Source: a virus | Lineage: Duplodnaviria; Heunggongvirae; Uroviricota; Caudoviricetes | Length of the DNA: 38,838 nucleotides | Virus record (IMG/VR): IMGVR_UViG_2718217859_000004 | Span: 1-38,838 of that record | Reading direction: 5' to 3' (one strand) | The notes under the pieces: generated by a model | Seen by the model: the letters and a program-made list of their open reading frames with translations, nothing else | The model's database searches: none | What the model was told of the DNA's origin: nothing | Translations under genes and position numbers: made by a program | Shown here: positions 1 through 38,838 of the stretch, piece after piece | How the letters are laid out: each line of letters begins with the position of its first letter | Numbering within the stretch: the first letter of the stretch is position 1

Positions 1-183
1 TGCCAGTATCCTTTTTGCGTCGGACGTAAACGGGCCAGCATTGAAGCAATGCATATCTCATTTGATGAATCTGGCTCATGCTTTATCTGACTAATGGCAT
101 CCTCAATAAAGTTTTTATCGCCAGTGATAACGCCAATTTCAAAACGGGTCTCAGGCGTAGTGGAATTGAGTAATAACGTTTCC
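1..183 (-). CDS. dicB: Cell-division inhibitor DicB-like protein, 5' part only (runs off window start)
   Basis: Minus-strand ATG at 181-183 with GAGG 8 nt upstream; translation METLLLNSTTPETRFEIGVITGDKNFIEDAISQIKHEPDSSNEICIASMLARLRPTQKGYW matches my recollection of Qin DicB (MKTLLPNVNTSEGCFEIGV...ICIVSMLARLR). Not in ORF track because truncated. Confidence 0.55.
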
Positions 184-195
184 ATTATCGCGTCC

Positions 196-1047
196 TCAAC
201 GAGTGAATTTAAGTAACTGCTCTACGGTCATATTTTTAATTGCGCCCGGATTTACAAGAGTCCATCCCTGTTTTTCCAGATAAAAGCGGAAGGTATCCAG
301 GGTGCAGACCATTGCGCCGTCAGGAACGGTTTCAGTGAATTCGACATTGCCGAATTTGTCGAAGTGAACAACCAGAGTGCGTCCATCACCCGGAATAATT
401 TTGTCAGCGGGTGGGGTATTATTCTGACGCAGCTCTGCCTCCATGCGGTCGAACTCAGCGATGTAGGCCTCTTTGAATGCGGCGGCTTTTTTGCCGGTGA
501 AGCCCATTACCAGGAAAACGAAGCCGTTTTTTGTGATCTGATATGCGTTATAGGTATTGCCACGGTGCTCAAATTTAACCCGCGAAAAGTTGCTGGTTAA
601 AAAGCGTTCAGAACATTCGAGGGATTCTATTTTTTGAACAACGTGGTGATGTTGCTTGCCAAAGAATTCTGCGATCGCAATAGACGTAGTGACAGCGCGA
701 CCGTTTTCGATGGTTACATCAGGGTGAGAAAGGGTAGGGATAGTAGCCATGATGGCAGCCTCGATAGTCAGTTTAAATAACTCACCACCAAGGTTTTCCA
801 CGACCATAAGGGTGGTGAGACGTACAGGGGTGGAAATACCGGCGACTACCGAAACCGGCCAGCCTTGCGGCTGCCCTGCACGCCCCACCATAATCTGAAT
901 GTGGCTGTGCATTACGCATAAAAAAACCGCCTGAGCGCGGTTATGCGCGGTAATCATCATCGGGTTTCCACGCCCGGCACCCGTTTTATGAGGTGCAGGT
1001 GCACTATAATTCCACCCGTTCTGGTTTTCAATAGCTACATTCAACAT
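196..1047 (-). CDS. Rha-family phage regulatory protein / antirepressor-like
   Basis: 283-aa ORF; residues ~115-200 (VTTSIAIAEFFGKQHHHVVQKIESLECSERFL...) resemble the Rha domain. 99 stop-free codons upstream of the domain argue for the long form; an alternative start is M100 at 748-750 (GAGG upstream). Confidence 0.6.
   Translation of the reverse strand: MLNVAIENQNGWNYSAPAPHKTGAGRGNPMMITAHNRAQAVFLCVMHSHIQIMVGRAGQPQGWPVSVVAGISTPVRLTTLMVVENLGGELFKLTIEAAIMATIPTLSHPDVTIENGRAVTTSIAIAEFFGKQHHHVVQKIESLECSERFLTSNFSRVKFEHRGNTYNAYQITKNGFVFLVMGFTGKKAAAFKEAYIAEFDRMEAELRQNNTPPADKIIPGDGRTLVVHFDKFGNVEFTETVPDGAMVCTLDTFRFYLEKQGWTLVNPGAIKNMTVEQLLKFTR
918..942 (-). terminator. Intrinsic-terminator-like hairpin inside the N-terminal part of the Rha-family ORF
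   Basis: Minus strand reads AACCGC-GCTCAG-GCGGTT followed by TTTTTTT (6-bp stem, 6-nt loop, U7). Confidence 0.35.
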
Positions 1048-1230
1048 TTTCTCTACCTTTCATCACCGAAGTGAACTTTGTTGATGCGGTGCCTGGTGCC
1101 TCCAGGTGACGTTAACCAGTTAACAATTAACGCCGGAGTATTTCACCCATAACCCTGCCACGAAGGACAATAGCTTTTTAACTGTTCCGCGTGCGCTCAG
1201 CCGCATTCACCGCATCACAAAATTCATTTT

Positions 1231-1352
1231 AAAAAGGGCGGACATCAGCCAGCAATGAAACTGATGCCGCCAAAAGGTAATCAACATGGGTTGTTGTAGC
1301 GGGGTTGTCACTCAGGCGTATGGTCAACCTGACAACCCGGTGTCACCAGTGG
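1231..1352 (-). ncRNA. dicF: DicF-like small RNA (3' hairpin plus U-run; 5' boundary uncertain)
   Basis: Minus strand ...CTGGTGAC...TTTTGGCGGCATCAGTTTCATTGCTGGCTGATGTCCGCCCTTTTT resembles recalled DicF (UUUCUGGUGACGUUUGGCGGUAUCAGUUUUACUCCGUGACUGCUCUGCCGCCCUUUUU); position between ydfA-like and dicB-like genes matches Qin order. Confidence 0.4.
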
Positions 1353-1616
1353 GGGTAAGGAAAACCCCGCCATACTTACCGCCGCGCCATTTCGCGGAGT
1401 GCCACAACCGGAAGCGCACGTTCGACGAAAATTTAACGACAGGCTATCTATGAACCATAAACCTCGCCGTGCGCTTTCGCGTTATGCCCTGACTTTTCAG
1501 GGATATATCCTTTCAGTAAACTGTCTGTGCCGGATTCTTATCCGTGTCCGGCGCACGACCACACGTGACAGCGTGTTGGTCTCCATTTTTAACCCAGAAC
1601 CTCAATGGAGGATAAA

Positions 1617-1826
1617 ATGCCAAACAAGCCAATACATCCGCTTATTGAAAAACAGATTGAATGCCTGGTTAATCAACTCAGGCAATCAGGGTTATTAAAA
1701 ACTCATTCAGAGCTAGGGCTCACAGAATCGGCATTCGACGATAAATTAAATAATGCGCTTTATAATGGCATCATTGATTACAATCGTGGCGCTGGTCGCC
1801 GTGGCCCTGCTGGTATAGCTTTGTAA
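1617..1826 (+). CDS. Hypothetical small protein (69 aa)
   Basis: ATG at 1617 with GGAGGA at 1607-1612; MPNKPIHPLIEKQIECLVNQLRQSGLL...; convergent with and abutting the 212-aa minus-strand gene; no family recognised. Confidence 0.4.
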   Translation: MPNKPIHPLIEKQIECLVNQLRQSGLLKTHSELGLTESAFDDKLNNALYNGIIDYNRGAGRRGPAGIAL

Positions 1827-2465
1827 TTACCAGGTAATCCATAGCGGATAGTGTTCAGCATAAATATAGCTATACACATCCAGGTTGTATTTGCGGTCTG
1901 TCCTTAGCAGGTCGCAAATACACGCCGCAGCTTCCAGGGCAGCAGCTTTGTTGCTGAATAACCATGTGGCAACATTCCAGCTATTCTCTGTATCCCATTC
2001 TTTCGCAAGCGCTGACACACTGAAGGAGCCGTTGGTGTTGCCATCAAATAACTCTGTTTCCAGATTTTTAAGTAATGCCTGATGAACGTTTGCCAGGTAT
2101 TCAGTCGGAATTTCGCCACGAATTCGGATAAGGTTGTCATAAACAAACATGTTTCCCGCATATGGCGATTTTTCTTTCTTGTTTTTTAAACCAGCATCAT
2201 GAGCAAACTGATCAATTTCTTCTTCCGTTGGTTTCGTATTGATGTTTTGCGTTATCGTTTCTGCAATGGGCTTTGCTTTATTTTCTACACAATGATTGTT
2301 TGTGAACGAATCTGAATACAGTCCGGTAAAAGAATTGCGGACATGATTTGATAAATTTCTGATGAACACTTTATCTACTAATATCATTGGGTTCCGCGCC
2401 AGTTGCGAGCGAATCACATCAGCGGCCATTTCCTGTATTGATATTGGTAAATCTTTAAATTCCAT
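1827..2465 (-). CDS. Hypothetical protein (212 aa) in the repressor operon
   Basis: Start at 2463-2465 with GAGG 7 nt upstream (alt. 2475-2477 overlapping the ydfA-like stop as ATGA); MEFKDLPISIQEMAADVIRSQLARNPMILVDKVF...; no recognisable domain; sits where ydfB/ydfC lie in Qin. Confidence 0.6.
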   Translation of the reverse strand: MEFKDLPISIQEMAADVIRSQLARNPMILVDKVFIRNLSNHVRNSFTGLYSDSFTNNHCVENKAKPIAETITQNINTKPTEEEIDQFAHDAGLKNKKEKSPYAGNMFVYDNLIRIRGEIPTEYLANVHQALLKNLETELFDGNTNGSFSVSALAKEWDTENSWNVATWLFSNKAAALEAAACICDLLRTDRKYNLDVYSYIYAEHYPLWITW

Positions 2466-2476
2466 CGTCAGCCTCA

Positions 2477-2629
2477 TCAGTCAGTGTTTCTTGCTAACCA
2501 GCGACGTGCGCCAGTTTCGGTTTTAAACGTTTTGCTTTTGGTATACGTCATCGCGGTGAACGTACCGTCCTGGTTGGGGAACACGCCACATACCAGAGAT
2601 TCGCTGTTGCCAAGATCGATAGTATCCAT
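2477..2629 (-). CDS. YdfA-like small protein (DUF1391-like, 50 aa)
   Basis: MDTIDLGNSESLVCGVFPNQDGTFTAMTYTKSKTFKTETGARRWLARNTD; GAGG 6 nt upstream of ATG at 2627-2629; immediately downstream of the dicA-like gene as ydfA is in Qin. Confidence 0.6.
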   Translation of the reverse strand: MDTIDLGNSESLVCGVFPNQDGTFTAMTYTKSKTFKTETGARRWLARNTD

Positions 2630-2833
2630 GCTGACCTCATTTCCCCTTAACGCCGGGGTAGCGGAACTGTTTGCTGAGAACACCGTGCGGTGTCTTGATG
2701 AGTAGAATTTAGAATAACCTAAGAATGCTGGTCAAGCTTTTTATGTAGAAAAACCTAAGTTTCTTGATGTGAAAAACACAAGTATTTGAAAGTTTGTGCT
2801 TTTTATTACAGAGAGTGGCGAAAAAAGGGGGGG

Positions 2834-3241
2834 TTATTTATTTGCGCTTCTTTTGCGAGCTTTGAGTAGTTCTTCAAAAAGTTTGTTGAAATTCTCAACT
2901 CGAGCACGCATCTCTGACAACAGAGCCTTTTGCTCTGACTCAGGCAGTGCGTCGAACAGTTGAAGCAACTCTTTTTGATCTTCTGTCAGATTGACTGGCT
3001 GATTATCTGGGATCGGTTCGCCTGGTTGCTTATCTTCATCTCCAAAAAGAAGCCAAGTCGGCGAGCACTGAAGCGCCTGGCTCAGTGCGAATAATCTCTT
3101 CCCCGCTGGCTGTGTTTCATCTCTTTCCCATTGAGAGATTGTTACGTGAGCCACTTTGACCAGCTTACCTAATGCGGCCTGAGACAGTTTTAATTTTTTA
3201 CGCCTATATAAGAGGCGAGCACCGAAGGTTTCGTTTTTCAT
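2834..3241 (-). CDS. dicA: HTH XRE-family prophage repressor, DicA-like (135 aa)
   Basis: N-terminal HTH (LKLSQAALGKLVKVAHVTISQWERDETQPAGKRLFALSQAL), C-terminal ...MRARVENFNKLFEELLKARKR; same length as DicA; divergent from a cro-like gene. Confidence 0.85.
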   Translation of the reverse strand: MKNETFGARLLYRRKKLKLSQAALGKLVKVAHVTISQWERDETQPAGKRLFALSQALQCSPTWLLFGDEDKQPGEPIPDNQPVNLTEDQKELLQLFDALPESEQKALLSEMRARVENFNKLFEELLKARKRSANK

Positions 3242-3317
3242 ATTAGGTAATTCTAATTTTTCTTGACTTAGGTTTCTCTACGATCTAGTTTCCTTAGGAA
3301 AATCTAAGGAGTTCGAT
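3242..3317. promoter_or_regulatory. Divergent promoter/operator region between dicA-like and dicC-like genes
   Basis: Repeated TTAGG/CCTAA half-sites: TTAGgtaattCTAA (3243-3256), TTGACTTAGG (3263-3272), perfect inverted repeat CCTTAG-gaaaat-CTAAGG (3292-3309) overlapping the dicC-like RBS. Confidence 0.6.
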
Positions 3318-3545
3318 ATGTTGAAAATTGATGCTATAGCGTTTTTTGGCAGCAAAACAAAGCTTGCCAATGCCGCAGGAGTTAGGCTGGCAAGCGTTGC
3401 TGCATGGGGGAAACTGGTTCCTGAAGGTCGCGCGATGCGTCTACAGGAGGCATCTGGCGGTGAGCTTCAGTATGATCCCAAAGTTTATGACGAATATCGT
3501 AAGACGAAGCGGGCAGGGCGGTTGAACAATGAAAATCACTCCTGA
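3318..3545 (+). CDS. dicC: Cro-like regulator, DicC/YdaS-like (75 aa)
   Basis: MLKIDAIAFFGSKTKLANAAGVRLASVAAWGKLVPEGRAMRLQEASGGELQYD...; AAGGAG RBS; divergent from repressor. Confidence 0.8.
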   Translation: MLKIDAIAFFGSKTKLANAAGVRLASVAAWGKLVPEGRAMRLQEASGGELQYDPKVYDEYRKTKRAGRLNNENHS

Positions 3546-4080
3546 ACAGGCTCGTGAGGCTCTGGATGCCTGGATATGTCGACCAGGTATGACACAGGAG
3601 CGGGCGACGATATTAATCACTGAAGCATTCTGGGCTATGAAAGAACGCCCGAACATCGATGTTCAGCGTGTCACATCTGAAGGTGGCGCGGTTGATCAGC
3701 GAGCGCTTGGCGTTAATCGAGTGAAGATATTCGAACGCTGGAAGGCTATCGACACTAGGGATAAGCGTGAAAAGTTCACAGCGCTAGTGCCTGCAATTAT
3801 GGAGGCTATCCGGATTAGTGATTTCAGGTTGTATCGTGAGATCAGTGATGGAAAAAGTATTACGTATATGATCGCCGGGTTAAACAAAGAATATGGCGAT
3901 GTGGTGGAGTCCGGGCTGCTTTTTGCGGATCCAGCTGTTGTGGAACGTGAGACTGACGAGCTTATAGAAAAAGCTATTGCTTTCAAGCACGCGTATCGTC
4001 AGCAATACCAATATTACTTTGCAGATAAACAAATGTCTGCCAGGAGTTCGTATGAGTATCGATGCACTACGATGGGCTAA
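3529..4080 (+). CDS. YdaT-like / CII-like regulatory protein (183 aa), family assignment tentative
   Basis: ATG at 3529 overlapping the dicC-like 3' end; position after cro matches ydaS-ydaT order in Rac-type prophages; sequence match not verifiable here. Confidence 0.4.
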   Translation: MKITPEQAREALDAWICRPGMTQERATILITEAFWAMKERPNIDVQRVTSEGGAVDQRALGVNRVKIFERWKAIDTRDKREKFTALVPAIMEAIRISDFRLYREISDGKSITYMIAGLNKEYGDVVESGLLFADPAVVERETDELIEKAIAFKHAYRQQYQYYFADKQMSARSSYEYRCTTMG

Positions 4081-5092
4081 AAAGGTGAAAACCGGCAGTT
4101 CATCCAGTAAGTCAGTATTGACCTGGCTTGCTGATATGTGCGGTGCCGATTTGTGTGCATACCCGTCTGTATCTGCACTGGCAGAAGTAACGGAACTGAA
4201 CAAAAAGACTGTGCAGGACAGCTTACGACACCTGATGGAGATTGGGTTAATTGTTGATACCGGTGAGAGAAAAGGCCGAACAAAGCAAATTGTGGTGTAC
4301 CGACTTATCGGTGTTGAAGAAAGTGTTGCCGAGCCTGAATACCCCCAAAAACGGGGGGCTTTAAAGGTGGGTAAAATTGGTACTGTTAATAAGAACAGTA
4401 CTGAAAATGGTTATGTTTCAGCACAAAACAGACCCAAAAACGGAACTCTTAGATGCATGGAAAATAACCAAAGACACCCAAATTTTCCATCAAAGACACC
4501 CAAAAACGGATCACGGAACCCAAAGGAACCCAAAGATCTAAACCCCACACATAACTCACGCGAGAGTGCTCCGACCTGTGAGCAGGAAGTTTTGTCGTTA
4601 CAGGCTGCACCCCCTGTATTCCTGGATGGCCTGAGCGAACCCATCGGAAAATTTCCGATGACCGATAGCTGGTATCCGTCACGGGATTTTCGACGACGGG
4701 CTGCGTTGTGGGGGATAGCTTTGCCGGAGACAGAATTTACACCTGCTGAACTTGCCGCCTTCCGGGACTACTGGGCAGCGGAGGGGAAAGTGTTTACGCA
4801 GATTCAGTGGGAGCAGAAATTCGCCCGTCACGTAAATCACGTCAGGGCGCAGGTTAAACCAGTCAGCAAGGGGGTAAACCATGCAGCAGCACCAGGTGGC
4901 ACCGCATCACGGGCAGTTCAGGAAATTCGGGCAGCACGTGAGCAGTGGGAACGTGAAAACGGATTTATCAGCGACGGAAACGGCCTGGAAGCTGTGGGAA
5001 CTCATGGGGGAGGTTTATTCGAACCGCTGGACCCAGAAGAACGGGGCCGCACCTTCGAAGCTCTGGATTGCACAGATTGGCGCGATGACTGA
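4052..5092 (+). CDS. Replication initiation protein (lambda O-like, HTH / DnaT-like domain)
   Basis: ATG at 4052 with AGGAG at 4043-4047; MSIDALRWAKKVKTGSSSSKSVLTWLADMCGADLCAYPSVSALAEVTELNKKTVQDSLRHLMEIGLIVD... typical of phage replication initiators; 3' end uncertain because of overlap with the P-like ORF. Confidence 0.7.
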   Translation: MSIDALRWAKKVKTGSSSSKSVLTWLADMCGADLCAYPSVSALAEVTELNKKTVQDSLRHLMEIGLIVDTGERKGRTKQIVVYRLIGVEESVAEPEYPQKRGALKVGKIGTVNKNSTENGYVSAQNRPKNGTLRCMENNQRHPNFPSKTPKNGSRNPKEPKDLNPTHNSRESAPTCEQEVLSLQAAPPVFLDGLSEPIGKFPMTDSWYPSRDFRRRAALWGIALPETEFTPAELAAFRDYWAAEGKVFTQIQWEQKFARHVNHVRAQVKPVSKGVNHAAAPGGTASRAVQEIRAAREQWERENGFISDGNGLEAVGTHGGGLFEPLDPEERGRTFEALDCTDWRDD

Positions 5093-5546
5093 GCAGCAAA
5101 TCCGACAGGTCTGCCGCCAGTGCATGGACCGCTGCCGGGCGGGTGAAACATGGCCTCCGGACCTGGCTGAGTTTGTGGCGCTGATTTCGGAAAGCGGAGC
5201 CAATCCATTCGGTCTGACGGTGGATGCTGTGATGGAGGAGTACCGCCGCTGGCGCAATGAGTCCTGGCGATACGACGGAAGTGATAAGTACCCGTGGTCT
5301 CAGCCTGTGCTGTATCACATTTGCCTCGAGATGCGTTCAAAGGGAATTGAGCGCCAGATGACCGAAGGGGAATTAAAACGGCTTGCAGAACGGCAGCTGA
5401 CGAAATGGGCAAAGCATGTTAGTAACGGCCTGAGCGTTCCGCCAGTCCGGCGACAACTGGCGGCACCCAAACGCCCGTCGGGGCCAACGCCAATTGAGTT
5501 GCTGAAACAGGAATATGAACGCCGGAAAGCGGCTGGGTTTGTTTGA
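4881..5546 (+). CDS. Replication protein P family (helicase loader-like)
   Basis: C-terminal half aligns with recalled lambda P (ETWPPDLAEFVAL / PSPGQFVAW; YPWSQPVLYHICLEM / YPWKSNAHYWLVTNL; TEGELKRLAERQL / TDAELRRKAADEL). Strongest RBS (GGGGG) precedes ATG 4881; alternatives 5004 and 5085. Confidence 0.65.
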   Translation: MQQHQVAPHHGQFRKFGQHVSSGNVKTDLSATETAWKLWELMGEVYSNRWTQKNGAAPSKLWIAQIGAMTEQQIRQVCRQCMDRCRAGETWPPDLAEFVALISESGANPFGLTVDAVMEEYRRWRNESWRYDGSDKYPWSQPVLYHICLEMRSKGIERQMTEGELKRLAERQLTKWAKHVSNGLSVPPVRRQLAAPKRPSGPTPIELLKQEYERRKAAGFV

Positions 5547-5578
5547 GTTGAGAAGTAATTTTTATCGGGAGGGAATTT

Positions 5579-6334
5579 ATGGAGACTGTTTTTGACGCAC
5601 TGAAAGCGATGGGAAAAGCCACGTCGGTAGAGCTGGCTGCGCGACTTGATGTCAGTCGTGAAGAAGTGCTGAACGAGCTGTGGGAACTCAAAAGAAATGG
5701 CGTCGTTGATAAAACTGGTCACACCTGGTTTCTGGCTGGCGAAGGTGAATCCTGGGTAACCGAAGAGCGGCCAGTAAAATCTGAAGCACAGGATATGCTG
5801 ACCGGGGAGGTCGAACAAAAAGTTACCGCAGACATGATGATTGAGTTTATCGGTCAGGAGGGGGCTAAAACGTGTGAGGAGCTGGCGAGTAAGTTCGGTG
5901 TCAGTACTCGCAAGGTTGCTTCCACGCTGGCGGTGGTAACCGCAACGGGGCGGCTGGCACGCGTTAATCAGAACGGTAAATTTCGTTACTGCATGCCGGG
6001 CGATAAGTTACCAGCAGAGCCGAAATCCGTGCCGGTAACGGAAAATGATGGTAAAGCCTTTCCTCAGCCAGCAGGTGTTGCGTTACCAGTACAGGAGGCT
6101 GCAACACAGGAAGATATTAAAACAGAAACTGTGGCTGATATGGTGCAATCGTTGCCATCGTTTACTGAAACGCGAGCGGATGACCTGGTTTTACCATCGC
6201 TGCATATGGCAAACCGCGAATTGCGTCGGGCGAAAAGTCATGTCCAGAAGTGGGAGCGAGTCTGCGCCGCGCTGCGGGAGCTGAACAAGCACCGGGATAT
6301 GGTTGCCGGGATTTGTCGGAAGTCCGGGCAATGA
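5579..6334 (+). CDS. Hypothetical prophage protein with N-terminal winged-helix-like region (DUF1627-like)
   Basis: GGGAGGG RBS; METVFDALKAMGKATSVELAARLDVSREEVLNELWELKRNGVVDKTG... Confidence 0.55.
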   Translation: METVFDALKAMGKATSVELAARLDVSREEVLNELWELKRNGVVDKTGHTWFLAGEGESWVTEERPVKSEAQDMLTGEVEQKVTADMMIEFIGQEGAKTCEELASKFGVSTRKVASTLAVVTATGRLARVNQNGKFRYCMPGDKLPAEPKSVPVTENDGKAFPQPAGVALPVQEAATQEDIKTETVADMVQSLPSFTETRADDLVLPSLHMANRELRRAKSHVQKWERVCAALRELNKHRDMVAGICRKSGQ

Positions 6335-7001
6335 GCGGATGGTGCAGGCCTGAAATTATGATACTAACAATGAAGGTAAAATGCATCGGCAGTCTGATTG
6401 GTCGTAGTGAGGCGGCGGTCAGGATGAAAGCCCGGGTTAAGGGAATAAGCCTGATTCTGCGGGGTGATTTTCACCAGTCAACAAAATATCCGTAGCGCGA
6501 TAACGGTCAAAAATCATGGCGCTGACACTTTTGTGCCACTGGAGATGACTGTACCTAAGTTCAGGGGATAAGAACACGTCCGGTGGGATGGTCGGGCCAG
6601 ATTTAAAGGGCAGGTCATGGCTCCAGCCTGTACGCTGGCAATGGAGGCTGCCTGGCGGGAAATTGATATGGGAACCACGCCACTCAGGGATTTACTGCCG
6701 GCCCAGAGAATAAATTCCTGTTACGGTTACACCACTGTGATCTTGCAAGTGCAGGAAAGTAGGTCTACACGGTAACGCGAGTGCGTGTAACTTTTGATGT
6801 CATTTCCGTAGAAACACCGGACAAATTTTCGCTGACAGGTCATGCTGAAGGTATAAATCTGCAGATTATGGACAATTACGGATATCCGGCAAGAGCCGGA
6901 AAAAGCATGCCGTCTCTAATTCTCAGTGGAAGATGGACTTGATTATACTCATTGCATTGTCAGAAATAGTTATCCATTAAAGGCTGGCTATTCCAAACAG
7001 G

Positions 7002-7029
7002 ATGTTGATTACAAAAATGTAATCAACAT
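7002..7029. promoter_or_regulatory. Perfect 12-bp inverted repeat, candidate operator
   Basis: ATGTTGATTACA-aaaa-TGTAATCAACAT in an AT-rich tract ~165 bp upstream of the substrate-binding-protein gene. Confidence 0.4.
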
Positions 7030-7193
7030 GTAAGGTTTATATTCTTCAATATGTGTATAATTTTCCTTATTTTGTTAACTTTAAATAACAAGCTATGCAC
7101 GAGGTAAAGTCGGGTAAGTTTATCTGGATGTAATATATATTATTTATAGTGTTTATAACTTTATTTCATGATAACCAATAAAAGGAGCTTTTT

Positions 7194-7952
7194 ATGAGGA
7201 ACATAATGGCTGGTTTTTTAATATTCCTGTCTTCAGCTGCTTATGCTGATATCAATCTGTATGGTCCTGGTGGCCCGCATACAGCCTTGCTTGATGCAGC
7301 CAAACTTTATGCCGAAAAAACAGGTATTATAGTGAACGTTCATTACGGCCCACAGAACAAATGGAATGAAGATGCCAAAAAAAATGCAGATATCTTGTTT
7401 GGCGCATCAGAACAATCTGCTCTGGCTATCATTCGGGACCATAAAGACAGCTTCAGTGAAAAAGATATTCAGCCTCTTTATCTGCGAAAAAGTATTTTAC
7501 TGGTAAAGAAAGGTAATCCTAAAAATATCCGGAGTATTGACGACCTGACCAGACCCGGGATTGGCGTAATTGTTAATGATGGTGGTGGTACCAGTAATAC
7601 ATCAGGCACTGGAGTCTGGGAAGATATTGCCGGACGTAAAGGGAATATAGAAACTGTCGCCGCAATCCGAAAAAATATTATTTTATATGCACCCAATAGC
7701 GGAACTGCACGTAAGGCTCTTGAGAATCAGCCTGGAGCAGATGTCTGGATAACCTGGGCTGACTGGGCAGCCAGTAATCCAGAAATTGGTGATGTCGTGG
7801 AAATAGCGCCAGACTACGTGATATGGCGTGATATGAACATTACAGTACGTCAGGATGCAAATGATGAAACCCGTCGATTTGCAGAATGGCTACAAACCGA
7901 TGAAGCGGCGCCTGCATTCAAAAAATATGGCTGGACCAGGAAAGGCACTTGA
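7194..7952 (+). CDS. Secreted periplasmic substrate-binding protein (ModA/tungstate-binding-like fold), orphan cargo gene
   Basis: AAGGAG RBS; signal peptide MRNIMAGFLIFLSSAAYA; DINLYGPGGPHTALLDAAKLYAEKTG... similar in architecture to ModA-type binding proteins; no adjacent ABC permease/ATPase; low-GC flank. Confidence 0.7.
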   Translation: MRNIMAGFLIFLSSAAYADINLYGPGGPHTALLDAAKLYAEKTGIIVNVHYGPQNKWNEDAKKNADILFGASEQSALAIIRDHKDSFSEKDIQPLYLRKSILLVKKGNPKNIRSIDDLTRPGIGVIVNDGGGTSNTSGTGVWEDIAGRKGNIETVAAIRKNIILYAPNSGTARKALENQPGADVWITWADWAASNPEIGDVVEIAPDYVIWRDMNITVRQDANDETRRFAEWLQTDEAAPAFKKYGWTRKGT

Positions 7953-7958
7953 CATCCT

Positions 7959-7987
7959 CCACGTCCATCAGGACGTGGATTCTTTTT
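7959..7987 (+). terminator. Rho-independent terminator after the substrate-binding-protein gene
   Basis: CCACGTCC-atca-GGACGTGG followed by ATTCTTTTT. Confidence 0.7.
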
Positions 7988-8234
7988 CCGGATGCCGCGC
8001 CAGCGGCATGTAGGGGCAGCTCACAAAACGGAAAAAATTGTACGCTAAGCATCGCCTATGGGAATTCCCATATCGGGCGAAAACGGTTTGCTGTAACGGC
8101 AGAGTTAAGTAGAATTGCTGCGGGTGCTTGAGGCTATCTGCCTCGGGCATGAACACCAACGGCAGATAGAGAAAAGCCCCAGTTAACATTACGCGTCCTG
8201 CAAGACGCTTAACATTAATCTGAGGCCATATCTA

Positions 8235-8438
8235 TGCGACACATAGAGATTAGCCTCTTACGGACCGAAAGGTCAAGGAGAAGCAGGCTATGAAGCAGCA
8301 AAAGGCGATGCTAATCGCCCTGATCGTCATCTGTTTAACCGTCTTAGTGACGGCACTGGTAACGAGGAAAGACCTCTGCGAGGTACGAATCCGAACCGGC
8401 CAGACGGAGGTCGCTGTCTTCACAGCTTACGAACCTGA
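8235..8438 (+). CDS. mok-like overlapping reading frame (67 codons) of the hok locus
   Basis: ATG at 8235; ORF overlaps hok in another frame and ends 7 nt before the hok stop, as mok does in hok/sok loci. Confidence 0.4.
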
Positions 8439-8445
8439 GGAGTAA
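8290..8445 (+). CDS. hokD: Hok/Gef family membrane toxin (51 aa), HokD/RelF-like
   Basis: Translation MKQQKAMLIALIVICLTVLVTALVTRKDLCEVRIRTGQTEVAVFTAYEPEE; below the 60-aa ORF-track cutoff; one TM helix plus conserved Cys. Confidence 0.85.
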   Translation: MKQQKAMLIALIVICLTVLVTALVTRKDLCEVRIRTGQTEVAVFTAYEPEE

Positions 8446-8513
8446 GAGACCTGGCGGGGGAGAAATCCTTCGCCACCTCTGATGAGTCAGGCATCCTCAA
8501 TGCACCCACACTT

Positions 8514-8540
8514 AACCCGCTTCGGCGGGTTTTTGTTTTT
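8514..8540 (+). terminator. Rho-independent terminator at the 3' end of the hok transcript
   Basis: AACCCGC-ttcg-GCGGGTT followed by TTTTGTTTTT. Confidence 0.7.
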
Positions 8541-8665
8541 ATTTTCAACGTGTTTGAAGTTCTGGACGGTGCCGGAATAGAATCAAAAATACTTAAGTAG
8601 CGCGCAGGGAGAAGAGGGATGGACCCCGAACAGGGGAGTGCTATTTATCTGGAAGGATTCTGTTG

Positions 8666-8926
8666 ATGAAAATCGAAGAATTACGTGAAATTTTTAGTGA
8701 AGATGGCCTCTATACTGTGCGCGTTGAGAATGGCGCAATTGTCAGCCACTGCCGTATTAAATGTTTACAGTCTCAACAAAGGAAGAGTGGAGCTGCGTTA
8801 ATTCATTTGGTGGATGGGCTTGTGACGGATGGTTTTATTTTGCGTGCAAATGAATTTGTCACATCGTTGCCGTCTCTGAAAGAAGCTGGGATTAAGGCTG
8901 GTTTTTCTGCTTTTGAAGATGAGTGA
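8666..8926 (+). CDS. Hypothetical prophage protein (86 aa)
   Basis: ATG 8666 with GGAAGGA upstream; position between hok and DUF968 gene parallels rem in Qin, but identity unverified. Confidence 0.5.
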   Translation: MKIEELREIFSEDGLYTVRVENGAIVSHCRIKCLQSQQRKSGAALIHLVDGLVTDGFILRANEFVTSLPSLKEAGIKAGFSAFEDE

Positions 8927-8992
8927 ATTCATCTACAATTCAGCGCAGGGCTGAACCCCTGTTGAGTAACACTGTGCCACCGGAGAAAGCCG

Positions 8993-9271
8993 ATGGCGCA
9001 CGATACCAAATCACACAATTCTGATGATTCTGCCGTCTTTGCCAGCAGGCACGGGCGGCGTTCTCGCACTTTCAAATCTGACTGGTTCCAGCATGACCCA
9101 TGCACTGAAGAACAGGCCGAGTGGCTAATTCAGTGCTACCGCAGACACGGATACGAGATTAAGAAAGCCCTCAGCCTCGATTATCGTCACAGGATAATCT
9201 CCGTCAGGCTTCCTTACTCTGAACGCCCACCGCGTCCGTCCCGCACATTCCAGCAACGCATCTGGAGGTAA
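8993..9271 (+). CDS. Hypothetical prophage protein (92 aa)
   Basis: GGAGA RBS, ATG 8993; stop immediately precedes the DUF968 start. Confidence 0.5.
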   Translation: MAHDTKSHNSDDSAVFASRHGRRSRTFKSDWFQHDPCTEEQAEWLIQCYRRHGYEIKKALSLDYRHRIISVRLPYSERPPRPSRTFQQRIWR

Positions 9272-9272
9272 C

Positions 9273-10328
9273 GTGCGGGTATTACTTCGACCTGTTCTGG
9301 TACCGGAACTCGGGCTGGTGGTCCTTAAGCCAGGTCGTGAATCCATGCCGGTATTCCACAATACCCGGGTATTGGTGGAGCCGGAACCGAAAAGCATGCG
9401 TAATCTGCCGTCCGGGGTCGTTCCTGCCGTTCGCCAGCCGCTGGTGGAAGACAAAACATTGCTGCCGTTTTTCAGTAACGCACGGGTGATTCGTGCTGCT
9501 GGTGGTGCTGGTGCATTGTCTGACTGGCTGTTGCGCCATATTAAATCCTGCCAGTGGCCACACGGCGATTATCACCACAGTGAAACCGTCATTCACCGTT
9601 ATGGCGCTGGCGCGATGGTGTTGTGCTGGCACTGCGACAACCAGTTGCGTGACCAGACATCCGAATCACTCGAGCAACTTGCTCATCAAAACCTGTCAGC
9701 ATGGATGATTGACGCCATCGGTCACGCAATAAGCGGTACGCAGGAGCGTGAATTATCTTTGGCTGAATTATCCTGGTGGGCGGTCCGCAATCAGGTGGCG
9801 GACGCGCTACCGGAAGCGGTATTACGTCGTTCGCTGGGGTTGCGTGCGGAAAAAATCCGCTCAATGTACCGTGAAAGCGACATCGTACCGGGAGAGCAGA
9901 CCGCCACCAGCATACTGAAGCAGCGCACAAAAAATCTTGCGCCGCTGCCTCACGCCCACCAGCAAAACCCGCCACAGGAAAAGACGGTGGTCAGCATTGC
10001 TGTTGATCCGGAGTCACCGGCTCAGTATCTCCAGCGCCAGAAACCACAACGGGAAGAGATGCCTGTATACACACGCTGGGTAAAAACGCAGAAATGCATG
10101 ACGTGCGGTAATCAGGCAGATGATCCGCATCACATCATTGGTCATGGACTGGGAGGGATGGGAACAAAGGCTGATGATTTGTTTGTTATTCCGCTGTGCC
10201 GTAAATGTCATCACGAACTGCACGCCGGGGTAAAAGATTTTGAAGAAAAACACGGCAGCCAGCTGTTGTTGCTGATTCGTTTTTTAATGCACGCGAGAAA
10301 TTCGGGTGTCCTGAAGTGGAAAGCATGA
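9273..10328 (+). CDS. DUF968-domain protein (YdfU-like)
   Basis: GTG start with GGAGG 4 nt upstream; 351 aa; C-terminal Cys/His cluster CMTCGNQADDPHHIIGHGLGGMGTKADD...CRKCHHELH; same size and neighbourhood as Qin YdfU. Confidence 0.7.
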   Translation: MRVLLRPVLVPELGLVVLKPGRESMPVFHNTRVLVEPEPKSMRNLPSGVVPAVRQPLVEDKTLLPFFSNARVIRAAGGAGALSDWLLRHIKSCQWPHGDYHHSETVIHRYGAGAMVLCWHCDNQLRDQTSESLEQLAHQNLSAWMIDAIGHAISGTQERELSLAELSWWAVRNQVADALPEAVLRRSLGLRAEKIRSMYRESDIVPGEQTATSILKQRTKNLAPLPHAHQQNPPQEKTVVSIAVDPESPAQYLQRQKPQREEMPVYTRWVKTQKCMTCGNQADDPHHIIGHGLGGMGTKADDLFVIPLCRKCHHELHAGVKDFEEKHGSQLLLLIRFLMHARNSGVLKWKA

Positions 10329-10694
10329 ATGACTGAACGCATAGAATTTGTTTTGCCTTACCCGCCGACGGTGAATACCTACTGGCGACGTCATGGCAAT
10401 ACGTATTTCATCTCGGAAGCCGGAAAGCGTTATCGCCGTGATGTGGCGCTAATTGTTCGCCAGCAGCGGCTGAAATTAAATCTGTCCGGAAGGCTGGCGA
10501 TAAAGGTTATCGCAGAGCCGCCGGATAAGCGCCGTCGTGATCTGGACAATATTCTGAAAGCACCGCTGGATGCGCTGACGCATGCGGGGCTTCTCATAGA
10601 CGACGAGCAGTTTGATGAAATCAATATTGTGCGCGGTCTGCCTGTTCCTGGTGGGCGGCTGGGCGTGAAGATTTACAAAATTGAAAGTGAGTGA
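10329..10694 (+). CDS. rusA: RusA-family Holliday junction resolvase
   Basis: FVLPYPPTVNTYWRRHG...RRRDLDNILKAPLDALTHAGLLIDDEQ matches RusA catalytic motifs (PPS.N, RRRDLDN, D.L). Confidence 0.85.
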   Translation: MTERIEFVLPYPPTVNTYWRRHGNTYFISEAGKRYRRDVALIVRQQRLKLNLSGRLAIKVIAEPPDKRRRDLDNILKAPLDALTHAGLLIDDEQFDEINIVRGLPVPGGRLGVKIYKIESE

Positions 10695-10702
10695 GCGTAA
10701 AT

Positions 10703-11239
10703 ATGATATACCCGGAAATTACAGGCAAAAGCGGTGAGCATTTACGCCTGAAAACGCTGGAAAGTGTCTGGCTCCAGGGGAAACTGCGTATGTGGGGGCG
10801 TTGGTCGTATATAGGTGGTGGCAAAACAGGAAATATGTTCAATCAGTTGCTGGCATCCAAAAAACTGACAAAAACCGCGATCAATGAAGCCATGCGCAAA
10901 ATCAGGGAATCAGGGATTGATAAACCTGAACTGGAAGCATTCTTGCGTGAGATGATCGAAGGAAAGCAAAAAAGCTGGTTAACTCACTGCACTGATGCAG
11001 AGGCACTAAAAATTGATAGTGTTATAGGTGAAGTTCTGGCGGATCATCCAGGACTACTAAATGTCCTGAGTCAGCGTTATGTGGGGCGAGGGATGAGTAA
11101 GAGAAGGATGGCCGAGTTATTAAACGAACAGTACCCAGAGTGGGCGTTGATTACATGCCGACGTCGTGTTGATCAGTGGTTGCGTGTTGCTGAGTTCATT
11201 TTGTACTCACCTATGAGAGAAGCGTTCGATTATACTTAA
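10703..11239 (+). CDS. Late-gene antiterminator, Q-like (assignment tentative)
   Basis: Position after RusA; LRMWGRWSY resembles the ERWGAW motif of Q-family proteins; followed ~100 nt downstream by an intrinsic terminator (tR'-like). Alt. GTG start 10691. Confidence 0.55.
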   Translation: MIYPEITGKSGEHLRLKTLESVWLQGKLRMWGRWSYIGGGKTGNMFNQLLASKKLTKTAINEAMRKIRESGIDKPELEAFLREMIEGKQKSWLTHCTDAEALKIDSVIGEVLADHPGLLNVLSQRYVGRGMSKRRMAELLNEQYPEWALITCRRRVDQWLRVAEFILYSPMREAFDYT

Positions 11240-11333
11240 AAAATCATTGCAAAATGAGCCACAAACTGCTTCAATTCCGGTACGCTTCGCATAGCTGTAT
11301 CGCGAGGCGAATCAAGCGCATGAACTTTGATAC

Positions 11334-11357
11334 AACCCGCCATTGAGCGGGTTTTTT
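11334..11357 (+). terminator. Intrinsic terminator ~95 nt downstream of the Q-like gene (tR'-like)
   Basis: ACCCGC-cattga-GCGGGT followed by TTTTTT. Confidence 0.6.
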
Positions 11358-11479
11358 ATGTCCGAAAAACGGCAGAGAACATAAAACGTGCTGGTGGTTG
11401 CGAATACTGGTCTTTCGGCTTGTATTTTTGTAAATCGATATATACTTATCTTGTGACCAGTAATGTCAGGGCAATTGAT

Positions 11480-12223
11480 ATGAATGAAGCCTGTTCTGTT
11501 GTTTTTGTTCATTCCCCGTTTGTTGTGCTCTTTGAAGGAAAAGAGCTCTCTCTTGAAAGTGGTAGTGCACTTCTTGTCAGGGGGGGAGCTGGATCGTTAT
11601 TGCCCTTTTCGGAATGTTTTCGGCGAATAAGTCTCAGTGAATCGACAATTAGCCGTTACCTGTTGTGTGGAGACGAAAAACAGGATGTAGTTTTAGTCCG
11701 GCAAATACCACGATATCTTTGCGTGAGTTTTCCCAAGGCAGAATTGATGGGCATCCTGATTGATTATCTTTGTGAGGAAAAGATTCATACGGACAATTTA
11801 GCGGAAATGCTTTCCTTTTCGTGTCTGGCGTTTTTCTCATCAGAGAAAATGTTTTCGTCGTTTCTGACCGCGTGTATTAGCAATATTAGTGACAGGCTTA
11901 GTGCATTGTTTCGTACGGACATTGCAGCAAACTGGACTCTGAGAGATGTGTCTTCGCGGTTATGTATCAGTGAAAGTTTGTTAAAAAAAAGACTGAAAGA
12001 AGAAGGCACCTGTTTCAGTGAGTTGTTGCTTACAGAGAGAATGAGAATGGCAGCAATGCTGTTGAATCAATCTCGTTGCGCCATCAACAGAATCGCTGCC
12101 CAGTGCGGCTATAATTTTACATCTTATTTTATCAGCGTATTCAGGAGTTATTTTGGTGTTACACCGGCAGGTTACAGGATGGCTGCATTCAATGAGATGA
12201 GTTTAAGTGTTACTCAAGAATAA
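11480..12223 (+). CDS. AraC-family transcriptional regulator, AppY-like (cargo gene)
   Basis: C-terminal AraC HTH (LKKRLKEEGTCFSELLLTERMRMAAMLLNQSRCAINRIAAQCGYNFTSYFISVFRSYFGVTPAGY) and N-terminus EACSVVFVHSPF resemble AppY/EnvY-type regulators; AT-rich gene. Confidence 0.8.
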   Translation: MNEACSVVFVHSPFVVLFEGKELSLESGSALLVRGGAGSLLPFSECFRRISLSESTISRYLLCGDEKQDVVLVRQIPRYLCVSFPKAELMGILIDYLCEEKIHTDNLAEMLSFSCLAFFSSEKMFSSFLTACISNISDRLSALFRTDIAANWTLRDVSSRLCISESLLKKRLKEEGTCFSELLLTERMRMAAMLLNQSRCAINRIAAQCGYNFTSYFISVFRSYFGVTPAGYRMAAFNEMSLSVTQE

Positions 12224-12247
12224 TTGAATTTTGCACTCATTGAAAAC

Positions 12248-12271
12248 AGGCTCGCTGCGGCGGGCCTTTTT
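12248..12271 (+). terminator. Intrinsic terminator after the AppY-like gene
   Basis: AGGCTCGC-tgcg-GCGGGCCT (one G-U pair) followed by TTTTT. Confidence 0.55.
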
Positions 12272-12408
12272 CATATCCGCGCCACGCCCGGCGCATATCA
12301 AAAACCACAGAGCCTTTCAGGGGTGAGCTTACGGGATGGTCAGTGTGACTTTCTCTGTGGGCTGGTCACCCCCGGGCGCAGGCTCACCCACTAAAAGGAA
12401 AAGTCACG

Positions 12409-12834
12409 ATGTTTGGTATTTTCAAAAAGAAAACCCGCAAGGCCATTACTGAAGTGAAGAAGATGGAGAATCGCGATGCAGTGGAGGCGACCGTCTGGGG
12501 CGCGTATTCCATTGCATATGCTGACGGCACCTGTGACGCGAAAGAAATCGCGGTACTGGAGAAAACCATTGCAGCACTTCCTGCCTTTGCGCTGTTCTCG
12601 GGTGAGATTGCACAAATGAGTGCAAATATCCGCGCCCGTTATGAAGCATCGCCGCGTTCTGCCAATGCCGAAGCCCTCCGCCAGCTGGCTGATGTTGCCG
12701 GTACTGATGACGCTGTTAATGTGCTGTGCCTGTGTCTGGATATCGCTGACCAGGATGGTATTGGTCCGGATGAAGAAGCACAGCTCAAGAAAATTGCTCA
12801 GGCACTGCAGTTACCACTGGAGCAGTACCTGTGA
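12409..12834 (+). CDS. TerB-like (tellurite-resistance TerB domain) protein
   Basis: 141 aa, two DG-x-E-containing helices (YADGTCDAKEIAVLEKTIAAL; DQDGIGPDEEAQLKKIAQAL) typical of the TerB fold; AAGGA RBS. Confidence 0.55.
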   Translation: MFGIFKKKTRKAITEVKKMENRDAVEATVWGAYSIAYADGTCDAKEIAVLEKTIAALPAFALFSGEIAQMSANIRARYEASPRSANAEALRQLADVAGTDDAVNVLCLCLDIADQDGIGPDEEAQLKKIAQALQLPLEQYL

Positions 12835-12989
12835 AAAGTGCGCGTCTTGTGCTGGCTGCCATCCTGCTGTTTCTGGTAGTGGTGGTGGATTTTACCGGAC
12901 GGCTGATGTCGGTACTGGCAGATGGTGTGCTGGTGGCGATGGCGCTGGTCGTGCTCCGGCCTTTATTCCGGAGCAAAAACAACGGCTGA
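12831..12989 (+). CDS. Small membrane peptide (52 aa, two predicted TM helices), coupled to the TerB-like gene
   Basis: GTG overlapping TerB-like stop (GTGA); VKSARLVLAAILLFLVVVVDFTGRLMSVLADGVLVAMALVVLRPLFRSKNNG; below ORF-track cutoff. Confidence 0.35.
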   Translation: MKSARLVLAAILLFLVVVVDFTGRLMSVLADGVLVAMALVVLRPLFRSKNNG

Positions 12990-12996
12990 TTATTTG

Positions 12997-13025
12997 AGCG
13001 GGCATTTAAAGCCCGCTGCATTTTT
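12997..13025. terminator. Hairpin plus T-run between convergent genes
   Basis: AGCGGGC-atttaaa-GCCCGCT followed by GCATTTTTATT; lies between the + strand TerB/peptide pair and the minus-strand zinc-ribbon gene. Confidence 0.55.
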
Positions 13026-13704
13026 ATTGCTGCTGTTCCTTAATGCGTTCCGGTAGCACAAATGCCACTTCAAGGAACAACCGGAGAAACGCCACAAACT
13101 CTTTTGCCTGCTCATCACTGGCCTCGAGTTCGTGCACGGCTTCATTTCCTTCCATACGGATTCGGTGAGCCCAGTTTCTCATTGATTCCGTCAGTATGCC
13201 GTCCTGCCGTGCCACTTCAATGCGTGACAGCAGATTGCCTTTTTCGTACCCCAGGGCACGGAGGGCAACCTCGAGGACGCTACGGCAGCCAACAATAATA
13301 CGCGGGGCAGTTCTGCCGGACCGAACATCCTCCTGCAACTCAGTGAAGACTGCGCGAATTTTTTCGGGATAGTGGGGGGAGTCATCGGGCAGCCTGAGTT
13401 CAGGATAGATTTTGATGCTCCCCTCAAGTGGAGCATTCAGCACCCAGGCTTTGTTGTTGATGGCTTTTTTCATGTCCACCAGTTCACTGACTGAACATTC
13501 GAATGCGATCATTAATGGGTTGTTGCATTCTGTGCAAAAGTCCGTTGAGTATGCTTTTGCTGATGTTATTTCAGAGGTACGCGGTTGTTGCATGTAAAGC
13601 TTGTTTTCTGTAGCCGGACGCCTGCTGTGGTACTGGGTGACCTCATTCAGAGAAATATGAACCTGATGAAGGCAGTACGGGCATTTAATTTTCAGGGAGT
13701 ACAT
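13024..13704 (-). CDS. Zinc-ribbon protein with DUF4145/HEPN-like C-terminal domain (candidate abortive-infection/defence protein)
   Basis: Start 13702-13704 with GAAGAGG upstream (ORF extends to 13893); N-terminal CPYC...CTEC zinc ribbon; C-terminus IIVGCRSVLEVALRAL...MRNWAHRIRMEGNEAVHELEA with an R-x7-H motif in an all-helical region. Domain call from memory, unverified. Confidence 0.5.
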   Translation of the reverse strand: MYSLKIKCPYCLHQVHISLNEVTQYHSRRPATENKLYMQQPRTSEITSAKAYSTDFCTECNNPLMIAFECSVSELVDMKKAINNKAWVLNAPLEGSIKIYPELRLPDDSPHYPEKIRAVFTELQEDVRSGRTAPRIIVGCRSVLEVALRALGYEKGNLLSRIEVARQDGILTESMRNWAHRIRMEGNEAVHELEASDEQAKEFVAFLRLFLEVAFVLPERIKEQQQ

Positions 13705-13962
13705 ATGACCTCTTCGACAGAAGTGATAACTGAATTTGAAAATTGCATAGCAGATTCTGCCAGTGATTCTGTAGCAGCGATAGAACGAAGGTTTGCTGCT
13801 GCTCAGACCCGGTATGGTCATGATGCAGCCGTCAAGGGGCTGGCAATGGCGTTTGTTATTGCAGAGAACCGCCGTCGCTTTATTGAAGCGCAAATGACAC
13901 TAAAGCAATAAATAGCACCACACAAAAGGCATCTGAGGGTGCCTTTGACGGGGTGTTTTTAT

Positions 13963-13988
13963 GGGCCACTGGAGGCCCTTTTTTATTT
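13963..13988 (+). terminator. Terminator-like hairpin immediately upstream of the holin gene
   Basis: GGGCC-actgga-GGCCC followed by TTTTTTATTT; holin RBS starts 3 nt later. Confidence 0.5.
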
Positions 13989-14002
13989 ACAGGAGAAAAA
14001 GT

Positions 14003-14395
14003 ATGTCTGAACCCTTATCCGGTTCCGGCACGGCTGCGGCGCTCGGCGGGGCGACGGTATTCGGGCTGTTTACCGGAACGGATTTCGGGATTGTGTTTGG
14101 TGCGTTCGCCGGGGCGTTATTTGTGGCAACGATGCCGCAGGCGCTTTCAGCCTGGCGGGTGGCGGCGCATTTTCTGGTGTCGTTCATTGTCGGCGTGCTG
14201 GGAGCGCGTGTGCTGTCTGCCTGGATAGCGGCAAAAACAGGTTATGACGGCACATCGGCAGATGCGCTGTGTGCGGTGCTGGTATCGGTGGTGTCGGTAA
14301 AGATTCTGTCGTTCATCCACCAGCAGGATATCGCATCACTGGTGTCCGGCCTGTTCTCCCGCCTGCGGGGTGGAGGAGGCGGCAATGTTAAGTAA
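14003..14395 (+). CDS. Phage holin (multi-TM)
   Basis: AGGAG RBS; 130 aa with Gly/Ala-rich hydrophobic segments (GGATVFGLFTGTDFGIVFGAFAGALFVA...); first gene of the lysis cassette. Confidence 0.7.
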   Translation: MSEPLSGSGTAAALGGATVFGLFTGTDFGIVFGAFAGALFVATMPQALSAWRVAAHFLVSFIVGVLGARVLSAWIAAKTGYDGTSADALCAVLVSVVSVKILSFIHQQDIASLVSGLFSRLRGGGGGNVK

Positions 14396-14660
14396 CCTTC
14401 CCGGATTGCTGAATGTGGCGTTATGCACGGTTATCGTGCTGACGCTCTTTTTTTATCGTCGCCGTGATTCCAGACATAAACCGCTGATGTCATGGCTGGC
14501 CTGGCTGCTGATGCTGTTGTATGCCTTTGCGCCACTCAGCTACCTGTGTGGTCGTCCGTTAGCGGCGAACTGGCTGGCGGTGGGGCTTAATCTGCTGTTC
14601 TGCGTGCTGGTGATTCGTGCACGTGGGAACGTTTCAAAAATCCTTTCATTACGGAGGTGA
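14385..14660 (+). CDS. Second lysis-associated membrane protein (holin/antiholin-like)
   Basis: ATG 14385 after GGAGGAGG, overlapping holin stop; 91 aa with hydrophobic helices. Confidence 0.55.
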   Translation: MLSNLPGLLNVALCTVIVLTLFFYRRRDSRHKPLMSWLAWLLMLLYAFAPLSYLCGRPLAANWLAVGLNLLFCVLVIRARGNVSKILSLRR

Positions 14661-14662
14661 GT

Positions 14663-15040
14663 ATGTCGGGTAAATTCAGATTCAGCCGTCGGAGCGAGAA
14701 AAATCTGGAGGGCGTAAAACCACAGCTGGTTGCTGTCGTTCGCCGTGCGCTGGAGCTGACGGAGGTTGATTTCGGTATTACGGAAGGTCTGCGCACGAAA
14801 GAGCGCCAGAAACAACTGGTTGCAGAAGGCAAGAGCCAGACCATGAACAGCCGCCACCTGACCGGTGATGCGGTGGATGTTGTTGCCTGGGTTGGCAGCC
14901 AGGTGTCATGGGACTGGCCTCTGTACGAGAAAATCGCGCAGGCATTTAAGCAGGCCGCTACAGAGCTGGGAATCGCCATCGAATGGGGCGGGGACTGGAA
15001 AACGTTGAAGGACGGGCCTCACTTTCAGTTGAAACGATAA
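14663..15040 (+). CDS. Endolysin, peptidase M15 (D-Ala-D-Ala carboxypeptidase-like) family
   Basis: GGAGG 5 nt upstream; ...LVAEGKSQTMNSRHLTGDAVDVVAW...EWGGDW...DGPHFQL with zinc-ligand-like H/D/H residues typical of M15 endolysins. Confidence 0.8.
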   Translation: MSGKFRFSRRSEKNLEGVKPQLVAVVRRALELTEVDFGITEGLRTKERQKQLVAEGKSQTMNSRHLTGDAVDVVAWVGSQVSWDWPLYEKIAQAFKQAATELGIAIEWGGDWKTLKDGPHFQLKR

Positions 15041-15121
15041 GTAAAGCAAAACCCCGGTTGTTGGAGCAATCGGGGCTTTGTGTTTATGGATTCATTTTGT
15101 GAATGCGCATGGGGATCATTC

Positions 15122-15319
15122 ATGCCAGTAAAGCCTAACACGACGAAAGATAAATTTGGAGATGATCTGATGATAAAAGCAGAAACCACCCCGCAGGGGG
15201 CTGATGATGCCGCAAAAATCATCGCGGTATGCCGGGGCATCAGACATATACTGACGCCAGTTGCATGGATTATTTGTACTGCACTGGTTGCATACACAAC
15301 AATTTATTTAAACAGATGA
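15122..15319 (+). CDS. Small protein with C-terminal TM helix (65 aa), lysis-cassette associated
   Basis: GGGGA RBS; ...ILTPVAWIICTALVAYTTIYLNR; translationally coupled (ATGA) to a 28-aa TM peptide at 15316-15402. Confidence 0.3.
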   Translation: MPVKPNTTKDKFGDDLMIKAETTPQGADDAAKIIAVCRGIRHILTPVAWIICTALVAYTTIYLNR

Positions 15320-15403
15320 GTGCTGATTTTATTCGGGCAACGGCCTTTGCAATCCGCCTTGTGGCGGTCGCTGTTCTGATTTGGGCCGGGCGTTGGTGGT
15401 GAT

Positions 15404-15586
15404 ATGACGCGAAAACACTGGACACACAGAATGCTGCGAACGGCGGCGAAATGGGCACTGGTGGCGATACTGGTGCCTTTTTTATTGGCGGGATGCGTCA
15501 GCCTGGATAAGGCGCGCCAGATTTTCGATACAGTTTCTCTGGTCTGTGAAATTGTCGACAGTGTCCGACAGTGTATGCAGAACTGA
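15404..15586 (+). CDS. Putative lipoprotein (60 aa), possible o-spanin-like or exclusion lipoprotein
   Basis: Signal peptide with lipobox LLAG|C (MTRKHWTHRMLRTAAKWALVAILVPFLLAGC); mature part has Cys residues; directly follows small TM ORFs after the endolysin. Confidence 0.45.
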   Translation: MTRKHWTHRMLRTAAKWALVAILVPFLLAGCVSLDKARQIFDTVSLVCEIVDSVRQCMQN

Positions 15587-15757
15587 TCGCCTGTAGGAGC
15601 AGAATATTTTGCTGAAAAATGAAGGATGCGTCAGCGTCCGGAAAGCATGAAATTCTGTGTTTGTAGCTGCTCAATAAAATAAATTCTTTCTGTCGCCGCG
15701 AATACTCAAATGCTGATCAGTGCCCGGTGCGGCGACGGGCTTTGATATCGGGAGACG

Positions 15758-16057
15758 ATGATGGAAAAAACAGAAAATAAACCGATTGTAATTGGTGCTG
15801 ATGCTGCTCCGTTCAAGTTTGAGTTGTCTCAACTGGTGGAGATGCGCATCAGTGATGAATGGGGTGAGGTTAAAGCCCGCGCGCAGTATGCGGATGGCGA
15901 AAACCAGTACTTGATCCACTACAAAGCAGCTGATGGTCGCGCCATGACGGAGTGGTTTGGTGAGTCAATGCTGGAAGCAACAGAAGATGTTCGTCATCCT
16001 GGTTGTCCGGTATTTGCTGGTATGGAATTACCGAAAGGCGCGGTCGTTACTGAGTAA
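15758..16057 (+). CDS. Hypothetical protein (99 aa)
   Basis: GGGAGA RBS then ATGATG; no recognisable family; between lysis genes and cos. Confidence 0.5.
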   Translation: MMEKTENKPIVIGADAAPFKFELSQLVEMRISDEWGEVKARAQYADGENQYLIHYKAADGRAMTEWFGESMLEATEDVRHPGCPVFAGMELPKGAVVTE

Positions 16058-16159
16058 CGGGCATTACAGCAGCCCTTTATGGTGAGGGGCTGCGATAATG
16101 CAGGTATTAGAGTGTGCGTAAATGATAATTGCTCCTATTTCCGCGGGTCCTTTCCATAA

Positions 16160-16350
16160 CCTGAAACACCGGGGGACGGCAGACGCGCAAAAACGCGCTA
16201 TTTATGAAAATTTTCAGGGAAAAAGCAGATCCGTTCTTCTTCTGGATAACCTGTTGTTTAATAGGACTTTCTTTAAAAAAAGAAAGGATCTGGCAGCGGT
16301 GATTTTTCGCTGAAAAAAGCGTTTTGAGATCCTTTCTTCTTTTTGTGAGG
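16160..16350 (+). other. Lambda-like cos site (cosN/cosB) upstream of the small terminase gene
   Basis: GGGGGACGGCAGACGCGCAAAAACGCGCTATTTATGAAAATTTTCAGG...CCGTTCTTCTTC closely parallels lambda GGGCGGCGACCTCGCGGGTTTTCGCTATTTATGAAAATTTTCCGG...CCGTTCTTCTTC; palindrome CTTTCTTT-aaaa-AAAGAAAG lies in the cosB-equivalent region. Confidence 0.7.
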
Positions 16351-16360
16351 AATATGTGCC

Positions 16361-16909
16361 GTGAAGGTTAACAAAAAGAAACTGGCAGAGATTTTTGAGT
16401 GCGATGTCAGAACAATCACTGGCTGGCAAAGTCAGGGGCTGAGAGTTTTGTCGGGGGGAGGCAAAGGTATCGAGGCCATGTTCAATACTGCAGAAGCCAT
16501 TGAGTGGTATGCGCAGCGGGAAAAAGATATCGAAAACGAAAAGCTCCGCAAAGAACTGGAAGATTTGCGTGCGGCTGCAGAATCAGATTTACAACCCGGC
16601 ACCATTGACTATGAACGCTACCGGCTCACCAAAGCACAGGCTGACGCACAGGAGATGAAAAATGCCCGTGAAGAAGGGCTGGTGCTGGAAACGGAATTGT
16701 TTACCTTCATTCTGCAACGTGTGGCACAGGAGATTTCGGGGATACTTGTACGTGTGCCGCTGACATTACAGCGTAAATATCCGGATATTTCACCGTCACA
16801 CCTTGATGTGGTGAAAACTGAAATCGCGAAAGCCTCCAATGTTGCAGCTAAAGCCGGTGAAAACGTGGGCAGGTGGATTGATGATTTCAGACGCACAGAA
16901 GGCAGCTAA
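16361..16909 (+). CDS. Terminase small subunit, lambda Nu1-like
   Basis: [41 protein letters not shown]...[13 protein letters not shown]...[28 protein letters not shown] aligns closely with lambda Nu1; GTG start. Confidence 0.9.
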
Positions 16910-18797
16910 TGCAGCCGGTGCGATAGCTACAGGGCTTTTATCTCTCAATATTCCGGTTCCACTGACGACGGTTCAGTGGGCTGATCAACATTATTATCTG
17001 CCGAAAGAATCTTCATACACTCCCGGACAATGGGAAACCCTGCCGTTTCAGGTTGCCATTATGAACAGCATGGGAAATGACCGGATCCGCACCGTTAATC
17101 TGATTAAATCGGCGCGCGTTGGTTACACTAAAATGCTGTTGGGGGTGGAGGCTTATTTTATTGAGCATAAATCCCGTAACAGTCTGCTTTTTCAGCCAAC
17201 AGATTCTGCGGCAGAAGATTTCATGAAATCTCATGTTGAGCCAACGATCAGGGATGTCCCTGCATTGCTGGAGCTGGCTCCATGGTTCGGAAGAAAACAT
17301 CGTGACAACACGCTCACTCTGAAGCGTTTTTCCTCCGGTGTGGGGTTCTGGTGCCTGGGCGGTGCCGCAGCTAAAAACTACCGTGAAAAATCTGTGGATG
17401 TGGTCTGCTATGACGAACTCTCCTCGTTTGAACCGGATGTGGAAAAAGAAGGCTCGCCGACGCTGCTTGGCGATAAACGTATCGAAGGCTCGGTATGGCC
17501 TAAATCCATACGTGGCTCAACGCCGAAAATTAAAGGCTCCTGCCAGATTGAGAAAGCCGCGAATGAATCTGCGCATTTCATGCGGTTTTATGTCCCTTGC
17601 CCTCATTGCGGGGAGGCTCAGTATCTGAAGTTTGGCGATGATGCGACGCCGTCTGGCCTGAAATGGGAGAAGGGTAAACCGGAAACGGTGTATTACCTGT
17701 GTGAACATAATGGCTGTGTGATCCGCCAGTCGGAACTTGATCAGACCGACGGGCGCTGGATTTGTGACAATACCGGGATGTGGACGCGCGACGGCCTGGC
17801 ATTTTACAGCGCCGGTGATGAGGAGATGCCGCCACCGCGCTCCGTCACTTTCCATATCTGGACGGCGTACAGCCCGTTCACCACCTGGGTACAGATTGTT
17901 TATGACTGGCTGGATGCACTGAAGGATCCGAACGGTGTCAAGACGTTTATTAACACCACGCTCGGGGAGCCCTATGAAGAGGCCGTGGCAGAAAAACTGA
18001 GCTTTGAGTTGTTGCTGGAAAAAGTCTGCCACTATGGCGCGCAGGTTCCCCTGCGGGTGGTTTACCTGACCGCCGGGATCGACTCCCAGAAAGATCGCTA
18101 CGAAATTTATGTCTGGGGCTGGGCGCCTGGCGAAGAAGCTTTTCTGATTGATAAGCAAATTATCATGGGGCGACCGGAAGACGAGGACACCCTTAAACGT
18201 GTTGATGCGGTGATCCGGAAAAAATACCGCCATGCTGACGGTACTGAAATTTCCATTTCCCGTGTCTGCTGGGATACCGGTGGTATCGACCAGGACATTG
18301 TGTATCAGCGTTCCAGGAAACACGGCACTTTTTTTGTGCTTCCCATAAAAGGGGCATCGGTGTACGGCAAGCCGGTGATCACCATGCCCAAAAAGCGCAA
18401 CCAGCGTGGTGTGTTTTTGTGTGAGGTGGGCTCCGATACCGTCAAGGAAATGCTGTACGCCCGTTTTGCCCTGCCGGTGGTATCTGCCAGTGAAGCCGCC
18501 CCGTATACCTTCCGTTTTCCGGATAACCCCGACATTTTTTCGGAAGAAGAGGCGCGTCAGATCGTGGCGGAAGAGCTGGTGGAGAAGGTGGTTAATGGCA
18601 GGGTGAAACTGCTGTGGGATAAAAAAGGGCGACGCAACGAAGCCCTCGACTGCCTGGTATATGCCTATGCTGCCCTGCGCGTTTCGGTACAGCGGTGGCA
18701 ACTGGACCTTGAAGCGCTGGCGAGAGCACGAAGAGATGAACAGGATGAGGATGATATGAGCATGGAAGAGATCGCGGCTGCACTGAGTGGAGGATAA
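16881..18797 (+). CDS. Terminase large subunit, lambda gpA-like
   Basis: Long collinear match to lambda A ([25 protein letters not shown]...; [20 protein letters not shown]...; VWGWAPGEE...DKQIIMGRP); start overlaps Nu1 3' end as in lambda. Confidence 0.9.
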
Positions 18798-18800
18798 GTG

Positions 18801-19010
18801 ATGATTTATACGCATGAGATGCTTTGTGATGCCCGCCGGGCATTACATGAACTGATGATCGGACGTGCTGTGGTTTCTGTCGGCAGGAACGGACGGCAGG
18901 TTCAGTATTCGCGGGCGACGATTGGTGAACTGCGGCAATACATTGAAGAGCTGGAGAGTGCGCTGGGTGTGTCCGGACGGCGTCGCGGTCCGGTGGGAGT
19001 GAGGCTGTGA
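18801..19010 (+). CDS. Head-tail joining protein, lambda gpW-like
   Basis: 69 aa; ...ARRALHELMIGRAVVSVGRNGRQVQYSRATIGELRQYIEELE...GRRRGPVG parallels lambda W. Confidence 0.85.
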   Translation: MIYTHEMLCDARRALHELMIGRAVVSVGRNGRQVQYSRATIGELRQYIEELESALGVSGRRRGPVGVRL

Positions 19011-20578
19011 ATGTGGAGTTGATAGATGTTCACGGACAGCCCCTGCGACAGAGTATGGGATATTCCGGTGGCGGCTCCGGATTTGGTGGGCAGCTTGCGG
19101 AATGGCTGCCTGCACCGGAAAGTGCCGATGTGGCGCTGTTGCCTTCCATTCAGCTGGGTAATGCCCGTGCGGATGATCTGGTCCGTAATAATGGCATTGC
19201 CGCGAATGCTGTGGAAATCCATAAAGACCATATCGTCGGACATATGTTTCGCCTGAGCTACCGACCCAACTGGCGCTGGCTGGGGATGTCAGAAGCTGAT
19301 TCGCATGCCTTTATTGAAGATGTGGAGGCGGCGTGGATGGAATACTGCGATCCGGTGTTTGGCTCGATGGATGTGGAAGGACGTCGCTCGTTTACCGAAT
19401 TTATTCGTGAAGGGGTGGGGGTCCATACTTTTAACGGTGAAATTTTTGTCCAGCCTGTATGGGATGCGGAATCCACGTCATTATTCAGAACAAAATTCAA
19501 GACCATCAGTCCGAAGCGCGTCAGTACGCCCGGTTATGGCATCGGCGATCGTTTTATGCGTGCCGGAGTGGAAATCAGCCGGCACGGAAAGGCGATAGCC
19601 TACCATGTTCAGGATGATGACTGGCCGGGTTACAGTGTCAGTAACTGGACACGGATTACGGCGACTCTGCCCTCCGGAAGACCGGGCATGATCCATGTGT
19701 TTCAGCCGCAGGAGGACGGGCAGACGCGCGGGGCAAACCAGTTTTACTCTGTCATGGAGCGCCTCAAGATGCTCGACACACTGCAGGCCACGCAACTGCA
19801 GTCGGCGATGGTGCGGGCGATGTATGCCGCGACGATTGAATCCACACTGGATTCGGAAAAAGCATTTGAATATATCGCCGGGGTGGGGGATGACAGTAAA
19901 AACCCGCTGAAAGCCATCATGAAAGGCTATGCGCACTATTACGCCATCAATGGGGTAAAGATGGGAGGGGTTCGTATTCCGCATCTTTATCCGGGGGATT
20001 CACTGAATCTGCAGACGGCACAGAATGCGGATAATGGGTTCTCTGAACTGGAAAAGGCGCTGTTACGCTACATCGCAGCCGGACTGGGCGTGTCCTATGA
20101 ACAGCTTTCCCGTGATTATTCACAGGTCAGTTATTCCAGTGCCAGGGCATCCGCCAATGAGTCGTGGCGGTATTTTATGGGGAAACGAAAATTTGTGGCC
20201 AGCCGTCTGGCGTCACAGATGTTTGCCTGCTGGCTGGAAGAAGCCCTTATTCGTGGTGTGATCCGCCCACCGAAATCCCGTTTCTCATTCTGGGAGGCCC
20301 GTTCCGGGTGGTGCCGTGCCGAGTGGATTGGTGCCGGTCGCATGGCGATTGATGGCCTTAAGGAAGTGCAGGAAGCGGTGATGCGTATTGAAGGTGGTTT
20401 AAGCACGTACGAGAAAGAACTGGCCCTGATGGGCGATGACTATCAGGAGATTTTCCGCCAGCAACTGCGTGAAAGCCAGGAGCGACAGGCGGCTGGTCTT
20501 CCCCGCCCCATCTGGATAAAGGACACGTTTCAGCAGCAGATCCGACAGACAACGGGAGAGAAAGGCGATGCGTCGTAA
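19007..20578 (+). CDS. Portal protein, lambda gpB-like
   Basis: GTG overlapping W stop; SGGGSGFGGQL...GNARADDLVRNNG...RGANQFYSVMERLKMLDTLQATQLQSAMVRAMYAATIES aligns with lambda B. Confidence 0.9.
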   Translation: MNVELIDVHGQPLRQSMGYSGGGSGFGGQLAEWLPAPESADVALLPSIQLGNARADDLVRNNGIAANAVEIHKDHIVGHMFRLSYRPNWRWLGMSEADSHAFIEDVEAAWMEYCDPVFGSMDVEGRRSFTEFIREGVGVHTFNGEIFVQPVWDAESTSLFRTKFKTISPKRVSTPGYGIGDRFMRAGVEISRHGKAIAYHVQDDDWPGYSVSNWTRITATLPSGRPGMIHVFQPQEDGQTRGANQFYSVMERLKMLDTLQATQLQSAMVRAMYAATIESTLDSEKAFEYIAGVGDDSKNPLKAIMKGYAHYYAINGVKMGGVRIPHLYPGDSLNLQTAQNADNGFSELEKALLRYIAAGLGVSYEQLSRDYSQVSYSSARASANESWRYFMGKRKFVASRLASQMFACWLEEALIRGVIRPPKSRFSFWEARSGWCRAEWIGAGRMAIDGLKEVQEAVMRIEGGLSTYEKELALMGDDYQEIFRQQLRESQERQAAGLPRPIWIKDTFQQQIRQTTGEKGDAS

Positions 20579-22175
20579 TTTATCGCATATTGCCGCCATG
20601 GCATTTAATGAGCCGCTTTTACTGGAACCCGCCTATGCGCGGGTTTTCTTTTGCGCGCTGGGTAAAGAGATGGGGGCCGGCAGCCTTGCAGTTCCTCAGC
20701 AGGCTGTTCAGCTTGATGCTGATGGTATGCAACTGGCTGTGACTGACTATATGGCGGGCGGTCAGCGTCCGGCAAAGAGTTACCAGGTGAAGAATGGCAT
20801 CGCCATTCTGCCGGTGAGCGGCACGCTGGTGCATAAACTGGGTACCCTGCGGCCTTACTCTGGCATGACAGGCTATGACGGTCTGACTGCTCGTCTTCAG
20901 ATGGCGGTGAATGATCCGGATGTGCGCGGCATTTTGCTGGATATCGACAGCCCGGGCGGTCAGGCAGCCGGGGCGTTTGACTGTGCTGACATGATTTACC
21001 GCCTGCGGGAACAGAAGCCCGTGTGGGCGCTGTGTAATGACATGGCCTGTTCAGCCGCCATGTTGCTGGCGGCAGCCTGTACGCGTCGGCTGGTCACGCA
21101 GACGGCAAAAATTGGTTCGATTGGCGTGATGATGGCGCACACCAGTTACGAGAAACAACTGGCACAGGAAGGGGTGGACATCACGCTGATTTACTCCGGG
21201 CAGCACAAGGTTGACGGCAACAGTATTCAGGCATTGCCGGCAGGTGTGCGTGCAGATTTTCAGCGCCGTATTGATGAGGCCCGCCGGATGTTTGTCGACA
21301 AGGTGTCGCTTTATACGGGGCTGAGTTCAGAGGCGGTGATGAATACCGAGGCTGCCGTTTATGACGGTCAGGCAGGGATTGATGCAGGCCTGGCTGATCA
21401 ACTGATTAATGCTGCAGATGCCGTTGAAGTGATGGTTTCTGCAATAAATAAAGAAATTAATAGAGAGGTAAATATGTCGCAAACGAATGTTTCGATCATT
21501 GAGGCTGTGGCCCAGGAAAATCAGCGCGTGATGGAGATCCTGAATTGTCAGGAGGCGAAAGGGCGCGAGCAACTTGCGCAAATGCTGGCAGGTCAGCCTG
21601 GAATGACGGTAGAGCAGGCGAAAGCGTTCCTGGCTGCTGTGCCTGCTGCCAGTGTGGCAAATACAGGTGATCAGATTATGGGGCTGCCGGAAGCAAAGGG
21701 GCGTGAGCAACTGGCACAGATGCTGGCAGGTCAACCGGGGATGACGGTGGAGCAGGCGAAAGCGTTTCTGGCGGCAGCCCCTGCTGCCGGCACAGGCGAT
21801 CAGATTATGGCGTTACCAGAAGCAAAAGGGCGTGAACAACTCGCGCAGACGCTGGCTGAACAGCCGGGAATGACCGTTGACCAGGCCAAAACGTTACTGG
21901 CGGCGGCACCGGTTGCTGGTTCTGCAAGTGTCGGCGATCAGATTATGGCGCTGCCGGAGGCGAAAGGGCGCGAGCAACTTGCACAGGCACTGACAGAACA
22001 ACCTGGAATGACGGTGGCGCAGGCGAAAACGCTGCTGGCAGCCGCGCCGGTGGCATCGCAACCGTCACAGGAAACACTTTTTGATCGCTTTATGGCACAG
22101 CATGCTGCCAGTGCGGTTTCCGGTGGCGGAACTGCCGGGCGCGGGGAGGAAGACCTGCTGATGAGTATGCCGTAA
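20568..22175 (+). CDS. Head maturation protease / scaffold, lambda gpC-like (S49/ClpP-like), with expanded C-terminal repeats
   Basis: MRRNLSHIAAMAFNEPLLLEPAYARVFFCALG...SYQVKNGIAILPVSGTLV...RTGSIGVMMAH aligns with lambda C; 535 aa vs ~439 in lambda because of tandem repeats. Confidence 0.9.
   Translation: MRRNLSHIAAMAFNEPLLLEPAYARVFFCALGKEMGAGSLAVPQQAVQLDADGMQLAVTDYMAGGQRPAKSYQVKNGIAILPVSGTLVHKLGTLRPYSGMTGYDGLTARLQMAVNDPDVRGILLDIDSPGGQAAGAFDCADMIYRLREQKPVWALCNDMACSAAMLLAAACTRRLVTQTAKIGSIGVMMAHTSYEKQLAQEGVDITLIYSGQHKVDGNSIQALPAGVRADFQRRIDEARRMFVDKVSLYTGLSSEAVMNTEAAVYDGQAGIDAGLADQLINAADAVEVMVSAINKEINREVNMSQTNVSIIEAVAQENQRVMEILNCQEAKGREQLAQMLAGQPGMTVEQAKAFLAAVPAASVANTGDQIMGLPEAKGREQLAQMLAGQPGMTVEQAKAFLAAAPAAGTGDQIMALPEAKGREQLAQTLAEQPGMTVDQAKTLLAAAPVAGSASVGDQIMALPEAKGREQLAQALTEQPGMTVAQAKTLLAAAPVASQPSQETLFDRFMAQHAASAVSGGGTAGRGEEDLLMSMP
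21474..22175 (+). CDS. Putative in-frame internal scaffold protein (Nu3-like) nested in the C gene
   Basis: In-frame ATG 21474 preceded by AGAGAGG (spacing 6), just upstream of the repeat region; by analogy with lambda Nu3 nested in C. Confidence 0.4.
   Translation: MSQTNVSIIEAVAQENQRVMEILNCQEAKGREQLAQMLAGQPGMTVEQAKAFLAAVPAASVANTGDQIMGLPEAKGREQLAQMLAGQPGMTVEQAKAFLAAAPAAGTGDQIMALPEAKGREQLAQTLAEQPGMTVDQAKTLLAAAPVAGSASVGDQIMALPEAKGREQLAQALTEQPGMTVAQAKTLLAAAPVASQPSQETLFDRFMAQHAASAVSGGGTAGRGEEDLLMSMP
21553..22060 (+). repeat. In-frame tandem coding repeats (about 3.7 copies of a 129-138 nt unit) in the C/Nu3 scaffold region
   Basis: Units begin ~21553, 21691, 21819, 21957, each encoding EAKGREQLAQ.LA.QPGMTV.QAK..LAA.P.A....GDQIM.LP; copies diverged at synonymous and non-synonymous sites. 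Confidence 0.85.
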
Positions 22176-22213
22176 GCGATATCCGGAATTCAGATAAATC
22201 AGGAGACTGAAAA

Positions 22214-22549
22214 ATGATTAAAACCACCACGGAAAAGCGCGCGGATGTGAACATTTTTGCCGGAAGCGATCCGGCGCATACCGCAAAAGCCACCAGTGGT
22301 ATCAGTGCCGCCACGCCTGCACTGACGCCACTGATGCTGGATGACGCCACCGGTAAACTGGTGGCATGGGATGGTCAGAAAGCCGGAACGGCCGTGGGGG
22401 TGCTGACTCTGGCGCTTGCCGGAACAGAACCCACGCTGACGTACTACAAAAGCGGTACGTTTGCCAGTGAGTCGCTGGTCTGGCCTGACTCTGTGGATGC
22501 GGTGAAAAAAGCCAACGCGTTTGTGGGAAGTGCCATCAGCCACGCCTGA
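22214..22549 (+). CDS. Head decoration protein, lambda gpD-like
   Basis: SDPAHTAKATSGISAATPALTPLMLDDATGKLVAWDG...YYKSGTFASESLVWPD aligns with lambda D. Confidence 0.9.
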   Translation: MIKTTTEKRADVNIFAGSDPAHTAKATSGISAATPALTPLMLDDATGKLVAWDGQKAGTAVGVLTLALAGTEPTLTYYKSGTFASESLVWPDSVDAVKKANAFVGSAISHA

Positions 22550-22617
22550 TGGTGAAGTGATTAACTGAAAAACGGGTCGCGATGCGGCCCGTTTGTGTTT
22601 CTGAAGGAAAATAAATT

Positions 22618-23646
22618 ATGGGGTTATTTACCACGCGTCAGTTACTCGGGTACACCGAGCAGAAAGTGAAATTTCGTGCGCTGTTTCTGGAGCTGTTCTT
22701 TCGTCGCACGATCACTTTCCATACTCAGGAAGTCATGCTGGATAAAATTACCGGCAAAACACCGGTTGCGGCGTATGTGTCTCCGGTGGTGTCAGGCAAA
22801 GTGCTGCGCAGCCGTGGTGGTGAAACCCGTGTGTTACGTCCTGGTTATGTAAAACCAAAACACCGCTTTGATTATCAGCAGGCAGTGGAACGTCTTCCGG
22901 GAGAAGATCCGGCCCGCCTTAATGACCCGGCTTACCGCCGTTTGCGTATTCTGACGGACAACCTGAAACAGGAAGAGCAGGCGATTGTGCAGGTGGAAGA
23001 AATGCAGGCGGTCAGTGCCGTTCTGCAGGGTAAATACACCATGAGTGGCGAGCAGTTTGAAACGGTGGAAGTGGATTTTGGGCGTTCTGCCGCCAATAAC
23101 ATTACGCAGGCTGGCGGACGCGAATGGTCACAGCAGAATGCTGACACCTTCGATCCGACGCATGATCTGGATGCGTACTGCGATTTCGCTTCCGGCACCA
23201 TCAATATCGCGATTATGGACGGCACGGTCTGGCGTATGCTGAACGGTTTTAAACTGTTCCGTGAGAAACTGGATACCAGCCGCGGCTCCAAATCTGAGCT
23301 GGAAACCGCACTGAAAGACCTGGGCTCCGTGGTTTCCTTTAAAGGTCATTACGGCGATCTGGCCATTGTGGTGGCGAAGACAACGTATGTTGACGAAAAC
23401 GGGGATGAACAGCGTTATCTGCCGGAAGGTACACTGATTCTGGGGAACACTCAGGCGGAGGGCGTCCGTTGCTATGGCGCAATCCAGGATAATCAGGCGC
23501 TGAGTGAAGGGATCACCTCTGCAACGCGTTATCCGAAACACTGGGAGGTTATTGGCGATCCAAGTTGTGAATATACCATGACGCAGTCTGCGCCGTTGAT
23601 GGTGTTGCCGGATCCGGATGCGTTTGTGGTGGTTCAGGTGAAATAA
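22618..23646 (+). CDS. Major capsid protein, lambda gpE-like
   Basis: 342 aa; VSPVVSGKVLRSRGG...PGYVKPKH...QVEEMQAVSAVLQGKYTM...GDLAIVV...SAPLMVLPDPDAFVVVQV aligns across the length of lambda E. Confidence 0.9.
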   Translation: MGLFTTRQLLGYTEQKVKFRALFLELFFRRTITFHTQEVMLDKITGKTPVAAYVSPVVSGKVLRSRGGETRVLRPGYVKPKHRFDYQQAVERLPGEDPARLNDPAYRRLRILTDNLKQEEQAIVQVEEMQAVSAVLQGKYTMSGEQFETVEVDFGRSAANNITQAGGREWSQQNADTFDPTHDLDAYCDFASGTINIAIMDGTVWRMLNGFKLFREKLDTSRGSKSELETALKDLGSVVSFKGHYGDLAIVVAKTTYVDENGDEQRYLPEGTLILGNTQAEGVRCYGAIQDNQALSEGITSATRYPKHWEVIGDPSCEYTMTQSAPLMVLPDPDAFVVVQVK

Positions 23647-23696
23647 GACGGGGCGGGATATTCCCGCCTTTTTCTTTAGCGCACGGGAGAGATGTG

Positions 23697-24062
23697 ATGA
23701 CAAAAGAGCAGATGACTGAACGTTTGCAGGAACTGGCAGTGATTCTGGGGCGTGAAGCAGATATTTCAGGTTCAAAAGCCGATCTTGAGCAGCGCCTGGC
23801 GGAATGGGAAGAGGAGGCCGCCGGATTCGATGGGGAGGAAACAGGGAAGGAAGAGGTGGGCAACGATGCATCCGGCGACGGAATGCATTCTGAGCGGGGA
23901 CTCGCCCGGGTGCGTATGCTGAAAACGGCGCATATGCCAGCCTGTGATGCTGTGACGGGAAAAATGTTGATGTTTGCCCGGGCCTCGAGTGTTGTGCTGG
24001 TTAATGAAGCCGCAGTTCCTGCGTTGCTGGCGGACGGTCTGGCAGAAAAAATCCGGGAGTGA
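23697..24062 (+). CDS. DNA packaging protein, lambda FI-like
   Basis: Position after capsid gene; MTKEQMTERLQELAVILGREADISGSKADLEQRLAEWEEE... parallels lambda FI N-terminus. Confidence 0.7.
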   Translation: MTKEQMTERLQELAVILGREADISGSKADLEQRLAEWEEEAAGFDGEETGKEEVGNDASGDGMHSERGLARVRMLKTAHMPACDAVTGKMLMFARASSVVLVNEAAVPALLADGLAEKIRE

Positions 24063-24064
24063 TG

Positions 24065-24466
24065 ATGTTCGATAATCTGTTCGATCAGGCCATGAGTGAT
24101 GCGGATGACATCATCCTGGATACGATGGGGACGGAAATCAGCATATATCCGGGCGGCACGGAAAGAAGAATCCGTGCCGTTTTTGATGCCCCGGCAGATA
24201 ACACCGGGATGAACACTGGCAGCGGCGAAATTCGTGATACTGCGCCCGTGTTATTTACCCGGAGCGCATGGGCCGCCGGTCTGAAAAAATATGACAGGGT
24301 CATGATCCACGGCGAACCCTATCAGGTAGTCGATCCCGGCTGGGATGAGTCAGGCACTGCGGGTCAGGGGGTGATTACCATCACCCTTGCGCGTGGAGAG
24401 CCGGGGAGAAATACACCTGCTGCACCGGAACGACCGAGTAAACGTTATGGCAGTCAGAGAGCATGA
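24065..24466 (+). CDS. Head-tail connector protein, lambda FII-like
   Basis: MFDNLFDQAMSDADDIILDTMG vs lambda FII MADFDNLFDAAIARADETIRGYMG. Confidence 0.8.
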   Translation: MFDNLFDQAMSDADDIILDTMGTEISIYPGGTERRIRAVFDAPADNTGMNTGSGEIRDTAPVLFTRSAWAAGLKKYDRVMIHGEPYQVVDPGWDESGTAGQGVITITLARGEPGRNTPAAPERPSKRYGSQRA

Positions 24467-25169
24467 ACGAAGCAGTGCCCGGCAGCGACGGCTGGCACGA
24501 AACCTCGTCGTCGATATTGATGAAGATGAGGTGCTGAAAATTATCGCTAAACTGGGTGGGTCAAAAAGTCAGATCCGTAAAGCCTGGGGCGTGGCGCTGA
24601 AAAGAGCCGCGTCTGCACTGCGGATGAAGGCCATGGCAGAGTTTAAAAAACAGGTTGCCCCACGCAGTCAGAAAATGATCGGAAGGCGTGTGCTGCGTGA
24701 TTTGGTCATTCGTAGAAACGGCGATGAGTTTGACGAGGCAAAGGTATGGTTCGGCCTGAACGCCATCAAAGTACGCGATCTGCGGGGACGCATCAATGGT
24801 GGACGACGCGGCGAACGCCATCAGTTGCGTGATGAGCGGGGACGTTTTGCTCCAGCTTCACGCAGCAGGAAGGCGAGGGAGATCCGTTTTAAACCTGCCG
24901 GTGAGGCAATACCGGTCACCACCTGGTCAGGTGATGAGGCCTTCATTAATGAATTTGAGTCTGAAAACCGACGCGGACGCATTTCACGGCGTAAGACTGT
25001 CCTGGTCCGGCAGGTATCAGGACGACGAAGGGTACGTGAAGCGGAAATTGATATTTACGAAGCCATGCTGAACCGTATAGAGGATTTTGTTTTTCCGGAT
25101 GCGGAAGCACTGATCCTGAAAAATTTTGAGCATGAACTGAAATTCCGGGTATTTAAGGGGCTGGAGTGA
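24447..25169 (+). CDS. Head-tail joining / tail completion protein (lambda Z-like position), tentative
   Basis: ATG 24447 overlapping FII 3' end; basic, helical protein at the position of lambda Z; weak similarity only. Confidence 0.45.
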   Translation: MAVREHERSSARQRRLARNLVVDIDEDEVLKIIAKLGGSKSQIRKAWGVALKRAASALRMKAMAEFKKQVAPRSQKMIGRRVLRDLVIRRNGDEFDEAKVWFGLNAIKVRDLRGRINGGRRGERHQLRDERGRFAPASRSRKAREIRFKPAGEAIPVTTWSGDEAFINEFESENRRGRISRRKTVLVRQVSGRRRVREAEIDIYEAMLNRIEDFVFPDAEALILKNFEHELKFRVFKGLE

Positions 25170-25732
25170 TGGAGCCATTAATGATGGGAGCCTGGCATCA
25201 GGCGGTGATTGACAGTCTGAAACAAATTCCCTGGGTGGAAGATGCCGATGAGTACCCGGAAAAAGTCACTCAACTGGTGACGCCTGCCGTGTTTGTTGAT
25301 GTGCCCGGCTGGGACAAGGCCCGGTTTGCCGACGGGCAGACACGGGTCACGCTGAAATGCGATCTGTTTGTGGTGACAGACCGGGCCGGGAAGACGGAGA
25401 ACGTGCCAAAACCGCAGATTTTTGCCCGTTGTCTGGCGATGGATTTGTCTGACTGGATTGAGGGAGCTACGTTCGGGCTGGATAACGTTGATCCGGCTGT
25501 TTTTATTGATGCTGAGGTGGATACCTTCGACCGGCTTCTGGATGACTACATCGTTTTCCGTGTTTCTTTTGAACAGGATATCCCTGTCGGGGAAGATCCG
25601 TTTGCGGTTCCGGCAGGTGCGCCGTTACAGGAAGTCTGGCTGGGGAAAGTACCGGAAACCGGCAAAAAACATGTGCAGGATTATCGTCTTATCTGGAAAG
25701 CGGAGGGCACCGGCGATGAGTCTGGCGGATGA
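25169..25732 (+). CDS. Neck / tail-completion protein (lambda U-like position), tentative
   Basis: ATG overlaps previous stop (TGATG); last gene before the P2-like baseplate genes. Confidence 0.4.
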   Translation: MEPLMMGAWHQAVIDSLKQIPWVEDADEYPEKVTQLVTPAVFVDVPGWDKARFADGQTRVTLKCDLFVVTDRAGKTENVPKPQIFARCLAMDLSDWIEGATFGLDNVDPAVFIDAEVDTFDRLLDDYIVFRVSFEQDIPVGEDPFAVPAGAPLQEVWLGKVPETGKKHVQDYRLIWKAEGTGDESGG

Positions 25733-26339
25733 AGTGGCAGAGTTACGCCGCAGGGTGGCGAATATAGTCCTGCGCGGCGTGGTGGAGGAGGTGATCCCGG
25801 GGAGTCCGGTGATGGTCCGGGTGGATATCGGGGATGTGCTTTCGCCGCCGTTGCCCTGGATTCAGGTGCAGTCCGGGCGTTACATGCAGGTCAGTAATTA
25901 CCCGGCTCCCGGAGATGCGGTCACGGTGATATCGGAAGCGGGCGATCTGCGTAACGGTCGTGTGTATCCGGGGGCGAATATTGACGCCATTCCTGTACCG
26001 GCGGGCAGCGAATATGAGCATGTTATTTTGTTTGATACCGGCACGGAGATCCGTTACGACCGTCAGGCTAATGCCCTGTCCATCACGCTGGCTGAAGGTG
26101 GCAGCTATAAAATTACCGGCAGGGGAACGCTGGACGGTCCGGTGAAAATCACGGACACCCTGACCGTACAGGGTAAAGCAACCATGAATGCTGAGGCGGT
26201 GGTTAAGGCGGATCTGATGGTCGGCGGTGAGGTTTCTGATCATTACGGAACGATGAGTCAAATCCGGCTTGTCTATAACGGTCACAATCACCGGGGCGAC
26301 AGTGGTGGCAGCACCGGACAGCCTGGCCAGCTAATGTAA
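25716..26339 (+). CDS. Baseplate assembly / spike protein V (P2 gpV-like)
   Basis: ATG 25716 with GGAGGG upstream; C-terminal ...HNHRGDSGGSTGQP matches P2 V C-terminus ...HKHPGDSGGTTGSP. Confidence 0.8.
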   Translation: MSLADEVAELRRRVANIVLRGVVEEVIPGSPVMVRVDIGDVLSPPLPWIQVQSGRYMQVSNYPAPGDAVTVISEAGDLRNGRVYPGANIDAIPVPAGSEYEHVILFDTGTEIRYDRQANALSITLAEGGSYKITGRGTLDGPVKITDTLTVQGKATMNAEAVVKADLMVGGEVSDHYGTMSQIRLVYNGHNHRGDSGGSTGQPGQLM

Positions 26340-26370
26340 TTTCCTTTCAGTTTTTTCCGGAATAAACAAC

Positions 26371-26727
26371 ATGATTGGTATTGATTCAGCCACCGGCAGA
26401 TATCTGCACGGTAATGAACATCTGCGCCAGTCCGTTACCGATATTCTGTCAACGCCGGTCGGCAGCCGGGTACTTCTCAGGGAATACGGCAGCAGGCTGT
26501 TCAGTCTGCTTGATAACCCGCAGGATGATTTCACGCGGGTGAGGATTGTTCGTGAAACGGCAACCGCCCTTGAACGCTGGGAACCCCGTCTGACCCTTCG
26601 CCGGGTGGAGGTGACGTGGACCGGAGAAGGAAGCGCCTGGCTGACGCTTGTCGGGGTGAATAACGAAACACAGGAAACGATTCGACTTGAGGAGATAAAA
26701 ATTGGCAACGTCTCAGGCAATCATTGA
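26371..26727 (+). CDS. Baseplate protein W (P2 gpW / GPW-gp25-like)
   Basis: LRQSVTDILSTPVGSRVLLREYGSRLFSLLDNPQ...ALERWEPRLTL parallels P2 W (ISQSIGDILRTPVGSRVMRRDYGSLLASMIDQPQ...LKWEPRVTL). Confidence 0.85.
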   Translation: MIGIDSATGRYLHGNEHLRQSVTDILSTPVGSRVLLREYGSRLFSLLDNPQDDFTRVRIVRETATALERWEPRLTLRRVEVTWTGEGSAWLTLVGVNNETQETIRLEEIKIGNVSGNH

Positions 26728-27616
26728 TCTGTCCGCGATACCGGTACCGGATGCGGTGGAGGTACCGGACACCGCTGTGCTGGTCACTCAGATAGTGGCG
26801 AAGTATCAGGAGCTGGACACGTTATTTTCGGCCCTGGTGGAATCCGATCCGGCGTATAAATGGGCGGAGGCGCTGGCTTTTCGGGTGGCGCTGATGCGCC
26901 AGCAGGTCAATGATGCCGTCCGGGCCGTACTGCTTGCCAGTGCCCGTGGGAACGATCTGGATCAGGTTGGGGCGAATTTTCAGGTACAGCGTCTGGTGAT
27001 TACCCCGGCAGATGACAGCACCATCCCGCCCACGCCGGCGGTGTATGAAGATGATGACGCTTTTCGCGAACGCATCCAGTTGTCATGGGCACGACTCAGC
27101 ACTGCAGGCGCGAAAAACGCATACCACTATTTTGCCCGGAGTGCCGATCCTGATGTGCTGGATGTGAAAGCCTACGGGCCGGAAACACATTCACAGGAAG
27201 GGCGTGTATTTCTTTATGTGTTATCACGAACCGGAAACGGTACGGCATCACAACCCCTGCTGGATAAGGTGGCAGCGTCAGTTAATGATGATGAAACCCG
27301 TCCCCTGACGGATTTTGTCAGTGTCCGTGCGGCAGAAATTATTCCCTACGATGTGGTGGCGGATATTCATATTCCCTACGGACTGGATGGTGAACTGGTA
27401 ATGGCAAATGCCCGCAAGGCGCTGCAGTCATACACTGACAGCGTCCACCGGATTGGCTCGGTTGCATCCCGTTCTGGCATGGATGGTGCCCTTCACCAGA
27501 CCGGGGTGATTACGGTGAATCTGACCTCTCCGGGCAGTGATATCGTTCCTGCGATGGGGCAGGCACCGTGGTGCCGTAAGGTGACGCTGAACAAGGTGGA
27601 GACAACCGATGAATGA
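26702..27616 (+). CDS. Baseplate protein J (P2 gpJ-like)
   Basis: In-frame stop at 26696-26698 forces a TTG start at 26702 (GGAG 7 nt upstream); AIIDLSAIPVPDAV...GNDLDQVGANFQVQRLVITPADDSTIPPTPAVYEDDD matches P2 J. Confidence 0.85.
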   Translation: MATSQAIIDLSAIPVPDAVEVPDTAVLVTQIVAKYQELDTLFSALVESDPAYKWAEALAFRVALMRQQVNDAVRAVLLASARGNDLDQVGANFQVQRLVITPADDSTIPPTPAVYEDDDAFRERIQLSWARLSTAGAKNAYHYFARSADPDVLDVKAYGPETHSQEGRVFLYVLSRTGNGTASQPLLDKVAASVNDDETRPLTDFVSVRAAEIIPYDVVADIHIPYGLDGELVMANARKALQSYTDSVHRIGSVASRSGMDGALHQTGVITVNLTSPGSDIVPAMGQAPWCRKVTLNKVETTDE

Positions 27617-28199
27617 CGATATCAGGAGCATACTGCCGGTCAGTGCCAGCCGGGCAGAGCGGGTGGTGGACTGTGTCGCCGGAGATATGCTGTCAGACAT
27701 AGCGGTCTGCCTGATCCGCTATGTTAAAAATCCCGATTTATGTCCTGCTGAATTGCTGCCATGGCTGGCCTGGGAAATGGCGGTGGACACCTGGAATGAA
27801 CACTGGACGGAGGCGGAAAAACGGTCTGCGATAAAACGTGCTGCTTACATCCACCGCCACAGAGGGACTAAAGCGGCGCTGATAGCATCGCTGGCTGACA
27901 GTCCCTTCCGGTCGAAGATTGTTGAGTGGTATGAGCAGACCCCACCCGGGGAGCCGTATACCTTTCGTCTGAACGTGGAGCAGAAGGATTTACCGGTGCT
28001 GATGAATGATCATCAGGATCTGAAGCATGCGGTACTCCGTGCCAAAAATCTGCGCAGCTGGTTCAGTATTCACGTTTACGGGAACAGCACAGGGCGGGTA
28101 TTTGGTTACGGCTATGTGATGGCGACAGAAAAAATCAGAAGTACTGGTGTGATAACAAAGACAGTGCCCACTGGCGGGCAGAGTGAGGCAGGAGTATGA
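27609..28199 (+). CDS. Tail protein I (P2 gpI-like)
   Basis: Position and size after J; start overlaps J stop. Confidence 0.75.
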   Translation: MNDDIRSILPVSASRAERVVDCVAGDMLSDIAVCLIRYVKNPDLCPAELLPWLAWEMAVDTWNEHWTEAEKRSAIKRAAYIHRHRGTKAALIASLADSPFRSKIVEWYEQTPPGEPYTFRLNVEQKDLPVLMNDHQDLKHAVLRAKNLRSWFSIHVYGNSTGRVFGYGYVMATEKIRSTGVITKTVPTGGQSEAGV

Positions 28200-29455
28200 A
28201 TGGACTGATTCTGACAACGTCCGGCGCTGCAGAAATTGAAGCAGCATATCAGAACGGGCAAACCGTGACCGTCCGGCATGTTCTGCTTGGTGACGGGGGC
28301 GGGCGGGCATTGCCTTCCACGCCGGATGAAATGGCAGCAATGACATCGTTGTACGGCGAATTCGGGCAGGAACCCTTTTCCGACGGTGCGGTGGAGGAGG
28401 GCTTCATCAGCGGGGATATTGTGATTGACTGTAAATCATACCCCGGTAAAACCCTTCGTGAACTGGGGATGATCAGCGACAGAGGTACGCTTATCGCGTA
28501 CGGACGTTATCCCGACACCTTTTTACCAGACCAGACGGACTCCGTTATCAAGGAAGTTATTCTGACGCTGGTTCTTGGGCTGACGCACGCACAAAACGTG
28601 GTGCTGGAAGTTGATCCGGACAGGGCAATTATTACTCAGGAAATCGGAGACAGACGCTATCTGCAACGAAAAAAGAATCTTTCGGATGTGGAAGACAGTG
28701 ATGAGGCTGTTGAAAACCTCGGATTAAAACCCACGGTGGACAAGGCAAAAAATGCCGTTCAGCGTGATGGCGACACCATGAGCGGGGAACTGAAAATCCG
28801 TGGTGTTAATGCGCTGAGGATTTTCAACGAAGCATTTGGTCTGATTTTTCGTCGTTCGGAAGAGTTCCTGCACCTTATTCCTACCAGTGAAGGTCAGGGC
28901 GAGAATGGCGATATTGGCCCACTGCGACCGTTCAGCATTAACCTGCGGACGGGTGAAATATCCATGTCGCATAAAGTGTCTGTTGGCGGCGGTTCTCAGG
29001 TCAATGGTGCGCTGGGTATCGGCGTTCAGAACGCACTGGGCGGAAACTCAATTGCTTTCGGGGATAACGATACCGGCCTGAAACAGAATGGTGACGGCCT
29101 GCTGGATGTTTATGCCAATGGTCAGCACGTATTCCGTTTTCAGAATGGCGCGTTACAAAGTAACCAGGCAGTGAATGTTTCAGGGCGGGTAACACCGTCA
29201 GACTACGGAAACTTCGATGCACGTTACGCAAAAACAGGGGCCAGTATCACTTCTGTAAGGCTGGGGTCAAGACAAAGCTACTCCCCCGCAGGTAACTGGT
29301 ATACCTGGACGCAGGACCTTGGTAGCGGAAACGTCATGACCGGGATAATCGTTCAGGATACTGGCGACAATTCTGCAGATAACATTGGTGGTATTTATTA
29401 CCGGACCATTCAGTATTGTGTGAATGGTACCTGGATGAATGTATCGTCGATATGA
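28196..29455 (+). CDS. Tail fibre protein with P2 gpH-like N-terminal domain
   Basis: N-terminus TSGAAEIEAAYQNGQTVTVRHVLLGDGGG...ELGMISDRGTLIAYGRYP parallels P2 H (TTAGAAKLAAA...VGDGGG...ELGLYDDAGTLIAV); divergent C-terminal receptor-binding region. Confidence 0.8.
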   Translation: MNGLILTTSGAAEIEAAYQNGQTVTVRHVLLGDGGGRALPSTPDEMAAMTSLYGEFGQEPFSDGAVEEGFISGDIVIDCKSYPGKTLRELGMISDRGTLIAYGRYPDTFLPDQTDSVIKEVILTLVLGLTHAQNVVLEVDPDRAIITQEIGDRRYLQRKKNLSDVEDSDEAVENLGLKPTVDKAKNAVQRDGDTMSGELKIRGVNALRIFNEAFGLIFRRSEEFLHLIPTSEGQGENGDIGPLRPFSINLRTGEISMSHKVSVGGGSQVNGALGIGVQNALGGNSIAFGDNDTGLKQNGDGLLDVYANGQHVFRFQNGALQSNQAVNVSGRVTPSDYGNFDARYAKTGASITSVRLGSRQSYSPAGNWYTWTQDLGSGNVMTGIIVQDTGDNSADNIGGIYYRTIQYCVNGTWMNVSSI

Positions 29456-29481
29456 ATTCGCGTAAAAGAACGGTAAACACC

Positions 29482-30009
29482 ATGATAAACATTAAAAACT
29501 TCAGAGAATACACACCGGAAAATCCACCAGTAGCGTGGGCGTTATATCTCATCAGTGAGGATGGTCAGGACTGGTATGAATGCCAGAAACAGTTTGCGAC
29601 GAATACATACAAAATCATGTATGACAGTAATAACATTGTCCGCAGCATTACAACCGATGTTTCTGCGCTCTGTCCACTTAATGCAAGTGTTACCGAACTG
29701 GATGTACTTCCTGATGGTGTGAATATTGATGGTGGATGGTATTACCAGGACGGCGAAGTGCTGCCTGTGCCAGTGGATTATGTGGCCAAAGCAGAGGCAG
29801 AACGTCAGCGTCTGCTGATGACGGCACAGGATATCACATCCGGTTGGGCTACCGACCTGGCGCTGGGCATTCTCAGTGATGAAGAAAAAGAAAAACTGAA
29901 AGTCTGGCGCATTTACGCGAAATCGTTGCAGGCGTTGGATTTCAGCGCAATTGCAGACAAGACTGCTTACGACAATATTGGCTGGCCGGAGCAGCCACAA
30001 AATACCTGA
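29482..30009 (+). CDS. Tail fibre assembly chaperone (P2 gpG / Tfa family)
   Basis: MINIKNF...ISEDGQDWYECQKQF...KIMYDSNNIVRSITTDVSAL parallels P2 G (MQHLKNIK...SEDGKNWYEEVKNF...KIVYDENNIIVAITRDAS); alternative start 29452 (ATGA overlap with fibre stop). Confidence 0.8.
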   Translation: MINIKNFREYTPENPPVAWALYLISEDGQDWYECQKQFATNTYKIMYDSNNIVRSITTDVSALCPLNASVTELDVLPDGVNIDGGWYYQDGEVLPVPVDYVAKAEAERQRLLMTAQDITSGWATDLALGILSDEEKEKLKVWRIYAKSLQALDFSAIADKTAYDNIGWPEQPQNT

Positions 30010-30028
30010 AAAAGAAATGAATCATCAG

Positions 30029-30050
30029 ACCGCCTGAGGGCGGTTTTTTT
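30029..30050 (+). terminator. Intrinsic terminator between tail-fibre chaperone and sheath gene
   Basis: ACCGCC-tgag-GGCGGT followed by T7. Confidence 0.65.
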
Positions 30051-30063
30051 ATGGGAGAAATGT

Positions 30064-31539
30064 ATGTCCGGACTACATGGTGTTGAAACCATTGAACTGA
30101 CAACAGGCACGGTTGCCGTGCAGACCATCTCCACGGCAGTGATTGGCCTGGTGGGGACCGCACCGGACGCCTCTGGTGGCCTGTGCGCTTCCGGCACTGC
30201 CGGATCGTGGCTGCTGGGAACGGCGCTGGATTTCACGGCGAAACAGGAAGGCAGGGCCGGCAATAAGATTTCGGTGGTTGCCGTCGCTGCCACAGAACAA
30301 AGTGCGCAGACTACGGCCGCGCTGGAAGGTATAACCCTGACGATAACGCTGGGGACGGACGAACACAGCCAGGTTAACGCCACGGTGAACAGTGTGACTG
30401 AAGCGGTGAATGCGCTGGGGGATTCGCCTGTGACGGCGGCTGTCAGCTCCCTGAATGCAGGAGGCGCTGAAAATAATGTGGTGTCGCCGTTCAGCCTGAC
30501 GTTATCCGGCGGGGAAGATGAGGCGTTCCCGGTCAATACACCGGTGGTGGTGGCAGGGGCCATTACTCAGGCAGGGAAACTGGGCACAGCCGGAACATTA
30601 TACCCGGCCCTGCGTGATATTTTTGACCAGACTGGTGCGCTGGTGATTGTTGTGCGCGCAGAAAGTAAAACAAAGGCGAAAGAGGGCGAACAGCGTGCGG
30701 CGGTGATTCAGGCCATGGAGGCGCTGACAGAAAGTAAGGGCGTGACAGGCTATCAACCGCGCATCCTCATTGCCACGGGGTACAGTGAGGATGATGGCGT
30801 GGCAAAGGCGCTGGAAACGTATGCCGCGAAGCTGCGGGCTGTGGCCTATATTGACTCGCCCTCAATGGCAACGCCGCAGGATGTGGTTCAGCGGCGCGCG
30901 TCATTTGGCGGGCGTGTGGAGCTGCTGCGTCCGCGCGTGTCAGTGACGGATGACAGCGGGCAAACGATATTTCGTCCATATTCGGCTCGTGCTGCCGGGC
31001 TGCGTGCCCGTATTGATTACGAAAAAGGGTGGTGGTGGTCCAAATCAAACCAGGACGTGATGAATATCACCGGTATGGAGCAGGTGGACACATTTATTCT
31101 CGGGGAGCAGAACTGCACGGCAAACCTGCTGAACATGGAAAATATCTCCACCATTATTCGCCATGACGGTTTTAAACACTGGGGGAACCGTCTGTGCACA
31201 TCCCACAGTCAGTGGCGTTTTGAGCCGGTACGCCGCACTGCAGATGTGATTGAGGACAGCATCCAGGAGGCCATGCTGCCTTATGTCGATCGCCCGCTTG
31301 ATCGGGATGTGGCAGACGACATTCTTGGCAGCATTAATGCCTATATGCGTCAGCTTAAAAATCTGGGCGCGATCCACGGTGGCAGTGCATGGCTGAACGA
31401 TGAACTGAACACAGCAGAAACCCTGGCGGCAGGGCAGTTGTATATCGATTATGACTTTGGGCCGAAGTCACCACTGGAGCGCCTGACACTGCGGGCAATG
31501 ATTAACAATAAACTGGCGCTGGAGGAACTGACGGTATGA
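30064..31539 (+). CDS. Contractile tail sheath protein (P2 FI-like) with an internal insertion
   Basis: C-terminal half RIDYEKGWWWSKSN...IRHDGFKHWGNRLCTS...LYIDYDFGPKSPLERLTLR aligns with P2 FI (KIDQEQGWHKTLSN...IRRDGFRFWGNRTCSD...LYIDYDYTPVPPLENLTLR); ~95 aa longer than P2 FI. Confidence 0.85.
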   Translation: MSGLHGVETIELTTGTVAVQTISTAVIGLVGTAPDASGGLCASGTAGSWLLGTALDFTAKQEGRAGNKISVVAVAATEQSAQTTAALEGITLTITLGTDEHSQVNATVNSVTEAVNALGDSPVTAAVSSLNAGGAENNVVSPFSLTLSGGEDEAFPVNTPVVVAGAITQAGKLGTAGTLYPALRDIFDQTGALVIVVRAESKTKAKEGEQRAAVIQAMEALTESKGVTGYQPRILIATGYSEDDGVAKALETYAAKLRAVAYIDSPSMATPQDVVQRRASFGGRVELLRPRVSVTDDSGQTIFRPYSARAAGLRARIDYEKGWWWSKSNQDVMNITGMEQVDTFILGEQNCTANLLNMENISTIIRHDGFKHWGNRLCTSHSQWRFEPVRRTADVIEDSIQEAMLPYVDRPLDRDVADDILGSINAYMRQLKNLGAIHGGSAWLNDELNTAETLAAGQLYIDYDFGPKSPLERLTLRAMINNKLALEELTV

Positions 31540-32054
31540 TGACGGGTGAAAAAAAACTGTTGCGCGCATGGGCGTTATTTCTTCCTGGCGGGATCCGCCT
31601 TCAGGGGGCGCATGAATACACGCCGCCTGCGATTAATATCACGACAGTGGATATCAAAACCGGCGCAATGGATGCACCGGTGGCAGTGGATGACGGCATG
31701 GAAGCGCTGACCTGTTCGTTTAAGATTTATGGTTATGATGTTGCCATGCTTACGCTGCTGGGATTACAGGCCGGGCTTTATTCGCCGGAGATCGTTGTCC
31801 GCCAGGGTTACCAGGTGGGGAATGCGACCAGCGGACAGGTGGAAACCCTGCAGGGAATGATCACCAGTATCACGCCGGATGCACGTCCGGCAACGTCACA
31901 GGCAGAGGCTTCGGTGACGGTGGAAATGTCGCTGAGTTATTACCGTCAGACTGTCGACGGTGTGGAAACCATCTGCATTATTCCGGAGGAATTTGTGCGT
32001 CGTATTAACGGCGTTAATGTTCTGTCAGATCTGAAAAAAATCATTCGGGTTTAA
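31536..32054 (+). CDS. Tail tube protein (P2 FII-like)
   Basis: 172 aa, same as P2 FII; C-terminus INGVNVLSDLKKIIRV vs VNGVDRLEQHRRNIGL; start overlaps sheath stop. Confidence 0.8.
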   Translation: MMTGEKKLLRAWALFLPGGIRLQGAHEYTPPAINITTVDIKTGAMDAPVAVDDGMEALTCSFKIYGYDVAMLTLLGLQAGLYSPEIVVRQGYQVGNATSGQVETLQGMITSITPDARPATSQAEASVTVEMSLSYYRQTVDGVETICIIPEEFVRRINGVNVLSDLKKIIRV

Positions 32055-32073
32055 TCCGGTGATCCTGCCATTC

Positions 32074-32100
32074 AGGCGGCTCAGGCCGCCTTTTCTTTTT
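32074..32100 (+). terminator. Intrinsic terminator/attenuator between tube and tail-chaperone genes
   Basis: AGGCGGC-tcag-GCCGCCT followed by TTTTCTTTTT. Confidence 0.6.
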
Positions 32101-32114
32101 TAAAGGAGATGCTT

Positions 32115-32417
32115 ATGTCGGAAAAAAACAGTGTTCCTGCCAGCAGCGTGGAAATTGTGTTATCCGTGCCGTATGTCACCGCATCAGGACAGACGATCAC
32201 ACACATCACCATGCGTGCGCCTACCGTTCGCGATCGTCTGTTGCATCGCCGGAGCACTAAGCCGGAAGCAGAGGCCGATCTGGATATGATTGCCGGTCTG
32301 TGTGGGATGGACGCGGCAGACATGATGAATATGGAAGCGTGCGATTACCTGGCTCTGGAGCGGCAGTTTAATGTTTTTTTGCTGCCGCCGGTCCGGCGGA
32401 AGAAGAAAACATCCTGA
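32115..32417 (+). CDS. Tail assembly chaperone (P2 gpE-like), zero-frame product
   Basis: ATG 32115 six nt after AAGGAG; ends ...FNVFLLPPVRRKKKTS; located between tube and tape-measure genes. Confidence 0.75.
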   Translation: MSEKNSVPASSVEIVLSVPYVTASGQTITHITMRAPTVRDRLLHRRSTKPEAEADLDMIAGLCGMDAADMMNMEACDYLALERQFNVFLLPPVRRKKKTS

Positions 32418-32554
32418 TGGCGATACGGCGCGCCGGTGCCTGGTTAGGGTGGTCTCCCGTGGATGTGATGGCGCTGCCGTATGAGGATTTTGTGACAATG
32501 ATGCTGGCAGAGTCGGAGGAGAGGAAGCAACGTTATGGCAACGGTTGGCGATAA
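32115..32554 (+). CDS. Tail assembly chaperone frameshift product (P2 gpE+E'-like), -1 shift at T_TTT_TTG (32375-32381)
   Basis: Slippery heptamer T TTT TTG in the E frame; the -1 frame continues stop-free for 57 codons (AAAGPAEEENILMAIRRAGAWLGWSPVDVMALPYEDFVTMMLAESEERKQRYGNGWR) to TAA at 32552-32554, overlapping the tape-measure start. Confidence 0.7.
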
Positions 32555-34187
32555 CCTTAAAGCGAATATCCGGATCGGCGGCACGATAGATCCGTCGTGG
32601 AAAAATTCTGTTAATGGACTGAAAAAGGGCCTTTCCGGAGCCACGCGTGAAGTGGCTCGTCTGACACGCCAGCAGGACGTACTGAAACGAAAAATCCAGG
32701 CTGGCGTACTGGCTGGACAGGATATTACTGAACTGCGAAAGCAGTATGAAAAGCTGGGTAAAAAAATCCATAATGCCACCGCTGAGCAGGACAGATTTAA
32801 CCGCGAACTGGCGCGTGCGGAACGTCTGGCTCGCTGGAAAGGGCGTGGAACGACAGCCCTGAAAGTGGGGGGCGGGCTTTCAGTCGGGGCAGGACTGACA
32901 CTGGCAGGCGCTGCAGGTGCAGCACTTAGCCGGAACAGTGAAACGGCAGAGCGGGCAGGGATAGCCCGCAGTTATGGGGTGGATTATGAAACCTATGCGT
33001 CATGGGATTCTCTGGCCCGACTGATGGGGCTGAACGGTGAAAACATCGGTGATCTGTTTGAGGAGTACCGGAACAAGGTTTTTGACGATGATAATGGTGC
33101 CACGGATAAAGGGGCCATTCAGGAGGTCTTTGGAAAACTGGGACTGAAAGCCGGGGTGATGGCAGGGAAAAGTAACCAGGAGCAGGTCGAATTTTTATTT
33201 GATCGCTTACTGCAGGTAGAGAATGAACAGGTGGCAGCCGGGATGGCAGATGCGTTGTTCGGTGGTGAGGCCAATAAAATTCTGACCTGGATGCGTCTGT
33301 CAGGGAAAACTTACCGGGAGCTTATCAGTGAGCAGAAACGCTATAACCTGGTGACAAAGGCCGGGGCTGATGGTGCAGTTCAGGGACATGTGGCACTGTC
33401 AAATCTCCGTAATGTTCTGAGTTCTTCCATTGATGAAATCAGCGGACAGCTGGGTAATGAACTTGCCCCACGTATCCAACAGGTGACGGATGATCTTGCG
33501 GCCTGGTTTAAGGAGGGGGGCCTTGAGAAGATTCAGGCATTTATCCTTGATGATGCCCTGCCGGCGTTGATCGACTTGTCCGAGTGGATGTGGAAATTCG
33601 GAAAAGTTCTTGCAGGAATAACGCAGAAAGCCATTGAGTGGGGGCTGGCGGATGATTCGCGAGAGGACCGGCGAGAGGTGCTGGAATATCTGGCAAAAAT
33701 GGGGTCGCCTGAGCTGGCGAGAGCGGTGGCGCAGAAAAACGGTCAGGGTGAATGGTTTGATGAACTGCTCAGGCAAAATCCGGACCTGACGAAACAGGTT
33801 GTACAGGCTTATAAAGACACTCGCGGTTATCTCCCCTGGAACCATGACGATAAAAAGTTTGATGCATTTCTCGATCCTTTGCTGGGACCGAAGGAAGAAC
33901 CTGATTTTAAGGCGATAAAAGAGAAATCCCGCACCTACATTGACGGACTTCCTGCGGCTGGTCAGGGACAGGAAAATCCTGATCGCCTTTCAGCTCTCCA
34001 GTATACACCCGGCAGTATCAGCCAGGTGGAAGTAAAACCCACGTATCAGATACGGGCGGAATTCAACATTACCCAGAAACCTGGCGAGGATGCCGGACAA
34101 CTTGCAGACAGGGTGATGAAAAATCTGGGGGATATTAATTTTGGCCAGCGTTCCCGTATGACTGATGGTTATGAATCCTGGGGGTGA
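32535..34187 (+). CDS. Tail tape measure protein
   Basis: 550 aa, helical, Gly/Ala-rich central segment; canonical position after the chaperone pair. Confidence 0.8.
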   Translation: MATVGDNLKANIRIGGTIDPSWKNSVNGLKKGLSGATREVARLTRQQDVLKRKIQAGVLAGQDITELRKQYEKLGKKIHNATAEQDRFNRELARAERLARWKGRGTTALKVGGGLSVGAGLTLAGAAGAALSRNSETAERAGIARSYGVDYETYASWDSLARLMGLNGENIGDLFEEYRNKVFDDDNGATDKGAIQEVFGKLGLKAGVMAGKSNQEQVEFLFDRLLQVENEQVAAGMADALFGGEANKILTWMRLSGKTYRELISEQKRYNLVTKAGADGAVQGHVALSNLRNVLSSSIDEISGQLGNELAPRIQQVTDDLAAWFKEGGLEKIQAFILDDALPALIDLSEWMWKFGKVLAGITQKAIEWGLADDSREDRREVLEYLAKMGSPELARAVAQKNGQGEWFDELLRQNPDLTKQVVQAYKDTRGYLPWNHDDKKFDAFLDPLLGPKEEPDFKAIKEKSRTYIDGLPAAGQGQENPDRLSALQYTPGSISQVEVKPTYQIRAEFNITQKPGEDAGQLADRVMKNLGDINFGQRSRMTDGYESWG

Positions 34188-34189
34188 AG

Positions 34190-34678
34190 ATGGTGGATTT
34201 ACTGGGCTGGGGCGTAAACCGGCTTGAGCGCGAAGCATGGGACGCAGTGGGCTCATTAACGGAGGTGGCTTCCCGCGTCATGCTGTCGTTTGGTGAGTTT
34301 GAATTCAGTATCGATACGGCAGCGTATAACGCCATGAAGCGCACGATGGAATGGCGATGGGATGAACAACAGCTTATCGGAAAAAACGACCTGCTGCAGT
34401 ATACCGGCAAGGGGGCCAGAACGATAACCCTTGAAGGTATGGTGCATGCGGGATTTCGTGACGGTGTGGGAATGGATGCCCTTGATACACTGGTTCAGAT
34501 GGTGGATGACAATCCGGCCCCGCATCTTCTGGTCTCGTGCACAGGTGATGTGATGGGGTATTTCGTGGCAACCGCCTATTCAGATAACACCACCTCCTTT
34601 CTTCCCGGCGGTGCGCCAAAGAATAAAACGTTCACTCTGGAGCTGAAATACTATGGCGAAAAACTGGCGGACCACTGA
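34190..34678 (+). CDS. Tail protein U (P2 gpU-like)
   Basis: ATG 34190 after GGGGG (alt. GTG 34184 overlapping tape-measure stop); size and position match P2 U. Confidence 0.65.
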   Translation: MVDLLGWGVNRLEREAWDAVGSLTEVASRVMLSFGEFEFSIDTAAYNAMKRTMEWRWDEQQLIGKNDLLQYTGKGARTITLEGMVHAGFRDGVGMDALDTLVQMVDDNPAPHLLVSCTGDVMGYFVATAYSDNTTSFLPGGAPKNKTFTLELKYYGEKLADH

Positions 34679-34871
34679 CGGCGATATGCTGGATGACATC
34701 TGTCAGAGGCACTATGGCAGTGCCGGGCTTAACCAGTCACTGGCGGCGGTACTGGAGGCTAATCCGGGGCTGGCTGACCTTGGTCCGGTCTGTCCGGCGG
34801 GAGTGGAAATCGTGTTGCCGGACTGGGTATATGAACCGGAAGTGAAGGAGACGTTTCAGTTATGGGAGTGA
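34653..34871 (+). CDS. Tail protein X (P2 gpX-like)
   Basis: 72 aa; DGDMLDDICQRHYG...LEANPGLADLGPVCPAGVEIVLPD...KETFQLWE parallels P2 X (QGDTLDAICVRYYG...LAANPGLAELGAVLPHGTAVELPD...TVNLWE). Confidence 0.8.
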   Translation: MAKNWRTTDGDMLDDICQRHYGSAGLNQSLAAVLEANPGLADLGPVCPAGVEIVLPDWVYEPEVKETFQLWE

Positions 34872-35950
34872 ATGAGTATCAGCCGGATTTCAGTCTGACA
34901 GCGGAAGGTCAGGATATCACGAAGGAAATAAAACGAGGTCTGGCTGAGCTGCGATATACCGATAATGGTGCTGGCACAAAGCGGTCCGATGAACTGATGA
35001 TAACGCTGTTCAGTGAGACGCTGGCGTTGCCCCCGAAAGGCGCGGTGCTAACGCTGGGACTGGGGTTCAACGGAAATCTGGTAAATAAAGGCAGCTTTAC
35101 CGTCTGTCAGGTGGCAAGTGGTGGCCCTCCCCGCCGGATCACCATTTATGCCACCGCAGCCCCCATGAATGCGTCAAAACATGGCGCGGACGTGACCGCA
35201 CTGAAAACCCGCGCTTTCAGTGATATCTCGCTGGGAGACCTGGTAAAAACCATCGCCACTGAAAATAATCTGGTGGCGCAGGTATCACCGGCGCTGGCTG
35301 GTATTCATATCCCGTGGGTGATGCAGTCATCAGAATCTGATGCAGCCCTCCTGTCCCGCATTGCAGGTATGTACGGTGCCACCAGTAAACCGACCAGTGG
35401 CTACTGGTTGTTTCTGGAATACGGGGCATCACAGAGTGCAGGGGGCAGAAATGCCCCTGAGATAACCATTACGCCGGGTATGGTATCAGACTGGGATTAT
35501 CGTGAAGGTGAGCGACAGGGCGCTGCGGGTGGCGGGAAAGATGGGAAAGTGGGTGTCCGGTATTTTGATGCCCGTGACGGACGCACACGTGAAGTTAAAG
35601 TTGACGTGGAGTCAACAGATAAGCGGCATCCGTTTACCCAGCCTGACCAGGGCACCGCAAAACACTGTGCAGAGTCGAAGGTTAAACGTGTGCAGAAAGC
35701 CGGACGCCTGATGACGATAACGTTGCCCTGCAGACCGGAACTGCTGAAAGCGGGGGCGGAGGTGCGTTTTATCACGCAGGGATTTGGTGTGCGTGAGGAC
35801 CATTACTGGCAGGCTGAATCGGTGGAGTTTTCACTGGCACCGGGGCAGGGATTTTCGCTGAATCTGTCGCTGACCACGGATATTTCCGCGAAAGGACAGG
35901 CATCAGGGAAGAAGAACGCGGATAAAAAAGGTGTCAATTATTTTGGTTAA
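34862..35950 (+). CDS. Tail protein D (P2 gpD-like, late control D family)
   Basis: 362 aa; position after X; start overlaps X stop. Confidence 0.75.
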   Translation: MGVNEYQPDFSLTAEGQDITKEIKRGLAELRYTDNGAGTKRSDELMITLFSETLALPPKGAVLTLGLGFNGNLVNKGSFTVCQVASGGPPRRITIYATAAPMNASKHGADVTALKTRAFSDISLGDLVKTIATENNLVAQVSPALAGIHIPWVMQSSESDAALLSRIAGMYGATSKPTSGYWLFLEYGASQSAGGRNAPEITITPGMVSDWDYREGERQGAAGGGKDGKVGVRYFDARDGRTREVKVDVESTDKRHPFTQPDQGTAKHCAESKVKRVQKAGRLMTITLPCRPELLKAGAEVRFITQGFGVREDHYWQAESVEFSLAPGQGFSLNLSLTTDISAKGQASGKKNADKKGVNYFG

Positions 35951-35974
35951 TTTTTTTAAATCAGGAAATTAAAA

Positions 35975-38248
35975 ATGTCTGTATTAATTTCGGGTGTGCT
36001 GACGGATGGTGCGGGGCTCCCCTTGTCCGGATACCATATTATTCTGAAAGCCTGGCAAAATACATCCGCAGTGGTCATGAGAACGGTGGCAACAGTGGTG
36101 ACAGGGCCGGCAGGAGAATATGCATTTGAAGCCCAGACCGGAAGATATGATGTTTATCTTCGTTCGTGTATTGAAAGAGAATATTGCGTCGGTGATATTT
36201 CGGTTTACGACGACTCAAAGCCCGGCACACTGAACGACTTTCTGACCGCCCTCGATGAAGGCGATTTAAAACCGGATGTAGTGAAACGCTTTGAGGAAAT
36301 GGTGGCGCAGGCGCAGCAGAGCGCGGAAGCAGCAGCGGAAAGCGAGCGACAGGCCGGGCAACATGTCGCTGATGCGCAGAAGATAAAGGAAGACTGCGAG
36401 ACGCTGGCGGATAACGTACAGCAGAATGCAGAAGCCGTTGCCGAAGACAAAAATCAGGTGGCGCTGCTGGCATCATCTGCCACACAGGATGCGGCCCGCG
36501 CAGAGCAGGCTGTCAAGGATGCCGACACGATAGTCCGGAAAGCGGTCGATAAACTTGCTGATGCTGCAACGCTGACCGGCGAGGCAAAAGCCAGTGCCGA
36601 AGCTGCCGCACAAAGCGAACAGAATGCGGAAAATCACGCTGATAATGCAGCACAAAGCGCACAGCAGACCGCGCAGGATGTGGAGGCAACGGTCACCGCC
36701 CGTGATGATGCGGAACGTTTTGCGGGTGAGGCAGAAAACAGCGCACAGTCATCAGGCACATCGCGGGATGAATCAGTCGATGCCGCCGAACGTGCCCGCC
36801 TTTATCATAATGCCGCATCATCAGCTGCAACCAGCGCGGAAAATGCAGCAAATGCTGCACTCGGGCATGAAAATAACGCTGCCGAATACGCCCGACAGGC
36901 TAAAGACAGCCAGGATGCAGGTGCAGACAATGCGCAGGAAGCGAAACAGTACAGGGATGAGGCGCAGCAGATAGTTGATGACCTGAATGCAACAAATGCC
37001 AGCACGACAGAAAAAGGTCTGGTGCAACTGTGTAGTGATACGGACAACGACAGCGATGAACTGGCTGCCACGCCAAAGGCTGTCAAAGCCGTCATGGACG
37101 AAACGAAAACAAAAGCGCCACTGGACAGCCCGGCCTTCACCGGCACCCCAACCACCCCAACCCCACCGGATGATGCCGCCGGTCTGGAAGCAGCGAACGC
37201 AGCGTTTGTGCGCAAACTGCTTGCTGCGCTGGTTGGCTCATCGCCGGAAGTTCTGGACACCCTGAACGAGCTGGCAGCGGCGCTGGGCAATGACCCGAAC
37301 TTTGCGACGACAATCACAAACGCGCTGGCAGGCAAACAACCGCTTAATGACGTCTTAACGGCAATCAGCGCACTGACGCAACGGGCAGATAATCTTCTGT
37401 ACTTCAATACAGACGGGAATGCCTCACTGTCTCTGCTGTCAGAGAAGGGCCGCGCATTGCTGGCGCATGACACGGCTGAAGCCATGCGCACGGAGCTTGA
37501 GCTGAGCGCGGCTGCGACGATGGAACCCCAGAGTGATATCCGTGACCGCACACCGGGCAGGCTGGCCCTGTCCGGGATGTATGGGTTTGGACAGGCATTC
37601 ACCAGCGCCGAAGCTCTGTCATTTAACGGACAGGCTGATTTCGTTATATGGCTGCAGACAGTCACCCCGGGGCGTTATGCGGTCAGTATTGCGGACTCCT
37701 CCACGCTGCTGGTGGGCACCACGAAATTTAACGGTATCATTGATGTGATGTGGTCACCCTCTGATAACGATGGTTCAGACTCAGCGCGTAAATTCAAAAT
37801 GCTGCTGTACTACAACCAGTATTACGAGGATGAGCACAGCATACATTGTATGCGTTATCGCTACAGTGGTAACAGCTGGAATGCAACATCAAGCCTTATT
37901 GTGTATGACGGTAGCTCACTGGCGTACTTGTTGTCCAGGACGGCGGGGTCAGGCTCATATTACAAATACCCGGCCGTCGGTGTGCCGATAATGGCGGTAT
38001 ATCAGGGGGAGAGTTTTGGTGCAGATGTGTCTCTGGGGCTCGGTGATACTGTGCCGGGTTCCCGTCTTGGCCCTCTGGCCATGAGTGCACGGATTAGCGA
38101 TACAGGGACATACCAGTCCTCACCGGTGGCTGTGATTGGCGGTGCCGGTGAATACAACTTCCCCGGTCGTTACGCGGCGCTTTCGGGGACCCGCATTAGT
38201 CACGATACAACGCGTGGCTATATTGGCCTTTTTGTACGCATTGAGTAA
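35975..38248 (+). CDS. Side tail fibre protein, lambda Stf-like (with P2 H-like central segment)
   Basis: N-terminus MSVLISGVLTDGAGLPLSGYHIILKAWQNTSAVV...ISVYDDSKPGTLNDFL parallels lambda Stf; central KGLVQLCSDTDNDSDELAATPKAVKAVMDETKTKAPLDSPAFTGTPT...LNELAAALGNDPNFATTITNALAGKQP matches the Stf/P2 H shared segment; Ala/Gln/Glu-rich helical shaft. Confidence 0.85.
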   Translation: MSVLISGVLTDGAGLPLSGYHIILKAWQNTSAVVMRTVATVVTGPAGEYAFEAQTGRYDVYLRSCIEREYCVGDISVYDDSKPGTLNDFLTALDEGDLKPDVVKRFEEMVAQAQQSAEAAAESERQAGQHVADAQKIKEDCETLADNVQQNAEAVAEDKNQVALLASSATQDAARAEQAVKDADTIVRKAVDKLADAATLTGEAKASAEAAAQSEQNAENHADNAAQSAQQTAQDVEATVTARDDAERFAGEAENSAQSSGTSRDESVDAAERARLYHNAASSAATSAENAANAALGHENNAAEYARQAKDSQDAGADNAQEAKQYRDEAQQIVDDLNATNASTTEKGLVQLCSDTDNDSDELAATPKAVKAVMDETKTKAPLDSPAFTGTPTTPTPPDDAAGLEAANAAFVRKLLAALVGSSPEVLDTLNELAAALGNDPNFATTITNALAGKQPLNDVLTAISALTQRADNLLYFNTDGNASLSLLSEKGRALLAHDTAEAMRTELELSAAATMEPQSDIRDRTPGRLALSGMYGFGQAFTSAEALSFNGQADFVIWLQTVTPGRYAVSIADSSTLLVGTTKFNGIIDVMWSPSDNDGSDSARKFKMLLYYNQYYEDEHSIHCMRYRYSGNSWNATSSLIVYDGSSLAYLLSRTAGSGSYYKYPAVGVPIMAVYQGESFGADVSLGLGDTVPGSRLGPLAMSARISDTGTYQSSPVAVIGGAGEYNFPGRYAALSGTRISHDTTRGYIGLFVRIE

Positions 38249-38262
38249 TGAGGAAATCAGGC

Positions 38263-38838
38263 ATGAAAATCAGAGCGGTGAAAGGCATCAGAAACGCACA
38301 TTATCTTGAAAATGGTGCGGTTGACTGCGAGGTGTTATTTGAAGGTGAAACGGAGTTCGCCCTGTATACTGCCATACAGGATGATATGGCCCCGACAGGC
38401 CAGCATGTCTGGCAGGAGCTGCAAAGCGGGAAATGGGGCGAAATCGCCCCGTTCACTGTCACGCCGGAACTTATTGCAGCGGCAAAGGATGCCAAAAGGC
38501 GGGAAATTGAGGCATGGCGCGACAGTCAGGAAAACATTGAGTTTATTTTCACGTTTGATGGCCGTCGTTTTGATGGCGGAAAAACCTCGCAGTCACGCCT
38601 TGCCCCCGTGGTTGCAGCAGCACAGGCCGGACTGCTTCCGGATGGTTTTTTCTGGACTGATGCGGATAATAACAACGTCGTACTGACCAGGGAGAAACTT
38701 ATTGCGCTGAACGATGCCATGATGGTGGCCATGGTGACGGAGGGTTTTAAAATCCACGAACGTCAGCGGGAGATGAAAGAGGAACTGAATAATCTTGATG
38801 ATTTACGCTCAATCCGAGCGTTTGACGTTACGCAATAA
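38263..38838 (+). CDS. Putative tail fibre assembly / chaperone protein (DUF4376-like), tentative
   Basis: ATG 38263 after AGGA (alt. ATG 38248 overlapping Stf stop); immediately downstream of the fibre gene; complete (TAA at 38836-38838). Confidence 0.45.
   Translation: MKIRAVKGIRNAHYLENGAVDCEVLFEGETEFALYTAIQDDMAPTGQHVWQELQSGKWGEIAPFTVTPELIAAAKDAKRREIEAWRDSQENIEFIFTFDGRRFDGGKTSQSRLAPVVAAAQAGLLPDGFFWTDADNNNVVLTREKLIALNDAMMVAMVTEGFKIHERQREMKEELNNLDDLRSIRAFDVTQ

Follow-up and report, generated by a model that had tools for sequence, protein, structure and literature searches.

A probable late operon of a lambdoid temperate myovirus, with a lambda-family head and neck and a P2/R-pyocin-family contractile tail

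The window analysed here is the whole stretch of 38,838 nucleotides of viral DNA, to which all positions refer and in which all late features lie on the plus strand (Table 1). With a probability of roughly 80%, its late region holds all the virion genes of a lambdoid temperate myovirus as one complete late operon. Such a phage would belong to an established lineage that combines a head and neck of the lambda family with a contractile tail of the P2/R-pyocin family. The operon looks intact and is that of an E. coli-type prophage. The pairing of a lambda-type head with a P2-type tail is an old design, already described in phage WO and in marine Vibrio/Halomonas phages, and not a fresh chimera. 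The initial annotation called the module chimeric, which is right in that a lambda-type head is joined to a P2-type tail in one co-oriented operon; as a name for a noteworthy recombinant of lambda and P2, the term is not supported.

Late genes and the cos-like site

A family was assigned by Pfam to 22 of the 26 late genes, and orf240, orf188, V and T were assigned by PHROGs instead; V gave no Pfam match at E<=0.01 and T none at all, while the score of tail protein D against Pfam Phage_GPD was below the cut-off. The lambda-type genes Nu1, A, W, B, C/Nu3, D, E, FI and FII span 16361-24466, behind a lambda-like cos. That this run is of lambda type, as first annotated, was borne out by Pfam and, for FII, also by a match to lambda gpFII (PDB 1K0H, E=7.5e-8). 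The order from Nu1 to FI is that of phage 21 and lambda, and the window is 71-82% identical to phage 21 DNA over 16485-23815, with amino acid identities of 87% for Nu1 (52% to lambda), 83% for gpA and 82% for the gpE-type capsid protein. Compared with both phages, the C/Nu3-type gene carries extra tandem repeats (21663-22051, units of ~129-138 bp). For Nu1 to the 5' part of FI, the module shares a gene pool with phage 21 and lambda, and FII onward is specific to the myovirus lineage. The P2 head proteins Q, P, O, N, M and L gave no tblastn match anywhere in the window. At the cos-like site, a putative cosN (~16172-16186) is followed by R3-like, I1-like, R2-like and R1-like elements, and the blocks GCGGGTCCTTTCC and CTATTTATGAAAATTTT are kept together with their spacing in the alignment with lambda and phage 21. 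Although the layout is lambda-like, the 12-mer of lambda cosN is not present, and the putative cosN differs from the lambda/21 sequence despite the closeness of Nu1 to that of phage 21.

Table 1. Late features of the window, with their upstream context, and their main support
Feature	Position	Strand	Support
Q-like antiterminator gene	10691-11239	+	Pfam DUF1133 3.8e-100; Phage_antitermQ 28.8 bits
tR'-like terminator	11334-11353	+	terminator scan
cos-like site	16140-16350	+	alignment with lambda and phage 21 cos
Nu1-type terminase small subunit	16361-16909	+	Pfam Phage_Nu1 8e-85
gpA-type terminase large subunit	16839-18797	+	Pfam GpA_ATPase + GpA_nuclease
gpW head-tail adaptor	18798-19010	+	Pfam gpW 1.5e-23
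Lambda-family portal (gpB)	19007-20578	+	Pfam Phage_portal_2 2.5e-93
S49 protease/scaffold (gpC/Nu3-type)	20568-22175	+	Pfam Peptidase_S49
Head decoration protein (gpD-type)	22214-22549	+	Pfam HDPD 1e-22
D/E intergenic hairpin	22570-22594	+	11 bp stem, weak U tail
Major capsid protein (gpE-type)	22618-23646	+	Pfam Phage_cap_E 1.8e-66
Terminator-like hairpin between E and FI	23650-23670	+	stem plus U run
FI packaging chaperone	23694-24062	+	Pfam Packaging_FI 2e-13
FII-type head closure protein (Hc1)	24059-24466	+	Pfam Phage_attach 6.5e-13
Putative Neck1/tail-completion protein, arginine-rich (orf240, 240 aa), gpZ position	24447-25169	+	phrog_27 3e-25
Tail terminator (Tc1; orf188, 188 aa), gpU/pyocin-collar fold	25166-25732	+	PHROG; structural match
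Baseplate spike/assembly protein V	25716-26339	+	phrog_9992 'baseplate assembly protein' 6.7e-23
Baseplate wedge W	26371-26727	+	Pfam GPW_gp25
Baseplate wedge J	26702-27616	+	Pfam Baseplate_J
Baseplate wedge I	27609-28199	+	Pfam Tail_P2_I
P2 H-type tail-collar fibre	28196-29455	+	Pfam Phage_tail_fib
G-type assembly chaperone	29452-30009	+	Pfam Caudo_TAP
Terminator-like hairpin with U run, G-sheath gap	30027-30046	+	stem plus U run
Tail sheath	30064-31539	+	Pfam sheath domains
Tail tube	31536-32054	+	Pfam Phage_tube
Terminator-like hairpin with U run, tube-E gap	32074-32091	+	stem plus U run
Tail assembly chaperone E	32109-32417	+	Pfam Phage_TAC_7
Chaperone E', via -1 frameshift at T_TTT_TTG (32375-32381)	32109-32554 (stop 32552-32554)	+	sequence reading
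Tape measure protein T	32535-34187	+	phrog_3654 + tape-measure PHROGs
Tail/baseplate hub U	34184-34678	+	Pfam Phage_P2_GpU
Tail/baseplate hub X	34653-34871	+	Pfam Phage_tail_X
Tail/baseplate hub D	34862-35950	+	phrog_52 9e-93
Stf-like fibre, lambda Stf-type N-terminal collar domain	35975-38248	+	Pfam phage_tail_N 3.9e-54
DUF4376 partner gene	38248-38838	+	Pfam DUF4376

The P2-type genes V, W, J, I, H, G, sheath, tube, E/E', T, U, X and D occupy 25716-35950. Pfam and PHROGs confirmed their earlier assignment to P2 families, and the relationship is distant, at 23-51% amino acid identity to P2 with no DNA similarity found between the tail genes and P2. P2 (Peduoviridae) shares the V-W-J-I-H-G and FI-FII-E-E'-T-U-D sets and the TTTTTTG frameshift motif with the window, which lacks the P2 head, the R/S tail completion genes and the Ogr activator. 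Unlike in P2, X sits between U and D, and one long Q-type operon takes the place of four Ogr-dependent operons. The nearest sequenced phages for neck and tail are the lambdoid temperate Hafnia phage yong2 and Citrobacter phage Chris1, with 42-63% amino acid identity for the tail proteins; the sheath is 61-63% identical to theirs, with 62% for yong2 in the phage-collection search and 63% elsewhere, 46% to that of Vibrio phage Valp1 and 37% to that of P2, and V is 53-54% identical to theirs and 26% to P2 V. The head matches lambda and phage 21, but the tail is nearest to these lambdoid myoviruses and not to P2. The E' extension is kept in locus L001 and weakly in yong2. The window has no homologues of lambda Z, U, V, G, T, H, M, L, K, I and J, and the lambda Z-to-J proteins gave no tblastn match anywhere in it.

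Neck genes and the boundary inside FI

A recombination seam had been placed after the FII-like gene. DNA similarity to phage 21 and to a Salmonella locus (L013) ends in both cases at 23815, inside FI; the similarity to the Salmonella locus picks up again at 24067, at the start of FII, whereas that to phage 21 never does. The seam relative to phage 21 is therefore the hypervariable 3' half of FI (~23815-24067) and lies before FII, not after it. From FI through V, the start/stop overlaps are unbroken (24059/24062, 24447/24466, 25166/25169, 25716/25732), and FII and both neck genes co-vary with the tail. FII is homologous to its lambda counterpart but only 33% identical to it, as compared with 75% to the FII of the Salmonella myovirus and 32-36% to those of yong2 and Chris1.

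The two genes 3' of FII have no Pfam hit at all and resemble neither lambda Z nor lambda U by BLAST or profile search, and the label 'Z/U-like' given to them at first stands on remote evidence only. The 240-aa product of the first, for which the AF2 model was poor, shares 41-43% of its residues with yong2/Chris1 and 29% with Valp1, whose homologue weakly matches Pfam Minor_tail_Z; the phage WO gene at the same position matches this family at 4.7e-12. The PHROG match together with these transitive weak hits suggests that it is a Neck1/gpZ-class protein. The best structural match of the 188-aa terminator is the pyocin collar, and its sequence is 49-53% identical to yong2/Chris1, 34% to Valp1 and 31% to phage WO. 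P2 R, S and L, like ogr, gave no tblastn match in the window either. The neck is not P2-like and comprises FII, the putative Neck1/gpZ-class protein and the terminator of gpU/pyocin-collar fold.

These results bear on whether the module could have arisen in a single recent event that recombined a lambda-like siphovirus and a P2-like myovirus, the junction lying after FII. Such an origin would account for head genes that resemble phage 21 DNA up to a sharp boundary and for tail genes of P2 families, and relatives of lambda and P2 both live in E. coli. However, the boundary lies inside FI, P2 R, S, L and ogr are missing, the tail is only distantly related to P2 and without DNA similarity, and phages of Salmonella, Vibrio and Wolbachia carry the same pairing, their heads and tails having diverged in step, so that we consider a recent recombinant largely refuted and highly improbable.

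Relatives of the module

The head-neck-tail order recurs in Valp1, in phage WO and in Salmonella and metagenome contigs, and head and tail identities drop in parallel across relatives. The Salmonella locus is 70-74% identical at the DNA level over head and tail alike, indicating that head and tail were inherited together, and a metagenome locus (L015) reaches 64-68% in most aligned segments of both halves. Vibrio phage Vb_VaM_Valp1 is a protelomerase-carrying telomere phage, presumably a relative of the HAP1-like viruses PhiHAP-1/VP882, and its entire virion operon is colinear with the window (TerS, TerL, W, portal, protease, D-position gene, capsid, FI-position gene, Hc1, Neck1 and terminator, then V, W, J, I, fibre, sheath, tube, E, E', T, U, X and D), at 28-50% amino acid identity in head and tail alike (A 41%, B 48%, E 35%, terminator 34%, sheath 46%, U 49%). 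Valp1 differs in having a PAAR gene, no detectable D homologue and no Stf, and in carrying a protelomerase and ParAB, as against the lambda-like replication and immunity region of the window. P2 homology in HAP1-like myoviruses reaches no further than the two tail operons V and F (PMC2771037).

Wolbachia phage WO shares the gpA terminase, W, the lambda-family portal, C, D, the capsid protein, a small connector, a gpZ-family protein, a terminator homologue, V, W, J and I, then sheath, tube, chaperones, T, U, X and D. It is far more distant (23-46% amino acid identity), its tail block lies apart from the head/baseplate block and in the opposite orientation, its lifestyle and host are different, and it contains a eukaryotic-association module. 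Its lambda/P2 make-up was reportedly noted by Masui in 2000. Phage WO, with a lambda-like head and a P2-like baseplate, has been described as a lambda/P2 chimera (Kent 2011, PMC3235987), and Xylella phages likewise appear in the literature with a lambda/P2 make-up (PMC3235987). The lambdoid early region of yong2 and Chris1 contains RusA/YdfU-type genes and, in yong2, an antiterminator gene. Their head differs from that of the window, being built on a protease-capsid fusion without D or E homologue and with a terminase and portal only ~24% identical, and the blocks of their tail genes come in another order (V, then sheath to D, then W-J-I-H-G).

In E. coli, relatives of the module sit integrated in the chromosome, and at least 80% of the region was found, contiguous and at up to 98% identity, in 70 of 5426 complete genomes. 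Some relatives show decay, such as RM9088 with an IS66 element in stf and early-region pseudogenes. This decay, the lack of an integrase in the window (which also contains no att sites) and the lack of a near-identical tail module among sequenced isolates in the phage collection could point to a defective element, made either of juxtaposed head and tail remnants or of a domesticated R-type tailocin producer with disused head genes. The pyocin-collar match of the terminator points the same way, as do the terminator, the baseplate genes and the run from sheath to D (with its U-X-D order), all of which we take to be colinear with the R2 pyocin cluster of Pseudomonas aeruginosa (PA0615-PA0628); that cluster lacks genes for a head, a neck adaptor or packaging. 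We nevertheless consider a defective element unlikely. The 26 late ORFs are without exception intact and point the same way, some of them overlap, and their lengths match those of relatives; the lysis, Q, replication and immunity genes look complete. Neck genes that serve only in joining are kept in the Salmonella relative (65-75% amino acid identity for FII and Neck1, 50% for W), and head genes are as conserved as tail genes across the 70 E. coli genomes.

Late transcription, assembly and the second fibre

The three hairpins reported earlier in the late region are all present where they had been placed, and a fourth, after E, had been missed. In total, 31 terminator-like sites were counted in the region versus 18.8 +/- 4.7 in shuffles, with an excess on the plus strand. 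This excess, together with the Q-like gene and the tR'-like terminator, makes a Q-dependent readthrough of the late hairpins plausible. A less likely alternative is that the internal hairpins, instead of being terminators that yield to Q, are mRNA-stabilising or processing elements or partial attenuators, which would set the relative amounts of the abundant upstream products (D, E and tube). Indeed, three of the four come directly 3' of these high-copy structural genes, and the D/E hairpin has no good U tail; its 58-nt segment folds at -19.4 kcal/mol (z = -3.45). The capsid gene is likewise trailed by a hairpin in lambda (7163-7180, in the same place after E) and in yong2, which has another just upstream of its sheath gene (9100-9117), the counterpart of the one in the G-sheath gap of the window. 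On the other hand, three hairpins combine a stem and a U run as in intrinsic terminators, and the Q-like antiterminator and tR'-like site lie upstream of the late operon. The two roles can coexist.

In a lambdoid temperate myovirus of this gene content, we infer that particles would be produced as follows. Late transcription would start downstream of the Q-like gene and read through the string of intrinsic-terminator-like hairpins. The phage-21-like Nu1/A terminase would cut at cos and package DNA, with the help of FI, into a lambda-type prohead made of portal B, the C/Nu3 protease-scaffold, capsid protein E and decoration protein D, and the portal would then be closed by gpW and a FII hexamer. 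Tail assembly would proceed apart from the head, starting from a baseplate of P2 type (V, W, J, I, U, X and D), with G folding the H fibres, T setting the tail length and the chaperones E and, through the -1 frameshift, E' taking part. Tube and sheath subunits would form this tail, capped by the 188-aa terminator together with the 240-aa protein, and FII would dock on the terminator to join head and tail.

A lambda Stf-like side fibre had also been annotated 3' of the P2 gpD-like gene, and the phage_tail_N match, to the prophage tail fibre N-terminal domain, confirms it. The pair that it forms with the DUF4376 gene is missing from a Klebsiella relative, and also from a second contig with an E. 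albertii-type D protein. The oddest trait of the module is the pairing of a sheathed tail with a Stf collar domain of lambda type.

The late operon and its transcription

Starting at 16361, 26 co-oriented + strand genes form one block that extends to the window's end; all late open reading frames (ORFs) are intact and have the length expected. The first nine late genes match lambda head families, all above the curated Pfam cut-offs (Nu1, gpA, gpW, portal, S49, D, E, FI and FII), gpA with both ATPase and nuclease domains, and the order gpW, lambda-family portal, S49 protease/Nu3 scaffold, decoration protein D, capsid protein E, FI and FII is that of a lambda-type module. From Nu1 to E, amino acid identities are 45-65% with lambda and 45-87% with phage 21; FII shares 33% with lambda and FI 41% with phage 21. 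BLAST gave no match between FI and lambda, so that FI is assigned to the lambda family by Pfam only, and none between FII and phage 21; FII matches the solved structure of lambda gpFII (1K0H, E=7.5e-8). Nu1 and gpA form a terminase that lies with a cos site of lambda layout (Pfam; cos alignment), as expected for lambda-type packaging: the region upstream of Nu1 aligns with the cos of lambda and phage 21, and the flanking blocks, the spacing and R3/I1/R2/R1-like elements are kept. The exact 12-base cosN common to lambda and phage 21 is absent at the window cos site, and the cut site is therefore a predicted one.

Downstream of the head genes, Pfam identified P2-type tail families (gp25/W, J, I, tail-collar fibre H, chaperone G, sheath, tube, chaperone E, U and X), and V, T and D were assigned by PHROGs and by similarity to relatives. 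Both P2 tail gene sets, V-W-J-I-H-G and FI-FII-E-E'-T-U-D, are present (Pfam, tblastn, frameshift site). The chaperone pair E/E' contains a P2-style T_TTT_TTG slip site, and the -1 frame of E' overlaps the start of T; this extension is kept in L001, a relative's locus, and weakly in the lambdoid Hafnia phage yong2, and Pfam found no further family in the extension alone. Tail proteins share 23-51% identity with those of P2, E and T having family matches but no BLAST match to P2, and judged by these values P2 is a distant relative of this tail.

The initial annotation had described 16160-38838 as lambda-type head genes joined to P2-type tail genes, and its content and coordinates hold in Pfam, PHROGs and tblastn analyses. 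It had named tail genes of a siphovirus family as one result that would speak against it. None of the lambda tail proteins Z, U, V, G/GT, H, M, L, K, I and J gave a tblastn match anywhere in the window, and sheath and tube genes are present, so that the virion as a whole is not that of a Lambdavirus-like siphovirus. The P2 head and packaging proteins Q, P, O, N, M and L, the tail completion proteins R and S, and Ogr likewise had no tblastn match anywhere in the window. Whereas Peduoviridae have several late operons activated by Ogr/Delta zinc-finger proteins, there is a Q-like gene in the window, and the late genes form one co-oriented operon. It also differs from an R-type tailocin, which lacks head, portal, terminase and adaptor genes, since an intact head, W and FII lie directly upstream of the tail in overlapping reading frames. 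Two adjacent prophages, or a P2-like prophage beside a lambda remnant, were considered and rejected because the reading frames overlap at the junction and the whole block is kept in other genera. The element is a coherent and probably functional virion operon. The phage search returned no isolated phage with a near-identical tail module at the DNA level, only short matches in the fibre; particle production is therefore something we infer.

Coordinates of features in the window
Feature	Position	Strand	Remark
Rha/Ash-domain ORF	196-1047
C4 antisense RNA	808-895	-	79 bits (Rfam)
isrK	920-996	-	65 bits (Rfam)
Paa/AcfC-type adhesin homologue	7194-7952		SBP_bac_11
sok antitoxin RNA	8122-8292		101 bits (Rfam)
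Q-like gene	10691-11239		DUF1133 3.8e-100; Phage_antitermQ 28.8 bits (cut-off 26)
Cargo downstream of Q-like gene	11327-13893
tR'-like terminator	11334-53		after Q-like gene
cos region	16140-16350		upstream of Nu1
R3/R2/R1-like repeats	16172-16350		GATCCGTTCTTCTTC type; span includes the cosN region
Nu1	16361-16909	+
Tandem repeat in C	21663-22051		scaffold (Nu3) part
Hairpin D/E	22570-94	+	11-bp stem; 58-nt segment -19.4 kcal/mol, z = -3.45; poor U tail
Hairpin E/FI	23650-70	+	missing from the initial annotation
Neck1-position gene	24447-25169	+	240 aa
Terminator gene	25166-25732	+	188 aa
Tail genes, V to D	25716-35950	+
P2-type tail families (Pfam)	26371-34871	+
Hairpin G/sheath	30027-46	+
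Hairpin tube/E	32074-91	+
Slip site in E/E'	32375-81	+
End of -1 frame of E'	32554	+
Stf-like fibre gene	35975-38248	+	757 aa
StfN and DUF4376 pair	35975-38838	+

The region 18839-38838 contains 31 terminator-like sites, compared with 18.8 +/- 4.7 in shuffles; four coding-strand sites among the 31 are intergenic. Three of the four are hairpins found where the initial annotation had placed them (D/E, G/sheath and tube/E). In lambda a hairpin directly follows E (7163-80), and yong2 has hairpins after the capsid gene and directly before the sheath gene; such hairpins are therefore recurrent features of operons of this kind. Given the Q-like gene, the tR'-like terminator behind it, the excess of + strand sites between 10.5 and 17 kb (16 of 18 terminator-like sites, 7.0 +/- 2.1 expected) and the lambda precedent, it is reasonable to suppose that Q would mediate readthrough of the late hairpins. 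These data would fit a role of the hairpins in mRNA stability or in stoichiometry equally well.

Several further variations were observed along the operon. The R3/R2/R1-like repeats look more lambda-like than phage-21-like, although Nu1 is 87% identical to that of phage 21, and on this evidence the packaging specificity could be of a third type. The scaffold part of the C gene contains a tandem repeat of about 3 to 4 copies of ~129-138 bp units (76-78% matches), so that the protein has four 'LPEAKGREQLAQ...GMTV.QAK..LAAAP' repeats; its length is 535 aa in the window, compared with 439 aa in lambda (4418-5737) and 501 aa in phage 21 (4406-5911).

Relatives, the neck and the break within FI

The same pairing of head and tail was found in a Salmonella relative (L013), in a metagenome relative (L015), in Vibrio phage Vb_VaM_Valp1 (Valp1) and in the Wolbachia phage WO. 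Across L013, L015 and Valp1 the identities of head and tail proteins drop in step, so the claim of a noteworthy new chimera does not stand.

Amino acid identity of proteins of three relatives to those of the window, portal B to tube
Protein	L013	L015	Valp1
Portal B	75%	65%	48%
Capsid E	80%	55%	35%
FII	75%	66%	no match
Terminator	84%	63%	34%
J	78%	70%	37%
Sheath	79%	70%	46%
Tube	85%	59%	37%

Valp1, a telomere phage that carries a protelomerase and that we take to be HAP1-like, has the whole operon in the order of the window; the HAP1-like telomere phages form the genus Hapunavirus. In WO, lambda-type terminase, W, portal, C, D and capsid genes are followed by a small connector, a gpZ-family protein, a homologue of the terminator and V-W-J-I, with the sheath-to-D block at another place in the genome. 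Compared gene by gene with Valp1 and WO, the window thus carries a colinear lambda-head/P2-tail operon. HAP1-like myoviruses have essentially only the V and F tail operons in common with P2, and they are classified as Myoviridae (PMC2771037). The prophage of HAP1-like telomere phages is a linear plasmid, whereas relatives of the window are integrated at ompW or tRNA-Ser, and neither protelomerase nor ParA/ParB genes, the combination of a linear plasmid prophage, were found among the early-region ORFs scanned. The element belongs to a known architectural lineage and represents no new principle of phage architecture.

For neck and tail, the nearest sequenced phages are yong2 and the Citrobacter phage Chris1 (sheath 60-63%), two lambdoid phages whose head is of the protease-capsid fusion type and whose tail blocks are permuted in order. 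Prophages of Serratia and Trabulsiella combine this fusion head type with the tail order of the window. Because these prophages and yong2/Chris1 carry the other head type, the same neck and tail have been paired with at least two head types within Enterobacterales.

Phage 21 is similar to the window at the DNA level (71-82%) from 16485 to 23815, and this similarity stops about 120 bases into FI. The Salmonella relative, of the same architecture, shares 70-74% DNA identity from the portal region to 23815; its similarity restarts at 24067, at the very start of FII, and stays at 72-74% across the tail. Because it stops and restarts at these positions, the sole discontinuity is the 3' half of FI, hypervariable in all comparisons. 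The seam proposed after FII in the initial annotation lies within FI, before FII, as the similarities to phage 21 and to the Salmonella relative both end at 23815. To the left of the break, the head genes are equally close to the siphovirus phage 21 and to the sister myovirus. To the right, FII (75% amino acid identity with the Salmonella phage vs 33% with lambda), Neck1 and the terminator go with the tail. Enterobacteria thus hold a lambda/21 head gene pool common to classic siphoviruses and to the contractile-tailed lineage, at about 70-75% DNA identity, with a short hypervariable stretch of FI as exchange point. The FII/Neck1/terminator trio that moves with the tail offers a concrete and genetically tractable system for head-tail compatibility, and the element is valuable mainly as a model, tractable in E. 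coli, for the exchange of head and tail modules at a seam defined within FI.

FII and V are separated by two genes whose products lack a Pfam match; searched as single sequences against solved structures, these products returned nothing useful. The 188-aa protein, which we call the tail terminator, is a member of phrog_1072, and its family profile weakly matches the R2 pyocin collar PA0615 (E=1e-3). Searched alone against a species-representative genome collection, it found no match, and a trimmed alignment found only two loci. The 240-aa protein, which is rich in arginine, belongs by its match to phrog_27 ('tail completion or Neck1', 3e-25); its structure model was too poor for use. The Valp1 homologue of this protein (29% identity) weakly matches Pfam Minor_tail_Z, and the WO gene at this position matches the family at 4.7e-12. 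In profile comparisons, the 240-aa family was negative against lambda Z and P2 S, and the 188-aa family against P2 R and lambda U. The label 'Z/U-like' is appropriate for function and fold, and the negative profile comparisons preclude it for sequence. This evidence, with the negative results against P2 S and R, makes the neck one of the lambda/HK97/Mu 'type 1' kind (adaptor W, closure FII, Neck1 and terminator) and not of the P2 kind. From FI to V, successive reading frames overlap without exception, and nothing in this junction is scar-like.

In the FII alignment, the first ~25 residues are closest to lambda FII, and the central 'GGEIRD.AP' loop and the 'GEPG' motif are closest to yong2-type proteins. 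This pattern would fit head-facing and tail-facing sides of one protein but, at ~33% identity, is only suggestive. It is a possibility that FII is a general adaptor letting one lambda/21-type head pool serve siphovirus and myovirus tails.

The order of the tail blocks was also compared. In yong2 and Chris1 (L002 and L003), V is followed by sheath to D and then W-J-I-H-G; in the window, the Salmonella and Serratia loci and Valp1, V-W-J-I-H-G precedes sheath to D. A hairpin directly upstream of the sheath gene is present in both arrangements and may mark the boundary of a movable block.

An Stf-type fibre gene in the operon of a sheathed tail

The Stf-like side fibre gene announced after the D-like gene is indeed present, as the last structural gene of a sheathed tail, and is followed by a gene for a DUF4376 protein. 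The first 134 residues of its product are a prophage tail fibre N-terminal (StfN) domain (Pfam, 3.9e-54), and the fibre is 82% identical to that of Rac-SA53 and ~45% identical to the Stf of lambda and phage 21. Among the 40 of 285 matching phage records listed, the carriers of this domain are siphoviruses or lambda-like converting phages. In Ur-lambda, the StfN domain forms a dodecameric (12-mer) collar round the bare tube at the gpV/gpM junction (PMC12617516), and a Stf collar domain on a sheathed tail is a question raised by this element.

The operon ends at D, with no StfN fibre gene, in a Klebsiella relative and in a second contig whose D protein is named as E. albertii by the sources; the Stf-type fibre is therefore a later addition to the operon. 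The StfN and DUF4376 pair also ends the same tail family at another integration site, in STEC719, and a different baseplate-J-type tail cluster in E. coli W (pair at 7001-10728 in locus L019 and 5023-7601 in locus L020). Since it recurs in these two tail clusters, the StfN fibre may be in use on contractile tails. If the fibre is mounted on these virions, its collar must dock at an undescribed site of the contractile tail (baseplate, sheath or neck), a proposal that we hold to be on the unlikely side. The expected myovirus particles with two kinds of fibre matter for predicting host range and the spread of toxin genes.

The gpI homologue, 196 aa in the window, is enlarged to 614-998 aa in relatives, with Big_2 and faint LRR matches (8931-10775 in L013/L014, 7414-10266 in L015, 1150-4146 in L017 and 964-3525 in L018), which may be an alternative receptor-binding solution in members of the family. 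Among these loci only L017 and L018 continue beyond D, both without a Stf fibre.

Distribution, early region and cargo

Of 5426 complete E. coli genomes, 70 contain at least 80% of 16160-38838 as a contiguous stretch (identity up to 98%), so that the family is no rarity in this species. The element lies within ompW in OkiPb01676 and RM9088, with genes for a subtilase-family AB5 toxin located between its Q-like and lysis genes, and in STEC719 it lies at a tRNA-Ser gene. The early region of the window encodes a short HTH-type repressor (weak CI-repressor match), Cro, DnaT-like/P-like replication proteins, RusA and the Q-like protein. Two holins and an M15 endolysin make up the lysis genes, and no integrase gene was found in the window. 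In members of the family, virulence cargo occupies the position where lambdoid phages have toxins; relatives have AB5 genes, and the window has Paa.

The window has cargo in addition to the Paa/AcfC-type adhesin homologue: an AraC-family regulator, a TerB-like protein and, on the - strand, a DUF4145 gene all lie downstream of the Q-like gene. At this position the relatives' loci L001 and L016 have tRNAs and subtilase-family AB5 toxin genes. The C4 antisense RNA and isrK matches overlap the 5' part of the Rha/Ash-domain ORF, which suggests that the early region may contain a P1/P7-type antisense-RNA antirepressor control circuit. Finally, the sok antitoxin RNA match lies in the nin-like region and therefore implies a hok/sok toxin-antitoxin cassette.

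Follow-up and report, generated by a model that had tools for sequence, protein, structure and literature searches.

We asked why the head maturation protease gene of an E. coli prophage ends in a tandem array of one short module, and whether this array is a notable expansion with consequences for head assembly, as an initial annotation had proposed. The DNA analyzed, referred to here as the window, is the whole stretch of 38,838 nucleotides, and all features described below lie on its plus strand. Identification of the window as an Okinawa bovine prophage with subAB-like genes was considered and rejected; because the window has no tRNAs and carries different cargo genes, only the late region is common to the two.

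The gpC-like gene and its predicted internal scaffold

The array lies in a gpC-like open reading frame of 535 aa (20568-22175), the 5' end of which overlaps the 3' end of the portal (gpB-like) gene (19007-20578). Downstream are a head decoration (gpD/Shp-like) gene (22214-22549) and the gene for a major capsid protein (gpE-like) of 342 aa (22618-23646). These neighbors were assigned from the list of open reading frames together with the annotation of a relative identical across the gpC-like gene, which agrees with a portal-C-D-E gene order. The gpC-like frame matches PHROG 53, head maturation protease, with an E value of 1e-207, and the RefSeq entry for the identical gene, WP_040091464.1, is annotated as an S49 family peptidase. 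Pfam places the Peptidase_S49 domain (PF01343) at aa 146-290 (21003-21437; E 2.5e-33, 115.7 bits against a cutoff of 24.9), and the residues C161-S162-A163 are invariant in a protease alignment of the window, phage 21, lambda, Gifsy-1 and N15. The repeat occupies the C-terminal, Nu3-equivalent part of this S49 protein, so the earlier assignment of the region to the head scaffold (C/Nu3) was sound.

Inspection of the sequence revealed a Shine-Dalgarno-like AGAGAGG (21462-21468) separated by a 5-nt spacer from an in-frame ATG (21474-21476). In position they correspond, by homology, to the ribosome-binding site and start annotated for gene 6 of phage 21 and to lambda nu3, and the internal-start methionine is aligned in relatives. 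From here the frame is open to the shared stop, giving a predicted Nu3-like scaffold of 233 aa (21474-22175), beginning MSQTNV and nested in-frame in the protease gene. Four stretches of this predicted protein matched PHROG 8399 (head scaffolding protein) and four matched PHROG 8940 (capsid assembly protein). The gpC-like gene is best read as a lambda-type nested pair, a 535-aa protease and a predicted 233-aa scaffold made from the internal start. Lambda C/Nu3 and N15 genes 5/6 are nested protease and scaffold genes, as predicted here, and have portal-C-D-E synteny; their protease domains are 63% (lambda) and 58% (N15) identical to that of the window, and lambda gpE shares 58.5% identity with the window's major capsid protein.

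Anatomy and age of the array

Four full modules of 39 aa make up the end of the gpC-like gene (21528-22049), with flexible Ala/Gly/Ser linkers of 4-7 aa between them. Copy 1 (aa 321-359, VMEILNCQEAKGREQLAQMLAGQPGMTVEQAKAFLAAVP; 21528-21644) is followed by the linker AASVANT (21645-21665), which varies in length and sequence among relatives, copy 2 (aa 367-405, GDQIMGLPEAKGREQLAQMLAGQPGMTVEQAKAFLAAAP; 21666-21782) by AAGT (21783-21794), and copy 3 (aa 410-448, GDQIMALPEAKGREQLAQTLAEQPGMTVDQAKTLLAAAP; 21795-21911) by VAGSASV (21912-21932). Copy 4 (aa 456-494, GDQIMALPEAKGREQLAQALTEQPGMTVAQAKTLLAAAP; 21933-22049) leads into a C-terminal tail of 41 aa (22050-22172), ...QETLFDRFMAQH...EEDLLMSMP. 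Each module consists of a short helix, the helix EAKGREQLAQxLA, a QPGMT turn and the helix VxQAKxLLAAAP, and 25 of the 39 columns are invariant among the four cores. The tail comprises a short helix, predicted by AF2 at Nu3 residues 199-211, and a conserved hydrophobic end; its FD/E-x-FM and LLxxxP endings are kept in phage 21 and Gifsy-1 and appear as LDRLM...DLLNTPV in lambda and N15.

[quoted passage not shown] Tandem Repeats Finder reported 21663-22039 with a period of 129 (2.9 copies, score 365) and, in a second report, 21795-22051 with a period of 138; the best ungapped self-similarity of the 233-aa C-terminal region was 326, compared with 34.8 +/- 5.2 (maximum 52) in 200 shuffles. The count needed revision. 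A unit of about 46 aa in about 3.7 copies had been described, whereas phasing from the preceding short helix (QRVMEILNCQ / GDQIMALP) gives four complete 39-aa cores, with 'EAKGREQLAQ' starting at aa 329, 375, 418 and 464 and hence periods of 46, 43 and 46 aa.

The copies have diverged extensively at the DNA level, at 68-80% identity to one another, and the longest exact repeat inside the array is 27 nt. Codon by codon, synonymous positions are scrambled between copies while the protein sequence is kept, with synonymous sites near saturation (between-copy dS 0.65-2.5, dN/dS 0.02-0.42). Synonymous divergence of this extent indicates that the four-copy array is old. Comparison with an orthologous locus, L075, gave dN/dS values of 0.13, 0.15, 0.18 and 0.09 for copies 1 to 4, 0.13 for the protease domain and 0.37-0.6 for the linkers. 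Purifying selection acts on each copy and on the protease domain with equal strength.

This divergence also bears on the worry that the copy number is an assembly artefact, an assembler having collapsed or inflated the repeat. Homologues in the databases are often 'partial' proteins located where contigs end, so the gene region can break short-read assemblies. However, exact repeats this short and copies this dissimilar are easily resolved by ordinary reads, the identical sequence is present in 10 complete genomes, and the four-copy architecture recurs in 75 more, which come from many hosts and laboratories. We consider the chance of an artefact negligible; for annotation purposes the repeat is genuine and is not to be 'corrected'.

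Copy number among lambdoid relatives

Copies were counted at loci from genome and viral collections with a module HMM (lambda, N15, phage 21, Gifsy-1 and window) for the conserved C-terminal pattern xRxMxIL..EAxGRE...PGMT...LAAAP, which matched once in lambda, once in N15 and four times in the window. A word-index homologue search was unusable for this purpose, since its matches were for the most part truncated, 'partial' proteins, with not one full-length member having four copies. One module is found in lambda, N15 and 32 enterobacterial loci, and three in phage 21, PhiR12 and Gifsy-1, with the phage 21 type represented by 61 IMG/VR loci. Window-type relatives carry two (L079, L081 and L097), four or five (L080) modules, the variant numbers at L079-L081 and L097 being taken from draft assemblies, and in-register hybrid junctions were seen among them. 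Comparison of these loci shows copy number (2-5) to vary by in-register recombination. The four-copy region itself occurs with uniform length in 85 of 5,426 complete E. coli genomes, and the four-copy state is common to relatives down to 94% protease identity.

The module search agrees with the initial annotation that lambda C has a single copy. In lambda and N15 this one copy, ENSRIMGILNCEEAHGREEQARVLAETPGMTVKTARRILAAAP, comes with a similar C-terminal tail. Unlike the window, both place their single module behind a long low-complexity N-terminal segment. The initial annotation expected the expansion to lengthen the scaffold; the difference from lambda is only modest (233 aa, predicted, compared with 201 aa for Nu3) because lambda has the long low-complexity segment instead, and the three-copy gp6 of phage 21 is 200 aa long. 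N15 gp6 has 137 aa, scaffolds of two-copy relatives about 144 aa, and that of a five-copy relative about 279 aa.

Phage 21 offers the closest described precedent. In its GenBank record (M81255.1), gene 6, the Nu3 analogue, carries three repeat_region units labeled Tri1, Tri and Tri3 boxes, "function unknown", and translation of their coordinates yields the window's module, with exact coincidence. Our literature searches on phage 21 head genes and Nu3 repeats gave no match, so the Tri-box evidence is that of the GenBank feature table. Phage 21 genes 5/6 encode an S49 protease and a nested Nu3-analogue scaffold, as is predicted for the window; in both, the C-terminal part common to the two products contains in-frame tandem repeats of a module of 35-39 aa, with short linkers and a similar tail. 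PhiR12-type phages and Gifsy-1 have the same architecture. The protease domains of the window and phage 21 are 73% identical.

The two arrays differ in number and, it appears, in descent. The window has four modules and phage 21 three; identity among the window's units is 77-97% over a 30-aa core, and among those of phage 21 about 60%. All four window units are nearest to Tri1 (67-83%, compared with 53-63% for Tri2 and Tri3), which suggests that the array was amplified separately and is not 'Tri plus one'. Unit 2 of Gifsy-1, in contrast, is 83% identical to Tri2, and the window units are not orthologous to the Tri1/Tri2/Tri3 set. Module repeats are already known in kind from phage 21, and the four-copy form is an ordinary, common variant and no anomaly. 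Read from these sequence comparisons, it is an old, selectively maintained and independently amplified variant, neither an artefact nor a recent expansion, and it points to no new kind of system.

It could be supposed that the 'boxes' are nucleic-acid-level sites, involved in regulation, packaging or recombination, and not protein modules, since the phage 21 record says only repeat_region 'boxes' with function unknown. The pattern of divergence is the opposite of that expectation: differences between copies cluster at synonymous positions while amino acids are preserved, and all exact repeats are 27 nt or shorter. This makes a role as DNA or RNA sites extremely improbable.

Also very unlikely, in our view, is a recent expansion specific to this lineage, with a lengthened scaffold and altered head assembly or capsid size as its consequences. 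The greater length of the window's Nu3-like protein relative to lambda Nu3 would fit such an event, and truly recent expansions do occur elsewhere, as in the locus L080, which has three DNA-identical copies. The window's copies, however, are old by their dS, and four copies are found in all 85 complete genomes and in the more distant relatives mentioned above. Phage 21 carries three copies, and it is a viable lambdoid phage whose head genes are of the lambda type. Neither the notion of a notable expansion, given the three units of phage 21 and Gifsy-1, nor that of altered head assembly was upheld. The major capsid proteins encoded beside two-, four- and five-copy alleles are all 342 aa long and 95-98.5% identical to that of the window, which argues against a change in head geometry and makes it unlikely that copy number sets head size. 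The head is most likely unchanged, with lambda-like T=7 geometry.

A wider profile search of 1.84 billion representatives retrieved 330 proteins carrying the module. Most have a single copy, either near the C-terminus of S49 proteins of 400-550 aa or in small stand-alone proteins; stand-alone Bradyrhizobium scaffolds have two units. One apparent five-stretch match, P0189, proved to be an unrelated tandem HTH-like repeat protein and no scaffold.

Possible roles of the module

An AF2 model of the scaffold, of modest confidence overall (mean pLDDT 59.8, pTM 0.25), shows helix-turn-helix-like units with pLDDT 50-81, of which units 3 and 4 reach 70-81 and copy 3 about 78-81, joined by low-confidence linkers, linker 1 included. 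A Foldseek search of this model against the PDB gave a best E value of 2.8, the beads-on-a-string model being too weak for a meaningful fold search. Searching PDB sequences with the 233-aa protein and the module profile returned chance-level matches, none below E 0.3, and Pfam and NCBIfam hold no curated family for the module, giving sub-threshold noise only (DUF732, Bac_DNA_binding, Nif11 leader).

Helical or HTH motifs of scaffold proteins bind coat proteins in P22, SPP1, phi29 and 80alpha (PMC11565965). The modeled module resembles the P22-type coat-binding HTH in being a small HTH-like element of a largely flexible scaffold with supposed capsid contacts (PMC11565965). The likeness is one of analogy only, with no detectable similarity in sequence or fold. 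Unlike its P22-type counterpart, the window's module is repeated and lies away from the extreme C-terminus, and its predicted scaffold is nested in the protease gene and presumably degraded, not recycled.

In lambda, C, E and B all interact with Nu3, which also interacts with itself (PMC3224144). We suggest that the four-copy array is probably a multivalent helical interaction module in the C-terminal part shared by the Nu3-type scaffold and the protease. Each module would act as a unit of interaction, with the capsid protein or the portal as its partner or in self-association of the scaffold, and the modules would bring scaffold and protease into the assembling procapsid, several of them making the scaffold multivalent. 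Extensive synonymous differences among the copies may be what spares the array from deletion by homologous recombination and so lets it persist.

A further possibility, which we raise tentatively, is that the module is a valency unit and that copies tune how many capsid or portal subunits are bridged by each scaffold or protease molecule. Lambdoid phages could then use recombination to adjust procapsid nucleation and protease loading quickly. An array would become persistent only once its copies were synonymously scrambled, which would guard it against recombinational deletion, and the 21-type, window-type and Bradyrhizobium amplifications would be convergent solutions.

We think it unlikely that the repeats are a passive spacer or length adjuster in a scaffold needing only bulk, with modules exchangeable for low-complexity sequence. 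Such a role would account for the near-equal lengths of lambda Nu3, with one module and a long Ser/Thr/Ala/Gln-rich N-terminus, and phage 21 gp6, with three modules and a short N-terminus, and for the range of two to five copies among close relatives with near-identical capsid proteins. Scaffold length is not conserved across the wider set, however, and the cores are constrained like the protease domain while the true linkers are less so. The invariance of 25 residues per core despite saturated synonymous divergence is likewise unexpected for a spacer.

Two further points bear on the favored multivalent interaction module. The extreme C-terminal tail, rather than the repeats, could be the capsid-targeting element, and the tolerance of two to five copies beside near-identical capsid proteins could be a sign that additional copies contribute little. 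The constraint on each copy argues against this second possibility.

For scaffold-capsid recognition in lambda-type phages, the repeated module is of interest as the best-conserved part of Nu3-type scaffolds. Natural alleles with one, two, three, four and five copies, next to capsid genes that are nearly identical, offer a ready allelic series with which the binding partner and any effect of valency could be sought. The repeat also explains the length range of these S49 peptidase genes, from 439 to about 600 aa.

A protease gene with a predicted nested scaffold and a repeated C-terminus

The plus strand of the window carries a lambda-type head module, in which the ORF list places a gpW-like gene, the portal gene (19007-20578), a gene for a 535-aa gpC-like protein (20568-22175), genes for a gpD-like decoration protein (22214-22549) and a 342-aa gpE-like major capsid protein (22618-23646), and FI- and FII-like genes. 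The gpC-like protein matches PHROG 53, head maturation protease (E 1e-207), with an S49 peptidase domain at residues 146-290 (Pfam PF01343, E 2.5e-33). Inside its gene, AGAGAGG and a 5-nt spacer precede an in-frame ATG at 21474; in alignments this site falls on the ribosome-binding site and start annotated for phage 21 gene 6, and also on lambda nu3. Given these alignments, we expect the protease gene also to express, from the nested start, a Nu3-like scaffold of 233 aa that would share the protease's C-terminus.

The initial annotation had placed about 3.7 tandem copies of a repeat at 21553-22060. The repeat is real and correctly located: Tandem Repeats Finder called one array of period 129 at 21663-22039 and one of period 138 at 21795-22051, EAKGREQLAQ begins at residues 329, 375, 418 and 464 of the gpC-like protein, and self-comparison of the region gives a top score of 326, where shuffled sequences give 34.8 +/- 5.2. 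The count needed revision. Phased from the preceding short helix (QRVMEILNCQ or GDQIMALP), the array consists of four complete 39-aa modules, with cores at 21528-21644, 21666-21782, 21795-21911 and 21933-22049; the linkers are 7, 4 and 7 residues long, and a 41-aa tail comes after the last core. Across the four, 25 of the 39 core positions are invariant.

Age and constraint of the array

Nucleotide identity between the copies is only 68-80%, the longest exact repeat inside the array is 27 nt, and 10 complete E. coli genomes carry the entire gpC-like gene at 100% identity, which disposes of the earlier worry about misassembly. Of 5,426 complete genomes, 85 contain the four-copy Nu3 region at an identity of at least 90%; their sources are cattle, pigs, humans, poultry, goats, mice and water. 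Among the 60 of 86 matching records listed, the aligned length in every near-full-coverage row is that of the four-copy array. Between copies, synonymous sites have reached saturation or come close to it (dS 0.65-2.5). The window's array is neither an assembly artefact nor a recent expansion, and among E. coli prophages it is a common form. Among database proteins homologous to the Nu3 region (P0001-P0089), most are labelled 'partial' and lie on short contigs, suggesting that this region, or paralogues in poly-lysogens, often breaks short-read assemblies.

The proteins of the copies are still 64-92% identical, with between-copy dN/dS of 0.02-0.42. Against the orthologous four-copy relative L075, dN/dS is 0.09-0.18 for each core, 0.13 for the protease domain and 0.37 for the linkers. 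The main rival to a functional reading, that extra copies are merely tolerated spacers, is weakened by this constraint on every copy.

Ancestry and copy number

In the phage 21 head operon (GenBank M81255.1), three repeat regions are annotated in gene 6, the Nu3 analogue, as the Tri1, Tri and Tri3 boxes, with the note 'function unknown; putative'; translated, they are exactly the window's module. PhiR12-type phages and Salmonella Gifsy-1 have three copies and N15 has one, as does lambda, in keeping with the single segment initially noted for lambda C, whereas the window has four. All four window units are nearer to Tri1 (67-83%) than to Tri2 or Tri3 (53-63%), unlike Gifsy-1 unit 2, which is 83% identical to Tri2. 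This resemblance points to a separate amplification rather than a phage 21 array plus one unit. With its four copies and independent amplification, the window array belongs to the repeat class already on record for phage 21 and seen in Gifsy-1. In the 21-type alleles P0042-P0045, 19 alignment columns are deleted in frame within Tri2 (EANGREQ-//-LAAAP), truncating the middle unit.

We ran a module HMM on loci retrieved with the protease domain as query. In the genome collection, 32 complete genes have one copy, including lambda DNA itself contaminating unrelated assemblies, and five enterobacterial loci have three. In IMG/VR, 61 complete 21-type genes have three copies, and two complete genes, the window-type L081 and the 21-type L097, have two. 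Among window-type relatives, L067-L078 have four copies (protease identity 91-98%), L079 and L081 two, and L080 five. Copy number shifts through in-register recombination: in the two-copy forms, flanking units are fused in register as hybrids. Three internal 138-nt units of the five-copy gene (L080; IMG/VR UViG_2547132418_000009) are 100% identical in DNA, so this allele was amplified in register very recently, or it may reflect an under-count or an assembly issue; arrays of long standing have copies diverged at synonymous sites. L079 resembles the L080 allele minus its three identical internal units.

A gene that resembles lambda C itself (439 aa, one module) rather than a homologue is present in many assemblies of unrelated organisms, including Neobacillus, Chromatium, Kitasatospora, Shewanella, Pseudomonas, Leeuwenhoekiella and an Akkermansia MAG (genome-contig matches L021, L023-L032, L045-L047 and L050-L065). 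Its identity to the query equals that of lambda-type E. coli loci, and it is often on short contigs with coverage around 1x by contig name. These genes look like lambda control-DNA contamination.

In a search of 1.84 billion cluster representatives, a profile built from the window's four units matched 330 proteins at E <= 0.001. Most of the best 150 have one copy, usually 40-90 residues before the C-terminus of 400-550-aa S49-type proteins, otherwise within stand-alone proteins of 100-230 aa. Two or three copies occur in about 25, and no scaffold-type match among these 150 has more than three. Bradyrhizobium stand-alone proteins have two units, and Alphaproteobacterial S49 proteins have one, after an acidic linker. 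This distribution shows the module to be a deeply conserved element of the protease/scaffold family, amplified in tandem more than once. The 844-aa representative P0179, in which an N-terminal part of roughly 400 aa runs straight into full-length lambda C, is probably a chimera or misassembly derived from lambda.

Predicted structure, proposed role and the wider prophage

Sequence search found no solved structure matching the scaffold region, and a Foldseek search with the AlphaFold2 model of the 233-aa protein gave no meaningful match. The model is of low confidence overall (mean pLDDT 59.8, pTM 0.25), with pLDDT of 70-81 in units 3 and 4 and low values in the linkers and extreme C-terminus. 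Each unit is modeled as a short helix, a 9-13-residue helix, a QPGMT turn and a 9-10-residue helix. The C-terminus shared by the protease and the predicted scaffold consists of four constrained modules, predicted to be helical, on flexible linkers. Such a beads-on-a-string picture would fit lambda gpNu3, termed intrinsically disordered in the title of a paper cited by PMC11565965. The center of the profile is weakly matched by P0189, a match that hints at an HTH-like helix-PxMT-helix core; P0189 was rejected as a scaffold relative, being an unrelated 661-aa protein with a dozen or more ~48-aa tandem repeats (KIDxDKLKQIIxENPNMTLKQIAxIFNCS...).

Because lambda Nu3 has reported contacts with C, E and B and with itself (PMC3224144), and helical or HTH motifs of other scaffolds bind coat proteins (PMC11565965), we propose that each module may be an interaction unit drawing scaffold and protease into the growing procapsid, several copies conferring multivalency. 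As in lambda, the protease packaged alongside would then presumably degrade the scaffold. The capsid-targeting signal may lie in the modules, or else in the conserved tail (…LLMSMP) at the C-terminus. A change in head size seems unlikely, because the major capsid proteins encoded next to genes with 2, 4 and 5 copies all have 342 aa and share 95-98.5% identity with that of the window. The suggestion that an unusual expansion alters head assembly found no support. Wider interest is confined to the function of the module, whose role as an interaction unit is putative.

Beyond the head genes, the stretch 24387-38838 encodes a P2-type contractile tail, with Pfam matches to Baseplate_J, Tail_P2_I, tail sheath and tail tube (e.g. 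26702-27616, 27609-28199, 30064-31539 and 31536-32054). Joined to a lambda-type head, it makes the prophage a head/tail mosaic and not a lambda-like siphovirus. At a cargo position upstream of the lysis genes lie an AraC-family regulator (11327-12223) and a TerB-like protein (12409-12834), and the window contains no tRNAs. A relative from an Okinawa bovine strain (L002), identical to the window across the gpC gene, instead carries at the same cargo position (10531-13101) three tRNAs together with subtilase AB5 toxin-like genes arranged as a B-A-B set.

Follow-up and report, generated by a model that had tools for sequence, protein, structure and literature searches.

The DNA analysed here most probably encodes two tail assembly chaperones, E and the longer E+E′, that are made from one start codon by a −1 ribosomal slip on the heptamer U_UUU_UUG; we put the probability of this reading at about 0.9. 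We refer to the whole stretch, 38,838 nucleotides of the Caudoviricetes record IMGVR_UViG_2718217859_000004, as the window, and list its relevant features in Table 1. The slippery site, its register, the open −1 frame, the coding selection on E′, the conservation across genera and the usual lack of a start codon belonging to E′ itself are all demonstrated by the comparisons described below. According to the proposed mechanism, most ribosomes would finish at TGA 32415 and release the 100-aa protein, while a minority would step back one nucleotide on the heptamer. During such a slip, tRNA-Phe would re-pair from UUU to UUU in the P site and tRNA-Leu from UUG to UUU in the A site, or the slip would take place in the P site alone. 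The slipped ribosomes would then read 57 more codons up to TAA 32552, yielding a 146-aa E+E′ protein with the same N-terminus as E. The predicted peptide spanning the junction is QFNVF[L/F]AAAGPAEEENILMAIR.

Table 1. Coordinates of the recoding site, the overlapping reading frames and the neighbouring tail genes in the window
Feature	Position	Strand	Details
Tail sheath gene (FI-like)	30064..31539	+	Pfam PF04984, PF17482, PF22671
Tail tube gene (FII-like)	31536..32054	+	Pfam PF04985 Phage_tube, E=1.4e-23; directly 5′ of the chaperone gene
E-like tail assembly chaperone gene, zero frame	32115..32417	+	100 aa; ATG 32115, TGA 32415..32417
GGAG within CTG GAG (Leu-Glu)	32357..32360	+	14 nt 5′ of the heptamer; possible internal Shine-Dalgarno-like stimulator
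Slippery heptamer T_TTT_TTG, proposed −1 slip site	32375..32381	+	Zero-frame codons GTT TTT TTG (Val-Phe-Leu)
E′ extension, −1 frame	32381..32554	+	57 sense codons (AAAGPAEEENILMAIRRAGAWLGWSPVDVMALPYEDFVTMMLAESEERKQRYGNGWR) 32381..32551, then TAA 32552..32554
Dual-coding overlap	32382..32414	+	Zero frame LPPVRRKKKTS (E tail); −1 frame, start of E′
GC hairpin CCGCCG-GUC-CGGCGG, candidate only	32385..32399	+	3 nt 3′ of the heptamer; in the predicted MFE fold
ATG in the E′ frame overlapping the E stop (UGAUG)	32417..32419	+	Would give a free 45-aa peptide; ORF 32417..32554
Tape-measure gene (T-like, 550 aa)	32535..34187	+	phrog_3654, E=7.8e-209 (no function assigned)
U-, X- and D-like tail genes	34184..35950	+	3′ of the tape measure; RefSeq relatives annotated likewise

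Sequence comparisons supported the assignment of the zero-frame product as a tail assembly chaperone of the P2 gpE type, as an earlier note on this DNA had proposed. The E-like protein matched the Pfam family PF10109 Phage_TAC_7, whose title reads 'tail assembly chaperone proteins E, or 41 or 14', with 45.7 bits (cut-off 25; E=7e-12), residues 14-89 aligning with profile positions 2-78, and P2 gpE itself scored 47.8 bits on the same profile. It also matched PHROG 166 'tail protein' (E=1.5e-23), and its RefSeq relatives are named 'phage tail assembly protein'. The ORF is preceded by an AAGGAG ribosome-binding site and has an alternative ATG at 32109. The surrounding genes follow the order sheath, tube, E, tape measure, U, X and D. 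The tape-measure ORF, whose ATG is preceded by a GGAGGAG ribosome-binding site, had no Pfam match; it matched six PHROGs annotated as 'tail length tape measure protein' (E values from 2.3e-10 to 4.7e-4), and some E. coli genomes in RefSeq carry it under the name 'phage tail tape measure protein'. Downstream, the U gene matched PF06995 GpU (E=2.5e-27) and the tail protein X gene PF05489 (E=5.6e-19), with a weak match of the D-like gene to PF05954 GPD (E=5.5e-4). Judged by these profile matches, the tail genes of the window are a P2-type contractile-tail module. The first 25 kb of the window match lambdoid prophages, and the annotated prophage of one relative joins the tail module to lambda-like head and lysis genes.

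Within the E frame the heptamer reads GT[T TTT TTG], which is the canonical X_XXY_YYZ register. On its 3′ side, TTG is followed by 11 sense codons and then by TGA, the stop being the twelfth codon, and the earlier claim that T_TTT_TTG lies 12 codons before the stop of the gpE-like gene was thus confirmed for both register and stop position. TAA 32369..32371 shuts the −1 frame, which is open from 32372, a single codon ahead of the heptamer. This frame had been described as open for 57 codons and ending in the tape-measure start region, and these coordinates proved exact, with the E′ stop 20 nt inside the tape-measure ORF (ATG 32535) and the predicted fusion corresponding to join(32115..32381, 32381..32554), 146 aa. 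We then considered how often such a layout arises by chance. The heptamer occurs 13 times in the window against 11 copies expected, a difference that is not significant alone. The window has 110 six-frame ORFs that reach 80 aa, and only two of them, the E-like gene and one antisense ORF inside the U gene, have both an in-frame slippery heptamer within their last 20 codons and a −1 extension of 30 codons or more. Since the bare heptamer is present at chance frequency, its significance rests on its context. No second X_XXY_YYZ heptamer was found within the last 50 codons of E. Another in-frame candidate, A_AAA_AAC at 32123..32129 (E codons 3-5), leads to a −1 frame that stops after ~45 codons; it was rejected and treated as incidental because its residues are not conserved in the relatives.

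In order to follow the site beyond the window, relatives were collected by megablast against complete E. coli genomes and by pattern scans of GTDB genomes and IMG/VR, together with two metagenome contigs. The tail module was present in 73 out of 5,426 complete E. coli genomes (~1.3%) at 80-95% identity. Megablast against deposited phage genomes returned no close relative, and tblastn against deposited phages found relatives only at ≤42.5% identity. The resulting enterobacterial set comprised 34 distinct sequences with E proteins 50-99% identical, falling into seven or so lineages from E. coli prophages, IMG/VR contigs, Trabulsiella, Cedecea, Dryocola and two metagenome lineages. TTTTTT[G/A] was found at the same codon in 34/34 of them. 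The codon before the heptamer was GTT (Val), GCT (Ala) or GAT (Asp), and its third-position T was always kept; the amino acid thus varies while the T does not, which argues for selection on the nucleotide sequence. The −1 extension measured 56-62 codons in all the enterobacterial relatives, and the motif RRxGxWFGWxP...P..F...E..ER was retained in E′ even where E was only 50-55% identical. The conservation of the −1 extension in homologues was one of the points on which the earlier note had let its interpretation stand or fall, and both length and sequence were found to be conserved, under purifying selection. The arrangement, which that note had called a conserved feature of the chaperone pair, recurs across genera in the 34 distinct relatives. 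In most lineages the −1 frame opens just one codon 5′ of the heptamer and so leaves the ribosome no alternative place to slip.

These data also bear on the idea that a single gene was broken by a homopolymer error or a mutation, or that a chance heptamer happens to lie beside a non-coding spacer. Homopolymer runs are error-prone, and the heptamer taken alone is at chance frequency in the window. However, the same two-frame layout was present in more than 40 independent assemblies from several genera, complete genomes included, the zero-frame tail LLPPxxR is conserved and purifying selection acts on the extension in its own frame, which leaves an artefact or pseudogene an exceedingly improbable explanation.

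The substitution patterns revealed that the extension is coding and under purifying selection in the −1 frame. In the stretch read only as E′ (32420..32534), substitutions at E′ codon positions 1, 2 and 3 numbered 8, 8 and 36, and pN/pS was 0.25 in the E′ frame, as opposed to 1.90 and 1.95 when the same stretch is read in the two remaining frames. A third-position bias was likewise present in the E-only part and at the tape-measure start, each in its own frame. In the overlap, where both frames are read, we counted 7 substitution states in 33 nt, compared to 101 in the 257 nt of the E-only part and 52 in the 115 nt of the E′-only part, so that variability in the overlap is roughly half that of either flank. 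The zero-frame residues L90, P91, P92 and R95 were invariant in six proteins that are 53-96% identical. The low variability of the overlap and the conserved zero-frame tail LLPPxxR are as dual coding predicts.

Searches with the window E′ against Pfam at E≤10, PHROGs, NCBIfam and the PDB sequences gave nothing usable. The best score on PF06528 Phage_P2_GpE, 13.4 bits (cut-off 23), came from the E′ of a relative, and the window E′ did not match this family even at E≤10. Phmmer with E′ matched only 6 representatives out of 1.84 billion proteins and provided no bridge to PF06528; so few matches fit an ORF that gene callers rarely start. When the enterobacterial E′ profile was compared to the P2 E′ profile with hhalign, the two aligned in the expected register with P=0.0025 and 12% probability, and after the Pseudomonas extensions described below had been added the result reached 88.6% probability (P=2.6e-6) over 28 columns. 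With the PF06528 threshold missed and PHROGs and NCBIfam lacking a match, homology to P2 E′ rests on the motif and this one profile-profile result, so E′ would be a remote and uncatalogued relative of P2 E′ rather than a demonstrated family member. The AlphaFold2 model of the fusion had a mean pLDDT of 69 (~80 for the E part and ~60 for E′). Its top PDB match in Foldseek was the HK97 tail assembly chaperone, which was not significant (E=0.91; TM 0.25-0.31). The fold of tail assembly chaperones is exemplified by the HK97 protein (PDB 2OB9).

In a rival reading, E′ would be made only as a free 45-aa peptide from ATG 32417, by re-initiation coupled to termination at UGAUG and with no frameshift. 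This ATG is present in the window and in 8/32 distinct close relatives, an ATG likewise overlaps the E stop (UAAUG) in a second lineage, L092, and RefSeq and other gene callers sometimes call the 45-aa ORF. Among the 34 distinct sequences, 9 have an ATG overlapping the E stop. However, the start is not conserved. Most relatives carry another codon at this position, ACG or ACA (Thr) in the majority of the E. coli relatives and CTG (Leu) in Trabulsiella; 22 out of 32 distinct sequences have no ATG, GTG or TTG ahead of the conserved RRxGxWFGWxP motif, and Dryocola has no start codon anywhere in the −1 ORF. Moreover, no good Shine-Dalgarno sequence lies 5′ of ATG 32417, and re-initiation leaves the conservation of the heptamer and of the overlap unexplained. 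We therefore rejected ATG 32417 as a general independent start, and an origin of E′ by this route only is very improbable. The UGAUG overlap could nevertheless allow some free E′ to be made in the window beside the frameshifted fusion.

The same fusion protein could also arise by transcriptional slippage, if RNA polymerase added one U on the run of seven T (32374..32380) and the ribosome itself did not shift. The window indeed has seven consecutive T, and one extra U would bring E′ in frame as ...NVFFAAAG. The run length, in contrast, is not shared: the lineages with GCT or GAT before the heptamer have only six T, as does P2, which indicates that the conserved element is the register of the heptamer and not the length of the run. 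Runs of 6-7 T are, moreover, shorter than those giving efficient slippage in E. coli. On these grounds we regard transcriptional slippage as very improbable, marginally more so than the free peptide. Junction peptides would separate some of these events, since a tandem ribosomal slip would give the tryptic peptide QFNVFLAAAGPAEEENILMAIR, whereas a slip in the P site only, or transcriptional slippage, would give QFNVFFAAAGPAEEENILMAIR. The two mechanisms can act at one site (PMC5009743), and the P2 event is described as translational in PMC3091744.

We also looked for elements that might stimulate the proposed −1 slip of the ribosome. A conserved stem-loop or pseudoknot 5-9 nt 3′ of the heptamer, of the dnaX or IS911 type, was found neither in single-sequence folds and shuffles nor in the alignment fold. 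The candidate GC hairpin listed in Table 1 lies in a region whose predicted stability does not exceed that of shuffled sequence (z −1.2 and −0.4), and the z-scores of the folds were for the most part insignificant. It was found in the E. coli and Trabulsiella group and was not conserved in the Cedecea and Dryocola relatives, which have a different long stem, and the consensus fold of the alignment was weak (−8.1 kcal/mol) with little covariation. Because the hairpin sits in dual-coding sequence, its conservation is uninformative. With stems that are not shared, minimal covariation and a dual-coding location, a downstream RNA stimulator was rejected as an established element. On the 5′ side, the CTGGAG that contains the GGAG was invariant in 32/32 distinct aligned sequences, distant ones included. 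Stimulation by an internal Shine-Dalgarno sequence is known from the dnaX-type mechanism. A similar role for this GGAG is speculative, and it is inseparable from the constraint on the amino acids Leu-Glu. In line with this result, P2-type sites are reported to have no such RNA structures (PMC3091744), and some phage tail shifts need no stimulator (PMC5009743).

In the RefSeq and GenBank relatives that we inspected, the E′ region was either an empty gap of ~117 nt or a 45-aa 'hypothetical protein', and slippage was marked in none of them, including the records of the phages yong2 and Chris1 discussed below. One of the relatives inspected carries subtilase-toxin genes. The window site is therefore an unannotated case of the well-known P2-type recoding, with the same slippery sequence as P2. 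Recoded pairs of tail chaperones are textbook biology, found in nearly all long-tailed phages, and the window copies the P2 solution. The practical value lies in annotation, as no Pfam, PHROG or NCBIfam model recognises this variant of E′. With the prophage clade present in ~1.3% of complete E. coli genomes and its E′ uncalled, a probably essential tail protein is missing from proteome annotation.

The closest known counterpart is phage P2, whose E and E+E′ proteins, encoded in the FETUD tail operon, were reportedly described by Christie et al. in 2002. The P2 site GGT TTT TTG has the same heptamer and the same register as GTT TTT TTG of the window, and its record (NC_001895) gives the E+E′ CDS as a join that carries the remark '−1 translational frameshift'. 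In both proteins the PF10109 match ends at profile position 78, on the Leu of the heptamer TTG, which places the slip site at a homologous column. The extension after the slip covers 58 codons in P2 as well as in the window, and it runs 8 nt into the tape-measure gene in P2 and 20 nt in the window. In both cases E stands between the tube and the tape measure, and these genes belong to a contractile-tail module in which U and D follow further 3′. The comparison with the P2 E/E′ junction that the earlier note had suggested thus showed an identical heptamer and register, the same profile column and the same extension length. There are also differences. Pairwise BLASTP of the full proteins gave no significant match (E=0.85). 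Beyond the site, the zero frame continues for 11 codons in the window and for 6 in P2, and the tape measure has 550 aa in the window and 815 aa in P2. The window also has an X gene between U and D, unlike P2, and its tail module goes together with a lambda-like head in a lambdoid prophage. The P2 shift at TTTTTTG is stated to produce a 91-aa E and a 142-aa E+E′ in PMC3091744, which together with PMC5009743 describes two proteins with a common N-terminus that are both needed for tail assembly.

Phage lambda suggests how the two proteins might function. In the lambda G/GT pair, the partner of the short part is the tape measure and that of the extension is the tube protein, and neither chaperone is found in the virion (PMC5009743). 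As in the window, a −1 slip near the end of the gene 5′ of the tape measure gives two N-terminally identical proteins, although lambda uses a different slippery sequence and has a non-contractile tail. If the window is analogous to P2 E/E+E′ and lambda G/GT, the N-terminal part common to both proteins would coat the tape measure encoded just downstream, and the rarer E′ extension would recruit the tube subunit. The two lambda proteins are made in a fixed ratio, and by the same analogy a fixed slip frequency in the window would set the chaperone ratio for the correct tail length, with neither protein remaining in the virion. The slip itself is what we infer from the site and its conservation, and the slip frequency, the junction residue and the binding partners are inferred likewise. 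The reported shift frequency of P2-type sites is 2-3 times that of the lambda site, which lies at roughly 1:30 (PMC5009743).

The nearest isolated phages are the Hafnia phage yong2 and the Citrobacter phage Chris1, with E proteins 40-42% identical to that of the window. Both present the tube, E, an E′ in the −1 frame (57-58 codons) and the tape measure, and both keep the E′ motif, as in the window. Their site is GTT TTT ATG (T_TTT_ATG), in which the U_UUU element of the P site is kept while re-pairing in the A site is impossible. Since T_TTT_ATG cannot support a tandem slip, the choice between the tandem and the P-site-only mechanism is uncertain, and the site suggests that slippage of tRNA-Phe on U_UUU in the P site may be the core event.

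Other members of PF10109 differ in the frame of the extension. Mu gp41, which is named in the title of the family, has its extension in the +1 frame, unlike the window, and this is reached by a reported −2 shift (PMC5009743). The Mu +1-frame extension carries a related LSLPLSRFF stretch (...LSLPLSRFF). The chaperones of Pseudomonas prophages and tailocins (~30% identical) also belong to PF10109; like Mu, and unlike the window, these relatives have no −1 slip on a U-rich heptamer. An E′-like domain (...KRLAKELGFSSAEIMSMSFSDMIWWLTD) is present in the Pseudomonas sequences in the +1 frame, directly after the stop. These extensions carry the motif G[FW]xPxE[IV]MxMxxxD..., which is related to the E′ motif of the window. 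NUU_UGA, mostly as CTT TGA C/T, which corresponds to an RF2-type +1 site, was found at 39 out of 47 Pseudomonas loci, and the +1 frame had a third-position bias of 39/29/65 and no conserved start. From these sequence features, ribosomes apparently enter the Pseudomonas extension through a +1 shift at NUU_UGA, on the stop codon itself. Our literature search on +1 frameshifting in Pseudomonas tailocin chaperones returned nothing relevant.

That different phages use −1, −2 or +1 shifts is already known (PMC5009743). We tentatively propose, as a possibility that falls short of even odds, that the window site is one state of an evolutionarily mobile recoding junction within PF10109, with three routes leading to a homologous E′, or, in a smaller variant limited to the window, that three products are made there, E, E+E′ and a re-initiated free E′. 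The three routes may be a −1 slip at T_TTT_TT[G/A] in the window, P2 and other enterobacterial prophages, a P-site-only slip at T_TTT_ATG in yong2 and Chris1, and an RF2-like +1 shift at NUU_UGA in Pseudomonas. If this is true, the Pseudomonas shift at the stop would tie the chaperone ratio to termination efficiency. Altogether, PF10109 offers a compact natural series for the evolution of frame at recoding sites, from the −1 heptamer of the window and P2 through its degenerate form to the apparent +1 shift at the stop.

The nearest isolated phages to the window are Hafnia phage yong2 and Citrobacter phage Chris1, whose codons homologous to the T_TTT_TTG slip site read GTT TTT ATG. Re-pairing in the A site is impossible on T_TTT_ATG. 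Despite this, E', the -1-frame extension of the tail assembly chaperone E, was conserved in both phages (57-58 codons), which hints that slippage of the P-site tRNA on U_UUU could be sufficient. Neither record carried a frameshift annotation. A second slippery heptamer, A_AAA_AAC, lay in frame near the beginning of the chaperone gene in the window and is probably incidental; the -1 frame at this position closed after about 45 codons, and the residues encoded there varied among relatives. In two separate lineages, represented by the window and the related locus L092, an ATG in the E' frame overlapped the E stop codon. This overlap was absent from most relatives; where it exists, ribosomes that terminate on E and then re-initiate might yield some free E'.

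Coordinates of the features compared in the window and related loci
Feature	Position	Remark
In-frame slippery heptamer A_AAA_AAC	window 32123-32129	chaperone codons 3-5
E'-frame ATG overlapping E stop	window 32417-32419	UGAUG
E'-frame ATG overlapping E stop	L092:1800-1802	UAAUG
GTT TTT ATG site and -1-frame E', Hafnia phage yong2	L094:1453-1631	
GTT TTT ATG site and -1-frame E', Citrobacter phage Chris1	L095:1444-1625	
Phage Mu, gene 41 end to tape-measure gene	L096:2853-3110	
Tape-measure gene	window 32535-34187	best match PHROG 3654 (E=7.8e-209), labelled 'unknown function'
Tail-collar fibre and its assembly protein	window 28196-30009	upstream of sheath gene
757-aa fibre, lambda-Stf-type N-terminal domain (PF08400)	within window 35975-38838	downstream of D-like tail gene
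ORF next after 757-aa fibre	within window 35975-38838	DUF4376 by annotation in relatives

The tape-measure protein of the window is short, with 550 aa versus 815 aa in P2. Searches of this protein against Pfam and NCBIfam returned no match, and its RefSeq name is 'hypothetical protein' in most genomes. The element as a whole is a mosaic: the initial 25 kb matched lambdoid prophages and were followed by the P2-like contractile tail. Two separate tail-fibre loci were present. In the annotated relative L091 (E. coli OkiPb01676, 42.6 kb), the head module of the prophage was lambda-like, comprising terminase, portal, S49 protease, decoration protein, major capsid and FI. The neighbours of this prophage were the trp operon and an ompW gene that is truncated, and its lysis genes were preceded by those for the subtilase AB5 toxin.

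The chaperones of 47 Pseudomonas loci (L005-L016 and L051-L085; at about locus positions 4260-4360, e.g., L006:4262-4362) also belonged to PF10109 and showed around 30% identity to that of the window. No X_XXY_YYZ heptamer was found in these chaperone loci. Their +1 frame encoded an E'-like domain beginning at the chaperone stop codon, where NUU_UGA occurred in 39 out of 47 loci (CTT TGA C/T in 32), a predicted RF2 (prfB)-like +1 shift site. This +1 ORF displayed a third-position bias (39/29/65), and 7 out of 24 distinct sequences lacked a start codon ahead of the conserved motif. In phage Mu, the +1 frame of gene 41 past CGG GGG CGA encoded ...AIGVILKSGPEWALSLPLSRFFRH..., similar to LPYEDFV, the window clade's E' motif, and consistent with the -2 shift reported for this phage (PMC5009743). 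This similarity suggests that the extension domain is common to systems using -1, -2 and +1 shifts.
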